The notes below the pieces were generated by a model that was not told where the DNA came from, ran no database searches, and worked only from the letters and a program-made list of their open reading frames with translations. A DNA stretch of 64,000 nt from an uncultured Kriegella sp. (GTDB lineage: Bacteria; Bacteroidota; Bacteroidia; Flavobacteriales; Flavobacteriaceae), in NCBI RefSeq assembly GCF_963975415.1, contig NZ_CAXBGN010000011.1, positions 67,410-131,409 of the forward strand. Reading direction: 5' to 3'. Both the position numbers and the translations under genes were made by a program. Numbering within the stretch: the stretch's first letter is position 1; every line of letters starts with the position of its first letter. Positions 1 to 64,000 of the stretch are shown here, one piece after another.

Positions 1-1662
1 TACAATGATGATAGCGAAGGAGCAACCCACAGTTCAACTTTTGCCGCTATTACCAAAAATTCAACATTGAGAAAATCAATAACGGTAACAAACAGCCTAA
101 ACTATGCTACCACCTTTAATGACCTTCATAACTTAGAGGTATTGATTCTTGCGGAAAAACAAGAAACGATAGACGAAATATTGAATTCAAATAGTCAAAA
201 TCCGATTACAAACGAATTAAATCAAGTTTCGAACGAACAGTCTTTTTTACAGTCGCAATCTTTTGAATACAACCGAATCGGTTATTTAGGAAGGGTAAAC
301 TATAATTTCGATCAAAAATATATTTTTGCCGCATCCCTTAGGCGTGATGCTTCCTCCCGCTTTGGATCGAACAATAGATGGGGTACTTTTCCTTCGATAG
401 CCGTTGGCTGGAACATTGCACAAGAGAGTTTCTTAAAAGATTCTGCCTTTAACACCTTAAAATTAAGAGGTAGCTGGGGTATCACGGGGAATGATAGAAT
501 TGGGGATTATCAATATAGTGCAACATTACTGTCCGATTTCTTTTATCCTATAGGAGGTAGTTTAGCAACAGGAACCACCCCCGGCGGTCTGGCCAATCCC
601 GATTTGAAATGGGAGGAAACCACCATGAAAAATATTGGTTTAGACTTTGAACTTTTTAACGGGAAACTAACAGGTGCGGTCGAATACTTCAACAATTCGA
701 GTGACGACCTCTTAATGAGTCGTCCCTTACCGGGATCTTTAGGAATAAACTCAGGGTCTGTAACCGAAAATGTCGGATCGGTCGACACAAAAGGTTTTGA
801 ATTTAATTTGGGCTATAATGATTATGAGGGAGACTTTACATGGTCTGCCAACCTAAATGTCGGTACTTCAAGCAACGAAGTCAAGTCATTGGGGGCGAAC
901 GAATCACTGTCTGGTGGTACTTTTGAGGCGCAAGATATTTCACGTATTGAAGTGGGAGAGCCGCTATTCTTTTTCTTTGGCTATGAAACCGATGGTATTT
1001 ACCAAACTACAGCAGAAGTTGATGCTGTTCTGAATCAAACACCCAATGACGAAGGTGAGTTTGCTGTAAACCCCGGCGATATTCGCTTTGTAGATCAAAA
1101 CATTGACGGACAAATAAATGCCGATGATCGTGTTAAAATCGGAAATCCCTATCCCGACGTTACCTACGGCCTTAATTTAGATGCCAAGTATAAGCAATTG
1201 GATATCAATTTATTCATATCAGGTGTTGCCGGAGTCGATGTTTACAACACCAATATTTATGATCTTGAAGGCATGCCACGTTTATTCAATGCGGGTACCA
1301 ATGTATTAAATAGATGGACAGGCCCCGGAACATCCAATTCGGTTCCAAGAGCAGGTGGTTCCGATCAGAATTTCAATTCCATATCCGATCGTTTTGTAGA
1401 AGATGGATCCTATACCCGATTAAAGAATATCACGCTGGGGTATACCCTTGACAATACGTCATTTGATCAATATTTCTCAAAATGTAGAATTTACCTAAGT
1501 GGTCAGAACTTAATAACCTTGTCAGATTATTCAGGTTTAGATCCCGAGATAGGCAACCCATTAACCAATGATGGTGGAAATAGGCAGTATGAATTGGGAA
1601 TCGATAGAGGTAACTACCCTCAGCCTAAATCAATCATACTTGGAGTCCAACTATCATTCTAA
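1..1662 (+). CDS. SusC-family TonB-dependent outer-membrane receptor, C-terminal portion (5' end outside window)
   Basis: Frame 1 is open from base 1, so the TTG at 67 in the track is internal. Beta-barrel-like sequence ends in the aromatic terminus GVQLSF. A SusD-like gene follows 9 nt later. Confidence 0.85.
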   Translation, partial: YNDDSEGATHSSTFAAITKNSTLRKSITVTNSLNYATTFNDLHNLEVLILAEKQETIDEILNSNSQNPITNELNQVSNEQSFLQSQSFEYNRIGYLGRVNYNFDQKYIFAASLRRDASSRFGSNNRWGTFPSIAVGWNIAQESFLKDSAFNTLKLRGSWGITGNDRIGDYQYSATLLSDFFYPIGGSLATGTTPGGLANPDLKWEETTMKNIGLDFELFNGKLTGAVEYFNNSSDDLLMSRPLPGSLGINSGSVTENVGSVDTKGFEFNLGYNDYEGDFTWSANLNVGTSSNEVKSLGANESLSGGTFEAQDISRIEVGEPLFFFFGYETDGIYQTTAEVDAVLNQTPNDEGEFAVNPGDIRFVDQNIDGQINADDRVKIGNPYPDVTYGLNLDAKYKQLDINLFISGVAGVDVYNTNIYDLEGMPRLFNAGTNVLNRWTGPGTSNSVPRAGGSDQNFNSISDRFVEDGSYTRLKNITLGYTLDNTSFDQYFSKCRIYLSGQNLITLSDYSGLDPEIGNPLTNDGGNRQYELGIDRGNYPQPKSIILGVQLSF

Positions 1663-1671
1663 AAAAATATC

Positions 1672-3159
1672 ATGAAAAAAAATAAAATAATTTTAACGAT
1701 TCTGGCCATTATAGGCCTCACCGTATCCTGTAATGAAGATTCTTTGGAACTCACGAACCCCAATGAACTTTCACCGGATACCTTTCTTCAGAATCAGACG
1801 CAAGTACAGTCGGCGGTAAATGCCGTTTACTCGAATTTACAAACTCGGGGCCTATACAGCCGTCATATGTTTTTTATGATGGACAACATGGCCCATGAAA
1901 ATGGAGGAAATCCGCAGCTAGAAGCCGACAAACGACAATACCTTGATTTTTCCTTTGATGCAAGTCACGGTGCAATTGGAGCCTATTGGGAAAGTTGTTA
2001 CAGAGGTATTAACAAAGCTAATTTTGTAGTTGAGAACTCAGATAAAATCAATGCCATATTGCCATCTGTTATGAGCGACGACTTAAAACAAAAGGCCATT
2101 GGCGAAGCAAAATTCCTTAGGGCGCTCTTTTATTTCTTAATTGTTACCAGATATGGCGATGCCCCTTTGATCACGACACTACCACCCGATGATGGAGTAG
2201 GACTTCCTAAAAATACGAGTTCCGAGATTTATGCCCAGATAATTAAAGATTTACAGGAAGCCATTCCCGTATTGTTGGCAAAAGGTGATGAAGAGAACGG
2301 GCGTGCCACCAAAGGTGCCGCACAAGCTTTATTAGGCAAGGTTTATTTGTTTTTGAAACAATACGATGAAGCCCTTGTACAATTCAATGCCTTGAGCGGG
2401 TATGAGCTCGAAGACAATTATTTTGACAATTTTATGGAGGAAACGGAGCATGGCGTTGAGTCGATTTTTGAAATTGAATATGACGATGACTTTGGCACAA
2501 GTGCACAATGGAATTCAGATCGTAGTGGACAAGGACCCAACGAGGCTACTTTTAGAGGTCAGGAATATGGCTTCAACGATTGGTTCAATGTATTTCCTTC
2601 CGATGATCTTTTAAATGAATATGAGCCTAATGATATTCGATTTGAACAAACTTTCTATATCAACGGCGATACTTTTGGTCCCGGTGGTTCACTGGTTGTC
2701 GATCACTTTCCAAGTAATGGCGGCGGAAACGCAGGGTGGTCGAAATATTGTAATTATTACAAAGACGCCAATGAAGATCAAACCTCCGGTATTAATTTCA
2801 AATACCTAAGGTATGCCGATGTACTTTTGATGATGGCCGAATGTGAAAGCATGAGAACGGGTGGAAGCCAAGATGTGGCAATCGGCTATATCAACCAAGT
2901 GCGTGAGAGAGCCGGCTTAGATGATTTAGCAACAGGAATGTCTAAAGATCAAGTTTTTGATGCCCTGGTTCACGAAAGAAAAGTTGAACTTGCCGGTGAA
3001 CAATCAAGGTTCAACGACATAATTCGTTGGGGCATTGCCACAACTGAACTCGCAGGAACAAATTTCCAAGCCGGAAAGCACGAGCTTCTACCCATACCAC
3101 AAGGAGAAATAGATTCAAACATCAATATTAGTTCCGCTGATCAGAACTCCGGATATTAA
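1672..3159 (+). CDS. SusD/RagB-family nutrient-binding outer-membrane lipoprotein
   Basis: 495 aa with a lipoprotein signal peptide (GLTVSC) and SusD-like helical sequence, in the canonical position after SusC. Confidence 0.85.
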   Translation: MKKNKIILTILAIIGLTVSCNEDSLELTNPNELSPDTFLQNQTQVQSAVNAVYSNLQTRGLYSRHMFFMMDNMAHENGGNPQLEADKRQYLDFSFDASHGAIGAYWESCYRGINKANFVVENSDKINAILPSVMSDDLKQKAIGEAKFLRALFYFLIVTRYGDAPLITTLPPDDGVGLPKNTSSEIYAQIIKDLQEAIPVLLAKGDEENGRATKGAAQALLGKVYLFLKQYDEALVQFNALSGYELEDNYFDNFMEETEHGVESIFEIEYDDDFGTSAQWNSDRSGQGPNEATFRGQEYGFNDWFNVFPSDDLLNEYEPNDIRFEQTFYINGDTFGPGGSLVVDHFPSNGGGNAGWSKYCNYYKDANEDQTSGINFKYLRYADVLLMMAECESMRTGGSQDVAIGYINQVRERAGLDDLATGMSKDQVFDALVHERKVELAGEQSRFNDIIRWGIATTELAGTNFQAGKHELLPIPQGEIDSNINISSADQNSGY

Positions 3160-3198
3160 TAACGTAAAAACCATTTAGATTGAGTTAGTCGCAGTTGT

Positions 3199-3232
3199 AA
3201 AAACAGTGTGTTACGCGACACACTGTTTTTTT
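3199..3232 (+). terminator. Rho-independent terminator after the SusCD pair
   Basis: Perfect 9-bp stem ACAGTGTGT (3203-3211) / ACACACTGT (3218-3226) with a 6-nt loop. An A-run precedes it and a T-run of 7 follows. Confidence 0.75.
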
Positions 3233-3285
3233 CTTCTGTTTCGTTCAAAAGCTGTAAATTATGAATTGAAAGTCTACCACATATC

Positions 3286-6200
3286 ATGAAAATAAGCCTA
3301 ATCTATAAAATCTATTTATATTCCATCGGGTTGATGCTCCTGAGCAATTGTTCCCCAAAAAAAGTACAGCAAAAAGAGGATACTAAAATATTCTCCGCTT
3401 TGAGTTCATCTGAAACGGGAATCGATTTCGCCAACAACCTGATAGAGAACGATAGCCTGAACTATTTCACCTATTCTTATCTTTACATGGGCGGCGGAGT
3501 TGCCACCGGTGATATAAACAATGATGGGCTCCTAGATATTTATTTCACCGGAAATCAAGTTCCAAACAAACTATATTTAAATAAAGGCAGTCTACAATTC
3601 GAAGATATTACCCAAAGTGCTGGGGTAGCGGGAGATAATCGTTGGTATACCGGGGTCACTATGGCCGATATCAACGGTGATGGTTTTTTGGATATTTATT
3701 GTTCCGTAGGTGGAAAATTCGCCCCAAAGAACAACGAACTCTATTTAAATAACGGCGATGGTACTTTCTCCGAAAAAGCGGCCCTATACGGCATAGACGA
3801 TATCGGCAATAGTGTTCAAGCCACTTTCTTTGATTATGACAAAGATGGCGACCTTGATCTTTTTGTAGCCAACTACCCTCCTACTAAATTTGACTCACCG
3901 ACATTTGTTTATGCTTACAAGATGAAAAATGTCAAAAATGATGAAACAGGTCACTTGTACGAAAACGACGGAGACCATTTTATCGATGTGACCAATACCT
4001 CGGGTTTGCGGGCTTTTGGTTTATCATTAAGTGCAACGGTAGGAGACCTCAACAATGACTCTTGGCCCGACCTTTATGTTTCCAATGACTTCAATTCTCC
4101 CGATTTCATGTACCTCAACAATCAAGATGGCACGTTCAGCGAAGTCATCAAAGAGGCTACTTCACATACCGCTTTCTATGGAATGGGTACCGACATTTCC
4201 GATTTCAACGACGATGGAAACCTTGATATTTTTCAAGTCGATATGTCGGCACAAAACAACAGAAGACAGAAAGCCAACATGGCGAGTATGAACATCGATC
4301 TTTTTTGGGATGTCGTAGATGCGGGATTTGGATACCAATACATGCACAATTGTATGCAGTTGAATTCAGGTGTATTTGAAAATGATATTCCACATTTTTC
4401 CAACGTTTCTAGAATAACGGGAACCTCCTCTACCGATTGGAGCTGGGGCCCTCTATTTGCCGATTTCGATAATGATGGACTCAAAGATTTATTCGTTTCC
4501 AATGGCACACGAAGGGAAATCAACAACAATGACTACTTTAACAAACTCAAAAATTTAAAGCTTAGTGCCGATACCTTGTTACAACTGAGCCTTAAAATTC
4601 CCTCTGAAAAAATTGATAACTTCATTTTCAAGAATAAGGGGAATCTTGAATTCGAACAGGCCAACAAAACTTGGGGCATCGAATTCAAAGGCTTTTCCAA
4701 CGGCGTCGTCTATGCTGACCTTGACAATGATGGTGATCTTGAAATCATTACAAGTAATATTGACGATCCCGCATCGGTTTTTGAAAACAAAAGCTCAGAA
4801 AACAATCGTTACTTGACCATCAAGTTCGAAGGAGAATCCATGAACAAATTCGGTCTCGGCAATCGGGTATATGTGAGTGCCAATGGCCACTCACAAATGC
4901 AAGAACTTACCCTAACCAGGGGGTTTCAATCTTCTGTCGCTCCAGAACTTCATTTTGGACTGGCAAAGTTGGAAAAAATTGATAGCTTAAAAGTAGTCTG
5001 GACAGATGGCAAGGTTCAAAAACTTAAAAATATCGAAGCGAATCAAACCTTAGTTTTAAAACATTCCGAGGCCGTTGGCAGTGAAATTCGAACAAGCCAT
5101 AAATCCAAATCTTTCGCTTTAGATGCGACTGGTATTTTCCCTGAACATCAACATCAAGAAAACAACTATAATGATTTTGAGAAACAGGTGCTATTGCCCC
5201 ATAAAATGTCGGCTTTTGGCCCTGCCCTCGCAATTGGTGACATGAACAATGATGGTCTTGATGATTATTTCATAGGAGGTTCCGCCAACTTTTCAGGAAG
5301 TATTTTTTTTCAATTCTCCAATGGGTTCGAAAAACAAATTACTCCCTTTTTAGAAGGTGACAAGTTAAGCGAAGACACCGGGGCTCTGCTCTTCGATGCC
5401 GACGGAGATGGAGACAATGACCTGTATGTGGTAAGTGGTGGTTACGAATTCAAGCCAGATTCCAAGACCCTTCAAGATAGGCTCTACCTCAATGACGGAA
5501 ATGGTAATTTCACTAAGGCAGATTCGACATCCTTGCCTGAAATGAAAACAAGTGGCTCAAAGGTATACCATGCCGATTTTGACCAAAATGGCAAAGAAGA
5601 TTTATTGGTACTCGGTAGACAGGTTCCTGGTAATTATCCATCACCCGCCTCCAGTTACATTCTAAAAAATGATAGTAGGGCAAATGAAGTACGATTTGAC
5701 TTTTCTGCGGAAATGCAACCACCTGAATTTGAAAATTTGGGTATGGCCACAGATGCTGTTATTACCGATTTCAACAATGATGGTCGGCTAGATATCATTG
5801 TCGTAGGGGAATGGATGCCCATTCGAATATTTAAAAACACGAACAGGGGCTTTGTAGAAGTATCTGAGGCTATGGGATTGACAAAGGATACCACGGGTTG
5901 GTGGTGGAGCATCGAACAAGGTGATTTTGATCAAGATGGTGATATGGATTATGTGGTGGGAAATAACGGCTTGAATTACAAATACAAAGCCAATGAAAAT
6001 GAAACCTTCGATATTTTCGCTAATGACTTTGATAACGACAGCAATGAAGATATCGTTCTAAGTTATTACAATGAAGGGAAACAATATCCGGTGAGGGGCC
6101 GATCGTGCTCTTCACAGCAGATACCTTCAATTAAACAAAAGTTTGAAGACTATGAAAGTTTTGCTGATGCAACCCTAATTGAGGTATACTCCGAAAAGTC

Positions 6201-6597
6201 TTTAAAATCGGCACTGCACTACCAAGTGAAGTCATTTGCCAGTGTTTATTTGGAAAATAAAAATGGTCGATTCATTGTACATGAACTCCCCATCGAGGCA
6301 CAGACTTCAAGCATAAACGGAATTCTAGCGGATGACTATGACAAAGACGGTCTTTTAGACCTGCTTATTGCCGGCAACTTATACGCTTCAGAAGTAGAAA
6401 CCCCTCGTAACGATGCAAGCTATGGTCTTTTTCTTAAAGGAAACGGGAAAGGTAGTTTTAAGGCAGTTCCCGCATCAGAAAGCGGATTTTTAGTACCTGG
6501 AGATGTAAAAGATTTGGCTACTATCGACTATAATAACAAGACCTATGTTGTTGCAGCGAAGAACAACGATGCAATGCAATTTGTTGAACTGAATTAA
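3286..6597 (+). CDS. VCBS/FG-GAP repeat protein with ASPIC/UnbV domain (CRTAC1-like), probable lipoprotein
   Basis: 1103 aa with a signal peptide plus Cys (LLSNCS). Many DxDxDGxxD[IL] FG-GAP/VCBS-type repeats. UnbV/ASPIC-like block around NRYLTIKFEG...GLGNRVYV. Confidence 0.8.
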   Translation: MKISLIYKIYLYSIGLMLLSNCSPKKVQQKEDTKIFSALSSSETGIDFANNLIENDSLNYFTYSYLYMGGGVATGDINNDGLLDIYFTGNQVPNKLYLNKGSLQFEDITQSAGVAGDNRWYTGVTMADINGDGFLDIYCSVGGKFAPKNNELYLNNGDGTFSEKAALYGIDDIGNSVQATFFDYDKDGDLDLFVANYPPTKFDSPTFVYAYKMKNVKNDETGHLYENDGDHFIDVTNTSGLRAFGLSLSATVGDLNNDSWPDLYVSNDFNSPDFMYLNNQDGTFSEVIKEATSHTAFYGMGTDISDFNDDGNLDIFQVDMSAQNNRRQKANMASMNIDLFWDVVDAGFGYQYMHNCMQLNSGVFENDIPHFSNVSRITGTSSTDWSWGPLFADFDNDGLKDLFVSNGTRREINNNDYFNKLKNLKLSADTLLQLSLKIPSEKIDNFIFKNKGNLEFEQANKTWGIEFKGFSNGVVYADLDNDGDLEIITSNIDDPASVFENKSSENNRYLTIKFEGESMNKFGLGNRVYVSANGHSQMQELTLTRGFQSSVAPELHFGLAKLEKIDSLKVVWTDGKVQKLKNIEANQTLVLKHSEAVGSEIRTSHKSKSFALDATGIFPEHQHQENNYNDFEKQVLLPHKMSAFGPALAIGDMNNDGLDDYFIGGSANFSGSIFFQFSNGFEKQITPFLEGDKLSEDTGALLFDADGDGDNDLYVVSGGYEFKPDSKTLQDRLYLNDGNGNFTKADSTSLPEMKTSGSKVYHADFDQNGKEDLLVLGRQVPGNYPSPASSYILKNDSRANEVRFDFSAEMQPPEFENLGMATDAVITDFNNDGRLDIIVVGEWMPIRIFKNTNRGFVEVSEAMGLTKDTTGWWWSIEQGDFDQDGDMDYVVGNNGLNYKYKANENETFDIFANDFDNDSNEDIVLSYYNEGKQYPVRGRSCSSQQIPSIKQKFEDYESFADATLIEVYSEKSLKSALHYQVKSFASVYLENKNGRFIVHELPIEAQTSSINGILADDYDKDGLLDLLIAGNLYASEVETPRNDASYGLFLKGNGKGSFKAVPASESGFLVPGDVKDLATIDYNNKTYVVAAKNNDAMQFVELN

Positions 6598-7155
6598 ATG
6601 ATAGGGCAAAATACCCAAGGCGCTTTATTCCAATTGACATAGAAAGTTAATCTTCAAACAGACTTAAAGTTCGATGGCTTCACCGGGTCGATATGCGATT
6701 TCTGCAACCTTGAACTATCTTAAATAAGAGGCGCCTTTTGACAAACTTGGATCATGATAGCATAAATACCATTTGTTTTCTAACTTACAGATGGGATGCT
6801 GTGAGAGGCCTTAATAAGAGCTAAAATACGTATAGCGCACGTGAAAAGGGCATATGGGGTATTCCTTAATGACATAACCACTGTAATGCCCGTTTCCTGT
6901 AGCATAAGAAAGGAGCATCTACCCTGATATTTATAAACCCACGATCCTTTAACGAAATTCCGCTCAATTCCCCCTATGAATAAAAAACCACTCTTCATGG
7001 CTACAATCTGAACTTCTTTTGAAGCTGATTTTAAAACAATAGCGGTATATTATATTCTATGCCCAACGATGATTTAAACATGGCATCTGTACCATATTTT
7101 TAGCATAATTTTTAAGTTTCAATTTGGTTAAATTCTAATCAAAAAAATTCACGTA

Positions 7156-10100
7156 TTATTTCAACTCTGTTGGCAATACACCAAAGTGTGCCTTAAAACA
7201 TTTCGTAAAATAGGAAGGTGATGAAAAACCCACTTTAAAGCATACCTCACTGATCGATTCATTGCCAGCCTCTATCATTTGTTTCGCTTTCTCCAATCGT
7301 ATTCTACGTAAAAACTCATTCGCGGAATAACCCGTCAGCGCTTTTATTTTTCGATACAATTGACTCCGGCTCAAATGTAATTCTTCCGCTAAATGTTCTA
7401 CATTGAGGTTTTCATCAGACATGTTCGCTGATATATAGTCCAACACCTTGTTGATGAACTTTTTATCTAGGTTTGTCGTATTCCCAAGTATTTTTACGTT
7501 GTTAGAATCTTTGAAATATTTATTAAATAGAATTTGACGACTGGAGATAATTTGCTTGAGTTGTGCCTTTAAAACCTTCATTTCAAAAGGTTTGCTTAAG
7601 TAAACGTCAGCCCCGGAATCTATGCCCTTTACCCAATCATCGGTCATTGCTTTTGCTGTCAACATCAACAACGGAATATGACTTGTCTTAAGATCCTCTC
7701 GAATACGTTTGCAAAACTCAAATCCATCCATTTCAGGCATTACGACGTCTGTCAAAATCATATCTGGAATTCTTTTCGTAGCCACTTCTAATCCTTGAGC
7801 TCCATTAACCGCTTCAATAATCATATAATCATGGTTTAATTCGTTCTTAAGGTAATCCCGTAATTCTGTATTATCTTCAACGATAAGCAAGGTTTTTTGA
7901 CCATTTGACCCCAATATTTGGTGAATGATTTCTTCTTCAAATTCCGGTACGGAAACCTCTTTACTTTCCTCTTCTGGCCCCAAAAACAATTCATTGGCTT
8001 GAAAATGAGCATTTCCCAAGGGCAAAAAAACCCTGAACTTTGTACCAATTGCCTCATCACTTTCAACCACTACCTTTCCCTTTAAAAGGTCTACAAAGTT
8101 TTTAACTACTTCGAGACCAATACCTGTTCCGCCATAGTACTGACTATTCATTTTTTCGACCTGATAGAACCGCTCAAAAACCTTTTCTATTTCCTCTTTC
8201 TTTATACCGCTGCCGGTATCTTCTACATAAATTTCTAAAGCGTGAACAGGCTGATCTGTATATATCAAAGGAAAAATCACCTTTTGGTTGCACCTCATAA
8301 TTCCCACGGTAATCGCTCCATGGTCAGGTGTTATTTTAAATGCGTTTGAAAGTATGTTGAAAATTATTTTTTCAAGCATAGATGGATCACTCCACAACGT
8401 GATAGGGAATTCGTCTGATTCTACTTCGAATACAATGTTTTTGAGTATCGCCTCTTCCTCAAAATGACCACTGATTTCCTTTACAAAAGATATCGCCTCG
8501 ATTTCGGAAATTTTAACTGACAACTTATTAATTTCAAGTTTCCTGAAATCCATCAGTTCATCTATCAACCGTTTTAGTCTGCTTGTATTCTTATGTATAA
8601 TTCGTAATTTTTCTTGAATGGTCTTTGTCAAAACAATTCCTGAATCGTGCATAATATCTTCTAAAGGATTCAGAATAAGTGTCAATGGGGTTCTAAACTC
8701 ATGTGAGATATTGGTGAAAAACTGAATTTTTCTATCATTTAGTGTTTCTTCTTGAATTCTTCTATCTCTTTCAAACTGTACGATGCGTTTTTCCCTTATT
8801 CGTTGTTTGATCAGGTTCGTCAAAAAGTAAGACGTCAATACCACGGCGAGCACGTAAAAAAATATTGCCAAATTAGTGCCCCACCAAGGACGTAGTATCG
8901 TCAATTCTAAAGTTTGGGGGGTTTCGTTCCAAACGCCATCGTTATTTGCAGCTTTTACTTTAAAGGTATAATCACCCGGGGGCAAATTGGTATAGGTAGC
9001 ACTTCTGGTTTCGCCAACATAATTCCATTTATTTTCAAAACCTTCCAAATAAAATGCATATTGATTTTTCTTGGGTCGGGTAAGGTTCATACCTGCATAT
9101 TCAATTGTAAATACAGATTGATGATGTTTTAAAGTAAGGCTTTCAGTCTGGCCAATGACCTTTTTTAAAGGAGATAGCTCTTGGTTTGGAACTACAGATT
9201 TATTAAAAAGCTTAAAATCGGTAAAATAGACTTGGGGCTTATTTGTATTTAATTTAATGTTTCGTGGATTTACATAGTTAATCCCCCCATAGTTACCGAA
9301 ATATATAACACCATCTTCATCTTTATAGGCGGCATTAAAATTGAAATCGTTCGAGAGTAAACCGTCGTTCATATCAAAGTTCTTGAAAGTCTGGCTTGTC
9401 CTATCAAACTGCGAAAGGCCATTGTTACCTGCCATCCAAAGGTTTCCGTTATCATCTTCCAAAATTGACGCAATGGTTTCTTGGCCTAGACCGTCTTTTT
9501 GACCGTACCAAACAAAACTTTCGTTGTTTGGATCATATCTGCAGAGACCGGCGCCATCCGTTCCTATCCACATCAATCCTTTACTATCTTCAAATAATGA
9601 AACAATCACATCGACCACGAGTTTATTCCCTAAATCTTGGTGCATGCTTTCCTTTAGTGAAATTACTTTTTGGGGCTTTGTTAATTCACTCGACAGTTTA
9701 TAAAGACCTGCAGTAGTCCCCATCCAAATGGTATCGTTTTTATCGACCAATACTTTTCGCATAGCGCCTTGACCAGGACTGGGGTCTTCGAATATTGCAT
9801 TGTTATGGTGACTGAAATTTTTATTGATCGGATTATAGGAATGTAACCCTTGAACATAAGAGCCAATCCAGATAGTTCCCCTCGAGTCTTCCGAAAAACT
9901 CATAATGCGGTTCGACCTTAACCCACAATTCGTATTCGACACCGTATAGTTAATGAAAGTGGCTGTATTGTTGGGTAGAAAAAAAATTCCGGAGTTCCAG
10001 GTACCCACCCACAGGTTATCCTTGCTATCCATAAAAAGGGCTACGACGTCTCCGGCGTCTAAGCCCGATAGAATATTGTTCTTCGAATTTTTTAGGTGTA

Positions 10101-11289
10101 CGATATTCTTCTTAACGGGGTCATAGAGATCAATACCACCGCCATCCATACCGATGAATATGCGGCCACTTTTTCCTTTTACAATTCCGGTAACCGACGG
10201 CAATTGCAAAGAATTGCTCATATTGGCGAGGCTCTCAATGTCTTTAAATTTGTCTGAAAGACCGTCGTATACGCCTACACCATTATTATAATAGCCTATC
10301 CAAATTCGACTTTGTGTATCAACAAATATTGACCAAATAGAATTCGATTTTATACTGTTGGCGTCAAATTTACTGTATCGATAATTTTTACGGAGGGTTC
10401 CATTTTTTTTCAACACGAAAAGCCCGTCATTTTCAGTACCACATAAAATATTGCCGTCGGAAGCCTGTGCAAGGGATAATACTCGTTGGTCGGTTATTCT
10501 AAAGTTATGTACCTCATAGGAATTAAAGGCAGTTACCTCTACTTTTATCAAGCCATTGGAAAATGTGCCAATCCATATCGAACCGTCATCATCTTGCAAC
10601 ATAGATTCGATATTATAGGAGAAATCGGTATCGGAAGACTCGTAAATAGATAAAACCGGATGAGCCTTTGTACCGTCATACTCAAAAAGGCCCTGATTGG
10701 CCCCCATCAATAACTTGCCGGTACTACTTTTTATCAAGCTATTTATTTCAAGATCAGAAATTCGTGTATTGGTAATTATGGGTACGCTATAACCTCTTAA
10801 AGTTTCTGGATCCACCTCGAAAAGGCCATTGTAGTGAGAGCCGATTACCAATGTACCATTTGAGCTCTCTTGAATCGCCTTGATCGGCACATTTTCTAGC
10901 GCTACCGAATCTCTGTAAAGCACTACCTGTTTGAATTCGTCGTAATCGCGATCATATAAATTCAACCCGGCTTTGGTTCCGATCCACAATCTATCTGATC
11001 TATCGACATACGTAACATAAATCAAAGAGCTACTCAACGAGTTATCTTCATTGAAATCTTGCTTATATGACACGAAATCAATACCGTTATATTTTTTTAA
11101 CCCGACCCCGTTTGTACCCATCCATATTAATCCGAGGCTATCTTGCACAATGCTTGAGACCGCCCTTTGGGTGTTGTTCTGCTCTATATTGACGAAAGTA
11201 TATTCTTCAGGGCTATCTTGAGCATTTGTATAACTGCTGATTAGCAATACAATGGAAATACCAATTTTAATTATAAGGGCAACTTTCAT
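7156..11289 (-). CDS. Hybrid two-component system regulator (beta-propeller sensor, HisKA, HATPase, receiver, AraC HTH)
   Basis: Periplasmic propeller-type repeats, one TM, H-box SHEFRTPL, HATPase G-boxes, receiver (MILTDVVMPEMDG) and a C-terminal AraC-type HTH. The start is placed at MKVAL (11289); the track's start at 11313 is also possible. Confidence 0.9.
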   Translation of the reverse strand: MKVALIIKIGISIVLLISSYTNAQDSPEEYTFVNIEQNNTQRAVSSIVQDSLGLIWMGTNGVGLKKYNGIDFVSYKQDFNEDNSLSSSLIYVTYVDRSDRLWIGTKAGLNLYDRDYDEFKQVVLYRDSVALENVPIKAIQESSNGTLVIGSHYNGLFEVDPETLRGYSVPIITNTRISDLEINSLIKSSTGKLLMGANQGLFEYDGTKAHPVLSIYESSDTDFSYNIESMLQDDDGSIWIGTFSNGLIKVEVTAFNSYEVHNFRITDQRVLSLAQASDGNILCGTENDGLFVLKKNGTLRKNYRYSKFDANSIKSNSIWSIFVDTQSRIWIGYYNNGVGVYDGLSDKFKDIESLANMSNSLQLPSVTGIVKGKSGRIFIGMDGGGIDLYDPVKKNIVHLKNSKNNILSGLDAGDVVALFMDSKDNLWVGTWNSGIFFLPNNTATFINYTVSNTNCGLRSNRIMSFSEDSRGTIWIGSYVQGLHSYNPINKNFSHHNNAIFEDPSPGQGAMRKVLVDKNDTIWMGTTAGLYKLSSELTKPQKVISLKESMHQDLGNKLVVDVIVSLFEDSKGLMWIGTDGAGLCRYDPNNESFVWYGQKDGLGQETIASILEDDNGNLWMAGNNGLSQFDRTSQTFKNFDMNDGLLSNDFNFNAAYKDEDGVIYFGNYGGINYVNPRNIKLNTNKPQVYFTDFKLFNKSVVPNQELSPLKKVIGQTESLTLKHHQSVFTIEYAGMNLTRPKKNQYAFYLEGFENKWNYVGETRSATYTNLPPGDYTFKVKAANNDGVWNETPQTLELTILRPWWGTNLAIFFYVLAVVLTSYFLTNLIKQRIREKRIVQFERDRRIQEETLNDRKIQFFTNISHEFRTPLTLILNPLEDIMHDSGIVLTKTIQEKLRIIHKNTSRLKRLIDELMDFRKLEINKLSVKISEIEAISFVKEISGHFEEEAILKNIVFEVESDEFPITLWSDPSMLEKIIFNILSNAFKITPDHGAITVGIMRCNQKVIFPLIYTDQPVHALEIYVEDTGSGIKKEEIEKVFERFYQVEKMNSQYYGGTGIGLEVVKNFVDLLKGKVVVESDEAIGTKFRVFLPLGNAHFQANELFLGPEEESKEVSVPEFEEEIIHQILGSNGQKTLLIVEDNTELRDYLKNELNHDYMIIEAVNGAQGLEVATKRIPDMILTDVVMPEMDGFEFCKRIREDLKTSHIPLLMLTAKAMTDDWVKGIDSGADVYLSKPFEMKVLKAQLKQIISSRQILFNKYFKDSNNVKILGNTTNLDKKFINKVLDYISANMSDENLNVEHLAEELHLSRSQLYRKIKALTGYSANEFLRRIRLEKAKQMIEAGNESISEVCFKVGFSSPSYFTKCFKAHFGVLPTELK

Positions 11290-11999
11290 AATGTCATTAA
11301 AAAAGAATAGCACTTTACGAAAACAATTGTTCTTTCAAGCTTTGAAACCAATCAAAATGTTTTTGAAAAACAACCCGAACATTAAGCCGTTCGTTTAGAT
11401 TCATTTACGGCAAAATCGATCTAAAGTATCAATATAATTAGAAAAAATAGTATACTTGTTCAAATGCATCATAATTACTAGCATGGGCAACATGAATGCT
11501 ACTTTCTTATGGCAGAATCATACATTTTAGAATACTACTTCCCGTTTTCAACGGCAAAAATGTTTAATTACCGCAAAACATATCTTAAAGAATATCTGCT
11601 GTAGTTTCATCACCCTACATAAGATTATCCACTAAAAAATGAACATACCCAATGAAACGGAATTTTAATATAATACCAAGAGAGATAAGAGGAAAGGAAG
11701 ATTATGATTATTACTTGGGGAATTCAAAAGAATATGAAATACGGTAACCATATACGAAAATACAATGGCTTTTGACAAAAAAAATTGAAGAAAGTAAAAT
11801 GGTAGCGCGATGCCACTTATTTACTTTATTTTCTAACCTTTTTTAATAAAAGCTTCTAAAACGAAGAAAAAGATGCAAAATCTATAAGGCCATAAATCGT
11901 TAAAATTCCCTTTGTACCTGATATCGGGCATCATAGGAACCAACAACTATTAATTTTCCCAGTGCTTCAAAGAGAAACAATTCAAGACGAAAACTTAGG

Positions 12000-13142
12000 T
12001 TATTTGTAACTGTAGGCTATCTGAGCTAGCTGACCAACAATTTTAACGGAATCTTTCATAGATAATTTAGAGCCATCAGCATGTATCCATCTTTTTAAGG
12101 GTTGCTCACAAATTAATTTTTTGGTCTGCTCTTTCCCATAAAATTTTCGCATCCTCATAAAAATTTCGACATCGAATAGCCATTTTGTGATGAACTTTTC
12201 ATTGAACATATTCATAGCAATTTCCCTATCCATAATTTTAGCACCACACTGTGTGTCCTTAAATGGCATGCCTAATATGGTCTGAATAATTAAGTTAATG
12301 GTCATACTTATGATTTTTCGTGCCGATTCTTTGGTAATATTGGCTCCCATTCTACTAATTCTAGAACCGCTTACAATTTTAAAATCAGAGTTTTCAATGG
12401 TCTTAACCAAATCATCAAAATCTCTAAAATCCGTAGACAGATCAGCATCTAAAAATCCAATGTAGTCAAATTGTTCGTCTTTGACCAAATGCAATACGCC
12501 TTGGCGTACGGCTTCAGCCTTACCCCCATTTATCTCACAATTATAAACACTTATATTATTGGGGTTCGCATTTTGTAATTCTTCCAAAACTGCCAAGGTA
12601 TTATCTGTACTTCCATCATTCACCAAACACAAATGGTAACCTAGGTTTTTATGGGCGAACTGCTTAAACTCGGCACTCAGCAATCTATCCTCTTCATTAT
12701 AACAGGGAATAACCACGCCGACCACGTTCTTCTGCAGCATACGTGCTTCATTTCTTTCCTCGGTTGTATTGACTGTCGTTGCCGGCACACCAATAATACG
12801 CTTAATTCTTGCAGCCATCTCTTCAAGACTCACAGGCTTTTTCATGTAGTCATCTATTCCTAAAGTGAAACCATCCATGATAACCTGTTCATTGGTATTC
12901 CCTGACATTACCAATACTGGTGTTTTGGATTTCTTTGTTAGGCGAATAAATTCTACAACCTTTAAACCAGACATATCTGGCATGTTAATATCGACCAAGA
13001 CCAAATCTGGTTCAAAGGTTTCATAAAGCGACATACCGGTTTCTCCTGAATTAGCGGTCATTACCTCATAACCTAGTTCCGACAGTTTTTTTTCGACCGA
13101 TAGCAGTATTAATTTTTGATCATCAATGGCCAATATCTTCAT
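12000..13142 (-). CDS. Response-regulator receiver domain fused to a GT2 glycosyltransferase (Dpm1/GtrB/CsbB-like polyprenyl-phosphate glycosyltransferase)
   Basis: The N-terminal REC has all key residues: DD at 8-9, the acceptor Asp in LVLVDINMP, S in VMSG and K in YMKKP. The C-terminal GT2 has VIPCYNEE, VNDGSTDNT and DAD in GFLDADLS. Confidence 0.85.
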   Translation of the reverse strand: MKILAIDDQKLILLSVEKKLSELGYEVMTANSGETGMSLYETFEPDLVLVDINMPDMSGLKVVEFIRLTKKSKTPVLVMSGNTNEQVIMDGFTLGIDDYMKKPVSLEEMAARIKRIIGVPATTVNTTEERNEARMLQKNVVGVVIPCYNEEDRLLSAEFKQFAHKNLGYHLCLVNDGSTDNTLAVLEELQNANPNNISVYNCEINGGKAEAVRQGVLHLVKDEQFDYIGFLDADLSTDFRDFDDLVKTIENSDFKIVSGSRISRMGANITKESARKIISMTINLIIQTILGMPFKDTQCGAKIMDREIAMNMFNEKFITKWLFDVEIFMRMRKFYGKEQTKKLICEQPLKRWIHADGSKLSMKDSVKIVGQLAQIAYSYK

Positions 13143-13398
13143 AGTTTTTAATTTGGTTAAGAATTTAAAGGATAAGGTTTTGGGACGTATCTTTTATTCC
13201 TAAGATTTCTAATTAATACAAGTTATTTTAAAGTTTGTGCTTTTTTTGTCGAGACAACCCCGATATACCATTTTTTTAAGTTGGACCAACATAAAATAAT
13301 TTCGTAGTCGTTTTCTTTCAAATAACGTTCATTTTGCCTCTCCTATTGTACTATTGTAAATTATTATTCGTTTCTAAGAGTAACGATTTTAATTCTAA

Positions 13399-16300
13399 AT
13401 GACCAAAAAGAGTACCAACCCTATTTTAGTGGTGGCCCTATTCATAGCCATAGCATTCCATGGTTCCAGTATTTTCTTTACCTTGGAGACTACCTATGAT
13501 GCCTTAATTCACCTTTTCTTTGCCGACCATTATGCCAATAGTTGGTTCGAACCTTGGGATTATCGATGGTATACCGGATTTACCGTTCAGGCATATCCGC
13601 CATTGGTACATCAATCGATTGCCATATTATCTTACATAGGAGGCTTAAAATTTGGAATGTTCTCAGTGGCAATGATCGGTATTGTTCTTTTCGTCACAGG
13701 TGCATACAGGTTCGGGCTTTTAATGACGGGAGACCGGAAAGTTGCAGGATACACCGCCCTACTTGCTGTATTTTCATCAACTTTTGTCGAAACACTTCAC
13801 ATTTTCGGCCAACTTCCCAGTATTGTCGGACTCTCTATTCTTTTACATTCCTTACCCGAAATATACCAATGGATAAAAACGGGAAAGCTCCGCTACTTTT
13901 TCACCTGCCTTTCGCTTATTGCCGTAACGGTAACCTCACACCATGTAACGCCCATTTTTGGTATGGTTTTTTTCATTTTTCCTTTGATAGGAATGGTGGT
14001 CATGGATGAGGCTTTTGATCAAGCCGGAAGTACGAAGAAGATCAGTTTTCGAATTTTTTGGAAAGCCTTTTTAAAACTTTTCTGGCGTATTGTGAAATTT
14101 GGAGGTGCTTCCCTAGTTTTAATTGTCTTTTGCATTTTGCCCTATTGGATCAATTCTAAAAAAAATCCGATTACCCAAGTCCCCATACCACACGGTTCTA
14201 GGGATAATTTCTTGGAAGTTACTTCGTCTGGTTTGGTATTTTTCGTAATCCCCTGGGGGGTGCTGCTTTTTATTCTACCCTATATTTTTTATCGATTTTA
14301 CAGCAAACGCTATTTATTCTTCGGGCTCTCTTTTACCATGCTGACCATTCTTGGCACCGGAGGAACAACACCCATTCCACTAAAATTATTAGGGGAAACG
14401 GCTTTTAATATTCTCACTTTAGATCGTTTTACGTTATGGGCAACGATTATAGCCTTGCCTATGTTTGGGGAATTTGCATATCGTATGGTAGAGGGTGATT
14501 TAAAAGAACACATGCAAAGGCGATTTGGCCCTGTCTATCATAGACTTGCCGGGGGGTTATTGGCCGGCGGTATCATTGTCATGGTCATTTTCACCATGAG
14601 TTTGGGGTATTTTAGACCCTCACAACCCCAAAAAATAAAAATGTTGCCCATTGTCAATTTCCTCAACCAAGATCAACACGATCAATGGCGCTATCTTCCA
14701 TTAGGCTTCGGGGATCAAATGGCCTGGCTATCGGCACAGACCAAGGCAATGACCGTTGATGGCAATTACCATTCCGCAAGGCGTTTGCCCGAATTGACAA
14801 CAAGGGCCATTGAGCGCTTAGAAAACTCCAAATTTAGAGGTGTCGAGGGCATCGGTTCATTGCAACAGTTCTTAACGGTACCCGAGAAATATAACCTAAA
14901 ATATATTTTCGCCAACGACAAATTCTATGACCCCCTACTCTATTTCTGCGGCTGGCAACGATTGCAGCAATTGGAAAACGGCATTATGGTCTGGGAAAAA
15001 CTAAATGTGCCCCCCCTCCCTAAAGTACTGGCAAAAGAAGATGTATCGGTCTTCTTAAAAATAATTTGGGGCCTTATTCCTATCTCGACGGTAATCATCG
15101 CGTTTATACTCAATATTCAATCAATCTGGTTCCGAGCCTTAAAATCACATAAATCACAGCCTTCCGACTATTTAAAGTATATCAAGATACATCGAAAGTT
15201 TTCAAACAATCTCATTACTTTCAATCTGCTCTGGGCCGGTTTTCTACTTTTAGTTCTCGGCTATGGCACCTATCATTTCTATTTAGACGAATCGGCACAA
15301 ATTAGTCCGGAAAACGTTGTAAGGTCTTACTATGATGCCTTGGATTTTAAGGAATTTGAAAGAGCATATTCTTATCTCGACCCTGAGGGGAATAAATCAC
15401 TTTCCCAATTTATGCTAGAGGTTTCGGTAACCGATGGAATTCTTAGTTCTTATGCCAAGTTAGATGCCATTGGGGTCGCCGTATCTGAGGAAACACCAAA
15501 TAGCGCATTGGCAAATGTTGGAATGCAATGGATTACTCCTTTAGAAAAAATAGCAAAACAAGAACGTCTTGAATTGGTAAAAAGAAAGGGGAAATGGTAC
15601 GTACGACCCAAAAGTATCGATACCGACATTCCTCCAGACCAACTATTCGAGAGCAACGAAACAAAATTCTATAATCATGGAAGACGTAAAATCACGACCC
15701 AACAGACCCATCATGAAGATGTATTGAAACAACCTGTGTTAGAAGTGCTGTCTGCCAAATTGGTCGAAATAGAATCCGAATACGCTATTGTTGGTGAAAT
15801 ACAGAACGTAGATGATGTTCCCGCAGATGTGGTGATTTCCGCCACCCTATACAATAATGAAAATGTCGAACTTGCTAAATTCAATGCCAAATATCATCTC
15901 AAGCATAAATTAATGCCTAAGGAAACCACTGCCTTCAAAATCTTGTTCGAAGGTATTGCATGGACAAATCCTGATGAACACATTCCTGAAACCTTTAATC
16001 CCAATGAATTCACAAAACTCGATTTAAAAGAAATACCTACCAAATTTAATTTACAATGTGCCGGCAATGTCGCCACGACCGACCTTTATAAGTCCATTAC
16101 CCTGCAAAAACTTCAAACCACAGAGAATATGCTTGAAGGGGAATTGTTCAATAGCGGTATACAAGAGGTTACTATTCCACAATTATTGATTTCATATTAC
16201 GATTCAGATAAAACTTTGGTTTGGGTAGATAGTAAATTTATGAGAGAAGGTGTACGAGTACAGCGTAAACAAAATTTTGAATATGAATTATTAGACATCC

Positions 16301-16491
16301 CGAACCTCAGTATCATAAGTAGCAGTTTAGAGAACTGTTTTGTTAATGGTTCACCTAATGCCACAATCGCGGAAAAGATTTTTCCCAATAGAAATCTTGA
16401 ACATAATCAAGAGTTATTACAACCACTGAAAGGCAACGGATATGATTTTATAAAAATTGAGTTGAATAGTTATATCGGAAATCCTAAGTAA
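13399..16491 (+). CDS. Large polytopic membrane protein. N-terminal half is GT-C-like (putative lipid-linked-sugar-dependent glycosyltransferase); the roughly 450-aa C-terminal half is extracytoplasmic.
   Basis: 1030 aa with about 13 hydrophobic segments in the first 600 aa and acidic residues in the first loop (ETTYDA, EPWD). The C-terminus shows an NTF2-like block (VVRSYYDALDFKEFERAYSYLD) and two beta-sandwich-like repeats. The coding call is firm; the function is inference. Confidence 0.5.
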   Translation: MTKKSTNPILVVALFIAIAFHGSSIFFTLETTYDALIHLFFADHYANSWFEPWDYRWYTGFTVQAYPPLVHQSIAILSYIGGLKFGMFSVAMIGIVLFVTGAYRFGLLMTGDRKVAGYTALLAVFSSTFVETLHIFGQLPSIVGLSILLHSLPEIYQWIKTGKLRYFFTCLSLIAVTVTSHHVTPIFGMVFFIFPLIGMVVMDEAFDQAGSTKKISFRIFWKAFLKLFWRIVKFGGASLVLIVFCILPYWINSKKNPITQVPIPHGSRDNFLEVTSSGLVFFVIPWGVLLFILPYIFYRFYSKRYLFFGLSFTMLTILGTGGTTPIPLKLLGETAFNILTLDRFTLWATIIALPMFGEFAYRMVEGDLKEHMQRRFGPVYHRLAGGLLAGGIIVMVIFTMSLGYFRPSQPQKIKMLPIVNFLNQDQHDQWRYLPLGFGDQMAWLSAQTKAMTVDGNYHSARRLPELTTRAIERLENSKFRGVEGIGSLQQFLTVPEKYNLKYIFANDKFYDPLLYFCGWQRLQQLENGIMVWEKLNVPPLPKVLAKEDVSVFLKIIWGLIPISTVIIAFILNIQSIWFRALKSHKSQPSDYLKYIKIHRKFSNNLITFNLLWAGFLLLVLGYGTYHFYLDESAQISPENVVRSYYDALDFKEFERAYSYLDPEGNKSLSQFMLEVSVTDGILSSYAKLDAIGVAVSEETPNSALANVGMQWITPLEKIAKQERLELVKRKGKWYVRPKSIDTDIPPDQLFESNETKFYNHGRRKITTQQTHHEDVLKQPVLEVLSAKLVEIESEYAIVGEIQNVDDVPADVVISATLYNNENVELAKFNAKYHLKHKLMPKETTAFKILFEGIAWTNPDEHIPETFNPNEFTKLDLKEIPTKFNLQCAGNVATTDLYKSITLQKLQTTENMLEGELFNSGIQEVTIPQLLISYYDSDKTLVWVDSKFMREGVRVQRKQNFEYELLDIPNLSIISSSLENCFVNGSPNATIAEKIFPNRNLEHNQELLQPLKGNGYDFIKIELNSYIGNPK

Positions 16492-17720
16492 TGAAAATCT
16501 TCATCGCCATCATAACTTTAATACTCATTGTCTCGTGCCGAACCGAGGTATTGGAGAACAAGACCCCCAATATAAAAGTGTCTCTGAATGCTTCCAATGA
16601 ACAACAGACCGTAAGTAGTGAATTATGTCTTAACTTTGAAATACAAGGTGAAAAAGTACCACAATTATATTTGACCAATGCCATTGGATCAACGATTATT
16701 ACAGGTACAAGAAAGAATAGCCATATCAGGTATTGCTTTCCAAAAAGTTATACCCGTCATGCCGGATTACTTAAATGGAAGATGGTCTCGAATGGAGAAA
16801 TCATCGAAAATGGCGAAGTCAACATGCGACCAGATTCGACCTTTGTTTTTATGGAATCTTATTTTGGTCCTAGGCAAATAACTGCTGGTGACATCGATTT
16901 TTCGATGTTAACGAACATACCTACCGATCAATTTGACAACCTATTACCAGACGGTACAACTGTTACCATAAAACGTCAATTTGAAAATCAAATGGATGAA
17001 TACGCTATTGAAACATCTGGGGGTATTGCATGGAAAAATATAGGAGCAACAAAAAAGGCAGGTCGTATGCTGGTAAGTTCCGCCTGTCTAGGCACCTACT
17101 CAAAACAACTTACGACTATGGTCTATTCGGCAATACCCGCTGATTTTACAATTCACTATGAACGTGATCATTCGTTTGCTGACGGCAACCAGATTTTAAC
17201 ATTGAAAACTTCGAAAATAGTCGATGACTATAACAATATTGTGAGCGATGGTACATATGTGAATTTTATTGTCGAAGATGCTTCGGGTACTTTATTACGT
17301 ACATCGGGCAACACACAAAATGGCATGGCCATAGCAAAGATACTTCACCCTGAAAGGCCCACAAAATGGAATATAAAGGCCTATGTCACTGGAGCCGCAA
17401 CCAGTAATCGGCTGGCTGTAAGCTTTGACCAATCGGTCAAAGATTTTGAAGTCAGCTTTGATGAAAATGAACGAGAAGTTGTCATTGGCCCTTTATATGG
17501 ATTTATCAATCAAAAAGTTCCCGATGGCATTAGCATAACTATTGAACTTAAATCAGAAGAGCATTTAATTTTAGAAAAGACCAAGCTTTTCACTAAAAAT
17601 GGAATGACGTCATTAAAGCTTCCCGCAGAGTTTTATCCTCCAGGAACCTATGCGATTACGATAAATTCCATGGGTATTAAAAAAGAACTAACCATTAAAC
17701 TCTATGGCGACAAAAAATAG
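16491..17720 (+). CDS. Hypothetical lipoprotein
   Basis: 409 aa with signal peptide plus lipobox (LILIVSC). Its start overlaps the upstream stop (TAATG), suggesting translational coupling. Confidence 0.6.
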   Translation: MKIFIAIITLILIVSCRTEVLENKTPNIKVSLNASNEQQTVSSELCLNFEIQGEKVPQLYLTNAIGSTIITGTRKNSHIRYCFPKSYTRHAGLLKWKMVSNGEIIENGEVNMRPDSTFVFMESYFGPRQITAGDIDFSMLTNIPTDQFDNLLPDGTTVTIKRQFENQMDEYAIETSGGIAWKNIGATKKAGRMLVSSACLGTYSKQLTTMVYSAIPADFTIHYERDHSFADGNQILTLKTSKIVDDYNNIVSDGTYVNFIVEDASGTLLRTSGNTQNGMAIAKILHPERPTKWNIKAYVTGAATSNRLAVSFDQSVKDFEVSFDENEREVVIGPLYGFINQKVPDGISITIELKSEEHLILEKTKLFTKNGMTSLKLPAEFYPPGTYAITINSMGIKKELTIKLYGDKK

Positions 17721-19230
17721 AAATGCATATCGGGCGTTTTTGTTGCTTTCCTTTCTCGGGGTCAACATGCTAATTCTATTCGGAATCGGCTCTGCATGGT
17801 CTTATTTAAATACAGGAGCGGATCGTTCTACAATGCTGCACCTCGAAAGTCAATTAAACGAAACTTATCTACCTAAAGTGATATGGTCGGATACGCTAGG
17901 CGAAGGACGTCCATTAGAGAAGCAGACGCTTACAAAAATAGAAAAAGACTATAAACGTGCTTGGTATGTACGCAACCTGGCGTACAGAAATCAAAATGAC
18001 TACGGTCTTGACGATTATTATACAGACAGTGCCTTGATAAAATTTAAAAGGATTTTAGACTTGAACAAAGCCTCTGGCGTCAAAATAAAATCGACAACTA
18101 TTTCACACAACCCAGATTTGGAATTCTACAGTGCCGATGGCCAACTGGTGGTTTTCAAAGACAATAATGTAGCATCATACAGTCAAATCTATCGTAATGA
18201 CAGCCTTTTCCTTGAGCATAAAAGCACTGCAAATTACAGAGTCATCATGCTGCTCGAGGATGGTTTTTGGCGAATACGCCATCTGCAGGAAATTCCATCG
18301 GTATTACAAGACGGTATTGCCGAAAATGACAGCAACAAACTACCGATCGATTTTACCAAAATACGTGGCGTAAACTATTATCCGCAGAAAAACCCATGGG
18401 ATATGTTCGGTGAAAATTTTGATAGCCTGGTGGTTCGTAAAGATTTTGAAAGAATTCGTAAAATGGGTTTGAATATGGTGCGTATTTTCGTACCGTATGA
18501 GAATTTTGGGAAAAATATCATAGACCAGAACAAACTTAAACAATTAAAAAATGTGATGAATATTGCATTGGAAACAGATCTTAAGGTGATGGTCACCTTA
18601 TTCGATTTTTATGGAAATTATGATATTGACGATTGGACGCTAACTCATAGACACGCCGAAATTGTTGTAAATTCTTTGAAGAACCATAAAGCTCTTTTGG
18701 CTTGGGATGTAAAGAACGAGCCGGATCTAGACTTTGATTCAAGAGGGTTTACCACGGTAACCGCTTGGTTAAAAGAAATGATTGCGCAAATCAAGAGTTG
18801 GGACCCCGAACATGATGTCACCATAGGTTGGTCATCAACCGAAGCGGCAACCAATCTTACAGAAGAAGTAGATTTGGTTTCTTTTCATTATTACAAAAAA
18901 CCGGAAGATTTTGTCAAAGCATACCATCAACTACAAGATAAAGTAAACAACAAGCCGTTTATGTTGCAAGAATATGGATTATCTTCCTATAGCGGCGTTT
19001 GGAACGCCTTTAGTGGATCTGAAGAAAAGCAGGCTGCGTATTATAAGCAGATGCAAGAGTATATCTCTCAAGAAAATCTACCTTTCGTATTCTGGACCCT
19101 ATATGATTTCAATGAAGTACCCACTTCGGTAGTAGGCCGATTACCTTGGCGTAAAACACCTCAAAGACATTATGGCTGTATTAATGAGGAAGGAAATCCA
19201 AAGCCTTCTTACCAGTTTCTGAAGCAATAA
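17704..19230 (+). CDS. Membrane-anchored clan GH-A (GH5-like) glycoside hydrolase
   Basis: 508 aa with an N-terminal TM anchor. TIM-barrel signatures are present: acid/base motif WDVKNEPD and a nucleophile-type motif FMLQEYG. It overlaps the upstream gene by 17 nt. Confidence 0.7.
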   Translation: MATKNRNAYRAFLLLSFLGVNMLILFGIGSAWSYLNTGADRSTMLHLESQLNETYLPKVIWSDTLGEGRPLEKQTLTKIEKDYKRAWYVRNLAYRNQNDYGLDDYYTDSALIKFKRILDLNKASGVKIKSTTISHNPDLEFYSADGQLVVFKDNNVASYSQIYRNDSLFLEHKSTANYRVIMLLEDGFWRIRHLQEIPSVLQDGIAENDSNKLPIDFTKIRGVNYYPQKNPWDMFGENFDSLVVRKDFERIRKMGLNMVRIFVPYENFGKNIIDQNKLKQLKNVMNIALETDLKVMVTLFDFYGNYDIDDWTLTHRHAEIVVNSLKNHKALLAWDVKNEPDLDFDSRGFTTVTAWLKEMIAQIKSWDPEHDVTIGWSSTEAATNLTEEVDLVSFHYYKKPEDFVKAYHQLQDKVNNKPFMLQEYGLSSYSGVWNAFSGSEEKQAAYYKQMQEYISQENLPFVFWTLYDFNEVPTSVVGRLPWRKTPQRHYGCINEEGNPKPSYQFLKQ

Positions 19231-19242
19231 CAATTACAAAAA

Positions 19243-19273
19243 AAAGGATGGCCTAAAAAGACCACCCTTTTTA
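19243..19273. terminator. Possible bidirectional terminator between convergent genes
   Basis: Imperfect hairpin AAGGATGG / CCACCCTT (one mismatch), flanked by an A-run upstream and a T-run downstream. Confidence 0.35.
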
Positions 19274-19301
19274 ATAATAGAGCAAAGGAAAGTAATAATT
19301 T

Positions 19302-20540
19302 TTACACGTCTACAACCGAATCTTCAGTCTTTGTATGCGTGATACTTTTTAAATCGAAATTTGAGTTCTTAAGTTGTATGGCTTTAAAACAATCGATGTA
19401 CATTTTCGTTATAGCCGACATGGGTAATGAACAGGCCGCCTTGTAATTAGCCTTCGCCAACTCCGTGCGATACGATTCATTAGTCAATATACTTTGTATC
19501 GCATCTGCCAATGAATCAGCTTTATCGGCTTCAAAAAACTCTCCCCTATACCCTTCGTCTTCTATCAAAGAAGCCAAATCGCCTAAGTTGGGCAGCACCA
19601 CCGCCTTACCATAACTACCGGCTTGGTGCAACACCCCAGAGCTACCTGTAGTCGAGGTATACGGAAAAACTACGACAGCACTTTCACCGAAAATTACAGG
19701 AACATCCTCTTCGGCAACATAACCTGTAAAACGTAACTGCTCTACTCCTGCATATTGCTTGGCTACGTTCTCCAAATAGCCTGGTGTATTTGGGCTATCG
19801 GTACCCGCAATGACAATTTCGATATTTTCATCTGTACGTTTCCGTATTTTTTCTACCGCTTCAATCAATACCTCTACCTTTTTATAAGTACCAAACTTAC
19901 CAAAAGCCATTACCTGTTTCGCGCCTTTGGGCAATTGGTAATTCGGTTCTGGTGGTATCTCAAAAGACCCGTGGGGAATCTGAACCACGTTCTTGGCTTT
20001 GTATTTTTTCTCTAGAATTCCAACATACTTGGTTATGGTTACAGCCACAAGATCTGAAGCCAAAACAAAACGTGTCAAGGTAGATCCGATAAAACCGTAG
20101 ATTTTCTGTAACAATTTATTCTTAGTGAACCCTGCACTTTCCAAGTCAACTGTCTCCAATATATTATGCAACAATGAGATACAAGGAATACCTTTAAGTT
20201 TACATATGAAGGGCATAAGAAGACCCAAGGCAGCCGGCACCTTTTTATCCCCAAATTTTAAGAATTGTAAGTTGAATAAAACAGCATCGGGCTTGGTGCG
20301 GTTCAAGGCTCTATTAATATCCAATATATTTTTGTAGCTATTGAAGCTCCAGCTTTCGGCTACGGTTATTTTACAACCCTCTTCTTCAAAAGAAATGTCT
20401 TTTTCTCCTTCCGTTCGGTCGGTAATCAAAATAATCTCGTCTACATCGGATTGAAGTCTAAAGTGTTTTACGAGATGGTATGCATACTCCGTAAGGGTAA
20501 TTTTACTTGGCGGATATGCCGTTACAATTGCTAATTTCAT
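19302..20540 (-). CDS. GT4-family (GT-B fold) glycosyltransferase
   Basis: 412 aa. The C-terminal half shows the typical GT1/GT4 pattern (FGKFGTYKK..., FTGYV..EDVP, VVVFPY..TTGSSGVLHQA..YGKAVV). Confidence 0.8.
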   Translation of the reverse strand: MKLAIVTAYPPSKITLTEYAYHLVKHFRLQSDVDEIILITDRTEGEKDISFEEEGCKITVAESWSFNSYKNILDINRALNRTKPDAVLFNLQFLKFGDKKVPAALGLLMPFICKLKGIPCISLLHNILETVDLESAGFTKNKLLQKIYGFIGSTLTRFVLASDLVAVTITKYVGILEKKYKAKNVVQIPHGSFEIPPEPNYQLPKGAKQVMAFGKFGTYKKVEVLIEAVEKIRKRTDENIEIVIAGTDSPNTPGYLENVAKQYAGVEQLRFTGYVAEEDVPVIFGESAVVVFPYTSTTGSSGVLHQAGSYGKAVVLPNLGDLASLIEDEGYRGEFFEADKADSLADAIQSILTNESYRTELAKANYKAACSLPMSAITKMYIDCFKAIQLKNSNFDLKSITHTKTEDSVVDV

Positions 20541-20551
20541 TTTTCTTTTTT

Positions 20552-21829
20552 TTATAAGTTTGTTTGATTATCCGTTTGAAGTTCTATATGGTTGGGCCTA
20601 TTGTTCTTATAAATAAAATACCCCAACTGCACAGCCAATAAAATGGCCATTGCCAGAATTTGTACGAGAACTACCTGTTCAAGACTGTCATGATAAATGG
20701 CTATCAAAGCCACTTGGGAAATACCCAAAATTCCTGATAGAATTACTGGACCATAATGGTCTAGGGAAAGATAGTAGTAGGCAAAAATGTTTGAAATGGC
20801 AAAAAGTGAGGTTGCCAAGGCGTATTTCCAAAGTAACCCTGCGATACTTAAATATTCCTCTCCGAACATCAACTGAACGATAAGCTCTGGAAACATCCAA
20901 CACGCAAGTACGATACAGGTTGATAGCAAGCCAATAATAAAAACATACTTAAACAAGACCGGAGCCGTCGACAAACCATCTTTCTTACGTTGCACCACGG
21001 TGGGCAGTAGTATCATAACGAACATCCAGGCAACAAAATATACCACCCTGCCTATCAAGGCAAGTGAGGCATACAAACCAGCAGTGGTCGCATCGAAATA
21101 ATGCTTCACCATTAAAATATCACTGTTGTTAATAATAATCTGGGTGCCTTCATAACATGCCGTAAGAATGATGAACATCGATACATTTTTGGCATTTTCA
21201 GGTGTTAAACGCACTGATTTTTCAAAACTGAAGTTTTTAATATCGGTCGGAATCATGCCAAACAAAAACGATATCAAAATACCAGAAGCGACCAAAGTGG
21301 TCGCATCAAACGGAAGCACCATCACAAAAAACAAAGTAAGCAAGAGCCTACTCCACATTTCGGTTTGGTAACTGGTTGAAAGTTTAATAAACTCCATATT
21401 GCCCTGGTAAATACCCCGGTTTACGCTCATTAAAAAATACAATGGAACCCCTACGGCAAATACAATAAACATTGAAGAAGTTTCCGTTTGAAATAATTGT
21501 TGCAAGTCTTTTGCAAAGAACAGCATCAAAACCATTGCTATTAAACCAATGATGAGCGACCCTTTATATAACTTAAACCGAAACCGAGACCACTGCCCTC
21601 CCTCCAACAACACAGCAAATTTTGCGGAGGCCAGTTGAAAAGTCATACCAACAAAAGACAGCACTAGTAATAAAGTAACGAGCAATGCGGCTTCAGCAAA
21701 AACAGCCGGCCCCAAAATTCTTCCCAGTAAAAGATTATAAATATAATTGCCCCCATTTACCAAGAGCACGCTAAACATGAATATTTGTTCGGGAGAAATT
21801 TTTCGCAATGCCAATCGATATACGGTCAT
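20552..21829 (-). CDS. MOP/PST-superfamily polysaccharide transporter (Wzx/PelG-like)
   Basis: 425 aa with about 12 predicted TM helices. It lies 11 nt upstream of the GT4 gene on the same strand. Confidence 0.6.
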   Translation of the reverse strand: MTVYRLALRKISPEQIFMFSVLLVNGGNYIYNLLLGRILGPAVFAEAALLVTLLLVLSFVGMTFQLASAKFAVLLEGGQWSRFRFKLYKGSLIIGLIAMVLMLFFAKDLQQLFQTETSSMFIVFAVGVPLYFLMSVNRGIYQGNMEFIKLSTSYQTEMWSRLLLTLFFVMVLPFDATTLVASGILISFLFGMIPTDIKNFSFEKSVRLTPENAKNVSMFIILTACYEGTQIIINNSDILMVKHYFDATTAGLYASLALIGRVVYFVAWMFVMILLPTVVQRKKDGLSTAPVLFKYVFIIGLLSTCIVLACWMFPELIVQLMFGEEYLSIAGLLWKYALATSLFAISNIFAYYYLSLDHYGPVILSGILGISQVALIAIYHDSLEQVVLVQILAMAILLAVQLGYFIYKNNRPNHIELQTDNQTNL

Positions 21830-22230
21830 TATTTTGGTTCTTCTTTGGTGGGTTATTGGATGTAGTCTCTCTTTTATTCTATTTTCATATAAAATGACGA
21901 TTGCCCGATGGACCAGATAACAGCCAAATGTGTCATAGTGATTAAATCATAGCTCTTCTAATAAACCAAGGCTAACTTTCAATATAAAATCCATAAGTGT
22001 TTGGTTATAAAGGTTTCTTATCAATTTTATTGTAGGAATAATCTTCTTTTCGATAAACGGCGTTTCATTTTTAACTAAATCCGTATTTGTTCATCCTACC
22101 GATAGCCCTTTCAAAGCAGTTCATATACAATGCTGCTAATTTTATCACTTATTAATTCTTTAACCTTCAAAAAACCACCAATAAATAGTGAATAAGTTCG
22201 TTATCAACTTGTAGTAATAACCTTACCCTC

Positions 22231-24291
22231 ATGTTTCGATATTTTATTTTAATTTTTTTATTGTTTTTTTCGCTTCTTTCAAGTGCTCAAGATGACCTCT
22301 CTGCTGGCTTTGAACTTTTGGAAACAGGGAAATTCGAACAGGCAGAAACCTTCTTCGAAAACTATTTGAAAACAAAGCCAGATAATAAGACCGCCCAATT
22401 GTGTTATGCGAGAGCAGTGGGCTTAAGCGGGGAACCGCAGAAAGCCACCGGGCTTTTTGCTAATTTGTTAAATGATTACCCTGATGATTTTGAAGTACAA
22501 ATCAATTATAACGAGTCTTACCTATGGGCCAAAGAATACGAAAAGGCAAAACCATTATATCAAGAGATGGTACGCTCTTATCCTGATAAATTTGGAGCAC
22601 TATTAGGCTATGCCAATACACTCAGTAATTTAAAGGAATATAAGCAAGCCTTGACTTGGATAGAAAAGGCCATTGCCCTTGAACCTAATAACAAAAGCGC
22701 CAAAGTTTCCAGAAAATACATGAAGTTAGGTTACGCCAATCAATTCGTGAGCAATCAAAATTATCGAAAGGGCGAAGTTTTGCTTCAGGAAATTTTCACT
22801 GACTTTCCTGAAGACAAAGATGCTTTATTAAATCTTGCAAACCTGTACTTAATCACCAAAAATGCTAGTAAAGCCAAAGCAACGTACGGTCGCTATGCAC
22901 TGACCCCCAAAGATTCGGTTACTGCCTTAAATGGGATTGCTTTGGCAGCACATATTGATGAAAATGACAAGGAAGCCCTTAAAGTTGCTACTCTTTCTAA
23001 AAACCGGGTATCCCAATTCAAAGATAGTATACTGACCGAGCGCACGTATGACCGCTATATTCAAGCTTTGATATGGAATAGGAAATATGGAAAAGCAAAA
23101 GCGCAAATTGATAGTCTGTCAAAACTATACCCAAATAAAAATTGGCTTTTTGCCCTAAAGGCAACTTTCGGTCTTTATACGGGAAATCCCAAATACAGCA
23201 TCAAAAATTACAACGCAATTCTTAAAAATGATAGTACCTCGTTCGACGGAAATCTGGGTAGTGCCAACGCATATTTTGCTTCTGACCGTATAATACCTGC
23301 TTACAAAGCGGCCTATAAAACCTTGAAGATTTATAAAAACCAAAAAGATGCTAACGGCTTTATTGAAAAACTAAACGTTCAATTCACCCCAGGCATAGAA
23401 GAACATGCCGCCTATACTTTTGACAATGGCAATAATATAGCTCTCTTTACCAACACTAGTGTCGATGTTCCTTTATCAACCAAATTTAGAACCACGCTTT
23501 CGTATTTATACCGTACTACAAAAAATACGGTTACGCTCAACAAGGCGAACTCTCATGTAATCGTTGCCGGAATGCAGTATAAATTATTTCCTAAGACCAC
23601 TTTGAAAACGGTTCTGGGCCTAAACAATTCCCGCTTTATGGCAGATGCTTACACCCAACCCGTCTTAGAAGCCAAACTGGCTTTACAGCCATTTAAACTT
23701 CAAAACCTAGAAGTTGGCTATCAACGTGAGGTACAAAATTTCAATGCAGACCTTATCGAACGTGAAATCGTGATGAACCATTACGGACTGAACTACAATC
23801 TAGGCACAAACTTTAACCTGGGTTGGTATACGCAAATGATGTACACCCAACAAAGTGATGCTAATATTCGAAACCTTCTTTTTACTTCGTTATACTACAA
23901 TTTACTACGCAAACCAGCCCTTAAAATGGGGCTTAATTATCAGTACATCTCCTTTGCGGACCAATTACCTACCATTTACTTTAGTCCTGAAAAATATCAA
24001 GCTGTGGAGATATTTGCAGATATTCGCGGAAAAATTTCAAAGAATACCAATTATATGGCAAGTGCCGCTACTGGTTTCCAACAAGTAGAGGAAGACCCAA
24101 ATACTACAATTTTCAGAGCCGAAGCAAAATTACAGCATCAATTTTCAAAACGTCTCAGCGGCAATTTATATGGCAAGTATAGTAATATCGCTTCCGCTAC
24201 TGCAGCAGGTTTTGAATTCACCGAAATTGGAATAAAGTTAAAATGGTTGTTCACTAAAAGACCATTGTTCTTCCATAAAATAAAGCAATAG
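22231..24291 (+). CDS. TPR-repeat protein with C-terminal outer-membrane beta-barrel (PelB/PgaA/BcsC-like export scaffold)
   Basis: 686 aa with a signal peptide (LLSSAQD). About 380 aa of TPR-like helical repeats are followed by about 300 aa of alternating beta-strand pattern rich in Y/N/G. Confidence 0.65.
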   Translation: MFRYFILIFLLFFSLLSSAQDDLSAGFELLETGKFEQAETFFENYLKTKPDNKTAQLCYARAVGLSGEPQKATGLFANLLNDYPDDFEVQINYNESYLWAKEYEKAKPLYQEMVRSYPDKFGALLGYANTLSNLKEYKQALTWIEKAIALEPNNKSAKVSRKYMKLGYANQFVSNQNYRKGEVLLQEIFTDFPEDKDALLNLANLYLITKNASKAKATYGRYALTPKDSVTALNGIALAAHIDENDKEALKVATLSKNRVSQFKDSILTERTYDRYIQALIWNRKYGKAKAQIDSLSKLYPNKNWLFALKATFGLYTGNPKYSIKNYNAILKNDSTSFDGNLGSANAYFASDRIIPAYKAAYKTLKIYKNQKDANGFIEKLNVQFTPGIEEHAAYTFDNGNNIALFTNTSVDVPLSTKFRTTLSYLYRTTKNTVTLNKANSHVIVAGMQYKLFPKTTLKTVLGLNNSRFMADAYTQPVLEAKLALQPFKLQNLEVGYQREVQNFNADLIEREIVMNHYGLNYNLGTNFNLGWYTQMMYTQQSDANIRNLLFTSLYYNLLRKPALKMGLNYQYISFADQLPTIYFSPEKYQAVEIFADIRGKISKNTNYMASAATGFQQVEEDPNTTIFRAEAKLQHQFSKRLSGNLYGKYSNIASATAAGFEFTEIGIKLKWLFTKRPLFFHKIKQ

Positions 24292-24486
24292 AAAATTATA
24301 AGACGGGCTTACTCAATTCGACTGAAATTTTACGAATTTATTACTATCGAGGGTGTGGCACAATGGCAAAGTCACACACCTATCAACGACGAACAGCAAT
24401 GGTTATTAGTCAAAAAGGAGTGACTTACAACGCTGGCAGTTGATATTATAAAGTAATTCGGCGGCCAATGTTAAAAGAGAAAATGG

Positions 24487-25197
24487 CTATAACAGGTTTA
24501 ACCTTCGCATCAATTCGGGCCTACTATTACGGCTGATAGGAACAACATTTTTTTCTATTAAAACGCTGTTATCTTCAATATCTATTATCTTGGTGAAGTT
24601 TATTATATACGACCGATGAATCTGTAGAAATGATTTTTCGGGTAACTTTTGCTTTATGTTTTTTAGGGTCGTATGAACGTGATATTGCTGCTTTTCCGTT
24701 AGAATATCAATATAGTCGCCATTTACCTTTATCAAGAGTACTTCTTCAAACTTTAATTTTATCAAACGCCTATCGATGTTGATGTAAAAATAATCTTCAG
24801 CACCGAAACCTTCATGTTCCCCTCCCTCTTTTTTTGCAGGTGTCACCAATGCACTTTTTATTTTTCGAATCGATTTTTCAAAACGCTCAAAATTTATAGG
24901 TTTCACCAAATAGTCTACTATTGATTCATATTCATAGGATTCAATGGCAAAATTAGTGTCAGAGGTAATCAAGACTACCTTGGGAGAATCTTTTAAAGTT
25001 CGTACAAAATCAACTCCACTAAATCCTGGCATGTGAATATCTAAAAACACCACATCGACGGTAGATTGATTTAAAAACTTTATGGCATCGATGGCATTGT
25101 CAAATTGGGCTACTACCTCTATATCTGAAACTTTAGAAGAAAATCTTGCCACTATCGCTCTTGCGGCTTTCTCATCATCTACGATAATACAGGTCAT
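24487..25197 (-). CDS. LytTR-family response regulator (REC + LytTR DNA-binding domain)
   Basis: 236 aa with receiver (IIVDDE, VVFLDIHMPGFSG, KP) and LytTR signature (FLQIHRSYIINF). Confidence 0.9.
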   Translation of the reverse strand: MTCIIVDDEKAARAIVARFSSKVSDIEVVAQFDNAIDAIKFLNQSTVDVVFLDIHMPGFSGVDFVRTLKDSPKVVLITSDTNFAIESYEYESIVDYLVKPINFERFEKSIRKIKSALVTPAKKEGGEHEGFGAEDYFYINIDRRLIKLKFEEVLLIKVNGDYIDILTEKQQYHVHTTLKNIKQKLPEKSFLQIHRSYIINFTKIIDIEDNSVLIEKNVVPISRNSRPELMRRLNLL

Positions 25198-25199
25198 TG

Positions 25200-25520
25200 T
25201 TAAATAGTTTTTAGAAAATTATCTATGTTATCTAAAACATGACAGAAATCTTTGTGTCTTCCAAAATCTTCTGTTTTCAATTCTTCTTCAAAGACTACAG
25301 CCAATTTATAGGCTTCCTCCATGCTCAATATATTCAGTTTATGCTTTAATTTATGAACAATTTGCCAAGCTGCATAAAAATCTTTTTTTTCGATAGCTTC
25401 TTTGTAAATATTATGTTCGATCGGAAACTCTTGTTTCACTATGGAAATAAATTCCAACTCAAAATCGTAGTCGTCTCCTGCAAGTTCTTTAATATAATTT
25501 AAATTAGGCTTGTCCATCAC
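25200..25520 (-). CDS. Hpt (histidine phosphotransfer) domain protein
   Basis: 106 aa, helical, with an Hpt-like HKLKH motif (QIVHKLKHKLNILSM). It sits between a kinase and a response regulator and overlaps the kinase gene by 17 nt. Confidence 0.6.
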   Translation of the reverse strand: MMDKPNLNYIKELAGDDYDFELEFISIVKQEFPIEHNIYKEAIEKKDFYAAWQIVHKLKHKLNILSMEEAYKLAVVFEEELKTEDFGRHKDFCHVLDNIDNFLKTI

Positions 25521-26580
25521 AGTTTTTCTTTAATGTAAAATAAAAAGTTGTTCCCTTATTCTCTTCTGATTCGAGCCAAATATGGCCTTTATAAAGGGCT
25601 ATGATTTTTTTTGCCAAGGCGAGTCCAACTCCGGCAGATGTTGGATTATTCTCCAATTTTCGAAACATCTCGAATATACTTTTGTGGTGACGTTCAGGAA
25701 TTCCTTTTCCATTATCGGATATAGAAAATTTCCAAAATTGGTCATCATCTTCACTTTTAATTTTAATCAACCCTTCAGATAAGTGTTCGGTAGCGGCAAT
25801 GGCATTGGTCAACAAAATGGTAAAAAGTTGTTCGATCCAAATTCTTTCCAAGCAAATGGTTGGTAGATTATCGGACCATTGCAAATCTACATTATCGGGA
25901 ATGTTACTATTTTTTTTGATTTCACCAAGGAGCATTTTAATGTCAATGTTCTTCTTTTCCTCCATTTGAGCCCCAATGCTAGCGTGCTTAAGGATGCCAT
26001 TGATCAAATTATCCATTTTGGTCAAGTTCTCAGATATCAAAAGGCAATTATTCTTACTATCTTCCGACATTCTACTTTTTTCTTCCTCCAATATCCAACT
26101 CATCAACGCATTTACGTTTCTAACGGGTGATTTTAAATCATGGGATACCATTTGAACGTAATTGCTCAGCGACTCGTTCTTTACCTCCAAGCTTTTTAAG
26201 AGTACATTTTTTTCGGCCGTAATTTCACTAACCTCCTGGGCCAAATTGCTTAAATGACGTGCCAATTTTTCAGCATCGAAATTTTTGGTCTCACCATGTT
26301 TCAATTTGTCTCCGCCATCCAAATTCGAATTAAGGCTATTCATAGCCTGCTCAAGAGAAGCAAGAATCTGTTGTTGTCGCTCCGCTTCTTTTGTCAGTTT
26401 GGCGTTTGCCAGATAAAGTTCTTCAGAACTTATTGAGGTCGCACGCTGTATCATTGACAGCTTTTCATCAAAATCAATATACGAATTGTCGACGGCATTT
26501 AAGAACGCTTGAATATCAGGGCTTTCCTTCAAATGGTCGGGCAAGTATTTTCTTAACTGTCTATTGATCAGTGGGTGCAT
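25504..26580 (-). CDS. Cytoplasmic histidine kinase (coiled coil + HisKA + HATPase, no sensor domain)
   Basis: 358 aa with H-box MVSHDLKSPVR, N-box LLTNAI, G-boxes DNGKGI and GVGLALAKK. No TM segment. Confidence 0.9.
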   Translation of the reverse strand: MHPLINRQLRKYLPDHLKESPDIQAFLNAVDNSYIDFDEKLSMIQRATSISSEELYLANAKLTKEAERQQQILASLEQAMNSLNSNLDGGDKLKHGETKNFDAEKLARHLSNLAQEVSEITAEKNVLLKSLEVKNESLSNYVQMVSHDLKSPVRNVNALMSWILEEEKSRMSEDSKNNCLLISENLTKMDNLINGILKHASIGAQMEEKKNIDIKMLLGEIKKNSNIPDNVDLQWSDNLPTICLERIWIEQLFTILLTNAIAATEHLSEGLIKIKSEDDDQFWKFSISDNGKGIPERHHKSIFEMFRKLENNPTSAGVGLALAKKIIALYKGHIWLESEENKGTTFYFTLKKNCDGQA

Positions 26581-27716
26581 TATTCGCTAAGTAAAGTTAA
26601 TGTCATAGTCTGGTTATGCAATTTACACGCATCTTGATCGGCAAAAGGTGCCATCTCCCCATAGGAATAGAATCCGGTAACCACAGTATTTTCCCCAATT
26701 ACAGATAATACTTCGTCTACTTCTTCCTCCGTTCTTTGTCCCATGACCAGCTTACGGCCCACACAACTTATCAACAAGGCCAATTCAGGAGCGGCACTTC
26801 TTTTGTTCATCGCATATTTGGCCGCAGTTCGCGCACCATTGGCAATATCATCGACCGTAGACATCATTAATTGAACCTTCGAACCTTCAGGAATATCACC
26901 GGCAATAATCATGGTATTACTTTCTTCGTCTATATTTAAAATCGTTCTTACTATGGCAACCTCTTCATTCGGATGTCGTACACTCAAAGGAAACAACAAA
27001 GCCGATTGAGGCAATTCTTTTGCTTTTTCTCCAAGGTACTTCTTATAAAGGTCCAAAGCGGGTTTATCATCGAGTTCGTGCAGAATGTTATCCTGAGATT
27101 TCGTGATTACGCGTTCTGGCCCAAAAGGCATCCACCCACCGTAATTGGCACTTGTTATTTCTAGAGATTCGCCGTAAAATGCTATCGCCACTATCTCTCC
27201 CTCTTTAGGATTTTCGTTGTACGAAGAAAGTGTTTTTTCGAAACGGCCATCATCACCACATAAACCACCAGATAAACCGACACCCTTATTTTTATTTTGC
27301 TCAAACCCCGCAATCAAGGCACTGCCGTTAACCGTACTTCCTTCCGACACTAAAAATAAATGTTTTAAATTCTCTTGGGAAAAAGATTTCATCAAATGCT
27401 CGCCAAGATCTGTATCGTCATTGGCGAAATTGGCCACATTCTCCCTTTTAACCAAGAAACTGCCCTTCTCAAATTCAATTGCTGTTAACACCGCCGAATT
27501 TTCATAAACCGAATCTTCCATAATTTCACCCGAAGTCGAGCCAAAAACTATGTGTCCCGATGGAAACAAATCCCTTACCTCTTTATATATTCCTTCATCT
27601 TCCAAAATATATCTATTTCCAAAGACCAGAACTAGGGGATTGTTCAATACCTTATGTTCACCTTTAAACTTAAAGGGTACACCGGCGGCTACTTTTATTG
27701 CTTGTACTGTTTTCAT
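26580..27716 (-). CDS. FIST-domain sensory protein (FIST_N + FIST_C)
   Basis: 378 aa with a FIST-like sequence ending in the typical GFYSYGEMAP...HNQT block. Its stop overlaps the start of the kinase gene by 1 nt. Confidence 0.8.
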   Translation of the reverse strand: MKTVQAIKVAAGVPFKFKGEHKVLNNPLVLVFGNRYILEDEGIYKEVRDLFPSGHIVFGSTSGEIMEDSVYENSAVLTAIEFEKGSFLVKRENVANFANDDTDLGEHLMKSFSQENLKHLFLVSEGSTVNGSALIAGFEQNKNKGVGLSGGLCGDDGRFEKTLSSYNENPKEGEIVAIAFYGESLEITSANYGGWMPFGPERVITKSQDNILHELDDKPALDLYKKYLGEKAKELPQSALLFPLSVRHPNEEVAIVRTILNIDEESNTMIIAGDIPEGSKVQLMMSTVDDIANGARTAAKYAMNKRSAAPELALLISCVGRKLVMGQRTEEEVDEVLSVIGENTVVTGFYSYGEMAPFADQDACKLHNQTMTLTLLSE

Positions 27717-27723
27717 AAAACGC

Positions 27724-29724
27724 TTATTTTAACTGGCAAAATTCTTTCTTTAAGGTAAAGTGAAACTCTGTTCCTACGCCCACTTCACTATCTACCCAAA
27801 CCTCACCGCCATATCTATCTACAATCTTTTTTACAATGGAGAGCCCTATCCCGGTTGATCTTTCGTTATGGCCTACCGATTGAAAAATTTCGAATATTTT
27901 TTTGTGATACTCCTTTGGAATACCTACCCCGTTATCTTTAATGGTAAAGCACAAATGAGTTTTGTTTTCTTTGTAAAGAACTTCTACCAAGCCCTCTTTT
28001 TTATCTATATGCACCACAGCGTTACCCATAATATTTTGAAACAACTGGTGCATTTTAATATCATCTGCCAAAATGGTGGGCAACAATACCGGCACGGAAA
28101 GTTTTACATGTTCAGGAATAAAAATACTCTCTCCAACATCTGCCACTACGGTATTCAGGTCAACCTTTGAATTATCAAGTTCAGAACTATTTGCGGTAGA
28201 GTACTCTAAAATACCATGAATCAGTTTATCCATGGAGGCCACTTTCTCTTGCATTAATTGCAAGTTATGCTGTCCGGCCTCATCTAAAACATCTTTATAA
28301 TCTTCTTGAATCCAAGTGGCCAAAGCACTTATACTTCTTAATGGTGATTTCAAGTCATGGGAAACGATATGCGCATATTCTTGAAGGCCCTTATTGCTAT
28401 TTTCAAGCTCCTTTAATAGTCGCTCTTTTTGCTGTTCAAGAAGTTTCTGATTCGTGATATCAAGATGAATACCTATAGATCCAATAACATTCTTATCCAC
28501 ATCATATCTTGGGGCACCGCTTATCAACCAATATTTTTTGGCTCCCAATTTGTCCCTGACCTCAGCTTCATACGAATCTGATTTACCCTTGATCCTTGCT
28601 ATGTTCTTATCTGCAATTAGTGCTTGATCTTTGATATTCAGATAATTGGATGCTTTTTTACCTAAAAGCTCTTCCTCTCGAAACCCGCTCATGGTACAAA
28701 AACTACGGTTTACCAATTGAATAACATCATCGGTATCAACCTCAAGAAGACCAAGGTTCATGTTGGCTATTATACTGCTATATTTTTGGCGTTCAGCATT
28801 TAATCTTACTTCGGCCTCTCGCTCTTTGGTAATATCTTCGACCAGCACCAATTGATACTCGAGATTTCCTTTGGTGTCTTTGACGGCACTCACTATAGTT
28901 CTTGTTAAGACACAAGATCCATTTTTTCTAAACAACCGTTTGATCACCGTAAATTTATCACGTTTCCCCTCATTCATTTCAGAAGTCAGCCGGTCGTTGG
29001 CCTCAACATCCTCCGGAGCCGAAAAACTACTTACTTTAAGTTTTTTTAGCTCAATTTCACTATATCCTAAAAGGTCAATAAAGGTATTGTTAGCCTTTAC
29101 TATGGTATCGTCAACCCTCAAAACAATACCTAAGGGCGAATTCTGTACAATAGTATCCAATTGCTTGCGCTGCTCTGAAAGTAGTTGTTTAACCTCTATT
29201 TCTTGGGTAATATCGCGTATTATACCTTGTGCGGCAATGGGCCTTCTTTTTTTATCATAGATAAGGCTGCTGTTTACCTCTACCCATTTGGCATCGCCAT
29301 TCTTGGTCACTATTTTTGCCTTATACTTATTAATTTTTCCAAATTCGATCAATGCTTTCATCGATTGACCCGTATATAGGCTAAAATCTTTATGAATTAT
29401 CGATGTAAGGTTAAAACGTTCTTTGGTATGGTCATATCCTAAAAATTCCTTGGCGGAATTATTCATTTTTATAACCTCCCCTTTTAGGTCCATTACCACA
29501 TAAGGATCAATTATATTGATAAAATTACCGTCAAGTTCTGATGTCGTTTCACATAAAAGATCTTCTAGTTTACTTTTAGATTCCTTTAAATGCTCGGTAA
29601 CGTCATATAACTCTTTGGATTTTTCTTCCAATATTTTCTCTGCTTGATGACGTGCCTTTTTCTCGCGTTCCAACGCTCTCTTGAGTACTTGAACCTCTTT
29701 ACTTTCCATTGGTGACGATATCAA
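27724..29724 (-). CDS. Multi-PAS sensor histidine kinase (H-NOX-associated)
   Basis: 666 aa with an N-terminal coiled coil, about three PAS/PAC modules, H-box IVSHDLKSPLR and a HATPase domain (DNGVGI, GIGLSIVKK). It overlaps the H-NOX gene by 26 nt. Confidence 0.9.
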   Translation of the reverse strand: MISSPMESKEVQVLKRALEREKKARHQAEKILEEKSKELYDVTEHLKESKSKLEDLLCETTSELDGNFINIIDPYVVMDLKGEVIKMNNSAKEFLGYDHTKERFNLTSIIHKDFSLYTGQSMKALIEFGKINKYKAKIVTKNGDAKWVEVNSSLIYDKKRRPIAAQGIIRDITQEIEVKQLLSEQRKQLDTIVQNSPLGIVLRVDDTIVKANNTFIDLLGYSEIELKKLKVSSFSAPEDVEANDRLTSEMNEGKRDKFTVIKRLFRKNGSCVLTRTIVSAVKDTKGNLEYQLVLVEDITKEREAEVRLNAERQKYSSIIANMNLGLLEVDTDDVIQLVNRSFCTMSGFREEELLGKKASNYLNIKDQALIADKNIARIKGKSDSYEAEVRDKLGAKKYWLISGAPRYDVDKNVIGSIGIHLDITNQKLLEQQKERLLKELENSNKGLQEYAHIVSHDLKSPLRSISALATWIQEDYKDVLDEAGQHNLQLMQEKVASMDKLIHGILEYSTANSSELDNSKVDLNTVVADVGESIFIPEHVKLSVPVLLPTILADDIKMHQLFQNIMGNAVVHIDKKEGLVEVLYKENKTHLCFTIKDNGVGIPKEYHKKIFEIFQSVGHNERSTGIGLSIVKKIVDRYGGEVWVDSEVGVGTEFHFTLKKEFCQLK

Positions 29725-30244
29725 ATTTAACTTCCGTCCCGTCTTCTTTCAACAACTGGTAAGTGATTTGCGCCGTATCGTTAAAATGTTCGAAGGTTTT
29801 CTCCATTAAGCCATGGGCCAACCTATAGAGTCCTCTTGAGGAAGAATATATCATGGATAACGTAGTATCTGTTTTATCCAGAATTTTGAAGGTAGGAAGC
29901 TCAGCATCGGGGTAGAGCTTCTTAACATGTACATGTATATGGTCTTCAATTGAATAGAGCAGCGCAAGTGGAGACTTGTAACTTTTCACTACCTCAGGAT
30001 GAGATTTGGCCAACCCGTCAAATAAGTATAGGCCAAAAGCGTGGATAAGGTCACCCGCAGGAATATTCGTGACCCCACTTAGTTGTGTAATGAGACTCAC
30101 CATCTCATTAAAATCGTAGGTGCCTACAGAAGTATAGCTGCCCTCTGAAGGCAAATTTGAATTTTCAATTATAGCATCCAAGGTTTCCAAGCCAAACTTG
30201 GATTCTACCATTTCCAAAAATTCAGTAAAAACAATACCTTTCAT
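29699..30244 (-). CDS. H-NOX (heme-nitric oxide/oxygen binding) domain protein
   Basis: 181 aa with the MKGIVFTEFLEMVE N-terminus typical of HNOB. Candidate proximal His lies in EDHIHVHVKKLYP (H102/104/106). The YxSxR heme-propionate motif is Y133-S135-R137. Confidence 0.85.
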   Translation of the reverse strand: MKGIVFTEFLEMVESKFGLETLDAIIENSNLPSEGSYTSVGTYDFNEMVSLITQLSGVTNIPAGDLIHAFGLYLFDGLAKSHPEVVKSYKSPLALLYSIEDHIHVHVKKLYPDAELPTFKILDKTDTTLSMIYSSSRGLYRLAHGLMEKTFEHFNDTAQITYQLLKEDGTEVKFDIVTNGK

Positions 30245-30319
30245 AAAACTGATTTAGTTTTTAAAGGTAGGAAAAGTATGACTTTTACATAAAATTTTGT
30301 TGTGAAACGCCGTTTTTAG

Positions 30320-30721
30320 TTAGCCTTTAACCAACTGATTGATGTCCCAGTATTCCAAGACCTTATTTAACTTTGATTCGTAGTCTTCATATTTTAGGGG
30401 TTTTATAACATAACCAGCGATTCCAATTTGATAACATTTAAGTAAATCGGCCCTGTTTTCAGATGTGGTCAATATAATTGTAGGAAGGTATTTTAAAACA
30501 TCGTCGGCCTTAAGAATTTCTAAAAACTCTATACCGCTCATTCTAGGCATGTTTAAATCTAATAGAATAATATCAGGTGACTTTTCACCCGACCTCAATA
30601 TCTCGAGCGCCTCCTCACCGTTGTTCGCCTTTACAATATTATGTTTAAGTTGCAGCTTAGATAAGGTGCGTTGTAATTTCATGACTTCGATAGTATCGTC
30701 TTCAATTAAAAGAATGTCCAT
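30320..30721 (-). CDS. Stand-alone receiver-domain response regulator (CheY-like)
   Basis: 133 aa with LLIEDD, IILLDLNMPRMSG, LTTS and KP motifs. Confidence 0.9.
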   Translation of the reverse strand: MDILLIEDDTIEVMKLQRTLSKLQLKHNIVKANNGEEALEILRSGEKSPDIILLDLNMPRMSGIEFLEILKADDVLKYLPTIILTTSENRADLLKCYQIGIAGYVIKPLKYEDYESKLNKVLEYWDINQLVKG

Positions 30722-31081
30722 AGTTTTATTGTTTTTCGAATTATTAAAACAAATTTCCGTTTTTGTACTTTATTTGAGGGTTTCAACACGGGCGAATGGT
30801 AGATTGGTGTCGGTGAATGGTAATTTTATGTAGATTTAAAATTGAATATTTTTTCGTAAAGAAAGAAAAAACATACAAACCAACGAATGAAGTTTGTTCA
30901 TAAAATAGCAATCTCCCATTGAAACTAAAGGGCCGTTATTGTTTTTATAAAGTTTCAACAGCTCGTATGGTATTCACTGTGATTATTTCTAAGTCAAGCA
31001 TAATGTCCAATCTTAAAAACAGCCGTATTTGACCGTCAATACTTTATTATGTGAGATAAAGAACAACTAGCTATTCATTGT

Positions 31082-33178
31082 TTACTTCGAAAAAAATACA
31101 GCTTCCGGTACTTCTGCTTGTAAAAGAGAGGGGCCTTTCCATTGCAGATCAAATTTATGTTCTTTACCGGAATCGCTTTGGCTATAAATACGAATCGGAT
31201 GGTACCCTTCCTTTAATTTAATAGCCCCTTTCCTAACCGTTTCAGGCAAATATCCATAATCGGCATCAATCACACTGGCATCGTGAATGCGTATAAAAGC
31301 TTTGTTCGTAACGCTTAAGAAAAAAGTGTATATACCACTTCTCGGGATTCTAATGTATCCCTCAAAAAGGTATACATTTCCTTTCTTTGATTTGATCTGA
31401 TTCAGTGAAGGCCTTTTGGCAGTTCCGTGTTCTAGGGGAATCAAATCGTCAACACGGGCCAGCCAAGGAGCCTCACTTTCATATGCTTTCCAACGCAATC
31501 CCTTTTTTAATCCATTGACAGAGACGGCCGATACCCCTTCACCGTCATAAGGTCGTGCCGCGGCAGTATCGGGCACCCGTATTTGCAAGACACGTTCTTT
31601 CATTCGTTTTTGTAGTTCGGCCATGTTCGCATTACCAGCAAGATTCGTCGCCTGATGGGTATCGTCAATTACATTATAAAATTCAAAATCGTCATCTGCT
31701 TCTTGAATATTATAGCGTAATCCAACAATATCGCCTATGCGCATCATTTGCATCTGTTTTCTTAGCCTACCCCGGTTATTGGGTGCAAATTCATCATACT
31801 CGGGTGATTTTCGGCCTTGATTATATTCAACATAAACCAAACTTTCTTTTTGTTCTCCCTGTCCGCTTAAACTAGGCAATAACGATACCCCGTCACTATT
31901 CGCAGGTGCCGGGAGCCCTGCGGCATCTAAGAAGGTCGGAAGCCAATCGTAGGAAATGTTTGGCGAATCGACTACACTTCCGGCAGGAATTTGTGTCGGC
32001 CATCTTGCTATCAAAGGGGTTCGCTCCCCTCCTTCCAAAACATCTCTTTTGATACCATCAAAGGGGCCAAAACTGTTAAAGAAATTTGCTTTGTAGCGCT
32101 CTTTTGGTAAATAAGATTCAATAGACGGACCATTATCCGAATTAAAAATCACTAAGGTATTTTCATCAATACCTAAATCGCCTAACAATTGCAGAATATC
32201 TCCCACCTCATTATCGATACGTCTTGTGCTAGTAGCATACCGCTTGTATACGTCGGGCCACGCCACCTCGGGGGTTGAAGAATCATTATCATCATCGTAT
32301 GTAGCCATTGCATAATCTGGGTGTACCCAAGAGTCTACTACCCCTGATGCCGTATTGATCATATGGCCCGGGGTACCGGTCCACTGCAATCCTCCCTTGA
32401 GGCCACCTCCCTTAGGATAGGCCTGTGTCGGCAGCTCTAATACAGCATGGGGAGTATCGAAGGCCAAATACATAAAGAAAGGTTGCTTATCTTTATTCTG
32501 GCTCTGTTCTACAATCCATTTTTTGGCAACGGCTGTCCATAAATCTCCGGTATAGCACTTATCAAGGTCTTTACTTACCTCTGTCTTGTTTTCATATACC
32601 TCTTTTTGACCACGATAAACTCCTTCTTTGGGGTAGTGTTCGTGACCGTCTGAATGGCGCATATATCCGTAGTAATAGTCGAAACCCCTATTTAAGGGAT
32701 GTGCAGGCCATGAATCACCATTTTCAGACCATCGCTTCGAACCTTGAAGTCCCCATTTACCAATAGCGGCTGTCTTGTAGCCCGCCTTTTGTAAAACATT
32801 GCCAACGGTGTGGTTATCGGCCAATGCCTTATCGAATTGGTTGTCTCGAACATTGGCATGGCCCTGGCTCAATCCGGATAAAAAAGAAGATCTTGAAGGG
32901 GCGCAAACCGGTGCCGCAGTATAGTGATGGGTTAAAATTGCGCCCTCTGAAGCCATTTGATCAAGATTGGGAGTGAATACCCATGGTTCACTACGGTCAT
33001 TTCTCTTTTTCCTCTGATTTTGAAAAAATACGCCTACATCTCCATACCCCAAATCATCGGTGAGTATATAGATAATATTTGGCTTGCTCTTATCAGTAGC
33101 CTTTTTAGTCTGACTTTTGACCATCTGCTGGCTAAACAGCAACACTACGATACTAATAATGCCATATACTTTTCTCAT
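31082..33178 (-). CDS. Formylglycine-dependent sulfatase with C-terminal PA14-like domain
   Basis: 698 aa with a signal peptide. It carries the sulfatase signature CAPSRSSFLSG (C-x-P-x-R) and the metal-ligand block DDLGYGD. The C-terminal roughly 140 aa is PA14/GLEYA-like (GLRWKAYES...GIYTFFL...IRIHDASVIDAD...GYHPIRIY). Confidence 0.85.
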   Translation of the reverse strand: MRKVYGIISIVVLLFSQQMVKSQTKKATDKSKPNIIYILTDDLGYGDVGVFFQNQRKKRNDRSEPWVFTPNLDQMASEGAILTHHYTAAPVCAPSRSSFLSGLSQGHANVRDNQFDKALADNHTVGNVLQKAGYKTAAIGKWGLQGSKRWSENGDSWPAHPLNRGFDYYYGYMRHSDGHEHYPKEGVYRGQKEVYENKTEVSKDLDKCYTGDLWTAVAKKWIVEQSQNKDKQPFFMYLAFDTPHAVLELPTQAYPKGGGLKGGLQWTGTPGHMINTASGVVDSWVHPDYAMATYDDDNDSSTPEVAWPDVYKRYATSTRRIDNEVGDILQLLGDLGIDENTLVIFNSDNGPSIESYLPKERYKANFFNSFGPFDGIKRDVLEGGERTPLIARWPTQIPAGSVVDSPNISYDWLPTFLDAAGLPAPANSDGVSLLPSLSGQGEQKESLVYVEYNQGRKSPEYDEFAPNNRGRLRKQMQMMRIGDIVGLRYNIQEADDDFEFYNVIDDTHQATNLAGNANMAELQKRMKERVLQIRVPDTAAARPYDGEGVSAVSVNGLKKGLRWKAYESEAPWLARVDDLIPLEHGTAKRPSLNQIKSKKGNVYLFEGYIRIPRSGIYTFFLSVTNKAFIRIHDASVIDADYGYLPETVRKGAIKLKEGYHPIRIYSQSDSGKEHKFDLQWKGPSLLQAEVPEAVFFSK

Positions 33179-33263
33179 AATTCTATGGATGTTGTTTTAT
33201 CGATTTATCGCAATTAAGGAGAATCTCGTTAATTTCATATCGATATTATCTTAAATACTAGCT

Positions 33264-34529
33264 TCAATTCTTTTCATATGCCTGTCCATACCTTAATAAG
33301 CTTTCCAAATAATAGTAATCGGCATAATTTAAAGGAACATCGATTTCATTACCGTGAGGAATACTGCCTACACTATGCTTTAAAATAAAATCATTGTTCC
33401 CCCCTATTTTTGCGGTATATTCCTCAGAAGCCAAAGAATTTAGAATTTCATCGATTTGCGCCCTGTACGACTCTTTTGTAAAACTATCTAGTTCGATAAG
33501 AGCCGATACAATAATGGTGGCCGCGGAAACATCCCGTGGTTCGTCGGGAATTTTGTCGGCATTATAATCCCAATAAGGTATGGCATCGGCCGGTCTATTA
33601 TCATAAATATATTGGGCTATTTTCTTAGCCTGATCAAGATACTTCTCATCTTTAGTGTAGCGATAGCAGACCGTATAGCCATACAGGCCCCAGGCTTGGC
33701 CTCTAGCCCAAGCACTCTCATGGGCGAAACCTTGGGCCGTCTCTTTGTTTCTAACCTTTCCCGTTTCGGGGTCATAATCCACAACGTGATACGAAGAGTT
33801 GTCTTCCCTAAAGTGATGCTTCAAAGTCGTATTCGCATGCGTTATCGCTATTTCCTTGTATTTATCATCTCCGGTCAGTTCACTGACTTTAAATAAAAGC
33901 TCCAAATTCATCATGTTATCAATAATTACAGGAAACATCCAGTTTCTTTCAGATTGCCAACCCCTGTCCACATCCCAGCTCTTAATACATCCGACGTTGG
34001 GGTTAAATCTGGTAGACAAAGATTCGGCCGCCGTTATCATGACCGCCATAAAATCTGTGTTTTGAGTCAATTCATAGCCATTGCCGTATGAACAGTTGAA
34101 GACAAAACCCAAATCATGATTTGTAGTTAAGTTTTTATGTTGTTCGAACATCGCTTGAAAAGATGTTGCGGCACTCTTCCATTTTTCATCTTTAGTGTAT
34201 TTATACAAATACCATAGACTACCAGGGTAAAAACCTTCTGTCCAGTCGAATTTCAGATTCGTCCAATGCATTTCTCCCTCAGGATTGACAGTTCTCGGGA
34301 TTCTATTTTCTTCTGTGGCGAACGCCGTTTGAAGATCTAACTGTCGCAACGCACTAGACAATGCTTCGTCTACGTCTACACTTTTTTCAATGGCACTACT
34401 GGGCACCGCTTTGTCGGAAATCTTTTCGCTATTGTTTTTACAGGAGCTCAACAATACTATAAGAAGTAGAAAACACCTGATTTTTCCGAAATGACCCAAT
34501 TGTAACTTATAGACAAAATTTTCATTCAT
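33264..34529 (-). CDS. GH88-family unsaturated glucuronyl hydrolase, lipoprotein
   Basis: (alpha/alpha)6-type sequence with a GH88-like block (ARGQAWGLYGY, HDLGF). The start is placed at MNENF (34529), giving a lipoprotein signal (LLSSC). The track's start at 34598 is less likely. Confidence 0.75.
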   Translation of the reverse strand: MNENFVYKLQLGHFGKIRCFLLLIVLLSSCKNNSEKISDKAVPSSAIEKSVDVDEALSSALRQLDLQTAFATEENRIPRTVNPEGEMHWTNLKFDWTEGFYPGSLWYLYKYTKDEKWKSAATSFQAMFEQHKNLTTNHDLGFVFNCSYGNGYELTQNTDFMAVMITAAESLSTRFNPNVGCIKSWDVDRGWQSERNWMFPVIIDNMMNLELLFKVSELTGDDKYKEIAITHANTTLKHHFREDNSSYHVVDYDPETGKVRNKETAQGFAHESAWARGQAWGLYGYTVCYRYTKDEKYLDQAKKIAQYIYDNRPADAIPYWDYNADKIPDEPRDVSAATIIVSALIELDSFTKESYRAQIDEILNSLASEEYTAKIGGNNDFILKHSVGSIPHGNEIDVPLNYADYYYLESLLRYGQAYEKN

Positions 34530-34694
34530 AGCACGCTCAATTTTTTTATGAACCCACAAAATACAATTAAAGAAACAATTTGTGAATAATATACCCACTA
34601 CTTCCTTAGCCTAACATATATTAAATCGGTGCTAAAATAGCATCATTTCGCTATTGATTACCTTTGGGGTTGTACAAGACGCCTAAAATACACT

Positions 34695-35369
34695 ATGAGC
34701 TCTGAACAAGAAAAAAAAATAGCGGCTATCGAATCGGTCGCTTTGGTGGAAAACGGGATGTTGGTTGGCTTGGGATCAGGTTCTACAGCGGTATTTATGA
34801 TTCAAAAGCTAGGGGAAGAAGTCGCAAAGGGGCTTTCAATAAAGGGGGTGCCCTCTTCCATCGCCACTGCGAAACTAGCCCGTGAAGTCGGTATACCTTT
34901 AGTTTCTCTAGAAGATGCAATGACATTGGACATAAACATTGACGGAGCTGATGAATTTGACCCATCAATGCAGTTGATCAAAGGCGGCGGCGGTGCGCTT
35001 TTAAGGGAGAAAATTGTTGCTCACAATTCTAAATACAATGTTATTATTGCCAATTCAACCAAGAAAGTTGAAAAATTAGGCAAATTTAAACTGCCCATCG
35101 AAACCATTCCTTTTGCCACGAAGAATATTATGGCTGAATTGGACCAGGTGGGGTTAAAACCGAAACTTCGATCGGTGAAAGGAATCCCGTATAAAACCGA
35201 CGAAAATAACCTGATCGTTGACCTTGATATTTGGGAATGGGACGATATACCACGCCTAAACGAAATATTGCTAAAAATTCCGGGTCTTGTCGAAACCGGA
35301 CTTTTTCTAGATTCTACAGACCTCATACTTGTCGGTAAAGGCGATTCGGTCATTAAAATCGAAAAATAG
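34695..35369 (+). CDS. rpiA: Ribose-5-phosphate isomerase A
   Basis: 224 aa with RpiA motifs GLGSGST, DGADE and KGGGGALLREK. A TACCTTTG -7-like box lies at 34659-34666. Confidence 0.9.
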   Translation: MSSEQEKKIAAIESVALVENGMLVGLGSGSTAVFMIQKLGEEVAKGLSIKGVPSSIATAKLAREVGIPLVSLEDAMTLDINIDGADEFDPSMQLIKGGGGALLREKIVAHNSKYNVIIANSTKKVEKLGKFKLPIETIPFATKNIMAELDQVGLKPKLRSVKGIPYKTDENNLIVDLDIWEWDDIPRLNEILLKIPGLVETGLFLDSTDLILVGKGDSVIKIEK

Positions 35370-35426
35370 GAATCAGTCGACCACCCATCGTGTTATGATG
35401 ACCGTCAATAAACGAATAATGAACAA

Positions 35427-36995
35427 ATGAATTTGAACATAAAAGATACGTTTAATCAAGAATTGCCCGCAGACCCCGTTTTGGAAAATACACGAAGGCA
35501 AGTACTCGAAGCATGTTTTTCGTTCGTCGAACCGAAAAAAACCGCCCATCCGAAACTTGTGCATACCTCTTTTGAAATGACCGAAGCACTGGGGTTGACT
35601 AAAGAGGATTTAAATTCCAATTTATTTCTAAAGGTCTTTACGGGCAATAAAGTACTGTCAGGCACCAAACCTTATGCAATGTGTTATGGAGGGCATCAAT
35701 TTGGAAATTGGGCAGGGCAACTTGGTGATGGAAGGGCCATTAATTTGGCCGAGGTCGAACATGACCATAAAAGTTGGGCATTGCAATTAAAAGGGGCAGG
35801 GAAAACCCCATATTCCCGTACGGCAGATGGGTTGGCCGTATTGCGATCTTCAATACGAGAATACCTCTGTAGCGAGGCTATGTACCATCTTAGAGTGCCC
35901 ACCACTAGGGCATTATCATTGGCCCTTACAGGAGACCAGGTATTACGCGATGTGCTTTACAACGGCAATCCCGCATACGAAAAAGGTGCTATTGTCTGTA
36001 GAGTAGCTCCTTCTTTTCTGCGTTTTGGCAATTACCAGATTCTTGCAGCGCAGCAAGACGACAAAATCCTTAGAATATTGACCGACTACACGTTAAAGCA
36101 TTTCTTTTCAGATTTAGGAAAGCCGTCTAAGAAAACGTACTTGAACTTTTTCGAGGAAGTCGCCGACCGAACGTTGCATATGATAATTCATTGGCAGCGT
36201 GTAGGTTTTGTACACGGGGTCATGAATACTGACAATATGTCTATTTTAGGATTGACAATAGATTATGGCCCCTATGGTTGGCTAGAAGGTTATGATAAAG
36301 GCTGGACCCCCAATACCACTGACAATCAATATAAAAGATATCGTTATGGCAATCAATCGAATATCGGTCTTTGGAATTTATTTCAGTTGGCCAACGCCTT
36401 GTTCCCACTGATAGGGGAAGCGCCGCCTTTGGAGGCCATTTTGGAAGCCTATAAAACCAAGTATCAAATCAAATATCTCGAAATGATGAAGTCTAAAATC
36501 GGACTTTTCACGGATGATTCCGAGGATGTTCAGCTCATTAATACTTTAGAGGAAAACTTAGAGCTGACAGAAACCGATATGACGATTTTCTTTCGAAAGT
36601 TGGGTGATTTCAAAAAGGAAACTAGTAGTGAAACACCATTCACAGATGTGGTCGGAGCTGCTTTTTATGTACCGAGTGAGTTAAAAGAAGAAATACTTTT
36701 AAAATGGCAAACGTGGTTTTCTGCCTATCGCAAACGCCTCAAGAAAGAAGAATTGACCGATAAGGAACGGAAGGACAAAATGAATACTATTAATCCCAAA
36801 TATGTACTACGTAATTACATGGCGCAATTAGCCATCGATGCAGCCGATAATGATGATTTTTCACTTATTGATGAATTGTACGTGCTTTTGAAAAATCCGT
36901 ATGATGAACAGATTGAATCTGAAAAATGGTTCGCAAAACGCCCTGAATGGGCTCGACATAAAGTCGGTTGCTCTATGTTGTCGTGCAGTTCATGA
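35427..36995 (+). CDS. selO: Protein adenylyltransferase SelO/YdiU (UPF0061)
   Basis: 522 aa with SelO-like blocks: YGGHQFGNWAGQLGDGRA, HGVMNTDNMSILGLTIDYGP and the C-terminal CSS terminus. Confidence 0.85.
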   Translation: MNLNIKDTFNQELPADPVLENTRRQVLEACFSFVEPKKTAHPKLVHTSFEMTEALGLTKEDLNSNLFLKVFTGNKVLSGTKPYAMCYGGHQFGNWAGQLGDGRAINLAEVEHDHKSWALQLKGAGKTPYSRTADGLAVLRSSIREYLCSEAMYHLRVPTTRALSLALTGDQVLRDVLYNGNPAYEKGAIVCRVAPSFLRFGNYQILAAQQDDKILRILTDYTLKHFFSDLGKPSKKTYLNFFEEVADRTLHMIIHWQRVGFVHGVMNTDNMSILGLTIDYGPYGWLEGYDKGWTPNTTDNQYKRYRYGNQSNIGLWNLFQLANALFPLIGEAPPLEAILEAYKTKYQIKYLEMMKSKIGLFTDDSEDVQLINTLEENLELTETDMTIFFRKLGDFKKETSSETPFTDVVGAAFYVPSELKEEILLKWQTWFSAYRKRLKKEELTDKERKDKMNTINPKYVLRNYMAQLAIDAADNDDFSLIDELYVLLKNPYDEQIESEKWFAKRPEWARHKVGCSMLSCSS

Positions 36996-37116
36996 AGCAG
37001 CCATCTCAAAAAATGGCGACCTATTAATTCATATCTCACTATTTAGTAATAAGGGCAAGCCGTGATAATTTCCATTAACAGATCATAGTTAATAAAAAAT
37101 ACATTTTTTTTCTTTT

Positions 37117-37161
37117 TGTAACTTTTGTTACTTCATAGCATTGTTATTTCTGTTATTTTTG
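37117..37161 (+). promoter_or_regulatory. Operator TGTAACTTTTGTTACT plus -7 box TATTTTTG (czc operon promoter)
   Basis: The palindrome spans 37117-37132 (centre 37124.5). A perfect TAnnTTTG lies at 37154-37161, 29.5 nt from the centre. Half-sites and phasing match the site at 47987-48002. Confidence 0.65.
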
Positions 37162-37166
37162 TTTCT

Positions 37167-37568
37167 ATGGTCAAGCTATTTTCCATACTGATGTCTAGTC
37201 TGATGTTGATTCAAAGCTTCGGTATTACCTTTGGTGATATTGTACAATTGGACGAATTTATGGAGCATGCCAATTTTCATGCGGAAAAATACGGGGATAA
37301 TTTACTCGTGTTTATTTCAAAACATTATGGTGAATTAAAGGAACAGCATAGTAACGACCACAAAGAAGAAAAAAGAGACCACGAAAACTTACCCTTTCAA
37401 AACAACGGCCATTGCACTTCATCGTCTTTTGCTATCGTATTCAGTACCTTTTCGTCCGAATTAAAGTCACTTCAAAACCTGGAAGATAAAGTGACCAATT
37501 TCTACTATCCGCTTCCTTCCTCCTCCTTGCATTCTACAGGTACATTTCAACCTCCCCGATTCGTATAA
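37167..37568 (+). CDS. Small His-rich secreted protein, first gene of the czc operon
   Basis: The ATG at 37167 gives a signal-like N-terminus (MVKLFSILMSSLMLIQSFG). There is a His/Glu-rich middle (EQHSNDHKEEKRDHEN). The track's TTG start at 37125 lies upstream of the predicted promoter. Confidence 0.55.
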   Translation: MVKLFSILMSSLMLIQSFGITFGDIVQLDEFMEHANFHAEKYGDNLLVFISKHYGELKEQHSNDHKEEKRDHENLPFQNNGHCTSSSFAIVFSTFSSELKSLQNLEDKVTNFYYPLPSSSLHSTGTFQPPRFV

Positions 37569-37659
37569 TTCATTTACCGCTAAAAGTGGTATTTACATGT
37601 TCACAAGTTCAACACCATAGCGTTTTGAGCTAGTAATAACTTATGTTTTTCAATGAATT

Positions 37660-40600
37660 ATGCTATCACGTATCATAGATTTTAGTATTAAGAACAAATT
37701 TGTTGTTCTCTTGTTTACAGTATTTATATTCGGGTTCGGAGTCTATTCGCTTTCTCAAATCCCCATTGGGGCGGTTCCTGATATCACCAACAATCAAGTT
37801 CAGGTAATCACTACCTCACGTAATTTGTCGACCCAAGACATGGAACAGTTCATAACCTATCCTGTTGAATTGGAAATGGCAAATTTGCCCGGTGTGAAGG
37901 AGATTCGCTCCGTTTCAAAATTTGGACTTTCGGTTGTGACTATAGTTTTTGATGAAAATTTAGGCACTTATTTACCGCGTCAACTTATTGCCGAAAAAAT
38001 AAAATCAGCCTCCGAAAAAATACCGGAAGGATTTGGAACTCCTGAAATGGGACCGATTTCGACAGGATTAGGAGAAATCTATCAATACACCTTGGACGTA
38101 GAACCAGCGTTCAAAGATCGGTATTCCACAGAAGATTTACGTACAATTCAAGACTGGATCGTAAAACGCCAACTTTCCGGTATCCCGGGGGTTGTAGAAG
38201 TAAATACATGGGGAGGTCTTCTAAAGCAATATGAGGTCGCCATAAAGACCGAGAAATTAAATGCGATGAACATTACGGCACACGATATTTTCACAGCCTT
38301 GGAAATGAACAATAGCGTAAGTGGTGGGGGCTATATCGAAAAGGTGAATCAAGCTTATTTTATACGTGGCGAAGGGCTGGTGACATCTTTGGAAGACATT
38401 GAAAACATCGTGGTCAAAAATGTCAACGGTACTCCAATTTATGTAAAAAATGTGGCTGAAGTAGGTTTTGGAAGTGCCCTTCGTTTTGGCGCCATAACAG
38501 GAAATGCGGAAGGAGAAAAAGTTCTCGGCCAAGTTATGATGCTCAAAGATGCGAATTCAAAAAAAGTAATCGATGCCGTTAAAGAACGTGTAGCCTCAAT
38601 ATCGAAATCGTTACCTCAAGGCGTCTATATCAATGCTTTTTTAGACCGTAGCGACCTTATTGGCAAGACTACGTTTACCGTAACGGAAAATCTTGTGTTG
38701 GGCTGTTTGATCGTCATCTTTGTCGTAGTTCTATTATTGGGTAATTTTAGATCGGGGCTGGTCGTAGCATCGGTCATACCGCTTAGCTTGCTCTTTGCGC
38801 TCTCATTGATGTACATTTTTGGTGTTGATGCGAATCTAATGAGTCTGGGAGCCATAGATTTTGGGATTATTATCGATGGGGCCGTAATCATCGTGGAATT
38901 TATCGCCTTTCAAATTACCCAACGTAAATCGGAAATCGATGCATCGTCTCAACAATCAAATACTGAAAAGCAAGCGCTAAAAGACGAAATCACCTTTAAT
39001 GGTGCATCTAAAATGATGAACTCAGCCATATTCGGACAACTTATTATTCTCATCGTTTTTATTCCGATTCTGTCGCTAAGTGGTGTTGAAGGCAAGATGT
39101 TCAAACCCATGGCATTGACCTTCAGTTTCGCGCTTATTGGGGCCATGGTTTTCTGCTTTACGTATGTGCCCGTCGCTGCATCATTGTTCTTAAAACCCTC
39201 TAAAAATTCCAATAAAAATATCTCAGTTCGCTTGATGGCCTGGATCAATAGACGTTACGACCCTATTATTGATTGGGCCTTACGCAGCAAATCTATCGTA
39301 TTGGCTACAGCACTTCTTTTATTAAGTATTTCGATATACATATTTACAACCATGGGCAGCGAATTCGTACCCACATTAGACGAAGGGGACTTTGTTATTC
39401 AACCTGTTTTAAAAACAGGAACTTCCTTGAGCAGCACCATAGAAAAGACGACGCAAATTGAAAAAATATTGATTGACAATTTTCCTGAAGTAAATCAAGT
39501 GGTTACCCGTATTGGTGCGGCCGAAGTACCTACCGACCCGATGTCGATGGAAGAAAGCGATGTCATCATCACATTGAGACCCAAAAAAGAATGGGTTTCT
39601 GCCGATTCAAAAGACGAATTGGCCAATAAATTTAAGGAGGCCCTTTCTGTCGTTCCGGGTATGGAAGTAGAGTTTACACAACCCATTGAAATGCGTTTTA
39701 ACGAACTTATTACAGGTGTTCGGGCCGATATTGCCATCAAAATTTTTGGGGAAGACTTAGGCATCCTTTCAGAAAAAGGAAACGAAATTAAATCGCTTAT
39801 TTCAAATGTTGCGGGCGCAGCAGACATTTCAGTTGAAAAAGTCGTTGGTCTACCGCAAATGAATGTTACCTACAATCGTGCTAAAATCGCGCGTTATGGC
39901 CTTAATATTCATGATATAAACAATTTGGTTTCTATGGGTTTTGCAGGAAAAACAGCGGGAAGCGTTTTCGAGGGAGAAAAGCGGTTTGACCTCGTAATGC
40001 GGTTAGAGAAAAAGAATAGACAAGATATCGACAACCTTAAAAATCTTTATGTCGATTTGCCTGCGGGCGGCAAAATCCCCTTGAGCGAACTTGCCGAAAT
40101 AACATACAAAAAAGGAGCAGCCAAAATCTCACGCGACGATACAAAACGTAGAATTGTGGTAGGTGTGAATGTCCGTGACCGCGACCTTCAATCAGTGGTC
40201 GATGATGTTCAAAGACTGATTGAAGAAAATATAAACCTACCCATTGGATATTCCATTACTTACGGCGGCCAATTTGAAAATCTACAAAGTGCAAGAGCCA
40301 GATTATTGATTGCTGTGCCCATTGCACTACTGCTTATTTTTGTCTTATTGTACTTTGCTTTTAAATCGGTCAAGGAGGCACTATTGATTTACTCCGCTAT
40401 TCCCCTTGCCGCGGTTGGCGGTATATTGTTGCTATGGATAAGAGGCCTGCCATTTTCCATCTCCGCCGGCGTGGGCTTTATAGCTTTATTTGGCATCGCG
40501 GTACTTAATGGCATCGTGTTGATCGAGCATTTCAAGGAGCTTAAGAAACAGCCATTTACAACTATAGATGCACTTATTAAACAAGGTACCCAAGACCGCC

Positions 40601-42003
40601 TACGAGCGGTTTTATTAACAGCGTCGGCAGCCGCTTTGGGCTTCTTGCCCATGGCGATATCGACCAATGCAGGAGCAGAGGTACAGCGGCCACTTGCGAC
40701 GGTTGTCATTGGTGGCCTTTTTACGGCTACCATACTTACGCTCGTTGTGCTTCCGGTTCTCTATGCTTTATATAATAAAATGGAAAAAAAGAACAAGAAA
40801 TCATCATCCATAAATATTGCTACGATGATAACTGTGGCTACGTTCTTGTTCGGAATGGGCGCACAAGCCCAGGGATCACCAAAAGAATTACAAGAATTGA
40901 TTCCTATGGCCATTGAAAATAATGCGGCGTTAAATGCGGATCAATTGGAAACATTCCGTACCAACGCGCTAATAAATAGTGCCTTCAGTTTTAACAAAAC
41001 GCATCTTTATTATGAATATGACGAGAACAACCTTGCCATCAATGAGGTGCCATTAGATGTCATTGGCATACAGCAAGATTTCTTGTTTCCTACAGTTTAC
41101 TTTGCTGAAAAACGAGTAAATAAGAATACTTACAAACTGGCAACGAATAGTTTCGAAATTCAGAAAAAAGCCCTAGAACGTGCTGTGACGGCTACTTATT
41201 ATGAGTTTCAATACGCAAAGAAAAAAGAAAACATCTACAGGCAATTAGATAGTTTGTATGCCGAATTTTCAAGTAAAGCCGCGCGAAAATTTGAATTAGG
41301 AGCCACCACCTATCTGGAGAAAATTACAGCCCAATCGAAAAGACGACAAATTTCTGTGCAGTTTGAAAAGGCACAAATAGACGTAGAAATCGCCTATAAG
41401 GCGTTAATGAAATACGTTCAGGTAGAAGAACCTTTGGAAATTGCCGTTGAGCCGGCCACTAAAGCACCTCTTAGAGCGATAGCGCTGTCGGACAGTCCCG
41501 AGTTGGATTTTTACAATAACAGAATTTCGTTGGCCAGGGCCACAAGCGCTTTTGAAAAGCAAAAATTACTCCCCGATATTTCATTCAATTATTTTCAAGG
41601 AACCAATTCGCAGCTCAACAACAATCTCTACGGTTATCAATTAGGGCTTAAAATACCCCTGTTTTTTAGCGGACAATCATCACGTATTAAGGCTGCAAAA
41701 ATTGCATCCGACATTGCAACTAAAGAATCGGAGGAATATAACATTCAATTGAATGCCCGATTACAAGAACTGCTTGATGAGTTGGGCAAATATGAAAAAG
41801 CACTTATTTTTTATAAAGAAGAAGGTACAATGCTTTCTACGGAAATTCTTAAGACTGCAAACGGAAGTTTTAAAAATGGAGAAATAGATTTTTATCAATA
41901 TATCCTAAGCCTGGAAAATGCGTATCAAGTGCAGCTAGACTACCTAGAGAATCTCAACCGATACAACCAGGCAGTCATCAAAATCAATTATATCACTCTT
42001 TAA
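37660..42003 (+). CDS. CusA/CzcA-family heavy-metal RND transporter fused in frame to a TolC/CzcC-like outer-membrane factor
   Basis: 1447 aa. Residues 1-1040 form a complete 12-TM RND pump. Residue 1041 is a Met that begins a signal-peptide-like stretch (MEKKNKKSSSINIATMITVATFLFGMGAQAQ). About 400 aa of TolC-like helical/beta repeats follow. Confidence 0.85.
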   Translation: MLSRIIDFSIKNKFVVLLFTVFIFGFGVYSLSQIPIGAVPDITNNQVQVITTSRNLSTQDMEQFITYPVELEMANLPGVKEIRSVSKFGLSVVTIVFDENLGTYLPRQLIAEKIKSASEKIPEGFGTPEMGPISTGLGEIYQYTLDVEPAFKDRYSTEDLRTIQDWIVKRQLSGIPGVVEVNTWGGLLKQYEVAIKTEKLNAMNITAHDIFTALEMNNSVSGGGYIEKVNQAYFIRGEGLVTSLEDIENIVVKNVNGTPIYVKNVAEVGFGSALRFGAITGNAEGEKVLGQVMMLKDANSKKVIDAVKERVASISKSLPQGVYINAFLDRSDLIGKTTFTVTENLVLGCLIVIFVVVLLLGNFRSGLVVASVIPLSLLFALSLMYIFGVDANLMSLGAIDFGIIIDGAVIIVEFIAFQITQRKSEIDASSQQSNTEKQALKDEITFNGASKMMNSAIFGQLIILIVFIPILSLSGVEGKMFKPMALTFSFALIGAMVFCFTYVPVAASLFLKPSKNSNKNISVRLMAWINRRYDPIIDWALRSKSIVLATALLLLSISIYIFTTMGSEFVPTLDEGDFVIQPVLKTGTSLSSTIEKTTQIEKILIDNFPEVNQVVTRIGAAEVPTDPMSMEESDVIITLRPKKEWVSADSKDELANKFKEALSVVPGMEVEFTQPIEMRFNELITGVRADIAIKIFGEDLGILSEKGNEIKSLISNVAGAADISVEKVVGLPQMNVTYNRAKIARYGLNIHDINNLVSMGFAGKTAGSVFEGEKRFDLVMRLEKKNRQDIDNLKNLYVDLPAGGKIPLSELAEITYKKGAAKISRDDTKRRIVVGVNVRDRDLQSVVDDVQRLIEENINLPIGYSITYGGQFENLQSARARLLIAVPIALLLIFVLLYFAFKSVKEALLIYSAIPLAAVGGILLLWIRGLPFSISAGVGFIALFGIAVLNGIVLIEHFKELKKQPFTTIDALIKQGTQDRLRAVLLTASAAALGFLPMAISTNAGAEVQRPLATVVIGGLFTATILTLVVLPVLYALYNKMEKKNKKSSSINIATMITVATFLFGMGAQAQGSPKELQELIPMAIENNAALNADQLETFRTNALINSAFSFNKTHLYYEYDENNLAINEVPLDVIGIQQDFLFPTVYFAEKRVNKNTYKLATNSFEIQKKALERAVTATYYEFQYAKKKENIYRQLDSLYAEFSSKAARKFELGATTYLEKITAQSKRRQISVQFEKAQIDVEIAYKALMKYVQVEEPLEIAVEPATKAPLRAIALSDSPELDFYNNRISLARATSAFEKQKLLPDISFNYFQGTNSQLNNNLYGYQLGLKIPLFFSGQSSRIKAAKIASDIATKESEEYNIQLNARLQELLDELGKYEKALIFYKEEGTMLSTEILKTANGSFKNGEIDFYQYILSLENAYQVQLDYLENLNRYNQAVIKINYITL

Positions 42004-42013
42004 TTAAGCACTT

Positions 42014-43147
42014 ATGAAAAATTCTATATATCGAACATTCATTTTAATCACATCTCTTATTACCCTCAGTTGTGGTGACAATACCAAGGAAACCACAGAT
42101 AAAGAAGCCATCGGCGATGACCGTATCAAGTTAACCAAGGCCCAATTCGAACAAAATAATATGGCATTAGGCACCTTATCTGAAAAAGAATTTCCCGTAA
42201 TCGTAAAAGCGACCGGAATGATAGATGTTCCACCGGAAAACCGTTCGGTAGTTAGTGCTACTATGGGAGGTTATATTAAGACCCTGCCCCTACTTATCGG
42301 TGATGTCGTCAAAAAAGGCCAAGCAATACTCACTATTGAGAATCCTGAATTTGTAACCTTACAACAAGAGTACATGGAGATTAGGCAGCAATTGGACTAT
42401 TTAAAATCGGAATACGACCGCCAGAAAATAATGTTCGATGAAAACATCACTTCGCAAAAGAGCTATTTAAAAGCCGAGAGCGAGTACAAAACTGCACAGG
42501 CAAAGGCTACTGGTTTTCATAAACAATTGAAAATGCTCAATTTTTCCCCTGCTGCCGTCGAAGCTGGAAATATCGCTTCCGTAACCACAATATACGCACC
42601 CATTTCGGGAAGTGTGACCAAAGTGAACGTGACCAAGGGTAGCTATGTAGCACCAGCAACGGCCATTCTTGAAATTATCGACAACAGCCACATTCATTTA
42701 GAACTATCCGTTTTCGAAAAAGATATTATGAAAGTTAAAAAAGATCAGAATATCACTTTTAAAATTCCCGAAGCATCACCAGATTCATTTGAGGCTGAAG
42801 TACATTTGGTGGGCACAGTTATCGGGGAAGGTCGCACTATAAAGGTGCACGGGCATCTAATGGAAGAAGAAAAAAACCACTTTTTAACAGGAATGTTCGT
42901 CGAAGCCGACATTATTACGGCCACCGCCCATGCCAAGGCCTTGCCTGACCAATCAGTAGTGAACATAGGAGACAAAAATTTTATACTCGTACTAGATAGT
43001 GAAGCCGATGGCAATTACTACTTCAATCAGATGGAAGTAGACGTGAAGGATAACTATAAAGGCTATACGTTGATTCAAAATGAACAGAATTATCGGCCCA
43101 CGGTTAAATTTTTGACCAAGGGAGCCTTTAATCTATTAGGAGAATAA
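42014..43147 (+). CDS. RND efflux periplasmic adaptor (membrane fusion protein, CzcB-like), lipoprotein
   Basis: 377 aa with lipobox (LITLSC), a lipoyl/hairpin/beta-barrel MFP pattern, and a position directly after the pump gene. Confidence 0.85.
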   Translation: MKNSIYRTFILITSLITLSCGDNTKETTDKEAIGDDRIKLTKAQFEQNNMALGTLSEKEFPVIVKATGMIDVPPENRSVVSATMGGYIKTLPLLIGDVVKKGQAILTIENPEFVTLQQEYMEIRQQLDYLKSEYDRQKIMFDENITSQKSYLKAESEYKTAQAKATGFHKQLKMLNFSPAAVEAGNIASVTTIYAPISGSVTKVNVTKGSYVAPATAILEIIDNSHIHLELSVFEKDIMKVKKDQNITFKIPEASPDSFEAEVHLVGTVIGEGRTIKVHGHLMEEEKNHFLTGMFVEADIITATAHAKALPDQSVVNIGDKNFILVLDSEADGNYYFNQMEVDVKDNYKGYTLIQNEQNYRPTVKFLTKGAFNLLGE

Positions 43148-43309
43148 TTGTCATACCTGAAATTTATATTAATCAAAATAGGGAGTTGTTCACGAAATAG
43201 ACAGTTTCTAAATATTTTTATGAAGCCTTTAGCAGTTATGATTAATATTTCCCCAGAATATTGATTTTGCTATAATCGCTTTTATTCAACATATCTAAAA
43301 AAATTTGTC

Positions 43310-43897
43310 ATGATTATTACAAGAGCTAAGGAATATTGTATAAAAATATTATCGAGTTCTAATTGTAAGAAATTACCCTTTCATAACCTCTCGCATACGC
43401 AAGAAGTAGTCGAACATGCGGCATTAATCGCTAAAGAAACCAGTATTGATTCTGAAGAAACGGAACCCATAATTATTGCAGCTTGGTTTCATGATACGGG
43501 GCATTCCAAGACTTATTTCGGACACGAAGAAGTAAGTAAAGAACTAGCGAACGAATATCTCACATCGGTGGGATACGACACCAAAAAAATTAAAATTGTA
43601 CTTTCTTGCATCGATGCGACCAAAATGCCACAACACCCGTCGAACTTGCATGCCAAGGTATTATGTGATGCCGATCTATTCCATATTGGAACAGAACTTT
43701 TCTTCTGTAAAAAACTATTGTTGCGACGTGAATGGGAACTCGAAAAAATAAAGACTTACAGCGATAAAGAATGGCATAAAATAAATCTCGCATTCTTAGA
43801 AAAACATAAATTTAAGACAGATTATGGCCAAACTGTTCTAGAAGACATGAAACTAAAAAATTTAGAAAAGGTTAAAACCATACTTAGTTTTTACTGA
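43310..43897 (+). CDS. HD-domain phosphohydrolase-family protein
   Basis: 195 aa with H...HD pattern (NLSHTQEV, AAWFHDTGH, CDADLFH). Confidence 0.7.
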   Translation: MIITRAKEYCIKILSSSNCKKLPFHNLSHTQEVVEHAALIAKETSIDSEETEPIIIAAWFHDTGHSKTYFGHEEVSKELANEYLTSVGYDTKKIKIVLSCIDATKMPQHPSNLHAKVLCDADLFHIGTELFFCKKLLLRREWELEKIKTYSDKEWHKINLAFLEKHKFKTDYGQTVLEDMKLKNLEKVKTILSFY

Positions 43898-43990
43898 GCC
43901 TATTTAACATTTTAAGACGGAAGTAAAAATCAGCAGTGCTGTACTACCAAAAGAAACAACATAGGCAATAAAAATTAAAGTCCTTAAAAC

Positions 43991-44033
43991 TGACAAATAT
44001 CATGGGTTTACTATCGCAGCAGGAGTAATTTTG
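43991..44033 (+). promoter_or_regulatory. TGAY-N4-RTCA box plus -7 element, promoter of the usp-DUF302-usp operon
   Basis: TGACAAATATCA at 43991-44002 (centre 43996.5). Perfect TAATTTTG at 44026-44033, offset 29.5 nt. Confidence 0.7.
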
Positions 44034-44044
44034 ACTTTAATCAA
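44031..44044. promoter_or_regulatory. FNR-consensus-like palindrome TTGACTTTAATCAA overlapping the -7 box
   Basis: TTGAC-N4-ATCAA. No -7 element lies 29.5 nt downstream of it. It overlaps the TAATTTTG box of the same promoter. Confidence 0.4.
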
Positions 44045-44115
44045 TTGTCGTCGGCCTAAGATTCATGTAAAAACAGACGGTCAACTTCACGAAAATCACC
44101 AATAAACAAAATATC

Positions 44116-44928
44116 ATGAGAATAGTGATCACCACCGATTTTTCGCTCAACGCCCAGAAAGCCATAGACTATGCACTTTGGCTTTTTCGAGGAAGGGCAA
44201 CCAAGTTTTATATTCTTCACGCCTACCAAAATATACCTTCCTCACCTGAAAATAAAACAACCACCTACGAGAAATTAAAGGATTTGGTTAAAAGTTTAAA
44301 AGAAAAAAGTCAAAACCCCCAACACAGTTTTAAATCGGTATTGATAAGTGGATCTATTTTGTATGCCATTTCGGAAGCTGTCAAAGAAAAGCAGGCCGAT
44401 TTTGTTTTTATTGGTACCCAAGGTTCCTCTGCTTTAAAGGAAATATACATGGGAAGCAATGCGGTCAACGTCATCAAGAATATAGATTCATGCCCTGTAG
44501 TAGCCGTTCCCACAACATATGAAGTGAATGCAAATAGCAACGAAATTCTCTTTCCGAACGACCTTAACCATGCCTTTAGCCCAGAAGAACTGAAGCCCCT
44601 AATAAATATGGTAAAATTAAGTGATAGCACGCTGGCTGTCGTGTATTTCAGTGTGGGAAAAAAGTTTTCTGTCGAAGACAAACTGCGGAACAAAGAGTTA
44701 CTTGGGGACCATTTCAAAGAGATTAAATCAAATTTTATATATCTTAATATAGAAGATTCCATTTCGTCAGCTATAGTTAAAATGGAACAGGAGAATCAAA
44801 AAATACAGATGGTCGCCATGTTCCCCAATCCGCATGGCTTCCTTGAAAAATTAATGCGAGAACCTGTCATCCGAAATGTGGTCTTTAAAACGGAAGTCCC
44901 TTTTTTGGTTCTTCCAAAACTCAAATAA
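44116..44928 (+). CDS. Universal stress protein, tandem Usp domains
   Basis: 270 aa. Usp pattern: MRIVITTDFS start, ATP-type motif GTQGSSALKEIYMGS, VPFLVLP terminus. Confidence 0.85.
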   Translation: MRIVITTDFSLNAQKAIDYALWLFRGRATKFYILHAYQNIPSSPENKTTTYEKLKDLVKSLKEKSQNPQHSFKSVLISGSILYAISEAVKEKQADFVFIGTQGSSALKEIYMGSNAVNVIKNIDSCPVVAVPTTYEVNANSNEILFPNDLNHAFSPEELKPLINMVKLSDSTLAVVYFSVGKKFSVEDKLRNKELLGDHFKEIKSNFIYLNIEDSISSAIVKMEQENQKIQMVAMFPNPHGFLEKLMREPVIRNVVFKTEVPFLVLPKLK

Positions 44929-44945
44929 ACTAAAACTCAAGTATC

Positions 44946-45335
44946 ATGGACTATTATTTCAAAAAAGAGCTTCATAACATTGGTTTTGAGCAAGCTATTG
45001 CAAAAACAACGGAAGCTCTAAAAAAAGAAGGCTTCGGCGTATTGACCGAAATAGACATCAAAGCCACTTTAAAGAAAAAATTGGACGTTGATTTCCGCAA
45101 TTACAAAATTCTGGGTGCCTGTAATCCAGCATTTGCCTACAAGGCGCTCTTGGCCGAAGATACTATCGGCACCATGCTTCCCTGCAATGTCATCTTACAA
45201 GAAAAGAACACAGGTTCCATTGAAATTTCGGCAGTCGACCCAGCAGCTTCGATGCAGGCGGTAGCGAATGACAGTCTCAATGTTATTGCCGGCGAAGTAA
45301 GAGATAAGTTAAAAAGAATGATCGAGGGCCTTTGA
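44946..45335 (+). CDS. DUF302-domain protein
   Basis: 129 aa with DUF302-like sequence (GFGVLTEIDIKATLKKKLDVDFRNYKILGACNP). Confidence 0.7.
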   Translation: MDYYFKKELHNIGFEQAIAKTTEALKKEGFGVLTEIDIKATLKKKLDVDFRNYKILGACNPAFAYKALLAEDTIGTMLPCNVILQEKNTGSIEISAVDPAASMQAVANDSLNVIAGEVRDKLKRMIEGL

Positions 45336-45368
45336 GCGAAGCCGAAAGGGAAGAAATAAATCCTATAC

Positions 45369-46205
45369 ATGAAAAAAATACTCGTTCCCGTCGATTTTTC
45401 GGAGTATGCCGAGATGGCGTTAGAAGTCGCCGCTACCTTGGCAAAAAAATACAATGCCGAAATTGCGGTGCTACATATGCTTGGCCTGTCTGAAACAGCG
45501 GTTGCAAAAAATGAAGCTCAAGATTTTTTGGAAATGGAGTATTACATGAAGCTAGCAAAAAAGCGTTTCAATATGTTTTTGAACCGTCCTTGGTTAAAAG
45601 ACATCAAAATAACCCAAACGGTGCAGAACCATAAGGTTTTCAGAGAAATCAACAATGTAGCAAAAGAGCAGAATATTGATTTGATTGTGATGGGCTCACA
45701 TGGTTCTGAAGGTCTTGGTGAAATTTTCGTAGGATCACATACCGAAAAAGTAGTGCAATCTTCGGAAGTACCCGTTCTCGTCATCAAGAAAAGAACCAAG
45801 CATTTTAAAATCGACAAAATTGTTTTTGGCTTTGATTTTCGAATAGAGTATATAACTGCTTACCAAAATGCATTAAAGCTATTCAGTGCATTGGAACTTG
45901 ATGTACACATGGTTTATGTAAATCAACCGGGCATCAATTTTACCAGTACTTCCCAAACTAAGGCCCAAATCGATAGTTTTCTTAGAATTGCCCATCATGG
46001 CGACTTACCCGAAAACTTACAAATCGTTCAAATCTCCGATTATTCGGTAGAAAAGGGCATTTACGCCTACGCCGAAGAAGTCAAAGCCGACACCATAGCA
46101 ATTGCTACCCATGGTCGTAGCGGCTTGGCCCAATTCTTAAAAGGCAGTGTCGGGATGGATGTTGCCAATCATTCAAGTTTACCGGTACTCACATTTAAAA
46201 TATAA
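45369..46205 (+). CDS. Universal stress protein, tandem Usp domains
   Basis: 278 aa with MKKILVPVDFS, GSHGSEGLGEIFVGSHTEKV, VPVLVIK and a second domain with ATHGRSGLAQFLKGS. Confidence 0.9.
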   Translation: MKKILVPVDFSEYAEMALEVAATLAKKYNAEIAVLHMLGLSETAVAKNEAQDFLEMEYYMKLAKKRFNMFLNRPWLKDIKITQTVQNHKVFREINNVAKEQNIDLIVMGSHGSEGLGEIFVGSHTEKVVQSSEVPVLVIKKRTKHFKIDKIVFGFDFRIEYITAYQNALKLFSALELDVHMVYVNQPGINFTSTSQTKAQIDSFLRIAHHGDLPENLQIVQISDYSVEKGIYAYAEEVKADTIAIATHGRSGLAQFLKGSVGMDVANHSSLPVLTFKI

Positions 46206-46210
46206 GCCAG

Positions 46211-46408
46211 CTATTCTTTTGATGATTTCCCACCAAAAGTATTGAAGAGCAATCCGCCCATTACCCCTCCATAAAGGGTACTATTCAATGGTTTAGAAGT
46301 TATGGCACAAGTACCACTCATACAACCTATTTCAACATAGTATAGATAACCTGCAATGGCACCGATTGCGGCACCAATAATTGTTATGATAATAATTTTT
46401 GATGTCAT
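46211..46408 (-). CDS. Small membrane protein with a C-x5-C motif
   Basis: 65 aa counted from MTSK. It has two Gly-rich hydrophobic helices flanking GCMSGTC. The track's longer 98-aa version adds a Cys-rich non-hydrophobic leader, which is uncertain. Confidence 0.5.
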   Translation of the reverse strand: MTSKIIIITIIGAAIGAIAGYLYYVEIGCMSGTCAITSKPLNSTLYGGVMGGLLFNTFGGKSSKE

Positions 46409-46673
46409 TCTTTTCTCTTTCCGCCCGATATCATCGCAACTACGATTCCCACAAGGGCTATACACACTACTACAAAAACTCCAATTATTATGGTTCCGCT
46501 TTCCCAAGAAACTAAGGGAACAATTAGTTTATTATACATTCTCAGAGGGTCTAAAGGTTATCATATTTTTTTTACATGCAAGGGTAAAATGATTTATTTT
46601 ACTGAATTTCTTTTTTGTTCAAATTAAACCACGCTTTATTTGCGCTATTGGATTCCCAAAATACAGGTAATTT

Positions 46674-47663
46674 TCACTCATCAAATTTAATGGCCCAAAT
46701 ACCGCGCACCTCATTACTATCGTAACCGACGGCCATATCTTCGGGATAACGCTCTTTCAACATGGCCAAAGTTTCAATCCCAATTTCCTTCTCAGGTTTT
46801 CCGTGACATTGCAGGCACATGGCGTTAGTGGTAATCGGAAAATAAAAATCAACCTCCCCGTTGGCTACGTTAATTATGGGTTTGACCTCATCTTCAGATG
46901 CTACGATACGCTTAAACAATTCAATGTATCCCAATTCTTCCGTATTGGCCCTATTTTTGGCATTTCGGGGCTTATCGGAAACTCTTTTGATAATGGCATT
47001 TTTCATGACCGAGATGCTATCTGTCAATTTAAGCGCTTCAACATTGCAAAATGATACCGCCCCTACCGTTCCCCTGGTCTGAATGGCTTTCATTAGGTTT
47101 TTGCCCAATGTAGTTTTGGCGGTCAAGACATATTCCATTCCTATATCGGTGTAGTCGGTTTGATCGCCGTCAAACAACATACACTCGCAATCGGCCAATC
47201 CTTTTCCTTTTCTATGCGCTTTCTGAAAATGAGCATCCCACCAATCCGGTTTTTCAAGATCATTATCAAAAATATAATCGGCCACCTGTTTTAAAGCTTC
47301 ATCCGGATAAGGTAAATAAGGCATGGCTCCAAACCTTTTATGAACTCCGGGCATTCTTGTTTTTGTTTCTGGATCGTTCACCCAGCGAATCAAGTCTTCA
47401 GTGAAAGCTTCCCTTGTAGTACTCGAGTCGATATAATGCTGCTTTATAGCCACCATAGGCGGCGCAATCATACTGGATCGGGAAGTTTTTGGGTTATGGC
47501 ATATTTAACATTCGTTTTCTAAAAATTTCTTTCCAGGGTGTGACTTCGCAATTTCTGTCAGATGATTATCGGAAACCTTCCGAACCGGCTTTTTTTCAGT
47601 TTGCTTACCATCGTTACAGCCGACAAATATTATTGCGAAAACGAAGTAGATTAGAAACTTCAT
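46674..47663 (-). pseudogene. Lipoprotein di-heme c-type cytochrome / DUF3365-like heme sensor protein, interrupted by an in-frame TAA
   Basis: The ATG at 47663 (ATGA overlap with the upstream stop) gives a lipoprotein signal MKFLIYFVFAIIFVGC. The frame stays continuous to 46674 except for a TAA at 47505-47507, read as ENEC-stop-ICHNPKTSRSSMIAPPM. A second intact motif, CLQCH, lies near the C-terminus. Confidence 0.7.
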
Positions 47664-47932
47664 GATTTCGACAATTTTAAGGCAACGCCCCTTGTAAACG
47701 AAAAAGTTTTCTTAGAGGTGGAGCTTCTATAATGTATGGAAGGATATCCTATTGCCTTAAGCACTTCTTTCACCACCAAGGCATCATTAAAATTCTCATA
47801 CACAAAGGAAACCCTGGCCAAATCAACATCAACGGTTATATTTGAAATTGTCGGAAGCTCTGATAATTTTGAGATAATGGCCTTTTTACAAGCGCTACCC
47901 TTTAAGTTTTGAACGATAATCGAAGTTTTCAT
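47660..47932 (-). CDS. HMA-like (ferredoxin-fold, heavy-metal-associated-type) small protein lacking the CxxC motif
   Basis: 90 aa with a beta-alpha-beta-beta-alpha-beta pattern typical of HMA domains. GSAC replaces GMxCxxC. Confidence 0.45.
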   Translation of the reverse strand: MKTSIIVQNLKGSACKKAIISKLSELPTISNITVDVDLARVSFVYENFNDALVVKEVLKAIGYPSIHYRSSTSKKTFSFTRGVALKLSKS

Positions 47933-47957
47933 TTTTGTAGTTTCTATGGTACCGATT

Positions 47958-48003
47958 TAAAATTATGAGCTTAATAAATATTATGCTGTAACAACAGTTA
48001 CAG
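47958..48003 (-). promoter_or_regulatory. Operator CTGTAACAACAGTTACAG plus -7-like box (promoter of the HMA-like/heme-c operon)
   Basis: A perfect 7+4+7 palindrome spans 47986-48003 (centre 47994.5). On the minus strand, TAATTTTA has its first T at 47965, offset 29.5 nt. Confidence 0.6.
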
Positions 48004-48034
48004 TACTTAAAAAACAAGGTGTTTTTTTATTGTT

Positions 48035-48439
48035 TTACATTTCAAGAAGTAGGCGGAGCTTTGTCAAAAGATTCAATTCCAATGTATTTGCACTCCGAAA
48101 TGATAATGCAATATCGCATGCGGTCTTCCAAGTCAATTGTTTGATTTTTAAATTGAACTGTTGGGAGTGCTCCTTGTAAAAGGCCGCAAATTCTTCAAAG
48201 TAGTGTTGGCTTTCTTTTTCTTCTTGCTGCAACCAATCAAAAACAATGGCTATCTGATACGCTGCATCAGTACCATATTCGTCTTCCGCCCCATCGACTG
48301 AAAGCCAAAACGTATGCACATTTTTATTCAATTCGGCTACTTCTATCGGCCTTACCACTTTGTCTGCTATGGCGATGGCATAAAACAACTTTCCCAAGCT
48401 TTGGTAAAGTTCATTTGTTATTTTTTCTTTTGATATCAT
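48035..48439 (-). CDS. TerB-like (tellurite-resistance TerB/DjlA N-terminal type) helical protein
   Basis: 134 aa with a TerB-like N-terminus (LGKLFYAIAIADKVVRPIEVAEL). Confidence 0.45.
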   Translation of the reverse strand: MISKEKITNELYQSLGKLFYAIAIADKVVRPIEVAELNKNVHTFWLSVDGAEDEYGTDAAYQIAIVFDWLQQEEKESQHYFEEFAAFYKEHSQQFNLKIKQLTWKTACDIALSFRSANTLELNLLTKLRLLLEM

Positions 48440-48543
48440 CTTGATTCTTTTGATAAAACATCAGTCTGAAATTTGTTTTGTATCTCTTACAGCAGAACAG
48501 CCCCGTACTTAAACTCCATAGTTTGATCAGCCATTTCCGTTTT

Positions 48544-48981
48544 TCAATCCTTCAAATGACCTTGTAATTTTTCGCTGTCGATTACGTACTCGGTAATTTT
48601 AAAAAGCTGCACCCTATGCTGCCTTACCCTTTTAATGAATTCGGCCAATTCATCTTCAAGCTCTCCATGCTCCGTTCTAAAGCGCTTCGAATCATTATCG
48701 GTACTGTTTGCCAAATGGGACAGGTGTGCGTCTACCCTGCCCAAGAGTTCCTCACATTCTCTCGTAGCTTTCAAGATAGTTTCCCCAACCCTCCTTACAT
48801 CATCTAAATTGGCTTGGTCCTCAATCCATACAAAATATTTATCCACCAAATGACGTAGAAATCTAAGGTCATCTTTATAGAATAAAAGATCTGATTTCCA
48901 ATGCCCGGTCAAAATGTACAATTCTTGCCATTTACTGTTTTGAATGGAATTACTTTTTGGTCTACTTCTAAAACTTTCCAT
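48544..48981 (-). CDS. Small helical protein, member 1 of a three-paralogue family of unknown function
   Basis: It shares W-x-S-x-L-x-F-x2-D-[DE]-x2-F-[LI]-x2-L-x3-Y, L-x-R-[VI]-x-[AS]-H and a second invariant His with the genes at 57660 and 59613. The start is moved to the ATG at 48981 because the track's ATG at 49038 lies upstream of the predicted -7 box. Confidence 0.6.
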   Translation of the reverse strand: MESFRSRPKSNSIQNSKWQELYILTGHWKSDLLFYKDDLRFLRHLVDKYFVWIEDQANLDDVRRVGETILKATRECEELLGRVDAHLSHLANSTDNDSKRFRTEHGELEDELAEFIKRVRQHRVQLFKITEYVIDSEKLQGHLKD

Positions 48982-49017
48982 GGCTTCTTTATTTTGATTC
49001 AAAGTACCCTTTGTTCC

Positions 49018-49060
49018 CAAAAGTACTTTTGATTTCAAGCTTTTAGTATGATATTTGTCA
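49018..49060 (-). promoter_or_regulatory. TGAY-N4-RTCA box plus -7 element (promoter of paralogue 1)
   Basis: TGATATTTGTCA at 49049-49060 (centre 49054.5). On the minus strand, TACTTTTG has its first T at 49025, offset 29.5 nt. Confidence 0.7.
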
Positions 49061-49214
49061 TGTAAGGTCTATTTTTTTTATAGGGTGGCAAGATTGTTTT
49101 GCGATAAAAGCAAATTGATGCTATCTGTATTGAGAATACTGATGTCAAAAAACAAACCAGACGTTCATTTCAGTGTTTTCCCGACCAAGACAAACTTTAA
49201 AACACACCAATTAT

Positions 49215-50543
49215 ATGGCAGAGAACAATAATTTTGATATACAAACGATTGGTAACGCTACGATACCTTCTCCTATTCACCTAGACCAAATGACCGGTGA
49301 TAGTATTTATAAATTTATTGAGGAAAAAAATAGAATATTAAGCGATGTTACATTGCAAGGTTTCAATACATGCGTACAAAGTAACAAAGCTCCGGTTTGT
49401 CTTGAAAAAGCAGGTCCCCGAGAGCGCATATTTTTTAGACCTGAAAATACTACGGCGGCAATCGTAACCTGTGGGGGCCTTTGTCCTGGAATCAATAATG
49501 TGATACGCAGTCTTGTCATGGCGTTACATTATTTTTATGGGGTCAAAAGAATTATTGGAATACCCTACGGATACGAGGGGCTGTCACCGAAAAGCACCCA
49601 TGGTCTTACTGAACTTACCCCTGACGTAGTAAACGATATTCATGAGTTCGGTGGAACCGTGCTAGGTTCGTCGAGAGGTGCGCAACCCGTCTCTGAAATG
49701 GTTGATATGCTCGAAAACAATAAAGTCGATTTATTATTTGCCATAGGGGGCGATGGCACCTTAAAGGGGGCTAATGCAATTGGTGATGAAATTGAAAAAC
49801 GAAAACTGCCGATTTCGGTCATTGGAATACCAAAAACCATTGATAACGATATTGACCTTATTGACAAATCGTTCGGATTTGAAACAGCCTTTGACACTGC
49901 GGCGCCCATTATAAGAGATGCACATAACGAGGCAACCGGTGCCTATAACGGAGTGTCGATCGTAAAATTAATGGGAAGGGATAGTGGCTTTATCGCTGCC
50001 TCGGCCGCCATTTCAATGCCCGTAGTGAACTTTGTCTTGGTACCTGAAATGACTTTCGACCTATATGGACCCAATGGCTTTTTCGAAGCTCTCAAGAAAC
50101 GCCTCGACTTCAAACACCATGCCGTCATCGTCGTTGCAGAAGGAGCCGGACAGCACTTGTTTGAAAATGAAAAACAAATAACCGATGCATCGGGAAATGT
50201 GCAGCATAAAGATATTGGTTTGTTGCTAAAGGATAAAATAAAGGAATATTTCGACTCGCAGGCTATTAAAACTACGATCAAGTATATTGACCCGAGTTAT
50301 ATCATCAGGAGTTCCCCTGCCAATGCCAGCGACAGCGTTTTCTGTAATAGACTGGCATATCACGCCGTACATGGTGCAATGGCAGGGAAGACCAGATTTG
50401 TGGTAGGCATGGTCAACAATCAATTTGTGTATCTACCCATATCTAAAGTGGTATCCCAAAGAAAAAAGATAGATTTGGCGGGCGAATTTTGGTTTGCCGC
50501 GCTACAGAGCACAGGGCAACCCTTTTCAATGGTGCAAGCATAA
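49215..50543 (+). CDS. pfkA: ATP-dependent 6-phosphofructokinase (long-form clade)
   Basis: PFK motifs CGGLCPGINNVIR, GGDGTLKG, PKTIDNDI and MGRDSGF. GGDG rather than GGDD suggests ATP dependence. The start is placed at the ATG at 49215 (MAENNN). Confidence 0.85.
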   Translation: MAENNNFDIQTIGNATIPSPIHLDQMTGDSIYKFIEEKNRILSDVTLQGFNTCVQSNKAPVCLEKAGPRERIFFRPENTTAAIVTCGGLCPGINNVIRSLVMALHYFYGVKRIIGIPYGYEGLSPKSTHGLTELTPDVVNDIHEFGGTVLGSSRGAQPVSEMVDMLENNKVDLLFAIGGDGTLKGANAIGDEIEKRKLPISVIGIPKTIDNDIDLIDKSFGFETAFDTAAPIIRDAHNEATGAYNGVSIVKLMGRDSGFIAASAAISMPVVNFVLVPEMTFDLYGPNGFFEALKKRLDFKHHAVIVVAEGAGQHLFENEKQITDASGNVQHKDIGLLLKDKIKEYFDSQAIKTTIKYIDPSYIIRSSPANASDSVFCNRLAYHAVHGAMAGKTRFVVGMVNNQFVYLPISKVVSQRKKIDLAGEFWFAALQSTGQPFSMVQA

Positions 50544-50567
50544 AATTATCTAGGTTTGACCAAGCAT

Positions 50568-50601
50568 AAAAAACCCGACACTATACGAGTATCGGGTTTT
50601 T
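50568..50601. terminator. Bidirectional rho-independent terminator between convergent pfkA and pckA
   Basis: AAAAACCCGA / TCGGGTTTTT arms, with an A-run on one side and a T-run on the other. Confidence 0.75.
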
Positions 50602-50622
50602 ATATACAGTCAATCCATTAAT

Positions 50623-52260
50623 TTAAACATGATCGGCCAAGGCGTGGTGGGTATCTATTAAAGGCCCACCGTTGAGAATTTCTTCCGAAGCCTGATTGGC
50701 AAATTTATCAAAGTTTAGATGGAAGGAATGTGCCAATTGTATGGCCTTACTTACATACACTCCCTTTTGTAACCATGTGTTCATGGGATCTAATAATTCA
50801 GTGGGCACCCCTTGACAGTATTTGGGCATTTGCAAGCCAAATATAGGATGCTGATTGTAATCGACCTTTTCAAGTTCTCCTTTTAGAATTGCGGAAATCA
50901 TCGCCCTTGTATATTTCAATTTTATTCGGGAGCCAACTCCGTAAGGTCCGCCCGTCCAGCCAGTATTGATCAACCAAACGTTGACACCTGCTTCAGTCAT
51001 TTTTTTACTTAGCATTTCTGCATATACCGTTGGATGCAAAGGCATAAAAGGCTCTCCAAAACAAGCAGAGAACGATGGAACAGGTTCATTTATTCCGGCT
51101 TCGGTTCCAGCAACTTTGGCGGTATAGCCCGAAATAAAATGATAGGCCGCTTGACCAGGCGTTAATTTCGATACAGGGGGCAAGACTCCGAAAGCATCAC
51201 AGGTCAGAAAGAAAATGTTCTTCGGATTTTTGGCAAACGAAGGTACCTGAATATTATCGATATGATCAATCGGATAGCTCACCCGGGTATTCTGGGTTAT
51301 CGAACTATCGAAATAGTCCACCTCTTTTGTTCCCTCCCTAAAACCTACATTTTCTAAAAGTGCACCCGGTCGAATGGCACGGAAAATATCGGGTTCCTTG
51401 TCTTCTGTAAGGTCGATTACTTTGGCGTAACAACCTCCTTCAAAATTAAAAATGGTATTGTCAGATGCCCAACCATGCTCGTCATCTCCGATTAACTTTC
51501 GTTCGGGATCGGCAGACAACGTCGTTTTTCCCGTTCCCGATAGCCCAAAGAAAATAGCGGTATCTCCGTCTACACCAACATTGGCCGAGCAATGCATCGG
51601 CAGCACATTACGTTCTGTGGGTAAAATTAAGTTCAAGGCAGAAAAAATGCCCTTCTTCATTTCACCGGTATAGGCCGAACCTGCAATCAATGCAATTTTT
51701 TTTGTGAAATTGATAATGGAAAAGTTACCACTTCCAATACCGAACGATTTGGGCTCTTGGGCCACATAACCTGGTGCACATAGCACCAGCCATTCTTCGT
51801 CAAAATCTTCAAGTTCATCTTCGTTCAACCGAAGAAACATGTTTTTTATAAAATAATTAGACCACGGATATTCGGTAATCGTCCGCACGTTCATATGATA
51901 TTTTGGATCGGCGCAGACATAGGCATCGCGTACATAGACCTCCTTTCCCGATAGATACGTTATCACTTCAGTATGTAGCTTGTCGAAATTTTCGGGAGCC
52001 AATGGCTTATTGACACGACCCCACCATACTTTATCGCTGGTGTAATCATCTTTTACCAAAAAACGATCTTTGGGCGACCGTCCTGTGAACTTACCTGTAT
52101 TTACGCAGAGTGTACCGTTCGCTGTTTCGGTACCCATACCTTTTGCAACGGTCAATTTTTGAAGCGTCTCTCCATCAAGGTTCCAATGGGCAGTGACATT
52201 TTCCAATCCGTATTTTTGAAGGTCTTTATTCTTTGACGTTTTCGCTAATGTTTCTTCCAT
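50623..52260 (-). CDS. pckA: Phosphoenolpyruvate carboxykinase (ATP)
   Basis: 545 aa with the P-loop GLSGTGKTTLS, LIGDDEHGW and NTGWTGG motifs. Confidence 0.95.
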   Translation of the reverse strand: MEETLAKTSKNKDLQKYGLENVTAHWNLDGETLQKLTVAKGMGTETANGTLCVNTGKFTGRSPKDRFLVKDDYTSDKVWWGRVNKPLAPENFDKLHTEVITYLSGKEVYVRDAYVCADPKYHMNVRTITEYPWSNYFIKNMFLRLNEDELEDFDEEWLVLCAPGYVAQEPKSFGIGSGNFSIINFTKKIALIAGSAYTGEMKKGIFSALNLILPTERNVLPMHCSANVGVDGDTAIFFGLSGTGKTTLSADPERKLIGDDEHGWASDNTIFNFEGGCYAKVIDLTEDKEPDIFRAIRPGALLENVGFREGTKEVDYFDSSITQNTRVSYPIDHIDNIQVPSFAKNPKNIFFLTCDAFGVLPPVSKLTPGQAAYHFISGYTAKVAGTEAGINEPVPSFSACFGEPFMPLHPTVYAEMLSKKMTEAGVNVWLINTGWTGGPYGVGSRIKLKYTRAMISAILKGELEKVDYNQHPIFGLQMPKYCQGVPTELLDPMNTWLQKGVYVSKAIQLAHSFHLNFDKFANQASEEILNGGPLIDTHHALADHV

Positions 52261-52287
52261 GGTTCTTTTTTGAGAGGTTTATAAAAA

Positions 52288-53073
52288 TTAATCTATGGCC
52301 AGCACTGGCACTTGTGAATGTAAAGTCAATAACTGGGTAAGCTGACCTTCTGAAGGTTCACTACGTTTGCTATGATTTCTCGGCAAAATGGTAATAAGAT
52401 CGAGTTCTTTTTTAGATGCATAGTTCAATATGCCCTCTACAACATCTTTATTCTTGATAAAGACGCGTTCTGCATAAAAACTTTCTAGATAATATTCTAC
52501 GGCATTTTCATTCTTTTCTTCTTCTTCAGAATAGCCATAATTGCCAGGTTTGTTTTCTATTGTAACCACATGTACTTGGGCATTGAACCTTCGGGCCACC
52601 TGCAATAGCGTTTCCAAAACTCTGGTATCATCAATTTCTTCATTCCCCAAAACCAAAGCGATGCGCTTTAATTTAAAATCTCGGTAGGCATTTGGTACCA
52701 CTAAAACGGGGCAATCTGCTTCGAGTACAAATTTTGAAGTATTCGTAATTTCTGCATCGCCTTCTTTCCCGGTGCCCGAAGTGCCCATGATTACCATATC
52801 TACCTGTCTCGTATTTTGTATGGCCAGCAACGTATTTGTCAAGGATCCACTTTGTGTGACCCATTCCAATTTGTTCTTGAGCTTTGAATTATACTTTTCT
52901 TCAATTTTTTTTAAGTTTTCGGGCATTATACTAAAATTGCTATTCCCTGAAATATGGGCAAGAACAATTCTTATATCATCATTGCGCCCGACAAATGTTA
53001 CGGTGTACTCCAAAGCGCATTTGGCAATATTTGAAAAATCAAAGGGTACTAGTATGGTGGAAATTCTGTCCAT
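52288..53073 (-). CDS. Universal stress protein, tandem Usp domains
   Basis: 261 aa with ILVPFDFS, MGTSGTGKEGDAEITNTSK and VPVLAI. It ends 27 nt upstream of pckA on the same strand, so it is probably co-transcribed. Confidence 0.85.
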   Translation of the reverse strand: MDRISTILVPFDFSNIAKCALEYTVTFVGRNDDIRIVLAHISGNSNFSIMPENLKKIEEKYNSKLKNKLEWVTQSGSLTNTLLAIQNTRQVDMVIMGTSGTGKEGDAEITNTSKFVLEADCPVLVVPNAYRDFKLKRIALVLGNEEIDDTRVLETLLQVARRFNAQVHVVTIENKPGNYGYSEEEEKNENAVEYYLESFYAERVFIKNKDVVEGILNYASKKELDLITILPRNHSKRSEPSEGQLTQLLTLHSQVPVLAID

Positions 53074-53100
53074 TGCTCATGGTTTTTATATGATTCACTA

Positions 53101-53143
53101 CAAAATTACCGATCGATATTGCGGCAAAAAATGACAATAGTCA
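53101..53143 (-). promoter_or_regulatory. TGAY-N4-RTCA box plus -7 element (promoter of usp-pckA)
   Basis: ATGACAATAGTCAT at 53131-53144 (centre 53137.5). On the minus strand, TAATTTTG has its first T at 53108, offset 29.5 nt. Confidence 0.75.
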
Positions 53144-53174
53144 TAAGCATTCAAAAATTAAGTGGCTACTATTG
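53132..53174 (+). promoter_or_regulatory. Same palindrome used in the plus direction (promoter of the ROK glucokinase)
   Basis: TACTATTG at 53167-53174 (one mismatch to TAnnTTTG), offset 29.5 nt from the same centre. Confidence 0.55.
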
Positions 53175-53207
53175 AAATTCAGAAGTATACTTTATAAATT
53201 AGCATAT

Positions 53208-54164
53208 ATGGATTTAGTAGCAGGAATAGATATTGGGGGTACCAAGACAAAAATTGGTTTGGTAGATAAAAATGGTGAATGTCTTGAACAATCATCTTTT
53301 AGAACCCAGGAATTTGAAGATTTCGATAACTTTTTAGTTCAGATAAAGAAGGAAATTGCAGCACTTGAAGCAAGGCTTGAGTTCCCAGTAAATCTCATCG
53401 GATGTGGCATCGGCGCCCCTAATGCCTCCAGTAGAAATGGCACCATAGAAAACGCCGCTAACTTAAGATGGAAAGGATCCTTACCTGTTCTCGAAAAATT
53501 CAAGCAGCACCTCGACGTTCCCATGCGCATAATGAACGATGCCAGTGCTGCGGCATTAGGGGAAATGCTTTTTGGAAACGCAAAAGAGATGGATGATTTT
53601 ATCGTCATCACCCTAGGTACAGGCTTAGGTGCGGGTATCGTTGCGAACGGAAAATTGATAGAGGGCTATGACGGATTTGCCGGTGAACTCGGTCACATCG
53701 ACATGACTTTGGGCGATGGACGCTTAACGGGCCTAAACGTTCGCGGCGGATTGGAAGCCTACGTTTCGGCAACCGGGCTCAAGCGTACCATACTATTTAT
53801 GTTGTGCAAATATATGGATGATAGTCGGTTTCGAAATATAGCCTATAACGACCTGCACGGCGAAGATATTACCAAGGCAGCCGAAGAAGGTGATCTTATT
53901 GCCTTAAAAGCATTTGATTATACTGCAAAAATAATGGGATTGGCACTCGCCAATTTCACGGCCTTCACACAACCACAAGCTTTCTTCTTAATGGGGGGAC
54001 TCGTCAATAGTGGCAAATGGATTTTGGATCCCCTACAAACTTATTTCGCTGATTATTTGCTCGAGGTCTATAAAGGAAAAGTTCAAATACTCACCTCGGG
54101 AATGGAAGGCAAAACGGCTGCAATTTGTGGAGCTGCAGCATTAATTTGGGAGAAACAAAGTTAG
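53208..54164 (+). CDS. ROK-family glucokinase
   Basis: MDLVAGIDIGGTKTK ATP-binding start, ROK motifs (NDASAAALGE, GTGLGAGIV) and GELGH. The start is at the ATG at 53208, since the track's TTG at 53172 falls inside the predicted promoter. Confidence 0.85.
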   Translation: MDLVAGIDIGGTKTKIGLVDKNGECLEQSSFRTQEFEDFDNFLVQIKKEIAALEARLEFPVNLIGCGIGAPNASSRNGTIENAANLRWKGSLPVLEKFKQHLDVPMRIMNDASAAALGEMLFGNAKEMDDFIVITLGTGLGAGIVANGKLIEGYDGFAGELGHIDMTLGDGRLTGLNVRGGLEAYVSATGLKRTILFMLCKYMDDSRFRNIAYNDLHGEDITKAAEEGDLIALKAFDYTAKIMGLALANFTAFTQPQAFFLMGGLVNSGKWILDPLQTYFADYLLEVYKGKVQILTSGMEGKTAAICGAAALIWEKQS

Positions 54165-54326
54165 GCTGACGACCTACCTTTAAAGTAAGCTAGTTTGAGA
54201 AAATCAGAAATATTATTGTCTGCTCGGGTTTTAGTTTTAAAATAAAAGTTATGGATCAATCTATGGTTTCTGCCTGAGAAAATCGCATCCACTACGCATC
54301 TAAAATAAAAACTAGCTTTTCCGATA

Positions 54327-54369
54327 TGACAATAGTCATTTTCTACTGACTTTTACCCTTGTAACTTTG
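54327..54369 (+). promoter_or_regulatory. TGAY-N4-RTCA box plus -7 element (usp 54395)
   Basis: ATGACAATAGTCAT at 54326-54339 is identical to the 14-mer at 53131. Perfect TAACTTTG at 54362-54369, offset 29.5 nt. Confidence 0.75.
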
Positions 54370-54394
54370 GAGGACAAATAAAATTTCTTGAACG

Positions 54395-55234
54395 ATGCAG
54401 ATTTTGATTCCAACCGACTTTTCCGAAAATTCATGGAACGCTATTAAATACGGCCTTGATTTTTTCAAAAAAACGAAATGTACATTTTATATAATGCACA
54501 TTAACCCCATACCCCCCTACTCAGGTGCCGGAAGTTCGATTCGCCTTTCGCGCGATAATTTCAAAGATATCATTCTAAAAGAAAGTAAGGCCGATCTGAA
54601 AAAGTTGTTCAAAAGAATTGAAACGGAACTTCCCTTGAACACCAAACATACCTTTATACCATTGGCATTTTATGATTACTTAGTTGATGCGGTAAAACGA
54701 GAAACTGAAGCCAAGAAAATAGATCTTATAATAATGGGAACGAAGGGAGCCTCTGGCATAAAAAAAGCAACCGTTGGCAGCAATACCGGTGATGTTATCA
54801 CAAAGGTAAAATGCCCGTTATTGGCCGTTCCCGAAAATGCGACATATGCAGACCTCAACGAAATTGCCTTTCCGACCGATTTTCATATTGGCTACGACAT
54901 TAAAGTTTTAGATACCTTAATAGAAATGACTACTAAGCATAAGGCTGTATTACGTATACTGCACATTTCTAAAAAAGGAGAGAATTTAAGTGAAGAGCAG
55001 CAAAAAAATAAAGATTTTTTACATGAATATCTTATCGACATTGACCATACATTTCATTCTTTAACGGGTACTGAACTAGAGACTGCAGTGCAATGTTTTA
55101 CCGAAAGCAGAGATATCGACATGATTGCCATGGTCGCAAAAAATCTAAACTTCTTTCAACGCATATTGTTCAGGCCAAAAGTAGAAAAAATAAGTTACCA
55201 TACCGATGTACCATTTTTGGTCTTACACGAATAG
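54395..55234 (+). CDS. Universal stress protein, tandem Usp domains
   Basis: 279 aa with MQILIPTDFS, MGTKGASGIKKATVGSNT, CPLLAVP and VPFLVLHE. Confidence 0.9.
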   Translation: MQILIPTDFSENSWNAIKYGLDFFKKTKCTFYIMHINPIPPYSGAGSSIRLSRDNFKDIILKESKADLKKLFKRIETELPLNTKHTFIPLAFYDYLVDAVKRETEAKKIDLIIMGTKGASGIKKATVGSNTGDVITKVKCPLLAVPENATYADLNEIAFPTDFHIGYDIKVLDTLIEMTTKHKAVLRILHISKKGENLSEEQQKNKDFLHEYLIDIDHTFHSLTGTELETAVQCFTESRDIDMIAMVAKNLNFFQRILFRPKVEKISYHTDVPFLVLHE

Positions 55235-55318
55235 TAACGTTGAATACCCATCAGAACAAGGTTCCGTCTCCAAATCACTTATGGGGTTTGTCTGGCTCTT
55301 ACATCAGAAATTGTTTTT

Positions 55319-55618
55319 TTAAGCGAATGATTTAATTGTTGTTACAATATCATTTTTTTGAACTACCCCAGACTGCCTCCAAACTTGTTTTCCATTTTTG
55401 AACAACAACATTGTAGGCACTCCCCGTACTTGATATTGACTCGCCAAGGGCTGGTTTTTATCGACATCGATTTTTATAATTTTCACACTGTCGCCCAATT
55501 CGTCCTTAACCTGCTTTAATATAGGGGCCAACATTTTACATGGCCCGCACCAATCGGCAAAAAAATCTACTAAAACCGGAGTTTTCGAATCTATAATGTT
55601 TTGAAAACTACTTTTCAT
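55319..55618 (-). CDS. trxA: Thioredoxin
   Basis: 99 aa counted from MKSSFQ, with the WCGPC active site. The 22-aa extension in the track is hydrophobic and not thioredoxin-like. Confidence 0.85.
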   Translation of the reverse strand: MKSSFQNIIDSKTPVLVDFFADWCGPCKMLAPILKQVKDELGDSVKIIKIDVDKNQPLASQYQVRGVPTMLLFKNGKQVWRQSGVVQKNDIVTTIKSFA

Positions 55619-55671
55619 CTTATTAAAAAATTTATAACGTACAAGGTAGCAAAATAGATAAGAAAAGAAAC

Positions 55672-55714
55672 TGACCAATATCATGTTTTTTAGCCGCCAT
55701 CCACATTATTTTTA
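55672..55714 (+). promoter_or_regulatory. TGAY-N4-RTCA box plus -7 element (usp 55732)
   Basis: TGACCAATATCA at 55672-55683 (centre 55677.5). TATTTTTA at 55707-55714, offset 29.5 nt. Confidence 0.65.
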
Positions 55715-55731
55715 ACTCAAACTTAAATACT

Positions 55732-56568
55732 ATGGAAAAAATATTGGTGCCTACCGATTTTTCGAGTAATGCCTACAATGCTCTTTTTCATGCCGTACAA
55801 TTGGTCAAAAATGAACCTTGCACCTTTTATTTACTCAATGTACATGATGAATTTACTCCGTTAATCAGTAAAAGTAGTGGTAAAGATTTGATACAACAGC
55901 TCAGTGATGAGTCACACGAGGGGCTAAAGGCCCTTGCCCATCGCATCAAAAGAGACGACCCCAATCAACAACATATATTCAAAACCATTTCGAAGTATGG
56001 AGAATTAACACAAACTATTTTCAATGTCGTTGGTAAAGAGGGAATCGATTTAGTGGTAATGGGAAATACAGGGTGTTCTGAAATCGAGGCTATTTTTTTG
56101 GGAAGCAATGTTTTAAACACTATAAGTGCCATCAAAAAATGTCCGGTTTTAACCGTTCCGAAAGAAATAGATTTTGTTCCACCAAAACAGATTGCCTTTG
56201 TCACAGACTATCATCGGCCATACGATGCAGGACTTTTGCAACCACTCCTTTTTTTGGCCAAACAATATGGCGCAAAAATTTGTGTAATGCATATCAACCA
56301 AGAAGAGGTATTGAACAAATACCAAACCATGAACAAAAGTATCTTAATCGACTATCTGTCACCTTTTGAAAATTCATTTCATTGGATGCCACTCTTTAAG
56401 AACAAGGCGAATTCTATAACCACATTTTTAGAAGAATTGAAAATCGACATTCTAACTATGGTGAATTACCAACATAGTATACTAGAGCGTGCCACGCGTG
56501 AACCCGTAATCAAAAGAGTGGCCTTTGATTTGGATATCCCTTTTTTAGTAATTCCTGATTCAGACTGA
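55732..56568 (+). CDS. Universal stress protein, tandem Usp domains
   Basis: 278 aa with MEKILVPTDFS, MGNTGCSEIEAIFLGSN, CPVLTVP and IPFLVIP. Confidence 0.9.
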   Translation: MEKILVPTDFSSNAYNALFHAVQLVKNEPCTFYLLNVHDEFTPLISKSSGKDLIQQLSDESHEGLKALAHRIKRDDPNQQHIFKTISKYGELTQTIFNVVGKEGIDLVVMGNTGCSEIEAIFLGSNVLNTISAIKKCPVLTVPKEIDFVPPKQIAFVTDYHRPYDAGLLQPLLFLAKQYGAKICVMHINQEEVLNKYQTMNKSILIDYLSPFENSFHWMPLFKNKANSITTFLEELKIDILTMVNYQHSILERATREPVIKRVAFDLDIPFLVIPDSD

Positions 56569-56608
56569 CATTCGTCATAGAGTACGGTATCCCAAAGCCT
56601 TAATTTTA
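56566..56608 (+). promoter_or_regulatory. TGAY-N4-RTCA box plus -7 element (usp 56632)
   Basis: TGACATTCGTCA at 56566-56577 overlaps the upstream TGA stop (centre 56571.5). TAATTTTA at 56601-56608, offset 29.5 nt. Confidence 0.65.
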
Positions 56609-56631
56609 TACTATATCCTTAAAATTTCAAT

Positions 56632-57483
56632 ATGGAAAAGCGAATATTGTTACCGACCGATTTCTCAAAAAATGCGTTGAATGCTATTCGATATGCCCTT
56701 TCCCTTTACGAAGAACAACAATGTGATTTCTATTTTTTAAATGTTTACCAGGTCGATGGCTATAATCTCGAAAATGCGATGATGGTGCCCGAACCCGGGG
56801 AGATTGCCTTTGAAGCGGCAAGATCTAAATCAAAGCTTCGTTTCAATGAACTAAAGCAAATTTTGAGTTTAAGTCATCATAATCAAAAACACACCTATCA
56901 TACCATATCTACCTTTAGTTATCTATTCGAAGCCGTAGAAAATGCCATTGCGAAACATGATATTGATATTGTCGTCATGGGTACCAAGGGCAGTACCGGT
57001 TCACATACCATTATCTATGGCACGAATACTATCAACCTCATGGAAAAAGTCACCGAGTGCCCTGTTCTTGCCATACCGGAAAAGGCTCGTTATTCAACGC
57101 CCCGCGAAATTGTATTTCCTACCGATTACAAAACACCTTTTAAGCGTAGGGAACTTAATTACCTGGTTGAAATCGGAAAAATGCACGGCACTGCAATACG
57201 CATTCTACATATCAAAGAAAAAGAAAAACTCACAAAAGCCCAACAGAACAATAAAGAGCTTCTAGAAAACATTTTGAAAGATATCGATCATAGTTCCCAC
57301 AGTTTGGAAGGCGTTAAGGTACACACGGGAATCAATGCATTTATTGAAAGTCGCAAAAGTGATATGGTCGCCTTTCTCAACAAAAAACACCGCTTTTTTG
57401 GCAGCATGTGGTCAAAGCCCCTCGTCAAAGAGTTGGGGTACCACTCACGCGTTCCCGTATTTACATTGAACGACCATTCTTAA
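56632..57483 (+). CDS. Universal stress protein, tandem Usp domains
   Basis: 283 aa with MEKRILLPTDFS, MGTKGSTGSHTIIYGTNT, CPVLAIP and VPVFTLN. Confidence 0.9.
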   Translation: MEKRILLPTDFSKNALNAIRYALSLYEEQQCDFYFLNVYQVDGYNLENAMMVPEPGEIAFEAARSKSKLRFNELKQILSLSHHNQKHTYHTISTFSYLFEAVENAIAKHDIDIVVMGTKGSTGSHTIIYGTNTINLMEKVTECPVLAIPEKARYSTPREIVFPTDYKTPFKRRELNYLVEIGKMHGTAIRILHIKEKEKLTKAQQNNKELLENILKDIDHSSHSLEGVKVHTGINAFIESRKSDMVAFLNKKHRFFGSMWSKPLVKELGYHSRVPVFTLNDHS

Positions 57484-57659
57484 ATTCATTGGTTCAAAAA
57501 AGGGCAAAAACTTAATTTCATCGCGTAGTGCCTACTTATTCAGGTATTCAGGGTCGGTAGCTTTATTAACATAATTTTTAACACCAAAACCGACTCAAGT
57601 AATTGCTTTTCATTAGTTTATGAATTAACTTCATAGGGAATCATAATGCAACACGGACT

Positions 57660-58085
57660 ATGAATAAAGACATTCGAACAAAATCAGACCAGGCACAAAA
57701 AACAGAAATATTTTACTATGACTGCCAAAACTGGAGGTCTAAGCTTTGGTTTATGGAAGATGAGACCATTTTCATAAATCGTTTGCTGACTTCCTATGTT
57801 TTTGAACCCAACACACCCGACCTGTTCGAACGTTTGCAAGAATATTTAAACCGACTAAAAAAATCGAAAACAACGAAGAGCCGAGTTCTTGAACGTATCA
57901 TCGCCCATGAAAAAAATCTCGGGGGTATGTTTGAATGTAAAGATCAGAGCTGCGACCTCGGTTTCGAACGAAAACACAAAACCATTGAGGCACAAGTTGT
58001 CGATTGTATCGAAAATTTTCAAACCCTAAAGACTGAAATATTCAATTATGCCGGATCCATCCTAAAAAAGAGAAAACCGTACTAA
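57660..58085 (+). CDS. Small helical protein, member 2 of the three-paralogue family
   Basis: 141 aa carrying the same conserved W/S/L/F/D/Y block and two invariant His as the genes at 48544 and 59613. Confidence 0.6.
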   Translation: MNKDIRTKSDQAQKTEIFYYDCQNWRSKLWFMEDETIFINRLLTSYVFEPNTPDLFERLQEYLNRLKKSKTTKSRVLERIIAHEKNLGGMFECKDQSCDLGFERKHKTIEAQVVDCIENFQTLKTEIFNYAGSILKKRKPY

Positions 58086-58120
58086 CTAAAGGTTTCCTAA
58101 TAAAAACCATGTTCACATCA

Positions 58121-58819
58121 TCACGCATGGTTAAGCATTTTTTCAAGTTCTTCGCTCTTACCACGACTAATAGGAATCTCCTTTCCACCAATTTCGAGCA
58201 TGGTCGTACAAAATTGGTCTATCTTGGTTACGTTTACACAATACGACCTATGAATTCTTATGAATTTATCTTTAGGCAATTTTTTTAGAAACGATTTTAG
58301 GGTCGTGAGTACCAGTAGGTTTCCATCGTCGGTCACCAGCCGAATATAATCTCCAATAGTCTCAATAAAATTGATGTGATCGATTACCACTTTCTTTTTT
58401 TGCAGATTACTTTTGACATCGATACAAACCTTATCCACGATTTTATTGATCATTCTGTGCTTTGAAAGTGCTCGCCGTACGGCGTTATCAAAACGTCCTT
58501 TATCCAAAGGTTTCTTCAGATAGTCGGTAATCGCATAATCAAAGGCTTTCAAAGCATAATCACCTTTATTACAAACCAGAATGACCTGCGGGGGGTGCTT
58601 TAAGGCTTCCAAAAACTCGAATCCGTTCATCCGTGGCATTTCGACATCTAAAAATATAAGGTCGATATCTTTATGAGCCTCATTGTTCAAGGCCTCCACT
58701 GCATTTCGATATGTGGCCACCAAGGCCAGATCTGAATGACTATTTATCAGTCTAGAAATGGCATGGCGCGAAACCGTAGAGTCATCGATTACAATACATT
58801 TTAAAGTTATACTATTCAT
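58121..58819 (-). CDS. LytTR-family response regulator
   Basis: 232 aa with receiver (VIDDS, LIFLDVEMPRMNG, KP) and LytTR signature (FIRIHRSYCVN). Confidence 0.9.
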   Translation of the reverse strand: MNSITLKCIVIDDSTVSRHAISRLINSHSDLALVATYRNAVEALNNEAHKDIDLIFLDVEMPRMNGFEFLEALKHPPQVILVCNKGDYALKAFDYAITDYLKKPLDKGRFDNAVRRALSKHRMINKIVDKVCIDVKSNLQKKKVVIDHINFIETIGDYIRLVTDDGNLLVLTTLKSFLKKLPKDKFIRIHRSYCVNVTKIDQFCTTMLEIGGKEIPISRGKSEELEKMLNHA

Positions 58820-58886
58820 ATCATATTAGATTACAAAGTTTGATTTTTCAACCTATGAACTCAGTATTTGGTTTATGAAAATCAAT

Positions 58887-58929
58887 CAAAACTAACCTGA
58901 AAGTCCCTCATAAACAATGATAAAAGTCA
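58887..58929 (-). promoter_or_regulatory. TGAY-N4-RTCA box plus -7 element (LytTR regulator)
   Basis: TGATAAAAGTCA at 58918-58929 (centre 58923.5). On the minus strand, a perfect TAGTTTTG has its first T at 58894, offset 29.5 nt. Confidence 0.7.
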
Positions 58930-58993
58930 GGTTAAGCCAGTTTTCGCGGGGCCTTTTGCCATCATGTTATTTCTTGTGCAAAAATCGATGAGC

Positions 58994-59036
58994 TGATAAT
59001 TGTCATTTCATTGCTGCTTCTTTCCTGCTAACTTAG
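58994..59036 (+). promoter_or_regulatory. TGAY-N4-RTCA box plus -7 element (hsp20)
   Basis: TGATAATTGTCA at 58994-59005 (centre 58999.5). TAACTTAG at 59029-59036, offset 29.5 nt. Confidence 0.6.
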
Positions 59037-59078
59037 TTTCACTTATAAAGTAATTAGTAATCTTAAAACCCAACAGTT

Positions 59079-59519
59079 ATGTCATTAGTTAAATTTAACA
59101 GCAACCGATGGCCTTGGAATTATGGCCTTACTGATTTCATTGAACGCAATACTGCCTTTAATGACAATTTCTTCAATCTTGAAAAATCGTTGCCTGCAAT
59201 GAACGTCATGGAACACGATAACGATTTTGAAATCGAACTGGCTTCACCTGGTTTCGATAAAAAAGATTTTGAAATCACCCTTAAAGATGACATTTTGGAA
59301 GTGGCCGCCGAAAAAAAGGCGAACCACGAAGATAAAGAAGATGACTACACCCGAAAGGAGTTCAACTATCGCTCCTTCAGGCGTGCGTTACAGTTACCCA
59401 AAACAGTCGACGATTCAAAAGAAGTAAAAGCAACTTATGAAAACGGAATTCTAAAATTACACCTATTTAAAAAAGCGGAAGCTAAAAAAACGAACAAAAG
59501 AAAAATCGATGTTTTGTGA
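59079..59519 (+). CDS. Hsp20/alpha-crystallin family small heat-shock protein
   Basis: 146 aa with an alpha-crystallin domain pattern (PAMNVMEHDNDFEIELASPGF.KKDFEI, GILKLHL). Confidence 0.9.
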   Translation: MSLVKFNSNRWPWNYGLTDFIERNTAFNDNFFNLEKSLPAMNVMEHDNDFEIELASPGFDKKDFEITLKDDILEVAAEKKANHEDKEDDYTRKEFNYRSFRRALQLPKTVDDSKEVKATYENGILKLHLFKKAEAKKTNKRKIDVL

Positions 59520-59525
59520 TTTGAT

Positions 59526-59561
59526 AGTATGGCATACGGTCGTATGACCGTATGCCATACT
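59526..59561 (+). terminator. Strong hairpin downstream of hsp20 (terminator or processing/attenuation element)
   Basis: Perfect 14-bp stem AGTATGGCATACGG (59526-59539) / CCGTATGCCATACT (59548-59561) with an 8-nt loop. Only a weak T-tract follows (TTGTTT). Confidence 0.55.
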
Positions 59562-59612
59562 TGTTTACATCGCTAGTAGATATTCTTTTTCCTTAAAAGT
59601 CATAAAAGTAAA

Positions 59613-60050
59613 ATGGAAGCAACTGGAAAAAATTACGGTTATATCGAGTGGCTAAGCGCCGAAGAAATGCATGATACAACCTTGCAATGGATATCGGAAT
59701 TGAAATTCGTTCGCGATGAACAACAATTTTTGAACGATTTGGTAACTTCTTACACTCCACAATTGTTAGATCAAAAAGTTTTCGAGGAAAGCCAAGGAAT
59801 CACAAGAGCAATTTCGAAATCGGAAAAAGAAGCCATAAAATATCTACAAAGGGTCAAATCACATGAAAATCTTTTGGAAATCATGATCAACGATATCGAT
59901 GAACTAAAAATGGAAAAGGCCTATATCGAAACCCATTGGGAGCTGGTATCTGAAATTAAAAAGTATATGAACGATTACCGTGAATTGAAGTCGGCACTAT
60001 TTCATCTGGTCGCCAAAGTCAAAAAAATGAACAAACGCCTTTTGAAGTGA
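59613..60050 (+). CDS. Small helical protein, member 3 of the three-paralogue family
   Basis: 145 aa with the same conserved blocks as the genes at 48544 and 57660. Confidence 0.6.
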   Translation: MEATGKNYGYIEWLSAEEMHDTTLQWISELKFVRDEQQFLNDLVTSYTPQLLDQKVFEESQGITRAISKSEKEAIKYLQRVKSHENLLEIMINDIDELKMEKAYIETHWELVSEIKKYMNDYRELKSALFHLVAKVKKMNKRLLK

Positions 60051-60052
60051 AG

Positions 60053-60095
60053 TGACGGGCATCCGTAGATATAACTTCTAAAAAACCTATTTTTG
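60053..60095 (+). promoter_or_regulatory. One-mismatch TGAY-N4-RTCA box plus -7 element (lipoprotein 60132)
   Basis: TGACGGGCATCC at 60053-60064, with the last base C instead of A (centre 60058.5). Perfect TATTTTTG at 60088-60095, offset 29.5 nt. Confidence 0.45.
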
Positions 60096-60131
60096 TCAGG
60101 GTATTCTAAGAAGGAATGGAAAACTCAAATT

Positions 60132-60773
60132 ATGAAAAAATTACTTGCTTTTGCAATTCTTATCTTTAGTGGATGTTCTAACACTTCATTGGTCGAAAGC
60201 TGGAAAAACCCTGACAACGTTATTTTCACCGCCTATAAAGTATTGGTTGTTGGCATGACCTATGACGAAGACGTACGTGCCGACTTTGAAACCAAATTAA
60301 AAAAAGAATTTGACAAAAGAAATGTTGAAGCTATGCGTAGCGTCGATTTATTCGATGTTTCGTTTACCGATTCAAGAAAATCGGAAGAAGAGCTCGACGA
60401 TGTTGAACGTCAACTTCTTGATAAGGACTTCGACGCCATTCTTTTCACCAAAATCGTAGGCTCCGAAGACCGCAAAACGTTTTTGAAGAGTATTGCCGAA
60501 TGGGGTAAATACAAAGGTGATTTTAGTGACGATTACATGTCCCATCAAGACATTTATTATAATTCGAACTACTACGAACCATTTACCGTTTATCATGCCG
60601 AAACCTCTTTATATTGTATTTGCGAAGGCAAAGAGCGCTCTTTGGTCTGGCGTGGCAGTATAGATATCACCGACCCTGAAAATATTGAGAAAACAATCGA
60701 TAAATATGTAAAATTAGTGGTCATGGCCATGGAGGAACAAGACCTAATATTCCGTAAAGACAGTGGCCATTAG
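60132..60773 (+). CDS. Hypothetical lipoprotein
   Basis: The start at MKKLLAFAILIFSGC gives a lipobox. The track's earlier start at 60093 lies inside the predicted promoter. Confidence 0.6.
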   Translation: MKKLLAFAILIFSGCSNTSLVESWKNPDNVIFTAYKVLVVGMTYDEDVRADFETKLKKEFDKRNVEAMRSVDLFDVSFTDSRKSEEELDDVERQLLDKDFDAILFTKIVGSEDRKTFLKSIAEWGKYKGDFSDDYMSHQDIYYNSNYYEPFTVYHAETSLYCICEGKERSLVWRGSIDITDPENIEKTIDKYVKLVVMAMEEQDLIFRKDSGH

Positions 60774-60804
60774 ATTGGGCACTAAAAAATGAAGCCCTCT
60801 TTTT

Positions 60805-61572
60805 TCATCTTTGGTGAAAGTGGGGGTTACTTTCCAAAGCTTTTTTTGTTGCAGCATAGCCCAATTCAAAAATGGCATCGATTCCGTATCTGCTGAAGGT
60901 ACCGAACTTTGTGAGTCCGTCGGGCTGTATCAACAAATCACATTCCGGAAACTTTTGTATCGATTCCGATGCCGCCTTGATCTTATAGGCGCGCTCCATA
61001 ACATTGTAAGAATGTTTTAAATCTGCAATCTTCAATTTCTGTAGAGGATTTACATAAACCCCAATAAGTGAATCGCATAGCGGCTTTAAGGGTTCTATAG
61101 GGAAATTGTTTAAAACGCCTCCATCGACATAATATGATTTGCCGATTTGAACCGGAGTAAAAACACCAGGAAAAGAAGCCGATGCTAAAACAGGATGGAT
61201 CAATGGTCCGGAATCAAAAATATGTAAAGTTCCCTTTTCAACATTCGTCGCGGTAACGAACAAGTGCTTTTTAAGAACCTTGAAATCATCCTCGGGAACA
61301 AATCTCTTAAAATCCGAATAGAATTTTTCGGTATCGATGAATCCCGGCTTTCCCAGGGCATATTTTTTAGCATGAAACAGGGGTATGCTCTTAAAAAAAT
61401 TCAATATTTCAGACCATTCGGCACCTGCGGCATACAATGCACCGACAATGGCCCCCGCACTCGTTCCTGAAACATGGGTCGGGAATATTCCGTTTTCTTC
61501 CAAGGCCTTAATAGCCCCAATGTGAGCCACTCCCCTCACGCCCCCTCCAGATAATACCAATCCTATAGTCAT
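60805..61572 (-). CDS. Patatin-like phospholipase
   Basis: 255 aa with an oxyanion GGGVRG, the nucleophile elbow GTSAG and a DGG motif (YVDGGVLNN). Confidence 0.9.
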   Translation of the reverse strand: MTIGLVLSGGGVRGVAHIGAIKALEENGIFPTHVSGTSAGAIVGALYAAGAEWSEILNFFKSIPLFHAKKYALGKPGFIDTEKFYSDFKRFVPEDDFKVLKKHLFVTATNVEKGTLHIFDSGPLIHPVLASASFPGVFTPVQIGKSYYVDGGVLNNFPIEPLKPLCDSLIGVYVNPLQKLKIADLKHSYNVMERAYKIKAASESIQKFPECDLLIQPDGLTKFGTFSRYGIDAIFELGYAATKKALESNPHFHQR

Positions 61573-61625
61573 ACCATGTTATCTTATTCTGAATTATTTT
61601 AATCAAAAGGCTACACTGGTTATCA

Positions 61626-62240
61626 TTATTTTTTGGCAATTATCTCAAAACTGGCCAACCCTCCATCGATAGTGGCCTTTTCCAAGGCCCCATCTTTATA
61701 GTAATAAATGTTCTCCTTTCCCTTTGAATTGATTTTTTTATAACCGTGATTTCCCAAGGGGATAATCGTATTGAATGTTCCATCTTGCTCTGAAAAACAA
61801 CTGCTGACATTTACAGGCTCTTCAAAATACAATAAAACGGTAGTAAAGTCGATAGGTTTTTGTAATACCTCTTTCTCCTTCCCGTTTTTAATCATCTGAT
61901 ACTCACTATTGCGCCATTCGGTAGAAGTTTCGGCATGTGGCCGGTCATTAATCATTATATTGACATCAGACTTTCTCAATTGACCATTTTCAAAAGAAAC
62001 ATCATAGGTATAATTCACGGTAATATTCCGAATGACCTTAGTCTTCACCGTCGTGGAACTGTGGTAATAATCTTGGGAATTTTTGTTGGTTTTGGTAGCC
62101 TTTAAGCTTCCGATAGTTTTCTCGTTCATAACGATATCGAAGTACAATGCGATATTCTCCGTATGCTTGACACCAGTCGTAAAAACTGCAAAATTTAATA
62201 GTATTAGCCGTATGATAAGATTCTGCAAATTCAATAACAA
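61626..62240 (-). CDS. Hypothetical secreted/anchored protein
   Basis: 204 aa with a hydrophobic N-terminus. No motif recognised. Confidence 0.45.
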   Translation of the reverse strand: MLLNLQNLIIRLILLNFAVFTTGVKHTENIALYFDIVMNEKTIGSLKATKTNKNSQDYYHSSTTVKTKVIRNITVNYTYDVSFENGQLRKSDVNIMINDRPHAETSTEWRNSEYQMIKNGKEKEVLQKPIDFTTVLLYFEEPVNVSSCFSEQDGTFNTIIPLGNHGYKKINSKGKENIYYYKDGALEKATIDGGLASFEIIAKK

Positions 62241-62295
62241 CTTTTAGGGTTTTAATCTGATTCAATAGCTTCATCGAAGCCCTTTAATTTACTCG

Positions 62296-62338
62296 CAAAG
62301 TACTATACTGATCAAGGAATAAACGATGATATGTGTCA
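62296..62338 (-). promoter_or_regulatory. TGAY-N4-RTCA box with an imperfect, off-by-one -7-like element (gene 62240)
   Basis: TGATATGTGTCA at 62327-62338. On the minus strand there is only TACTTTG (one spacer base short), offset 30.5 nt. Confidence 0.3.
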
Positions 62339-62401
62339 TACAAAGCTATACTATTAAAAGCTATTCCCATGGTTACATTGCACAAAATGAAGTTGAAAAA
62401 C

Positions 62402-62444
62402 TGACCGATGTCATATATTTTAGATAGAACAAGTTATAGTTTTG
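62402..62444 (+). promoter_or_regulatory. TGAY-N4-RTCA box plus -7 element (PNPOx-family gene)
   Basis: TGACCGATGTCA at 62402-62413 (centre 62407.5). Perfect TAGTTTTG at 62437-62444, offset 29.5 nt. Confidence 0.7.
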
Positions 62445-62466
62445 ATGACGAAATAAAGCGGGCACT

Positions 62467-62922
62467 ATGAGAAGAAATTTAGAGGAAAAAGAGAGTATTG
62501 AACTCCTTAAAAACAGTTACATCGGAAGTTTGGCCTATATAATGGGCGCTACCCCGTACATTGTACCTATCACCTACTATTATGATAGTGCTAACCATAC
62601 GATCACTGGTTATTCGGCTATCGGTCACAAGTTAGATGCCATGCGAAAAAACCCTTCAGTGGCCTTGGGCGTTAATCTAATTGATTCGGTAGCGAATTGG
62701 CAGTCTGTTCAAGTACATGGCACCTTCGAAGAGCTTGAAGGTATCGACGCAAAACAAACGTTGCACGAGTTTTCAGTGGGCGTAAAAGGCATCTTGAACC
62801 ATAACAAAAAAAACAAAGCCCGATTCATCAGTGAATTCTCGGCAAAAATTGAATCGGAAGCTCCCCCTGTTGTATTTCGTATCAAAATCGGAGATATCGT
62901 GGGAAAATTGCGCAAAAATTAG
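62467..62922 (+). CDS. Pyridoxamine 5'-phosphate oxidase-family (FMN-binding split-barrel, Nim-like) protein
   Basis: 151 aa with a split-barrel flavoprotein-like sequence (IGSLAYIMGATPYIVPITYYYD, WQSVQVHGTFEEL). Confidence 0.65.
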   Translation: MRRNLEEKESIELLKNSYIGSLAYIMGATPYIVPITYYYDSANHTITGYSAIGHKLDAMRKNPSVALGVNLIDSVANWQSVQVHGTFEELEGIDAKQTLHEFSVGVKGILNHNKKNKARFISEFSAKIESEAPPVVFRIKIGDIVGKLRKN

Positions 62923-63032
62923 AAAACAGTCAAAATCGAAGGTTCCATTTTACAATAATGTATACCCTGAACAGACCAGCATTAATCTTAAAAATCGATA
63001 AAAAGTTTGGTACACCGTATCTGTACTAAACT

Positions 63033-63067
63033 AACAGGGGGCCTATGCTTCCTGTTTCTGTTTTTTT
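63033..63067 (+). terminator. Possible rho-independent terminator
   Basis: AACAGG (63033-63038) / CCTGTT (63051-63056) stem, followed by TCTGTTTTTTT. Confidence 0.45.
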
Positions 63068-63125
63068 AGACCTGCGCCAAAACGGCACAAAAAACCATAA
63101 ATTTAGAGGAAGGAAACATATTCTT

Positions 63126-64000
63126 ATGAGCAAAGCATTATATATCGCCACTACCGAACCCAATAGTGGCAAATCGATCATTTCACTGGGAATGATGCAA
63201 CTACTATTGGGGAAAACCGCAAAAGTGGGCTATTTCAGGCCTATAATCGATGATTTTAAAGACGCTTCCATCGACAACCACATCAATACGGTGTTGACCC
63301 ATTTTGAGGTCGACCTTGAGTTCGAAGAAGCCTATGCCTATACTCGAAGTCAGGTCGTTCAACTTAAGAATTTGGACAAGGATGATGAAATTTTGAGCCA
63401 TATCATTCATACCTACAAGGCCATCGAAGAACGGTTCGATTTTGTTTTGGTGGAAGGAACCGACTTTTCGGGCGAAGGTGCCATCATCGAATGGGATATC
63501 AATGTGCTTATCGCAAAAAATCTAGGTATTCCTGCGGTTATAATTGCCAGTGGAACTGGCAAGACCTTGAACGAATTGGTCGGAAACCTATATATGGCCT
63601 ATGATTCTTTTAAGGAAAAAGGGGTCGAAGTTTTGATGGCCGTAGCCAATAAAGTGCAGCCTGAAAATGTAGACCTTGTAATTTCAGGACTCCAAAAAAA
63701 ATTGCCTGCCAAAATATTGATCGGAGTTATTCCATTAAATCAGGTGTTGGGAAGCCCAACCATAAAAGAAATTGCCAAAGAACTCGATGCTGAAGTACTG
63801 TTCGGTTCCGAATTTTTAAACAATCAGGTCGAGGCGTTCAGTGTAGGTGCCATGCAATTACGCAACTATATTACCCATTTAAAAAAAGACAGCTTGGTCA
63901 TCACTCCTGGCGATCGGGCCGATATTATTTTGGGTGCTTTACAGGCGAATATCTCTTCCAACTACCCCAATCTATCCGGTATCGTGCTTACGGGAGGACT
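63126..64000 (+). CDS. pta: Phosphate acetyltransferase, long form, N-terminal part (3' end outside window)
   Basis: This ORF is absent from the ORF track because it runs off the window. My translation from the ATG at 63126 is MSKALYIATTEPNSGKSIISLG...VITPGDRADIILGAL. That matches the Pta N-terminal P-loop-like/DRTGG region. Confidence 0.8.
   Translation, partial: MSKALYIATTEPNSGKSIISLGMMQLLLGKTAKVGYFRPIIDDFKDASIDNHINTVLTHFEVDLEFEEAYAYTRSQVVQLKNLDKDDEILSHIIHTYKAIEERFDFVLVEGTDFSGEGAIIEWDINVLIAKNLGIPAVIIASGTGKTLNELVGNLYMAYDSFKEKGVEVLMAVANKVQPENVDLVISGLQKKLPAKILIGVIPLNQVLGSPTIKEIAKELDAEVLFGSEFLNNQVEAFSVGAMQLRNYITHLKKDSLVITPGDRADIILGALQANISSNYPNLSGIVLTGG

Follow-up and report, generated by a model that had tools for sequence, protein, structure and literature searches.

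A receiver-fused GT2 glycosyltransferase and a predicted GT-C-fold membrane protein in a conserved flavobacterial module: a candidate phosphorylation-gated, lipid-linked glycan pathway

Several pathways of glycan assembly combine a GT2 polyprenyl-phosphate sugar synthase with no or few TM helices, cytoplasmic GT4 steps, flipping and a periplasmic GT-C enzyme with large C-terminal carbohydrate-binding-like domains. Mycobacterial lipomannan/arabinan assembly employs Ppm1 (GT2), PimA/B (GT4) and Emb/Aft/Mpt (GT-C) in these roles, while N-glycan assembly on Dol-P in Haloferax employs AglJ/AglD (GT2), the flippase AglR and AglS/AglB (GT-C). We know of no receiver domain on the synthases of either pathway. 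The Bcs, Pel, Pga and alginate machines are gated after translation by c-di-GMP, and their synthase genes are accompanied by those for a dedicated hydrolase, a lipoprotein and a TPR protein. The scheme of a GT2 synthase, a MATE/MOP flippase and a GT-C enzyme is established (PMC11127046), and the GtrA/GtrB/Gtr* systems of Shigella and Salmonella, ORF15/ORF13/ORF12 of Citrobacter (PMC11127046) and CsbB/YfhO all join a cytoplasmic GT2-type polyprenyl-phosphate sugar synthase to a flippase (GtrA- or MATE/MOP-type) and a GT-C transferase with extra periplasmic domains. Signalling domains fused to glycosyltransferases have also been described, namely the REC plus BcsA-like GT of Methanobacteriaceae (MTH_548), a fusion known only from a census (PMC5847659), and the STAS-GT All4160 of Anabaena, which is reported to be under phospho-control via its fused STAS domain with the phosphatase HenR (bioRxiv 10.64898/2026.04.08.717354). 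Neither type of fusion is paired with a GT-C enzyme.

The locus described here lies in a 64,000-nucleotide stretch of DNA from an uncultured Kriegella sp., referred to as the window. It comprises a module of genes for a GT2 enzyme, a MOP-type flippase-like protein, a GT4 enzyme, a GT-C-like protein, a lipoprotein and a membrane-anchored clan GH-A hydrolase, flanked by a TPR protein gene and by a block of H-NOX, kinase, FIST and LytTR genes. All three components of the Gtr, ORF15/13/12 and CsbB/YfhO systems have counterparts here, but the synthase has a receiver at its N-terminus and lacks TM helices, the GT-C-like enzyme represents an uncharacterised branch near PTPS_related, and the module adds a GT4 enzyme, a GH-A hydrolase, a lipoprotein and a TPR protein, with no O-antigen or teichoic-acid locus attached. 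EmbA/B and AftA are among the fold matches and AglJ is a weak family match, which recalls the mycobacterial and Haloferax pathways, although there is no sequence-level family membership and the phylum is different. A dedicated hydrolase, lipoprotein and TPR protein, and a probable signal input to the enzyme beyond transcription alone, are shared with the c-di-GMP-gated machines; however, a processive membrane synthase is lacking, as is PilZ or any other c-di-GMP receptor, the core being GT2, flippase and GT-C and the input a receiver domain. As in MTH_548 and All4160, a phospho-signalling domain is fused straight to a polysaccharide glycosyltransferase, which would place control after translation, whereas their glycosyltransferases are processive BcsA-like or membrane-bound and the one here is a soluble ArnC/DPM1-like GT2 from another lineage. 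The sequence-only reading had considered such a switch unusual; the switch remains our proposal, but its novelty is tempered by these two precedents. With slightly better than even confidence, we interpret the locus as a phosphorylation-gated, lipid-linked envelope or exopolysaccharide pathway, a variation on three-component GT-C glycosylation and not a side-chain modification of the Gtr type.

The receiver::GT2 gene (12000..13142, minus strand; 380 aa) was assigned from Pfam, conservation, a structure model and fold matches. It encodes a receiver (residues 1-118, nt 12789-13142; Response_reg at residues 3-114, E 1.3e-24), a disordered linker (residues 119-140) and a GT2 domain (residues 141-380, nt 12003-12722; Glycos_transf_2 at residues 143-310, E 1.6e-23). 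Pfam detected no DNA-binding domain and a scan for hydrophobic segments detected neither such a segment nor a TM helix. Among 88 orthologues with ~75% overall identity, the receiver residues D7, D8, D51, S80, Y99 and K102 are 98-100% kept, and the modelled receiver superposes with the active receivers YycF/MicA, PhoP and Spo0F at a TM of ~0.9. The complete receiver-GT2 fusion lacking a DNA-binding output, as originally described, is therefore borne out. By sequence (ArnC 2e-8, GtrB 2e-7, DPMS 4e-5) as well as by fold, the nearest matches of the GT2 domain are polyprenyl-phosphate sugar synthases; the first ten matches of the fold search were all ArnC, GtrB or DPMS, in agreement with the Dpm1/GtrB type proposed earlier. 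Its NCBIfam matches were ArnC (3e-14), PpgS (2e-9), AglJ (1e-7) and PgfS (1e-7), and its invariant motifs are NDGSTD, LDADLS, DTQCGAK, FDVE and EQPLKRWxHxxGSK.

Three features of this domain count against our interpretation: ArnC, GtrB and archaeal DPMS have a membrane helix, whereas this GT2 has none; its candidate interface helices are only moderately amphipathic; and glucosyl-3-phosphoglycerate synthase, which has a soluble acceptor, is a nearly equal fold match (3.8e-9). The GT2 could accordingly use a soluble or non-lipid acceptor, as GpgS and MpgS do, or extend a chain, in which case its linkage to the GT-C-like gene would reflect a shared pathway only and no hand-over from synthase to GT-C enzyme. 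The missing TM helix, the close GpgS fold match and weak matches to the Osmo_MPGsynth and GpgS families all fit this account, yet we consider it very unlikely, as the full-length and top-ranked matches in sequence and fold are polyprenyl-phosphate transferases, linkage of the GT2, MOP-like and GT-C-like genes recurs in different phyla, and DTQCG(A/F)K and E-x-P-x-x-W-x(4)-GSK are invariant, motifs that we take to be typical of the DPM1/ALG5/ArnC group.

A divergent intergenic region of 256 bp (13143..13398) separates the GT2 gene from that of the 1030-aa membrane protein (13399..16491, plus strand), whose GT-C fold was assigned from an AF2 model (pLDDT 91.1, pTM 0.90), Foldseek and the Pfam matches of its relatives. 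The protein is divided into a GT-C module (residues ~1-400), a soluble alpha/beta domain (residues 401-550), a helical hairpin (residues 551-631) and an NTF2-like domain with beta-sandwiches (residues 632-1030), the latter forming a beta-rich C-terminal part of ~400 residues that in Foldseek resembles the PBP2a N-terminal region plus beta-sandwiches. The model places approximately 12-13 membrane helices in residues 8-400. Its Foldseek matches were STT3 (4.6e-8), PglB (7e-6), DPY19 (3.7e-5), ArnT (7e-5), EmbA/B (3e-4) and AftA (4e-4), and the top of the list consists of GT-C enzymes only. Across 82 diverse relatives, the first loop has an at least 90% conserved D34 and an invariant H38, preceded by a positive N-terminus that fits an N-in topology; H44, H181, R230, H265, R268, GGTT321-324 and D342/R343 are conserved as well. 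The ~13 TM segments, acidic first loop, large C-terminal part and GT-C fold predicted from the sequence alone were all recovered, and the structure-prediction test proposed there for a GT-C fold came out positive. Counting against our interpretation, no Pfam domain exceeded its threshold in the protein itself (the sole weak match was PTPS_related, E 0.018), nor was a PDB match found by sequence, and for these reasons its GT-C assignment rests upon the predicted model and the relatives. The latter reach PTPS_related in 13 of 53 cases (best 8e-10) and PMT_2 in 3 of 53, both of which belong to the GT-C clan; inclusion of PTPS_related in this clan has been described (PMC7801869). We suggest that the 1030-aa protein is a previously unassigned GT-C-fold membrane enzyme, probably of an uncharacterised branch near PTPS_related. 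Both it and the 380-aa protein retain 70-84% identity across many genera and their ORFs are consequently real genes rather than chance occurrences.

The remaining genes of the module bear upon the kind of glycan that may be made. The coupling previously noted between the GT-C-like gene and those of a lipoprotein and a hydrolase was found as a TAATG junction, shared between the stop codon of the 1030-aa gene and the start of that for the 409-aa protein (16491..17720, plus strand), and a 17-nt overlap between the latter and the 508-aa gene (17704..19230, plus strand). The 409-aa protein, which has Ig-like repeats and was assigned by N-terminus and synteny, begins with MKIFIAIITLILIVSC, containing its one hydrophobic segment and looking like a lipoprotein signal; its Pfam match to Invasin_D3 (1.3e-4) is weak and below threshold, and its orthologues adjoin the GT-C-like gene in every complete locus as well as in distant loci. 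The 508-aa protein is a clan GH-A (GH5-like) hydrolase by Pfam (Cellulase/GH5 PF00150, 8e-13; GH2 TIM barrel, 3e-11), apparently anchored by a single N-terminal hydrophobic segment. Its NEP and (Q/S)E-x-G motifs align with those of an Octadecabacter orthologue (28% identity) and would be the expected acid/base and nucleophile positions. On the opposite strand are the 412-aa GT4 gene (19302..20540; Glycos_transf_1, 3.3e-22), syntenic in all complete loci and also in distant ones, and, upstream of it, that of a 425-aa, 12-helix MOP/Wzx-type flippase-like protein (20552..21829) with ~10-12 hydrophobic segments. Pfam did not match the latter protein itself, but its orthologue at locus L080 (35% identity, E 4e-68) passes Polysacc_synt_3; identity is 38% to the L081 orthologue and 25% to that of Henriciella. 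The secreted 686-aa TPR protein (22231..24291, plus strand; TPR_19, 5e-24) has kept synteny in every locus in which that flank can be seen, including in distant Bacteroidota. A weak DUF481 match (0.0037) was found and a profile search against the PDB returned TPR matches only; its C-terminal half may be an outer-membrane barrel.

The pairing of the GT2 and GT-C-like genes is not a chance of one genome. The module is kept in ~70 loci of Flavobacteriaceae (Maribacter, Zobellia, Cellulophaga, Ulvibacterium, Arenibacter and others), where the receiver::GT2 gene always lies within it, sometimes in two copies, and linked orthologues of the GT2, flippase-like, GT-C-like and GH5-like genes occur in Octadecabacter, Henriciella and distant Bacteroidota. 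In these distant Bacteroidota and Alphaproteobacteria, the GT2 lacks the receiver, and STAS, H-NOX/EAL or GGDEF/EAL genes are present instead, an arrangement that recalls both All4160 and the c-di-GMP-gated machines; the GGDEF/EAL and H-NOX/EAL genes adjoin the homologous modules of Proteobacteria. STAS proteins accompany receiver-less modules at three loci, L080 and L081 among them, and on one further contig, while the Henriciella GT2 has a STAS-like tail (pairwise E 4e-4).

This distribution also bears upon classical three-component decoration, in which the GT2 would only supply a polyprenyl-P-monosaccharide donor, the 12-helix protein would flip it and the GT-C-like enzyme would transfer individual sugars onto a glycan or protein of separate origin (the pattern of Gtr, CsbB/YfhO or ORF15/13/12), with the receiver tuning the degree of decoration. 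We regard this as possible, though rather doubtful. The full trio of synthase-like GT2, MOP/MATE-like 12-helix protein and GT-C fold is present, as in the MATE flippase system (PMC11127046), and the large beta-rich domains at the C-terminus might serve to bind a polymer made beforehand, in the way of the Emb or ORF12 CBMs (PMC11127046). However, the window has no primary polysaccharide or O-antigen locus next to the module, and the module always brings a GT4, a hydrolase, a lipoprotein and a TPR protein of its own. Moreover, the 14-kb contig of L081 has a phosphoglycosyl transferase and several GT4s in place of the GT2, which points to assembly of a carrier-bound oligosaccharide rather than to a monosaccharide donor and suggests that the GT2 may initiate synthesis. 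Because of this substitution, the GT-C-like enzyme has no strict need for this GT2, which counts against our own interpretation as well. Overall, the lipid-linked sugar pathway with a GT-C partner put forward by the sequence-only reading retains its partners but not its Gtr or CsbB/YfhO-style setting, and the self-contained module more closely resembles a pathway for an exopolysaccharide or lipoglycan; the observation of that reading is confirmed and its interpretation partly supported.

Control of the module could also be transcriptional. Both promoters presumably lie within the 256-bp divergent region. An alignment of the equivalent regions of 17 loci revealed a palindrome of the type ATAACAAT-N14-ATTGTTAT adjoining the membrane-protein start in many genera, where the window has two copies of the direct repeat TACAATAG, and other loci have a TAnnTTTG-like box on the GT2 side. 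Beyond the TPR gene is a conserved six-gene regulatory block (24487..30721, all minus strand), assigned by Pfam and synteny and encoding a REC-LytTR protein (24487-25197), a histidine kinase (25504-26580), FIST (26580-27716), a PAS histidine kinase (27724-29724), H-NOX (29699-30244; Pfam HNOB, 5e-39) and a single receiver (30320-30721). It stands beside the module in the same order in four other loci and in a partly kept order in six more, so that several genera share this synteny. Kinases in the neighbourhood had been suggested as partners of the receiver. The adjacent 1385-aa hybrid kinase was rejected in this role, as it forms part of an adjoining SusC/D-type locus and shows no synteny elsewhere, whereas the conserved candidate kinases are found, together with the H-NOX gene, on the opposite side of the module. 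If the receiver were a functional pseudo-receiver, serving as a constitutive dimerisation or docking domain, the pathway might be controlled transcriptionally, e.g., via the LytTR regulator. The conserved palindrome and repeat boxes and the syntenic LytTR gene are suggestive of such control, the moderate-quality model of the 380-aa protein (two domains; pLDDT 77.7, pTM 0.61, linker pLDDT <50) predicts no interface between receiver and GT2, and in some genomes the GT2 copy beside the GT-C-like gene is decayed (DXD and SGNT lost, protein truncated). We nevertheless consider a pseudo-receiver unlikely, since conservation of all six phospho-chemistry residues would be unexpected for one and kinases are conserved neighbours; furthermore, transcriptional and post-translational control can coexist.

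The scheme that we favour builds on the domain content, residue conservation, folds and synteny observed, while the lipid acceptor, the direction of regulation, the kinase and the kind of glycan in it are inferences. Under this phosphorylation-gated pathway, the 380-aa protein would be an ArnC/GtrB/DPM1/ALG5-like glycosyltransferase, either soluble or peripheral, that probably charges polyprenyl phosphate with a hexose on the cytoplasmic side of the membrane. The receiver at its N-terminus would be a working phospho-acceptor, and phosphorylation of D51, most plausibly by a kinase of the conserved H-NOX/PAS-kinase/FIST/kinase neighbourhood, would turn the GT2 on or off. Gating might proceed through receiver-driven dimerisation or membrane recruitment, a guess given that no interface is modelled, and the pathway would be controlled where the lipid carrier is first committed. 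The 425-aa MOP-type protein would next flip the lipid-linked sugar, with or without prior extension by the GT4, for use in the periplasm by the 1030-aa GT-C-fold enzyme. The lipoprotein and the membrane-anchored GH-A hydrolase would work at the site of this enzyme and the TPR protein further out, yielding an envelope or secreted glycan. If this reading is true, production of a sugar polymer in a marine flavobacterium may be switched on at the enzyme itself, with the neighbouring nitric-oxide sensor perhaps providing the input to the receiver-fused enzyme.

The gene at window 12000-13142 (- strand) encodes a 380-aa protein in which Pfam identifies a Response_reg domain at residues 3-114 (E 1.3e-24, 87 bits against a cut-off of 30.2) followed by a Glycos_transf_2 domain at residues 143-310 (E 1.6e-23, 83.9 bits). 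Identical database proteins carry the name 'uncultured Kriegella sp.', which assigns the window to a member of the Flavobacteriaceae. We judged residue conservation in the receiver from an alignment of 88 orthologues drawn from 76 genomic loci, in which D7, D8, D51, S80, Y99, and K102-P103 are all 98-100% conserved compared with an overall identity of ~75%. In the structural model, the receiver consists of five strands alternating with helices and superimposes upon YycF/MicA, PhoP, and Spo0F with TM scores of ~0.9, while its closest receiver families are of the OmpR/PhoB type. Neither the residue conservation among the 88 orthologues nor the model superposition gave any sign of a pseudo-receiver. 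The sequence-only reading had described a complete CheY-like receiver lacking a DNA-binding output, and both parts of this description hold: the Pfam match, the full set of phospho-residues, and the fold agree upon the receiver, and Pfam finds no DNA-binding domain in the 380-aa protein.

The window carries a single copy of this receiver-GT2 gene. Many Maribacter genomes encode two paralogues, one at each end of the surrounding gene module, and both copies were found in loci L005, L006, L017, L021, L026, L028, L033-L037, L039, L048, L049, and L075. One paralogue class, 388 aa in length, has an 8-residue insertion directly past the phospho-acceptor loop. Where there are two copies, the one next to the GT-C-like gene has decayed in some genomes, in which the DXD and SGNT motifs have been lost and 209-316 aa are left (L024:19744-20694 and L055:19940-20569). 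In the window, there is no second or decayed copy between the flippase-like and TPR genes, which is a site used in many Maribacter.

For the glycosyltransferase domain, the top PDB sequence matches were ArnC (2e-8), GtrB (2e-7), and an archaeal DPMS (4e-5), and ranks 1-10 of the fold matches were likewise all ArnC, GtrB, or DPMS, with glucosyl-3-phosphoglycerate synthase (GpgS) close behind. NCBIfam models for ArnC, PpgS, AglJ, and PgfS cover most of the domain, all scoring far under their equivalog cut-offs; therefore, we do not consider it an orthologue of any characterized synthase. The DXD motif is present as LDAD at residues 231-234, in which D232, A233, and D234 do not vary and L231 is conserved to at least 90%. 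Among the invariant motifs are LDADLS, DTQCGAK, FDVE, and EQPLKRW-H-x-x-GSK, which we take to be characteristic of the DPM1/ALG5/ArnC group, and in some UniRef entries the protein is called a dolichyl-phosphate beta-glucosyltransferase. Based upon these sequence, family, and fold matches together with the motifs, we have filed the GT2 domain as one that would work like a polyprenyl-phosphate sugar synthase, with no claim of orthology to a characterized one. Unlike ArnC and GtrB, which have transmembrane helices, the 380-aa protein contains no detectable hydrophobic or transmembrane segment. Human DPM1 and mycobacterial Ppm1 also lack transmembrane helices. Amphipathic-helix scoring found GT2 helices 273-290 and 362-379 to be hydrophobic or moderately amphipathic (muH 0.35-0.44). 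The AlphaFold model of the fusion has a pLDDT of 77.7 and a pTM of 0.61, with a disordered linker at residues 122-136. Given the disordered linker and the OmpR-like type of the receiver, dimerization or membrane recruitment would seem the most plausible mode of receiver action.

Divergent from the receiver-GT2 gene and separated from it by a 256-bp gap is an ORF encoding a 1030-aa membrane protein (window 13399-16491, + strand). Neither Pfam nor NCBIfam returned a match above threshold for this protein; its best Pfam match was PTPS_related at E 0.018, which at 14 bits falls below the cut-off of 26.4. Among 53 relatives, 13 match PTPS_related (best 8e-10) and three match PMT_2 (3e-8). PTPS_related is a family of the GT-C clan to which no function has been assigned (PMC7801869). 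When a profile was made from 82 relatives and searched against PDB sequences, it yielded only noise, and since neither family assignment nor this search was informative, the fold was approached through a model built upon 82 diverse sequences. The resulting AlphaFold model (pLDDT 91.1, pTM 0.90) produced 18 best Foldseek matches with E ≤4e-4, all 18 of which are GT-C enzymes, with STT3 (4.6e-8), PglB, DPY19, ArnT, EmbA/B, and AftA as the best. Target-normalized TM scores were 0.42-0.52 for most of these, 0.36 for PglB, and 0.17 for EmbA/B, the last of which aligns poorly overall. The C-terminal part of the model resembles the NTF2-like N-terminus of PBP2a along with beta-sandwiches. The basic N-terminus fits an N-in topology, and D34, which is at least 90% conserved among the 82 sequences (23-65% identity), lies three residues past the helix at 8-31 in the loop after helix 1. 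The same alignment shows no variation at H38 and conservation of at least 90% at H44, and other His, Arg, and Asp positions along the membrane module are conserved as well. The sequence-only reading had proposed a GT-C fold with an acidic first loop, to be examined by structure prediction and abandoned if fold or loop proved absent. This proposal stands, since the predicted structure matches GT-C enzymes and the D34/H38 loop is present, while the assignment itself depends upon that predicted structure. An exhaustive search placed the relatives of this protein in 949 clusters at 50% identity, which occur in two forms: full-length and ~570 aa without the C-terminal half. A few relatives carry fusions, with Wzy_C (O-antigen ligase/polymerase-type) on four of 53 and GT4 on one of 53 (P0358/P0410 and others), which suggests from domain content a possible role in polymer assembly.

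At its 3' end, the GT-C-like gene overlaps a 409-aa lipoprotein-like gene, stop codon on start (TAATG). A 17-nt overlap then joins the 409-aa gene to one of 508 aa, whose product has a single hydrophobic segment, at the N-terminus, and a TIM barrel of clan GH-A. ORF calls and Pfam thus bear out the gene description of the sequence-only reading, including the receiver and GT2 domains and the overlapping lipoprotein/hydrolase junctions. The divergent intergenic region itself (window 13143-13398 and its equivalents in L001-L069) contains conserved boxes. In many genera, a palindrome of the type ATAACAAT-N14-ATTGTTAT adjoins the start of the GT-C-like gene; in the window, this place is taken by TACAATAG-TACAATAG, a direct repeat; other loci have a CCATTCNTCTAC box and a TAnnTTTG-like box. 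These boxes are possible candidates for operator or promoter sites, for example for a LytTR regulator. On the other side of the receiver-GT2 gene, an AT-rich stretch of 686 bp (window 11314-11999) extends to a hybrid regulator gene and contains no ORF of at least 80 aa and no Rfam match; Rfam found no RNA family in the whole window.

The same genes recur as a set. In ~70 Flavobacteriaceae loci, an optional receiver-GT2 gene, a 12-helix protein gene, and a GT4 gene run in one direction toward the convergent GH-A hydrolase, lipoprotein, and GT-C-like genes, the last of which diverges from a receiver-GT2 gene. The receiver-GT2 gene is thus found at either end or both, and in Zobellia after GT4. 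By this shared conserved gene order, the receiver-GT2 and GT-C-like genes are functionally tied. The 425-aa 12-helix protein of the window has ~10-12 hydrophobic segments and no match in Pfam; its 35% identical orthologue in L080 matches Polysacc_synt_3 (32 bits against a cut-off of 23), which makes it a candidate MOP/Wzx-type flippase. Distant Bacteroidota (L079, L080, and L082) have the same gene set with 30-45% identity, as do the Alphaproteobacteria Octadecabacter (L077) and Henriciella (L078). The GT2 has no receiver in any of these distant loci, so the receiver fusion is a lineage-specific addition. In L077 and L083, both Alphaproteobacteria-like, the neighbors of the module include another GT-C-type gene (~900 aa, DUF6311), a gene for a small GtrA-like membrane protein, and ManC (GDP-mannose), an arrangement that hints at a mannose-based lipid-linked donor. 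The ManC neighbors and weak GH5-mannosidase matches in relatives are both hints of mannose as the sugar, while the UniRef name says glucose.

The signaling parts vary around this constant enzymatic core. In L080, L081, L082, and the contig that carries a short-form relative, a gene for a small STAS protein lies next to the flippase-like one, and L081 also has a single-domain receiver. The Henriciella GT2 (L078:7567-8715), which has no receiver, instead ends in a C-terminal tail of ~135 residues that is 29% identical (E 4e-4) to a STAS protein of another locus in pairwise comparison; Pfam does not detect STAS on this tail. L077 includes two PAS-GGDEF-EAL genes, and in L083 the genes for an H-NOX and an EAL protein come straight after those for the GT-C-like, 314-aa, and 488-aa proteins, and GGDEF proteins are encoded close by. 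In the window, the module is flanked by a block comprising a receiver, H-NOX, PAS kinase, FIST, kinase, LytTR regulator, and TPR protein. A single-domain receiver gene (30320-30721, - strand) lies ahead of the gene for a haem NO/O2-binding H-NOX protein (29699-30244, - strand), which overlaps the start of a triple-PAS histidine kinase gene (27724-29724, - strand), while a FIST_N+FIST_C sensor gene (26580-27716, - strand) is located between two histidine kinases, an arrangement kept in other genera. Synteny between this H-NOX/kinase block and the module extends to four other genera whose flank is visible and, in part, to six more loci. Since H-NOX is found next to the module in two distant lineages, a gas sensor may be wired directly to a glycan machine. 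Beyond the block, window 31082-34598 (- strand) encodes a 698-aa sulfatase that ends in a PA14 domain and a 444-aa GH88-like protein, both of which probably belong to another degradative locus.

At its other end, the module is preceded by a polysaccharide-utilization-type locus (window 67-11313), which lies outside of the glycan module and includes a 531-aa ORF together with genes for a SusD-like protein (1672-3159) and an FG-GAP/ASPIC protein (3286-6597); at 7156-11313, it encodes a 1385-aa hybrid two-component regulator whose output domain is of the AraC type. We considered this hybrid kinase as the cognate kinase of the receiver and rejected it, because it goes with the upstream SusD/FG-GAP genes and has no counterpart in any of the 76 related loci.

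We infer the whole functional picture from folds, motifs, and gene linkage. The GT2 would charge polyprenyl phosphate, the lipid-linked sugar would cross the membrane via the MOP-type protein, either alone or after extension by GT4, and the GT-C-like enzyme, acting with the lipoprotein and hydrolase, would use it on the periplasmic side. The TPR protein may have a part in export. The first carrier step would be gated by phosphorylation of D51, for which synteny points to the kinases of the H-NOX block as candidate phosphate donors. An accepted three-component scheme consists of a GT2 synthase, a MATE/MOP flippase, and a GT-C enzyme (PMC11127046). We infer the use of a lipid-linked donor by the GT-C-like protein solely from its linkage to the GT2 and flippase-like genes. 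The GT2 may simply supply the donor for a decoration. We lean instead toward the GT2 as the initiator of a carrier-linked oligosaccharide, or at least toward a self-contained polymer pathway, because genes for a GT4, a hydrolase, and a TPR protein are part of the module, it does not lie beside a primary polysaccharide locus, and L081 has a phosphoglycosyl transferase and extra GT4s in place of the GT2. The Pel system was also considered, as it shares a GT4, a 12-helix protein, a TPR protein, a lipoprotein, and a hydrolase with the module; we did not adopt it, since no Pel family match was obtained and the GT2 and GT-C parts are without a Pel counterpart. The C-terminal half of the 686-aa TPR protein (window 22231-24291) was considered as a putative outer-membrane barrel of the PgaA/BcsC kind, and a profile search gave only TPR matches and a weak DUF481 match.

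The components are therefore recognizable, while their wiring is undescribed: a receiver on a carrier-charging enzyme, an H-NOX neighborhood, and an uncharacterized GT-C branch. A receiver joined to a glycosyltransferase is already on record in Methanobacteriaceae (PMC5847659), where the glycosyltransferase is BcsA-like rather than ArnC/DPM1-like as it is here, and Anabaena All4160 has been described as a glycosyltransferase under phospho-control through a fused STAS domain (bioRxiv 10.64898/2026.04.08.717354). Our literature search turned up no work on an ArnC/DPM1-type synthase that carries a receiver, on the GT-C-like branch, or on the cluster, including in Zobellia, Cellulophaga, or Maribacter. 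Taken jointly, the observations could describe an undescribed GT-C-dependent exopolysaccharide or lipoglycan pathway common to Bacteroidota and Proteobacteria and responsive to NO or oxygen via H-NOX, in which the relay would consist of c-di-GMP enzymes in Proteobacteria, STAS partner-switching in other lineages, and, in Flavobacteriaceae, an H-NOX-associated kinase acting upon the receiver of the first lipid-carrier glycosyltransferase. We offer this joint reading tentatively and regard it, as a whole, as rather unlikely.

Flavobacteriaceae are major colonizers of algae and marine particles, and the switching of their surface polymers is poorly known. c-di-GMP signaling is scarce in the phylum, and a receiver on a carrier-charging glycosyltransferase would constitute a simple switch at the enzyme level. 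The conserved gene set also gives the GT-C branch near PTPS_related a pathway context and candidate partners. If the joint reading is true, it would provide a c-di-GMP-independent, enzyme-level on/off switch for matrix production, as well as a first function for the PTPS_related branch of GT-C enzymes.

Follow-up and report, generated by a model that had tools for sequence, protein, structure and literature searches.

An uncultured Kriegella, a marine flavobacterium, carries seven tightly packed minus-strand genes running from a stand-alone receiver to a LytTR-type response regulator, and we consider it fairly probable that they form a Flavobacteriaceae-wide operon encoding a four-step cytoplasmic phosphorelay with multiple inputs, leading from H-NOX and FIST to LytTR. 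Within the 64,000-nt stretch of DNA analyzed here (the window), the genes encode the stand-alone receiver REC1 (30320..30721, 133 aa, Response_reg); H-NOX (hnoX, 29699..30244, 181 aa, HNOB); a kinase with three PAS domains, HisKA and HATPase_c (27724..29724, starting at ATG 29709 or TTG 29724); a FIST protein (26580..27716, 378 aa, FIST_N and FIST_C); the sensor-less kinase HK2 (25504..26580, 358 aa, HATPase_c and weak HisKA); Hpt (25200..25517 and 105 aa from ATG, 25200..25520 as the longest reading frame with a GTG start); and a REC-LytTR regulator (24487..25197, 236 aa, Response_reg and LytTR). All reading frames were found where an initial annotation, made from the sequence alone, had described seven packed same-strand genes, and Pfam backs six of the seven products, all but Hpt, at E ≤ 0.01. 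The overlaps given there, 26 nt for hnoX/PAS kinase, 1 nt for FIST/HK2 and 17 nt for HK2/Hpt, are correct for the longest reading frames and become 11, 1 and 14 nt with the ATG starts of public gene calls, in agreement with RefSeq protein lengths of 661 and 105 aa; the remaining gaps measure 75 nt (REC1/hnoX), 7 nt (PAS kinase/FIST) and 2 nt (Hpt/LytTR). The seven products contain no transmembrane segment, as suits the detection of a gas that crosses membranes, and Pfam detected no c-di-GMP enzyme domain in them. The parts of an H-NOX-centered His-Asp-His-Asp relay with LytTR at its end, as previously suggested, all lie in this one operon-like unit: kinase, receiver, Hpt and terminal response regulator were each found with conserved phosphorylation sites.

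The same arrangement recurs across other Flavobacteriaceae species. The order REC1-hnoX-PAS kinase-(FIST-HK2)-Hpt-LytTR is kept in 71/71 complete loci from many genera, as are orientation and even spacer lengths, and such recurrence is not compatible with a chance arrangement. Complete loci comprise 41 with seven genes, 26 with five genes (without FIST and HK2) and three without LytTR; FIST is present in 44 of the 71, namely the seven-gene and the LytTR-less loci. Between the PAS kinase and Hpt, FIST and HK2 come and go together like a cassette, and because this cassette is present or absent upstream of Hpt, both kinases must share the downstream parts. In the three genomes without LytTR, REC1 and Hpt are retained and the exopolysaccharide (EPS) locus begins directly after Hpt, which puts REC1 rather than LytTR immediately after the kinases. 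Of the outputs initially assigned, LytTR stands, and the orphan receiver REC1 is less likely to be one. These patterns of gene presence and absence suggest the order of phosphotransfer described below.

The H-NOX protein matches Pfam HNOB over profile positions 1-162 of 163 (E = 5e-39, 134.3 bits, cut-off 25.5). Residues Y133, S135 and R137 and the histidine cluster at 102-106, pointed out in the initial annotation as containing the proximal His, are present, and alignment with H103 of So H-NOX, H104 of Ka H-NOX and H102 of Tt H-NOX identifies H104 as the proximal ligand. H102, H104, Y133, S135 and R137 are invariant in 81 orthologues, and H106 is found in 80 of them. Stable O2 binding needs a Trp/Asn/Tyr triad (Trp9/Asn74/Tyr140 in Cs/Tt H-NOX; PMC7356049). 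In an alignment with a Tt sequence that is self-consistent at every numbered landmark residue, W9/N74/Y140 correspond to F9/L74/L142 in the window protein and likewise in all 81 sequences. Because the O2-binding triad is absent, the protein belongs by sequence to the NO-selective class; it contains no cysteine. Its best PDB match is the H-NOX of Kordia algicida (6BDE/6BDD, E = 1e-59, residues 1-178, ~60% identity as estimated from the alignment), which is likewise flavobacterial and stand-alone with proximal His104. At hinge position 71, native Ala of 6BDD (Gly in the 6BDE variant) is replaced by Gly in the window protein, as it is in each of the 80 orthologues. The earlier view that Bacteroidota H-NOX signaling is essentially uncharacterized needs amending for structure, given the solved K. 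algicida protein, and holds for pathways: a literature search on that protein returned structure and dynamics studies and no signaling-pathway paper.

Both kinases appear to be fed by accessory sensors encoded next to them. The PAS kinase is cytoplasmic and, according to Pfam, has a 3xPAS-HisKA-HATPase architecture and is not a hybrid; its orthologues carry two to four PAS domains. HK2, likewise cytoplasmic, has a HATPase_c domain (9e-23), a weak HisKA match and ~135 N-terminal residues in which Pfam recognizes no domain, sensor domains included. The transmitters of the two are 38% identical and share R/A/L at DHp positions His+7/+11/+12, indicating that, judged by sequence, they are paralogues with shared partner-specificity residues. 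The FIST protein matches FIST_N (8e-41) and FIST_C (3e-36), and aligns with the NCBIfam NosP equivalog NF041558 over its full length (protein 28-355 on profile 26-352/368), at 9.7e-14 and 51.2 bits, which does not reach the cut-off of 450; we therefore class it as NosP-like in architecture only, not as NosP. Candidate ligand residues are C153, C318, C364 and H367, all invariant, and H119, which occurs in 46/47 sequences; no FIST or NosP structure was detectable in the PDB by sequence or profile. A stand-alone FIST_N-FIST_C protein overlapping a sensor-less kinase gene by 1 nt is the arrangement of NosP/NahK (NosK, VpsS), and by this analogy FIST is probably a second sensor input, forming an optional cassette with HK2. 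The idea that FIST is a neutral extra has to be abandoned given this coupling. FIST domains elsewhere may sense heme or other ligands (PMC8846402).

Downstream of the kinases, REC1 (Response_reg, 7e-23) is present directly upstream of hnoX in 80/80 loci, with D8/D9 conserved in 80/81 and D55/T85/K107 in 81/81 sequences. It is more likely a Spo0F-like relay intermediate, with D55 as phospho-acceptor and Hpt as recipient, than an output. The window Hpt itself yields no Pfam Hpt match at E ≤ 0.01 (15.7 bits under relaxed settings, gathering score 24.6). Its identification in the initial annotation is nevertheless borne out by three approaches that agree. Pfam Hpt is found in 27/30 orthologues at E ≤ 1 (best 4.4e-6), some with a precomputed PF01627 match. 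A profile search of the PDB returned the BarA and RcsD Hpt domains as best matches, with H56 placed on the phospho-His and H56-K57-L58-K59 aligned with BarA IHKLHG, the usual Gly after Lys being His60 here. Lastly, the AlphaFold model (pLDDT 95.6) is a predicted four-helix bundle with a solvent-exposed His in H-x-x-K on the second long helix, and nearly all of its top 30 fold matches are Hpt proteins (3myf, TM 0.75; BarA 3iqt, 0.70; HptB 7c1i, 0.66). H56 (GTG-start numbering) is invariant in 74 orthologues, and RefSeq names the product "Hpt domain-containing protein". The REC-LytTR protein matches Response_reg and LytTR at 9e-19 each in Pfam and NCBIfam BtsR at 3.6e-38, below cut-off; the phospho-acceptor D53 and T78 are each conserved in 68/69 and K99 in 69/69 sequences, and we propose it as the terminal transcription factor of the relay.

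A paired direct repeat upstream of REC1 would provide its target. The window pair, TTACCATTCACCGACACCAA / TCTACCATTCGCCCGTGTTGA (30783..30823, minus strand), repeats with a 21-bp period, and the AlgR-box-like consensus CCATTCGTCTACAC occurs upstream of REC1 in 76/80 loci, always with a period of exactly 21 bp and at the fixed position -93/-72 from the REC1 ATG. The three LytTR-less loci lack the repeat; Pseudozobellia and Euzebyella being relatives, one evolutionary event may account for the loss of both LytTR and operator. The window pair scores 27.8 with the position weight matrix, where 30 shuffled versions of the window gave at most 7.1, and is unique in the 64 kb, occurring at the operon's own promoter only. 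In Kriegella, the proximal half-site is weak (5.3 vs 22.5). The core CCATTCGTC is identical at 8/9 positions to the AlgR box CCGTTCGTC (PMC4064291), and a layout of paired direct repeats is known for AgrA (PMC4227749). We propose the repeat pair as a candidate REC-LytTR operator mediating autoregulation.

The operon adjoins an EPS-type locus (12000..24291) defined by Pfam, NCBIfam and hydrophobic segments. Its members are REC::GT2 (12000..13142, minus strand, Pfam), an 8-segment membrane protein (13399..16491, plus), a 409-aa protein (16491..17720, plus), a GH5-like protein (17704..19230, plus), a GT4-type glycosyltransferase (19302..20540, minus), a 9-segment membrane protein (20552..21829, minus) and a TPR and beta-barrel export-porin-like protein with weak NCBIfam PgaA/BcsC-type matches (22231..24291, plus). 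The last gene is convergent with the operon and 195 nt downstream of it, and lies within 10 kb downstream in 55/71 loci, in keeping with the described adjacency to a polysaccharide locus; the distance to REC::GT2, put at about 11 kb, measures 11.3 kb. Relatives contain 84 extra operator pairs, all in the same orientation; among those scoring at least 15, the orthologue of 20552..21829 is preceded by 14 and that of the GT4 gene 19302..20540 by 10. The search for LytTR operators gave no match at the EPS genes of the Kriegella window, and direct transcriptional control of the EPS locus is thus suggested by operators in relatives, not in Kriegella. REC::GT2 is a plausible further acceptor, given the three genomes in which REC1 and Hpt persist without LytTR and the EPS locus follows Hpt directly.

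We propose the following phosphorelay. H-NOX would bind heme through H104, sense NO rather than O2, and modulate autophosphorylation of the 3xPAS kinase, whose gene follows and overlaps hnoX; FIST, an optional further accessory sensor, would modulate HK2 in the manner of NosP, the HK2 gene likewise following and overlapping that of FIST. The two non-hybrid kinases would phosphorylate REC1 at D55, from which the phosphoryl group would pass to Hpt H56 and on to D53 of REC-LytTR, with REC::GT2 perhaps a second acceptor of Hpt. Phosphorylated LytTR would then bind the 21-bp-spaced repeats, which lie ~45 and 65 bp ahead of the predicted operon start site, and autoregulate the operon, and in many relatives would also bind identical operators ahead of EPS and secreted-protein genes. 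Several observations were counted against this relay: Hpt falls below the Pfam threshold and has a His after HxxK, FIST stays under the NosP cut-off, the proximal half-site is weak, no EPS operator occurs in Kriegella, the REC1-hnoX spacer contains a conserved motif, and kinases could transfer directly to LytTR.

The last point leads to a branched wiring, in which the kinases phosphorylate REC-LytTR directly, REC1 serves as a sink or CheY-like output, and Hpt shuttles REC1 phosphate to other receivers such as REC::GT2. Single-domain receivers are often phosphate sinks, the best NCBIfam match of REC1 is CheY (69 bits, far below cut-off), and REC::GT2 is a conserved member of the EPS locus. Retention of Hpt in LytTR-less genomes moreover means that it must have another partner there. 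Hpt domains, however, take phosphate from receivers, and REC1 is the sole receiver always co-present, accompanying hnoX in 80/80 loci and Hpt in all complete ones; that LytTR could be lost while REC1 and Hpt were kept argues that REC1 is the primary partner of the kinases. These bacteria glide and are not known to have a flagellar motor on which a CheY could act. We regard branched wiring as unlikely.

A general redox or metabolic integrator, with H-NOX reporting O2, CO or redox state, FIST reporting free heme, an amino acid or another ligand, and the PAS domains contributing signals of their own, is in our estimate quite unlikely. It would accommodate the two to four PAS domains of the kinase and the sub-threshold NosP score of FIST; FIST-FIST_C proteins have been linked to heme sensing (CdpA) with unclear ligand chemistry (PMC8846402), and heme-free V. 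cholerae H-NOX senses oxidants (PMC8738867). The window H-NOX, by contrast, lacks the triad for stable O2 binding, has an invariant proximal His and YxSxR motif, and contains zero cysteines, which excludes a Vc-type thiol/zinc redox switch; the nearest relative with a solved structure is regarded as an H-NOX of the NO type found in facultative anaerobes. That seven adjacent signaling genes have no common function and a coincidental polysaccharide link is highly improbable and effectively refuted by the order, orientation and spacer lengths kept in 71 loci, even though two-component genes are plentiful in Bacteroidota genomes and the EPS genes in the window have no operator: start and stop codons overlap, the operator co-varies with LytTR, and operators precede EPS genes in relatives.

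Several known systems come close to the relay proposed here. In Vibrio, a common Hpt receives phosphate from cytosolic kinases that have no sensor of their own and are co-cistronic with H-NOX or NosP (PMC6769237), and NosP/NosK work this way in Burkholderia (PMC12570481). V. harveyi H-NOX/HqsK and V. cholerae NosP/VpsS signal via LuxU (Hpt) to LuxO, resembling the relay proposed for Kriegella in directing several kinases onto one shared Hpt and from there to a transcription factor governing biofilm and polysaccharide genes (PMC6769237). The Vibrio kinases are hybrids with a fused REC, whereas those of Kriegella are non-hybrid with REC as a separate gene, and the kinase partnered with Kriegella H-NOX has three PAS domains, unlike in Vibrio. 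H-NOX and NosP reside in different Vibrio species or loci, whereas one Kriegella operon contains both sensor types; the Vibrio output is the sigma-54 activator LuxO with Qrr sRNAs, that proposed for Kriegella a LytTR regulator for which a separate operator is predicted. In the multi-component HnoX/HnoK network of Shewanella oneidensis and in NosP/NahK/NarR and NosP/NosK/NosR, an accessory heme sensor controls its partner kinase, as proposed here (PMC8846402, PMC12570481), and NosK, like HK2, has ~130 N-terminal residues without a recognizable sensor domain (PMC12570481). Outputs of the Shewanella and NosP systems are c-di-GMP enzymes (EAL, GGDEF and HD-GYP receivers), none of which is among the seven Kriegella proteins, and the Kriegella FIST protein, unlike NosP systems, scores below the equivalog cut-off. 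We read the Kriegella operon as a new form of the known H-NOX/NosP phosphorelays, one with a LytTR end and free of c-di-GMP enzymes.

The proposed wiring is also reminiscent of the Bacillus subtilis sporulation relay, in which KinA-E, KinA having three PAS domains, signal through Spo0F and Spo0B to Spo0A, that is, from several non-hybrid kinases, soluble or membrane-bound, via a single-domain receiver and a phosphotransferase to an autoregulating DNA-binding regulator. Spo0B is dimeric and DHp-like, whereas the Kriegella transferase is modeled as a monomeric four-helix-bundle Hpt, and Kriegella differs further by its accessory heme-type inputs and LytTR output domain. Pseudomonas aeruginosa AlgZ/AlgR provides a LytTR regulator of an exopolysaccharide (alginate) with the 9-bp core identical at 8/9 positions (PMC4064291); its upstream signaling is unrelated to the Kriegella operon. 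AlgR sites are often single, scattered and at variable distances, whereas the two Kriegella repeats, 21 bp apart and at a fixed promoter-proximal position, are more AgrA-like.

Two further elements accompany the operon. GAAATTTG (30750..30757, minus strand), 28 nt before the REC1 start codon, resembles the Bacteroidota -7 element TAnnTTTG, and most of the orthologous regions have an element with TTTG about as far from the gene; it may be the -7 promoter element. The bipartite motif TTTCACAACA-N23-TTTYYTAC (30267..30307, minus strand) in the REC1-hnoX spacer has one match in the window compared with 0.05 expected, occurs in 53/81 loci, once per locus and in this spacer every time, and is possibly an internal promoter.

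The seven open reading frames that the initial annotation had grouped into an H-NOX operon were all recovered at its coordinates, on the minus strand. They encode a stand-alone receiver (REC1, 30721..30320; Pfam Response_reg, 7e-23), H-NOX (30244..29699; HNOB over its full length, 5e-39), a kinase with three PAS domains, HisKA and HATPase_c (29724..27724), a FIST protein (27716..26580; FIST_N 8e-41, FIST_C 3e-36), a second kinase (kinase 2, 26580..25504; HATPase_c 9e-23, weak HisKA and ~135 unassigned N-terminal residues), an Hpt protein (25520..25200) and a REC-LytTR regulator (25197..24487; Response_reg and LytTR, 9e-19 each). Gene overlaps of 26, 1 and 17 nt, likewise claimed, are right when the longest reading frames are taken; the publicly annotated genes of the source contig start at ATG, which gives overlaps of 11, 1 and 14 nt, a PAS kinase of 661 aa and an Hpt of 105 aa. 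The remaining intergenic gaps measure 75, 7 and 2 nt, and no membrane segments are predicted in any of the seven proteins. The window is contained in a 182-kb Tara Oceans scaffold, and RefSeq entries for its proteins read ‘uncultured Kriegella sp.’ with routine domain-level names. A scan for sigma-70 promoters and intrinsic terminators returned counts no higher than in shuffled sequence, the sigma-70 consensus not being valid for Bacteroidota, and folding of the 3' intergenic region revealed no canonical terminator (z -1.9).

An H-NOX query against one genome per species yielded more than 550 relatives, and the best 80 loci were examined with 10-kb flanks. All 80 belong to Flavobacteriaceae or to unclassified metagenome bins and include Ulvibacterium, Maribacter, Zobellia, Cellulophaga, Muriicola, Arenibacter, Flagellimonas and other genera. 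The receiver gene lies ~478 nt upstream of hnoX in 80/80 loci and the PAS kinase gene follows hnoX, with kinase lengths of ~530, 660 or 790 aa that correspond to two to four PAS domains. The sulfatase gene upstream of the operon is not conserved among loci, and the operon therefore starts at the receiver gene. Among the 71 loci of sufficient length, 41 show the seven-gene form and 26 a five-gene form that lacks exactly FIST and kinase 2, while kinase 2 occurs without FIST in one. The LytTR gene is absent from three, namely Pseudozobellia thermophila, Pseudozobellia sp. and Euzebyella marina (L047, L064 and L073), all of which retain the receiver, H-NOX, both kinases, FIST and Hpt. From this distribution, FIST and kinase 2 behave as a cassette insertable between the first kinase and Hpt, which argues that both kinases share the downstream components. 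A convergent TPR/beta-barrel gene of the polysaccharide (EPS) locus (22231..24291 in the window) is found no more than 10 kb downstream of the operon in 55/71 loci, followed by orthologues of a 425-aa membrane protein with nine segments and of a GT4 glycosyltransferase. In six loci, REC::GT2, a receiver-fused glycosyltransferase, comes directly after the TPR/beta-barrel gene.

The best solved-structure match to H-NOX in a PDB search is 6BDE/6BDD (E ~1e-59, residues 1-178), identified by two papers as H-NOX of the flavobacterium Kordia algicida, the depositors' molecule name being misleading; 6OCV (a 190-aa ‘Heme NO binding domain protein’) and Shewanella oneidensis H-NOX come next. H104 aligns with the proximal histidine of the solved H-NOX proteins and is invariant in 81 orthologues, as are Y133, S135, R137, the hinge Gly71, P112 and P117. 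The positions of the Trp9/Asn74/Tyr140 triad that stabilises O2 in Caldanaerobacter H-NOX (PMC7356049) are occupied by F9/L74/L142, likewise invariant in the orthologues, in a mapping onto a Tt H-NOX sequence that agrees at all numbered landmarks. Replacement of the triad, together with invariant H104 and Y133/S135/R137, places the protein by its residues in the NO-selective class, and we infer that it binds haem and NO. The thiol/zinc redox mechanism of the haem-free V. cholerae H-NOX (PMC8738867) is ruled out here because the protein contains no cysteine.

The FIST protein aligns over its full length with the NCBIfam NosP equivalog model but reaches only 51 bits where the cut-off is 450; it has the architecture and gene context of NosP but misses the equivalog threshold. 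No FIST/NosP structure was detectable in the PDB by single sequence or by a 22-sequence profile, and the ligand chemistry of FIST-FIST_C proteins, NO versus haem, is described as unsettled in a review (PMC8846402). We therefore do not class the protein as NosP and regard it as NosP-like in architecture and, probably, in mode of action. Candidate ligands are the invariant C153, C318, C364 and H367, along with H119, which 46/47 sequences share. FIST genes near hnoX have been remarked on by a review for one sequence cluster without the 3-Cys motif (PMC8738867).

The Hpt protein of the window found no match in Pfam at E<=0.01; with the cut-off relaxed, it reached 15.7 bits, short of the 24.6-bit Pfam threshold. 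A single-sequence PDB search returned spurious helical matches only and was replaced by profile and fold searches. Pfam Hpt is matched by 27/30 orthologues (best E 4.4e-6). The family profile finds Hpt domains in BarA, RcsD and a Shewanella hybrid kinase and places H56 on the phosphorylated histidine. All 74 sequences compared have H56, and four residues past it a His replaces the usual Gly. An AlphaFold model built from 35 homologues forms a helical bundle (pLDDT 95.6) whose best-matching PDB structures are nearly all Hpt proteins (3myf, TM 0.75; BarA, 0.70; P. aeruginosa HptB, 0.66; plant AHPs and Ypd1). Orthologue matches, family profile and predicted fold thus confirm the Hpt identity.

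The transmitter modules of the two kinases are paralogous (38% identity). Positions His+7/+11/+12 of the DHp domain, which hold much of the partner specificity in EnvZ-type kinases, read R/A/L in 74/77 PAS kinases and in 29/48 kinase-2 proteins, the others being conservative T/S variants. Neither kinase has a fused receiver, an Hpt requires a receiver as phosphodonor, and the stand-alone receiver is the single component found in every locus. Shared kinase specificity, the lack of fused receivers, the universality of REC1 and the retention of REC1 and Hpt in genomes without LytTR favour a linear order in which phosphoryl groups would pass from the kinase(s) to REC1 (D55), Hpt (H56) and REC-LytTR (D53), the topology of the Bacillus sporulation relay. 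The initial annotation had treated REC1 as an orphan output, a reading disfavoured by the same presence in every locus and persistence beside Hpt where LytTR is gone. Within the linear relay, NO would lower LytTR phosphorylation if the NO-bound H-NOX inhibits its kinase, as NO-bound H-NOX proteins usually do. H-NOX would pair with the PAS kinase and FIST with kinase 2, because the genes overlap and because of precedents in Vibrio and Burkholderia. In Vibrio, the sensor-less cytosolic kinases of the H-NOX/HqsK and NosP/VpsS pairs are co-cistronic with the haem sensor and feed the Hpt LuxU (PMC6769237). Burkholderia NosP/NosK is comparable, and NosK also carries ~130 unassigned N-terminal residues (PMC12570481), similar to the ~135 of kinase 2.

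All modules are of known kinds, and Vibrio and Pseudomonas offer established examples of an Hpt fed by H-NOX- or NosP-controlled kinases. Unlike in the known H-NOX/NosP relays, the kinases are non-hybrid and the receiver is a separate protein, an arrangement known from the Spo0 relay; one operon, built from a core and an optional cassette, holds both sensor types; and the H-NOX partner kinase is PAS-rich. The terminal regulator here is a LytTR protein with a definable operator and, in relatives, an EPS-centred regulon; the operon contains no c-di-GMP enzyme and is spread throughout a family of Bacteroidota.

Aligned regions upstream of the receiver gene contain a direct repeat with the consensus TTTCCATTCGTCTACACTTA, present twice (near -93 and -72 relative to the start codon), with a spacing of exactly 21 bp in every pair. 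A weight matrix detects the pair in 76/80 loci, the other four being the three LytTR-less loci and one contig that begins inside the region. In the window, the 41-bp pair lies at 30823..30783 on the minus strand (score 27.8 versus a maximum of 7.1 in 30 shuffles) and is the only one in 64 kb, although with a weak proximal half-site (5.3). A single mismatch separates the 9-bp core CCATTCGTC from the AlgR box CCGTTCGTC (PMC4064291), and two promoter-proximal direct repeats are also the layout of AgrA sites (PMC4227749). Downstream of the repeats, 28 nt ahead of the receiver ATG, is a TTTG-containing -7-like element; if it is real, the repeats would be centred near -45 and -65, positions typical of an activator. 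That regulator and site were lost together argues more strongly than any other single observation for reading the repeat as a putative LytTR operator; the joint loss may also stem from one ancestral deletion.

The 80 loci harbor 84 extra repeat pairs scoring at least 10, all in the orientation of the operon, and no pair exceeded 7.1 in ~3.8 Mb of shuffled control sequence. At a threshold of 15, 14 pairs are located 59-264 nt upstream of the orthologue of the membrane-protein gene 20552..21829 and 10 pairs 11-91 nt upstream of the GT4 gene (19302..20540 in the window). Further pairs at this threshold precede small STAS-like genes (L015, L018, L035, L048 and L069), which stand at the head of the EPS operon in relatives, or secreted proteins of 830-957 aa with a T9SS-type C-terminal domain (L001, L003, L040 and L058), both labels having been given by eye from the sequences. 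Judged by these predicted sites, direct control of the adjacent polysaccharide locus by the LytTR regulator is very probable in relatives. For this genome, direct control of the adjacent EPS locus was dropped, as no operator pair with spacings of 20 to 22 bp was found in the EPS intergenic regions 21830-22230, 13143-13398, 11314-11999 and 24292-24486 or in the 3' end of 20552..21829. Only 11 nt separate the membrane-protein gene from the GT4 gene, and the window holds no homologues of the STAS-like and T9SS-type targets of relatives. The visible LytTR target in the window would be the operon itself only, pointing to autoregulation, and any link to the EPS locus here would have to rely on unseen sites, on targets in other parts of the genome or on REC::GT2 (12000..13142, minus strand). 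The latter is a reasonable candidate phosphoryl acceptor, since the EPS locus starts directly after Hpt in the LytTR-less genomes.

NO control of biofilms is well studied in Proteobacteria, where, to our knowledge, it nearly always depends on c-di-GMP enzymes or on the quorum-sensing relay of Vibrio. Algae, particles and marine surfaces, on which Flavobacteriaceae are among the main colonisers, are places where hosts and denitrifiers release NO. Our literature search found no pathway study of H-NOX/NO signalling for Bacteroidota, though the Kordia H-NOX structure exists, and the searchable literature describes no NO-signalling pathway in Flavobacteriaceae. We tentatively suggest, as a possible though not the likelier outcome, that marine Flavobacteriaceae possess a c-di-GMP-independent circuit in which H-NOX and a divergent NosP-like FIST protein act as haem NO sensors from one operon and feed a Spo0-type relay with a dual EPS output, LytTR transcription and REC::GT2 phosphorylation. 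If true, such a dual-output circuit would give the phylum its first NO-to-matrix pathway and would also be the first case of an H-NOX pathway with a LytTR factor at its end. The locus provides a complete and directly testable wiring proposal, comprising two sensors, two kinases, a relay and a regulator with a 41-bp operator, and a candidate regulon of EPS genes to which STAS-like and T9SS-type secreted proteins, labelled by eye only, can be added. Cultured, genetically tractable genera, among them Zobellia, Maribacter and Cellulophaga, carry the operon, and natural variants offer ready controls: five- and seven-gene forms, LytTR-less forms, and EPS genes with or without operators. It makes ‘NO signalling in Bacteroidota’ experimentally precise, which is useful and moderately surprising to specialists.

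The spacer between the receiver gene and hnoX, 75 nt in the window and 74-80 nt in 70/79 loci, carries a bipartite motif, TTTCACAACA-N23-TTTYYTAC (30307..30267, minus strand). An exact pattern search finds it once per locus and always in this spacer in 53/81 loci, a LytTR-less genome included, with its end ~22-25 nt ahead of the H-NOX start codon. The second half resembles the Bacteroidota -7 box with C replacing G. The motif may be an internal promoter for basal expression of the sensors and kinases, or the operator of another factor; a hairpin or RNA element was set aside, the halves not being complementary by eye.

Several Zobellia loci have a repeat pair just past the lytTR stop codon that is directed into the convergent TPR-barrel gene and has no ORF of at least 100 aa behind it. 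The 425-aa product of 20552..21829 (minus strand) is named ‘sugar isomerase’ in RefSeq, has nine hydrophobic segments and matches nothing in Pfam or NCBIfam; its appearance is rather that of a polytopic membrane protein of the EPS polymerase or flippase type, and the RefSeq name is probably wrong. The gene at 46674..47471 (minus strand) encodes a 265-aa Tll0287-like/DUF3365 protein (Pfam 2e-17) with a CLQCH c-type haem motif, possibly another haem protein, located 16 kb away from the H-NOX operon; this ‘sCache_heme’ family includes some periplasmic NO sensors (2026 preprint, PMC12889525). A hybrid two-component regulator of 1385 aa (7156..11313, minus strand), with a beta-propeller/Y_Y_Y sensor, kinase, receiver and AraC HTH, adjoins SusC/SusD-like genes and an FG-GAP/ASPIC protein (67..6597, plus strand); with the sulfatase and GH88 genes at 31082..34598, these form an ordinary polysaccharide-utilisation context flanking the EPS locus. 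At 37660..42003 (plus strand), one 1447-aa ORF combines an AcrB-type RND pump (residues 1-1037) with an OEP/TolC-like outer-membrane factor (1271-1446), an unusual fusion of inner- and outer-membrane components, and is followed by an HlyD-type membrane-fusion protein (42014..43147, plus strand).

Follow-up and report, generated by a model that had tools for sequence, protein, structure and literature searches.

Within the 64,000-nt stretch of marine flavobacterial DNA analysed here (the window), a palindromic box recurs at a fixed distance from Bacteroidota-type -7 elements, in front of genes for universal stress proteins (usp), Hsp20, glucokinase, PEP carboxykinase and others. The same phased arrangement is found in other flavobacterial genera, where it co-localises with an fnr-like gene that is apparently autoregulated. 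We consider it probable that the boxes are the sites of a dimeric FNR-like low-oxygen activator, encoded outside the window and acting from the class II position at -41.5, which would make this a clear-cut example, in a little-studied phylum, of a regulon whose mechanism is familiar.

Recurrence, phasing and conservation of the palindrome

The window holds 15 exact TGAYNNNNRTCA (TGAY-N4-RTCA) cores, compared with a mean of 4.5 (sd 2.4, maximum 13) in 100 dinucleotide shuffles of the window, and 12 of the 15 fall within its 6.4 kb of non-coding DNA. Density in coding versus non-coding DNA had been set beforehand as a test of the motif, and the two differ sharply (0.052 vs 1.87 cores per kb; Fisher P = 3e-10); the recurrence of the palindrome is real and far beyond chance. 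All ten exact cores listed in the preliminary description are present, with the sequences and coordinates reported there, but the span 43991-62413 holds 12, the two missed cores being at 44032 (intergenic) and 47161 (coding).

A core was counted as phased when TAnnTTTG, with at most one mismatch, followed the 12-bp core after a spacer of exactly 23 nt, so that the first T of the -7 box stands 29.5 nt from the centre of the palindrome. This fixed offset, originally proposed for nine sites, is borne out: ten oriented cores from nine boxes (the box at 53132 being bidirectional) carry a -7 box at this spacer, and no other spacer between 10 and 39 nt is represented by more than one oriented core (binomial P = 2e-13, with a background of 0.013 -7-like octamers per position per strand in the non-coding DNA of the window). 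In a logo of 37 sites, only the box, the A/T bases flanking it and the -7 box are conserved, and the spacer shows no conservation. The extended consensus reads AAnM-TGAY-AAWT-RTCA-KnTT. A T never precedes TGA (0/37 sites) and a G does so once (1/37), while TGA is followed by C or T and in no case by A. The geometry of the palindrome, TGA-N6-TCA, is that of FNR-type boxes. Mapped starts in Flavobacterium psychrophilum place the sigma-A -7 box TAnnTTTG at -12 to -5 (PMC9723704), and the palindrome centre therefore falls at -41.5, the classical class II activator position, in agreement with the earlier estimate of a centre near -41.

Phased boxes recur in Kriegella, Zobellia, Cellulophaga, Maribacter, Aquimarina, Winogradskyella and a Muricauda-like lineage, including before usp, a check on related flavobacteria that the preliminary description had proposed. 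Eight other flavobacterial loci, 153 kb in all, contain 25 cores; their oriented -7 matches number 24 at spacer 23, and no other spacer has more than three. The 20-kb neighbourhood of a more distant member of the FNR-like family, from Fluviicola (39% identity), has no phased box. Separately, one mapped F. psychrophilum promoter has an identical layout, that of THC0290_0041 (TGATATTTATCA, 23 nt, TACTTTTG, box centre at -41.5), a cytochrome c gene of the hypoxia cluster that is co-expressed with the cbb3 operon and hemN.

Promoters and target genes of the island

The target genes had been named as usp, pckA, glucokinase, LytTR, hsp20 and PNPOx, and Pfam confirmed all of these identities (usp, PEPCK, ROK glucokinase, LytTR response regulator, Hsp20, PNPOx). 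The first composite promoter, P1 (43991-44033, plus strand), consists of the box TGACAAATATCA (43991-44002), 23 nt and the -7 box TAATTTTG (44026-44033), and faces usp, DUF302 and usp genes (44116-46205, plus strand; Pfam) that, from their close spacing, probably form one operon. The additional core at 44032-44043, TGACTTTAATCA, overlaps the P1 -7 box and the predicted start site, lies out of phase and is flanked by disfavoured bases (T before, A after); it would be a chance occurrence or a weak self-limiting site. P2 (49018-49060, minus strand) repeats the box TGACAAATATCA on the minus strand (49049-49060), followed after 23 nt by TACTTTTG (49025 down to 49018), and is conserved in Kriegella. 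The minus-strand genes 3' of it (46211-48981) encode helical paralogue A, a 134-aa protein, an HMA protein, a Tll0287-like protein and DUF6132, and the P2 transcript would include these downstream genes to an uncertain extent. The true start of helical paralogue A is probably ATG 48981, since a start at TTG 49038 would fall upstream of the -7 box.

P3 (53101-53174) is bidirectional, its box TGACAATAGTCA (53132-53143) being served by TAATTTTG on the minus strand (53108 down to 53101) and TACTATTG on the plus strand (53167-53174). Its targets are usp and pckA, for ATP-dependent PEP carboxykinase (50623-53073, minus strand; Pfam), on one side and a ROK-family glucokinase gene (53208-54164, plus strand, start as called on the source contig) on the other. 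Three plus-strand promoters follow: P4 (54327-54369; TGACAATAGTCA, 23 nt, TAACTTTG) before usp 54395-55234, P5 (55672-55714; TGACCAATATCA, 23 nt, TATTTTTA) before usp 55732-56568, and P6 (56566-56608; TGACATTCGTCA, 23 nt, TAATTTTA) before usp 56632-57483. The P5 box lies between genes provided that the divergent thioredoxin gene uses its shorter start (99 aa), and helical paralogue B (57660-58085) is probably also a target of P6. P7 (58887-58929, minus strand; box TGACTTTTATCA at 58918-58929 on the minus strand, 23 nt, TAGTTTTG) is directed at the LytTR response regulator gene (58121-58819, minus strand; Pfam), and P8 (58994-59036, plus strand; TGATAATTGTCA, 23 nt, TAACTTAG) at hsp20 (59079-59519) and helical paralogue C (59613-60050), both on the plus strand, and possibly at the lipoprotein gene (60132-60773). 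A one-mismatch site proposed before this lipoprotein gene (60053-60095, plus strand; TGACGGGCATCC with TATTTTTG) is more likely an ordinary promoter than a regulator site: in Kriegella aquimaris the -7 box is conserved but the box is not (TAACAGGTATGT).

The core at 62327 is exact, as first described, but it had been listed as a weaker site with an off-by-one -7-like element, an assessment that is corrected here. It belongs to a probable composite promoter, P9 (62295-62338, minus strand), in which the box TGACACATATCA (62327-62338, minus strand) is followed after a 24-nt spacer by TACTTTGC, which fits TAnnTTGY, a variant promoter element of F. psychrophilum (PMC9723704); both elements are conserved in Kriegella, and the targets are DUF6134 (61626-62240) and patatin (60805-61572) genes on the minus strand. 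P10 (62402-62444, plus strand; TGACCGATGTCA, 23 nt, TAGTTTTG) precedes the PNPOx-family gene (62467-62922). Transcription from P10 may run on into pta (from 63126) and into ackA, which lies past the end of the window; their membership depends on this, because an exact-core scan of the window found no exact box between the PNPOx gene and pta. The PFK gene has no phased box upstream.

With an FNR-like activator on these sites, the active regulator at -41.5 would abut RNA polymerase and stand in for a strong upstream promoter element, its partners being sigma-A promoters of the Bacteroidota -7 type. A fall in oxygen would then switch on ten promoters within the 18-kb island and at least one just beyond the window, where a P-type cation ATPase is encoded. 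The products would include seven tandem-domain universal stress proteins, Hsp20 and the PNPOx-family protein, together with the LytTR response regulator and three paralogues whose function is not known. Fermentative and glycolytic enzymes would be represented by glucokinase and PEP carboxykinase, to which pta-ackA may add through co-transcription from P10. The high-affinity cbb3 oxidase, encoded elsewhere in the genome, would be induced by this regulator as well. The earlier idea of a common regulator for a "stress island" is supported, but the island is better described as a low-oxygen and fermentation programme than by the stress label.

Candidate regulator and competing readings

As previously noted, the window encodes no Crp/Fnr protein: phmmer searches of every window ORF of 90 aa or more, with the E. 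coli proteins CRP and FNR as queries, gave no match. An FNR-like gene is likewise missing from the 10 kb on either side, and none was located for this organism. One is predicted in the source organism by orthology with other genera, whose genomes lend weight to the original Crp/Fnr-family reading, since they contain a cognate candidate with phased boxes on its own promoter, on cbb3 genes and on the adjacent usp. At two loci in relatives (L008 and L009), an FNR-like gene (E = 1e-25 to E. coli FNR) sits directly upstream of the usp orthologue, between it and the cbb3-oxidase maturation gene ccoI. The protein is at least 80% identical across genera, the gene order is always ccoGHPQON-S-I <-> fnr -> usp (also at two further loci, compared for gene order only), and phased boxes lie on ccoS/N, on ccoI/fnr (bidirectional) and on usp. 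In five genera or lineages, the only cores within 20 kb of the cco-linked gene are phased and lie on its own promoter, cco and usp, and the box on its own promoter points to autoregulation. The Winogradskyella fnr-like gene adjoins nos genes, and phased boxes in this genus precede PNPOx and HMA genes and an operon of ribosome-hibernation-factor (PF02482), CBS-domain, radical-SAM (hemN-like) and hemerythrin genes.

The closest solved relatives of the FNR-like protein are an uncharacterised P. gingivalis protein and then Aliivibrio fischeri FNR (aligned from residue 4), and its best NCBIfam match is Fnr, at 104 bits, below the cut-off of 228 bits. Among 124 diverse family representatives, the equivalents of E. 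coli FNR Cys20, Cys23 and Cys122 are co-conserved with Cys54 in 82, and E192 and R196 hardly vary. At position 195, Ile takes the place of Ser212 of FNR; the resulting recognition helix, E-x2-I-R and not E-x2-S-R, is common to 105 of the 124 and fits a half-site that is never preceded by T. The third canonical N-terminal cysteine (C29 in E. coli FNR) is absent, and Cys54, in the beta-roll, may replace it, with the four conserved cysteines probably binding an Fe-S cluster. Given the missing C29 equivalent, cluster binding and oxygen sensing are putative properties. On the reading favoured here, the protein would bind the boxes, activate transcription and sense low oxygen through these four residues.

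Flavobacteria have several Crp/Fnr paralogues and the E-x2-I-R helix is widespread, and another paralogue could therefore read the same box in response to NO (HcpR-/Dnr-like), redox or disulfide state (FLP-like) or a nucleotide. HcpR1/Dnr boxes (TTGACnnnnGTCAA / TTGATnnnnATCAA), found in proteobacteria and cyanobacteria, share the TGAC-N4-GTCA core and Crp/Fnr readers, but they keep the leading T and belong to NO-responsive hcp, nor and nir regulons (Rodionov et al. 2005, PMC1274295). This alternative gains from the TTGACnnnnGTCAA motif of HcpR1 regulators, from the fact that the source organism's own regulator was not located, and from the nos genes beside the fnr-like gene in Winogradskyella; we nevertheless regard it as unlikely, since the exclusively phased cores around the cco-linked gene argue for autoregulation, the regulon, with cbb3 oxidase, a hemN-like gene and fermentation enzymes, is what is classically found under low-oxygen control, and neither hcp nor nor genes were seen among the targets.

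A repressor operator, for instance of a Rex-like NADH sensor, would share the TGA-N6-TCA spacing (consensus TTGTGAA-W4-TTCACAA) and its typical fermentation genes. It is very improbable here: the near absence of G before TGA and the complete absence of A after it contradict GTGAA, the rigid -41.5 placement and several bidirectional sites are characteristic of an activator, whereas a repressor operator sits across the -7 box or start site and its position varies between promoters, and Pfam identifies no Rex gene in the island. The LytTR response regulator (58121-58819) is the sole transcription factor encoded within the island and has its own box, but local control by this protein is hardly plausible, as the usual sites of LytTR domains are imperfect direct repeats and not 12-bp palindromes, and the same boxes occur at cco and fnr loci devoid of this gene. 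The LytTR gene is more simply a target, forming a cascade. The clustering of seven paralogous usp genes might suggest a by-product of tandem usp and promoter duplication with no dedicated regulator, but this is already contradicted and has next to no credibility, because the 23-nt spacers in the window are mutually unrelated (mean identity 0.30) and carry no information in the logo, and the architecture also precedes hsp20, PNPOx, glucokinase, response regulator, cco and cytochrome c genes and is kept across genera.

Comparison with known low-oxygen systems

The FNR-like activator favoured here is close to FNR of E. coli, Anr of Pseudomonas and FnrN/FixK of rhizobia, which are dimeric Crp/Fnr activators at TGA-N6-TCA sites centred at -41.5, with cbb3 oxidase (ccoNOQP/fixNOQP), ccoGHIS, hemN-like, usp and fermentation-enzyme genes as targets. 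The regulator gene is likewise cco-linked and apparently autoregulated, and the C20, C23 and C122 equivalents are kept. The flavobacterial system differs in its half-site, (A/C)TGA(C/T) and never TTGAT (0/37 sites), and in its Bacteroidota -7 promoter, which takes the place of -35/-10. FLP of Lactobacillus casei is FNR-like, has an incomplete N-terminal Cys cluster and binds CCTGA-N4-TCAGG, again with no leading T; it reportedly uses a two-cysteine disulfide switch, unlike the four conserved cysteines of the flavobacterial protein, and we know of no similarity in regulon.

In gene content, the island recalls the DosR hypoxia programme of Mycobacterium tuberculosis, with its many USPs, alpha-crystallin hspX, pfkB, P-type ATPase ctpF and nitroreductase- or flavin-type proteins. 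DosR, however, is a NarL-type response regulator with a different motif, and on this comparison the likeness is one of convergence of content, not of mechanism. [quoted passage not shown] Besides six USPs, the compact lxa island encodes a small heat-shock protein of the alpha-crystallin type, acetate kinase and phosphate acetyltransferase, a protein annotated as phosphofructokinase and a cation ATPase. It carries a TGA-N6-TCA motif at 17 intergenic points, with low-oxygen induction in an aerobe (PMC3721108).

The phased palindrome and its conservation

The preliminary description read the palindrome TGAY-N4-RTCA, set at a fixed distance before the -7 box TAnnTTTG, as the mark of a Crp/Fnr-type class II regulon, and the observation on which that reading stands is borne out. 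The core TGAYNNNNRTCA occurs 15 times in the window vs 4.5 +/- 2.4 times in shuffled sequence, and 12 of these copies lie between 43,991 and 62,413: all ten exact cores originally reported, together with two that had been missed in the same span, at 44032 and 47161. Twelve of the 15 fall within 6.4 kb of non-coding DNA, where cores are 36-fold enriched over coding DNA (P = 3e-10). When every box-to-octamer spacer from 10 to 39 nt was scanned for TAnnTTTG with at most one mismatch, ten matches appeared at 23 nt (29.5 nt from the box centre) and none or one at any other distance; given an octamer frequency of 0.013 per position per strand in the non-coding DNA of the window, the probability of such phasing is 2e-13. 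Within the window, both the density comparison and the fixed offset that had been proposed as checks come out in favor of the original claim. Duplication of promoter DNA would also yield a recurrent architecture, with related spacers, and is rejected, since the 23-nt spacers are unrelated to one another (mean identity 0.30). The remaining cores are unphased: one at 35396 and three within coding sequence, at 1956, 5922, and 47161. T flanks two of these four, and we treat them all as chance occurrences. In the left-flank locus, L024, which served as a negative control, three cores were found and none is phased.

Each site is composed of two 5-bp half-sites in the arrangement TGA-N6-TCA, with symmetric A/T-rich flanks. 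The consensus from a 37-site logo is AAnM-TGAY-AAWT-RTCA-KnTT; the spacer is uninformative, and a T preceding TGA is absent in 37/37. Just 3' of the box (+12 to +17 from the box start, about -35 to -30) lies a T-rich tract, T-n-K-T-T-T, that is better conserved than the mirror-image A-tract upstream and may also serve as a weak -33 element of the promoter. At the first promoter, an extra exact core, TGACTTTAATCA (44032-44043), lies across the -7 box and the predicted start; in that position, about +1, its effect would be repression and not activation, and its flanks are the disfavored ones (T before, A after).

The proposed check of conservation upstream of usp orthologs in related Flavobacteriia shows the phased sites recurring across genera. 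Of the cultured relatives represented in the retrieved loci, Kriegella aquimaris (Flavobacteriaceae) stands nearest (one USP is 86% identical, and the island is syntenic), and it keeps every box and -7 element except the box at 60053, although its locus stops short of 44032. Only the -7 box survives there at 60053, and we no longer regard this one-mismatch site as a regulator site. The exact core at 62327, noted originally for a -7-like element one nucleotide off, keeps its place in modified form: on the minus strand, TACTTTGC follows after 24 nt, both are conserved in Kriegella, and the element matches the TAnnTTGY variant of the -7 box described in Flavobacterium psychrophilum (PMC9723704). 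Further afield, a phased box precedes the usp ortholog in an uncultured Flavobacteriaceae MAG, Cellulophaga, Maribacter, Aquimarina, and Xanthomarina, while the surrounding sequence has diverged. Eight pooled loci from other genera (153 kb) hold 25 cores, with 24 oriented -7 matches at the 23-nt spacer and at most three at any other.

Promoter geometry and a candidate for the activator

The position of the box relative to transcription can be read from the F. psychrophilum transcriptome, in which mapped start sites put TAnnTTTG, the sigma-A box, at -12 to -5 (PMC9723704). With the palindrome centered 29.5 nt before the first T of that box, the center falls at -41.5, which refines the earlier estimate of near -41 and is the class II position; the spacer is fixed at 23 nt, and the starts are those mapped in F. 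psychrophilum rather than in this organism. The same study contains a direct instance: its Table S2 lists the mapped promoter of THC0290_0041 as TGATATTTATCA, 23 nt, and TACTTTTG, the -7 box again spanning -12 to -5. THC0290_0041 encodes a cytochrome c and belongs to expression cluster C52, for which the authors describe induction under hypoxia and co-expression with the cbb3 operon and hemN (PMC9723704). In F. psychrophilum, the cbb3 operon and its co-expression cluster are induced by oxygen limitation. The THC0290_0041 promoter is an experimental anchor, in a related genus, for the predicted architecture.

Which protein reads the boxes must be sought outside the window. As the preliminary description had noted, no Crp/Fnr gene lies within it (all ORFs searched by phmmer, with E. 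coli CRP and FNR as queries), and none was found within 10 kb past either end on TARA_SAMEA4396941 scaffold_199, a 182-kb marine metagenome scaffold that contains the window as an identical segment and was our source of flanking sequence. Related genomes provide a candidate. In two of seven related loci, a gene for an FNR-like protein (here fnr; representative P0001) sits directly upstream of the usp ortholog and carries its own phased box. Its orthologs share at least 80% identity across Maribacter, Zobellia, Muricauda/Allomuricauda, Croceitalea, and others, and in every context examined fnr is divergent from ccoI-ccoS-ccoNO-ccoQ-ccoP-ccoG-ccoH, with usp after fnr. Phased boxes are present at ccoS/N, in the ccoI/fnr intergenic region (where the box is bidirectional), and at usp; in Zobellia uliginosa, a stretch of 20.7 kb holds no cores besides these three. 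A cco/fix-linked regulator gene with the high-affinity oxidase and genes of anaerobic metabolism in its putative regulon is what is expected of an FNR, and a candidate with phased boxes at its own gene, at cco, and at usp supports the Crp/Fnr-type class II reading.

A Winogradskyella-like locus widens this picture. A 61%-identical family member adjoins a nosZ-nosL-nosD-nosF-type N2O reductase cluster (L028:1-6610 and 9881-12790), which suggests that the FNR-like regulator governs N2O respiration too in some flavobacteria. Phased boxes there precede an operon of ribosome-hibernation-factor (PF02482), CBS-domain, radical-SAM (hemN-like), and hemerythrin genes, as well as PNPOx and HMA genes, two families that also occur in the island. 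No phased boxes were found near a Fluviicola homolog of 39% identity.

P0001 and its orthologs, all from related genomes, carry a beta-roll of the cNMP-binding type (PF00027) and, C-terminally, an HTH_Crp_2 domain (PF13545). The best NCBIfam model is Fnr (NF008365), at 104 bits against a cut-off of 228, and the closest solved structures are an uncharacterized Porphyromonas gingivalis Crp/Fnr protein and Aliivibrio fischeri FNR, aligned from residue 4. Aligned to E. coli FNR, Cys5, Cys8, and Cys107 correspond to C20, C23, and C122; C29 has no counterpart and is not Cys in the flavobacterial clade, so that the canonical ligand set (C20, C23, C29, and C122) is incomplete, and Cys54 is conserved instead. 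Among 124 full-length representatives of 31-61% identity, the four cysteines (5, 8, 54, and 107) co-occur in 82. In the recognition helix, Glu192 and Arg196 (FNR E209 and R213) are nearly invariant, and position 195 (FNR S212) is Ile in 105/124, giving E-x2-I-R; the FNR pair of E-x2-S-R helix and TTGAT-N4-ATCAA box is thus not what is found here. In FNR, S212 helps read the first T of TTGAT, and we infer that its loss fits the missing leading T of the flavobacterial box.

Another Crp/Fnr paralog with the same recognition helix could instead read the boxes. The island LytTR regulator and a Rex-type repressor were also considered as readers and rejected. In the mechanism that we propose, built on the cco-linked FNR-like protein, a dimeric activator, active when oxygen is scarce, would bind at -41.5 of sigma-A promoters dependent on it and, outside the island, switch on the cbb3 oxidase; its DNA binding, the activation, the oxygen signal, and the Fe-S chemistry are predictions.

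Gene content of the island and its physiological reading

Pfam confirms the gene labels originally given for 43.9-64 kb: seven tandem-domain Usp proteins, DUF302, a Tll0287-like protein, HMA, PFK, ATP-dependent PEPCK, ROK glucokinase, thioredoxin, a LytTR response regulator, Hsp20, patatin, DUF6134, a PNPOx-family protein, and, at the window end, the start of pta. Just past that end follow ackA, a dicarboxylate symporter, and a P-type cation ATPase. Phased boxes precede pckA, glucokinase, and the PNPOx gene upstream of pta-ackA; PFK has none, and the window core scan found no exact box between the PNPOx gene and pta. Another phased site (TGACATCGGTCA, 23 nt, and TACTTTTA; L003:17926-17968), situated about 7.5 kb past the window end, lies upstream of the P-type cation ATPase, so that the regulon reaches beyond the window.

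The island also encodes three helical paralogs, each about 140-145 aa long, at 48544-48981 (minus strand), 57660-58085 (plus), and 59613-60050 (plus). They share 26-28% identity (pairwise E about 1e-10), neither Pfam nor NCBIfam has a match for them, and each lies in a transcription unit behind a phased box; they constitute an uncharacterized family apparently tied to the low-oxygen regulon. A 145-aa protein encoded between ccoS and ccoI (L035) was considered as a relative and proved unrelated to all three.

The predicted targets in the island would comprise the USPs, Hsp20, PNPOx, the three paralogs, glucokinase, and PEPCK; the LytTR response regulator would extend control into a cascade, pta-ackA would join if co-transcribed from the PNPOx-gene promoter at 62402, and the P-type ATPase past the window would be a further target. 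Such content would amount to a respiration-to-fermentation and persistence program.

We read the island as a well-defined new FNR-type class II regulon, and it differs from known FNR regulons in its half-site, its cysteine set, and its Bacteroidota promoter partner. Its content closely parallels the lxa locus of Burkholderia cenocepacia, where a TGA-N6-TCA motif occurs at 17 intergenic points (PMC3721108), and is parallel to the mycobacterial DosR regulon; a cation ATPase is present in both, like the target past the window. On balance, we lean slightly towards the view that Bacteroidota have an FNR lineage of their own, with a rewired sensor (Cx2C...Cys54...Cys107, not three N-terminal cysteines), a rewired specificity (E-x2-I-R reading MTGAY), class II activation fitted to the unusual sigma-A of the phylum (rigidly 23 bp from the -7 box), and, in aerobic marine flavobacteria, a dormancy-like hypoxia island whose gene content is convergent on lxa and DosR. 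Our literature search returned no paper on a flavobacterial FNR regulon or this motif, which does not prove that none exists.

Transcription control in Bacteroidota is poorly charted. The primary sigma factor of the phylum uses -33/-7 promoters, and to our knowledge hardly any geometry of activator and promoter has been worked out for it. The island offers ten natural promoters sharing one rigid architecture, centered at -41.5, a named candidate regulator whose identity is 80% or higher across many genera of Flavobacteriaceae, and a low-oxygen physiology whose parts fit together (high-affinity oxidase, fermentation of the acetate and succinate types, USPs, and Hsp20). It opens to test the survival of 'aerobic' marine flavobacteria in oxygen-depleted particles and algal blooms, class II activation with Bacteroidota sigma-A, and Fe-S cluster binding by an altered cysteine set, while box, 23 nt, and TAnnTTTG together form a practical predictor of low-oxygen regulons in flavobacterial MAGs.

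Additional features of the locus

A block upstream of the PFK gene, AATACTGATGTCAAAAAA (49130-49160), is conserved in Kriegella but out of phase with the box at 49049; control of PFK seems to lie with a separate element, distinct from the phased boxes. The island LytTR regulator (58121-58819) has no adjacent kinase, and a second response regulator of the LytTR type, with a PF06580 histidine kinase as its partner, is encoded upstream of the window start (L024:3386-5069). Promoter positions also favor gene starts shorter than the longest ORFs at three places. TTG 49038 lies upstream of its own -7 box, making ATG 48981 the likely start; the 121-aa thioredoxin ORF (55684) overlaps the box at 55672, so that the 99-aa start is likely; and the glucokinase TTG 53172 falls inside its -7 box, which points to ATG 53208 as the likely start.
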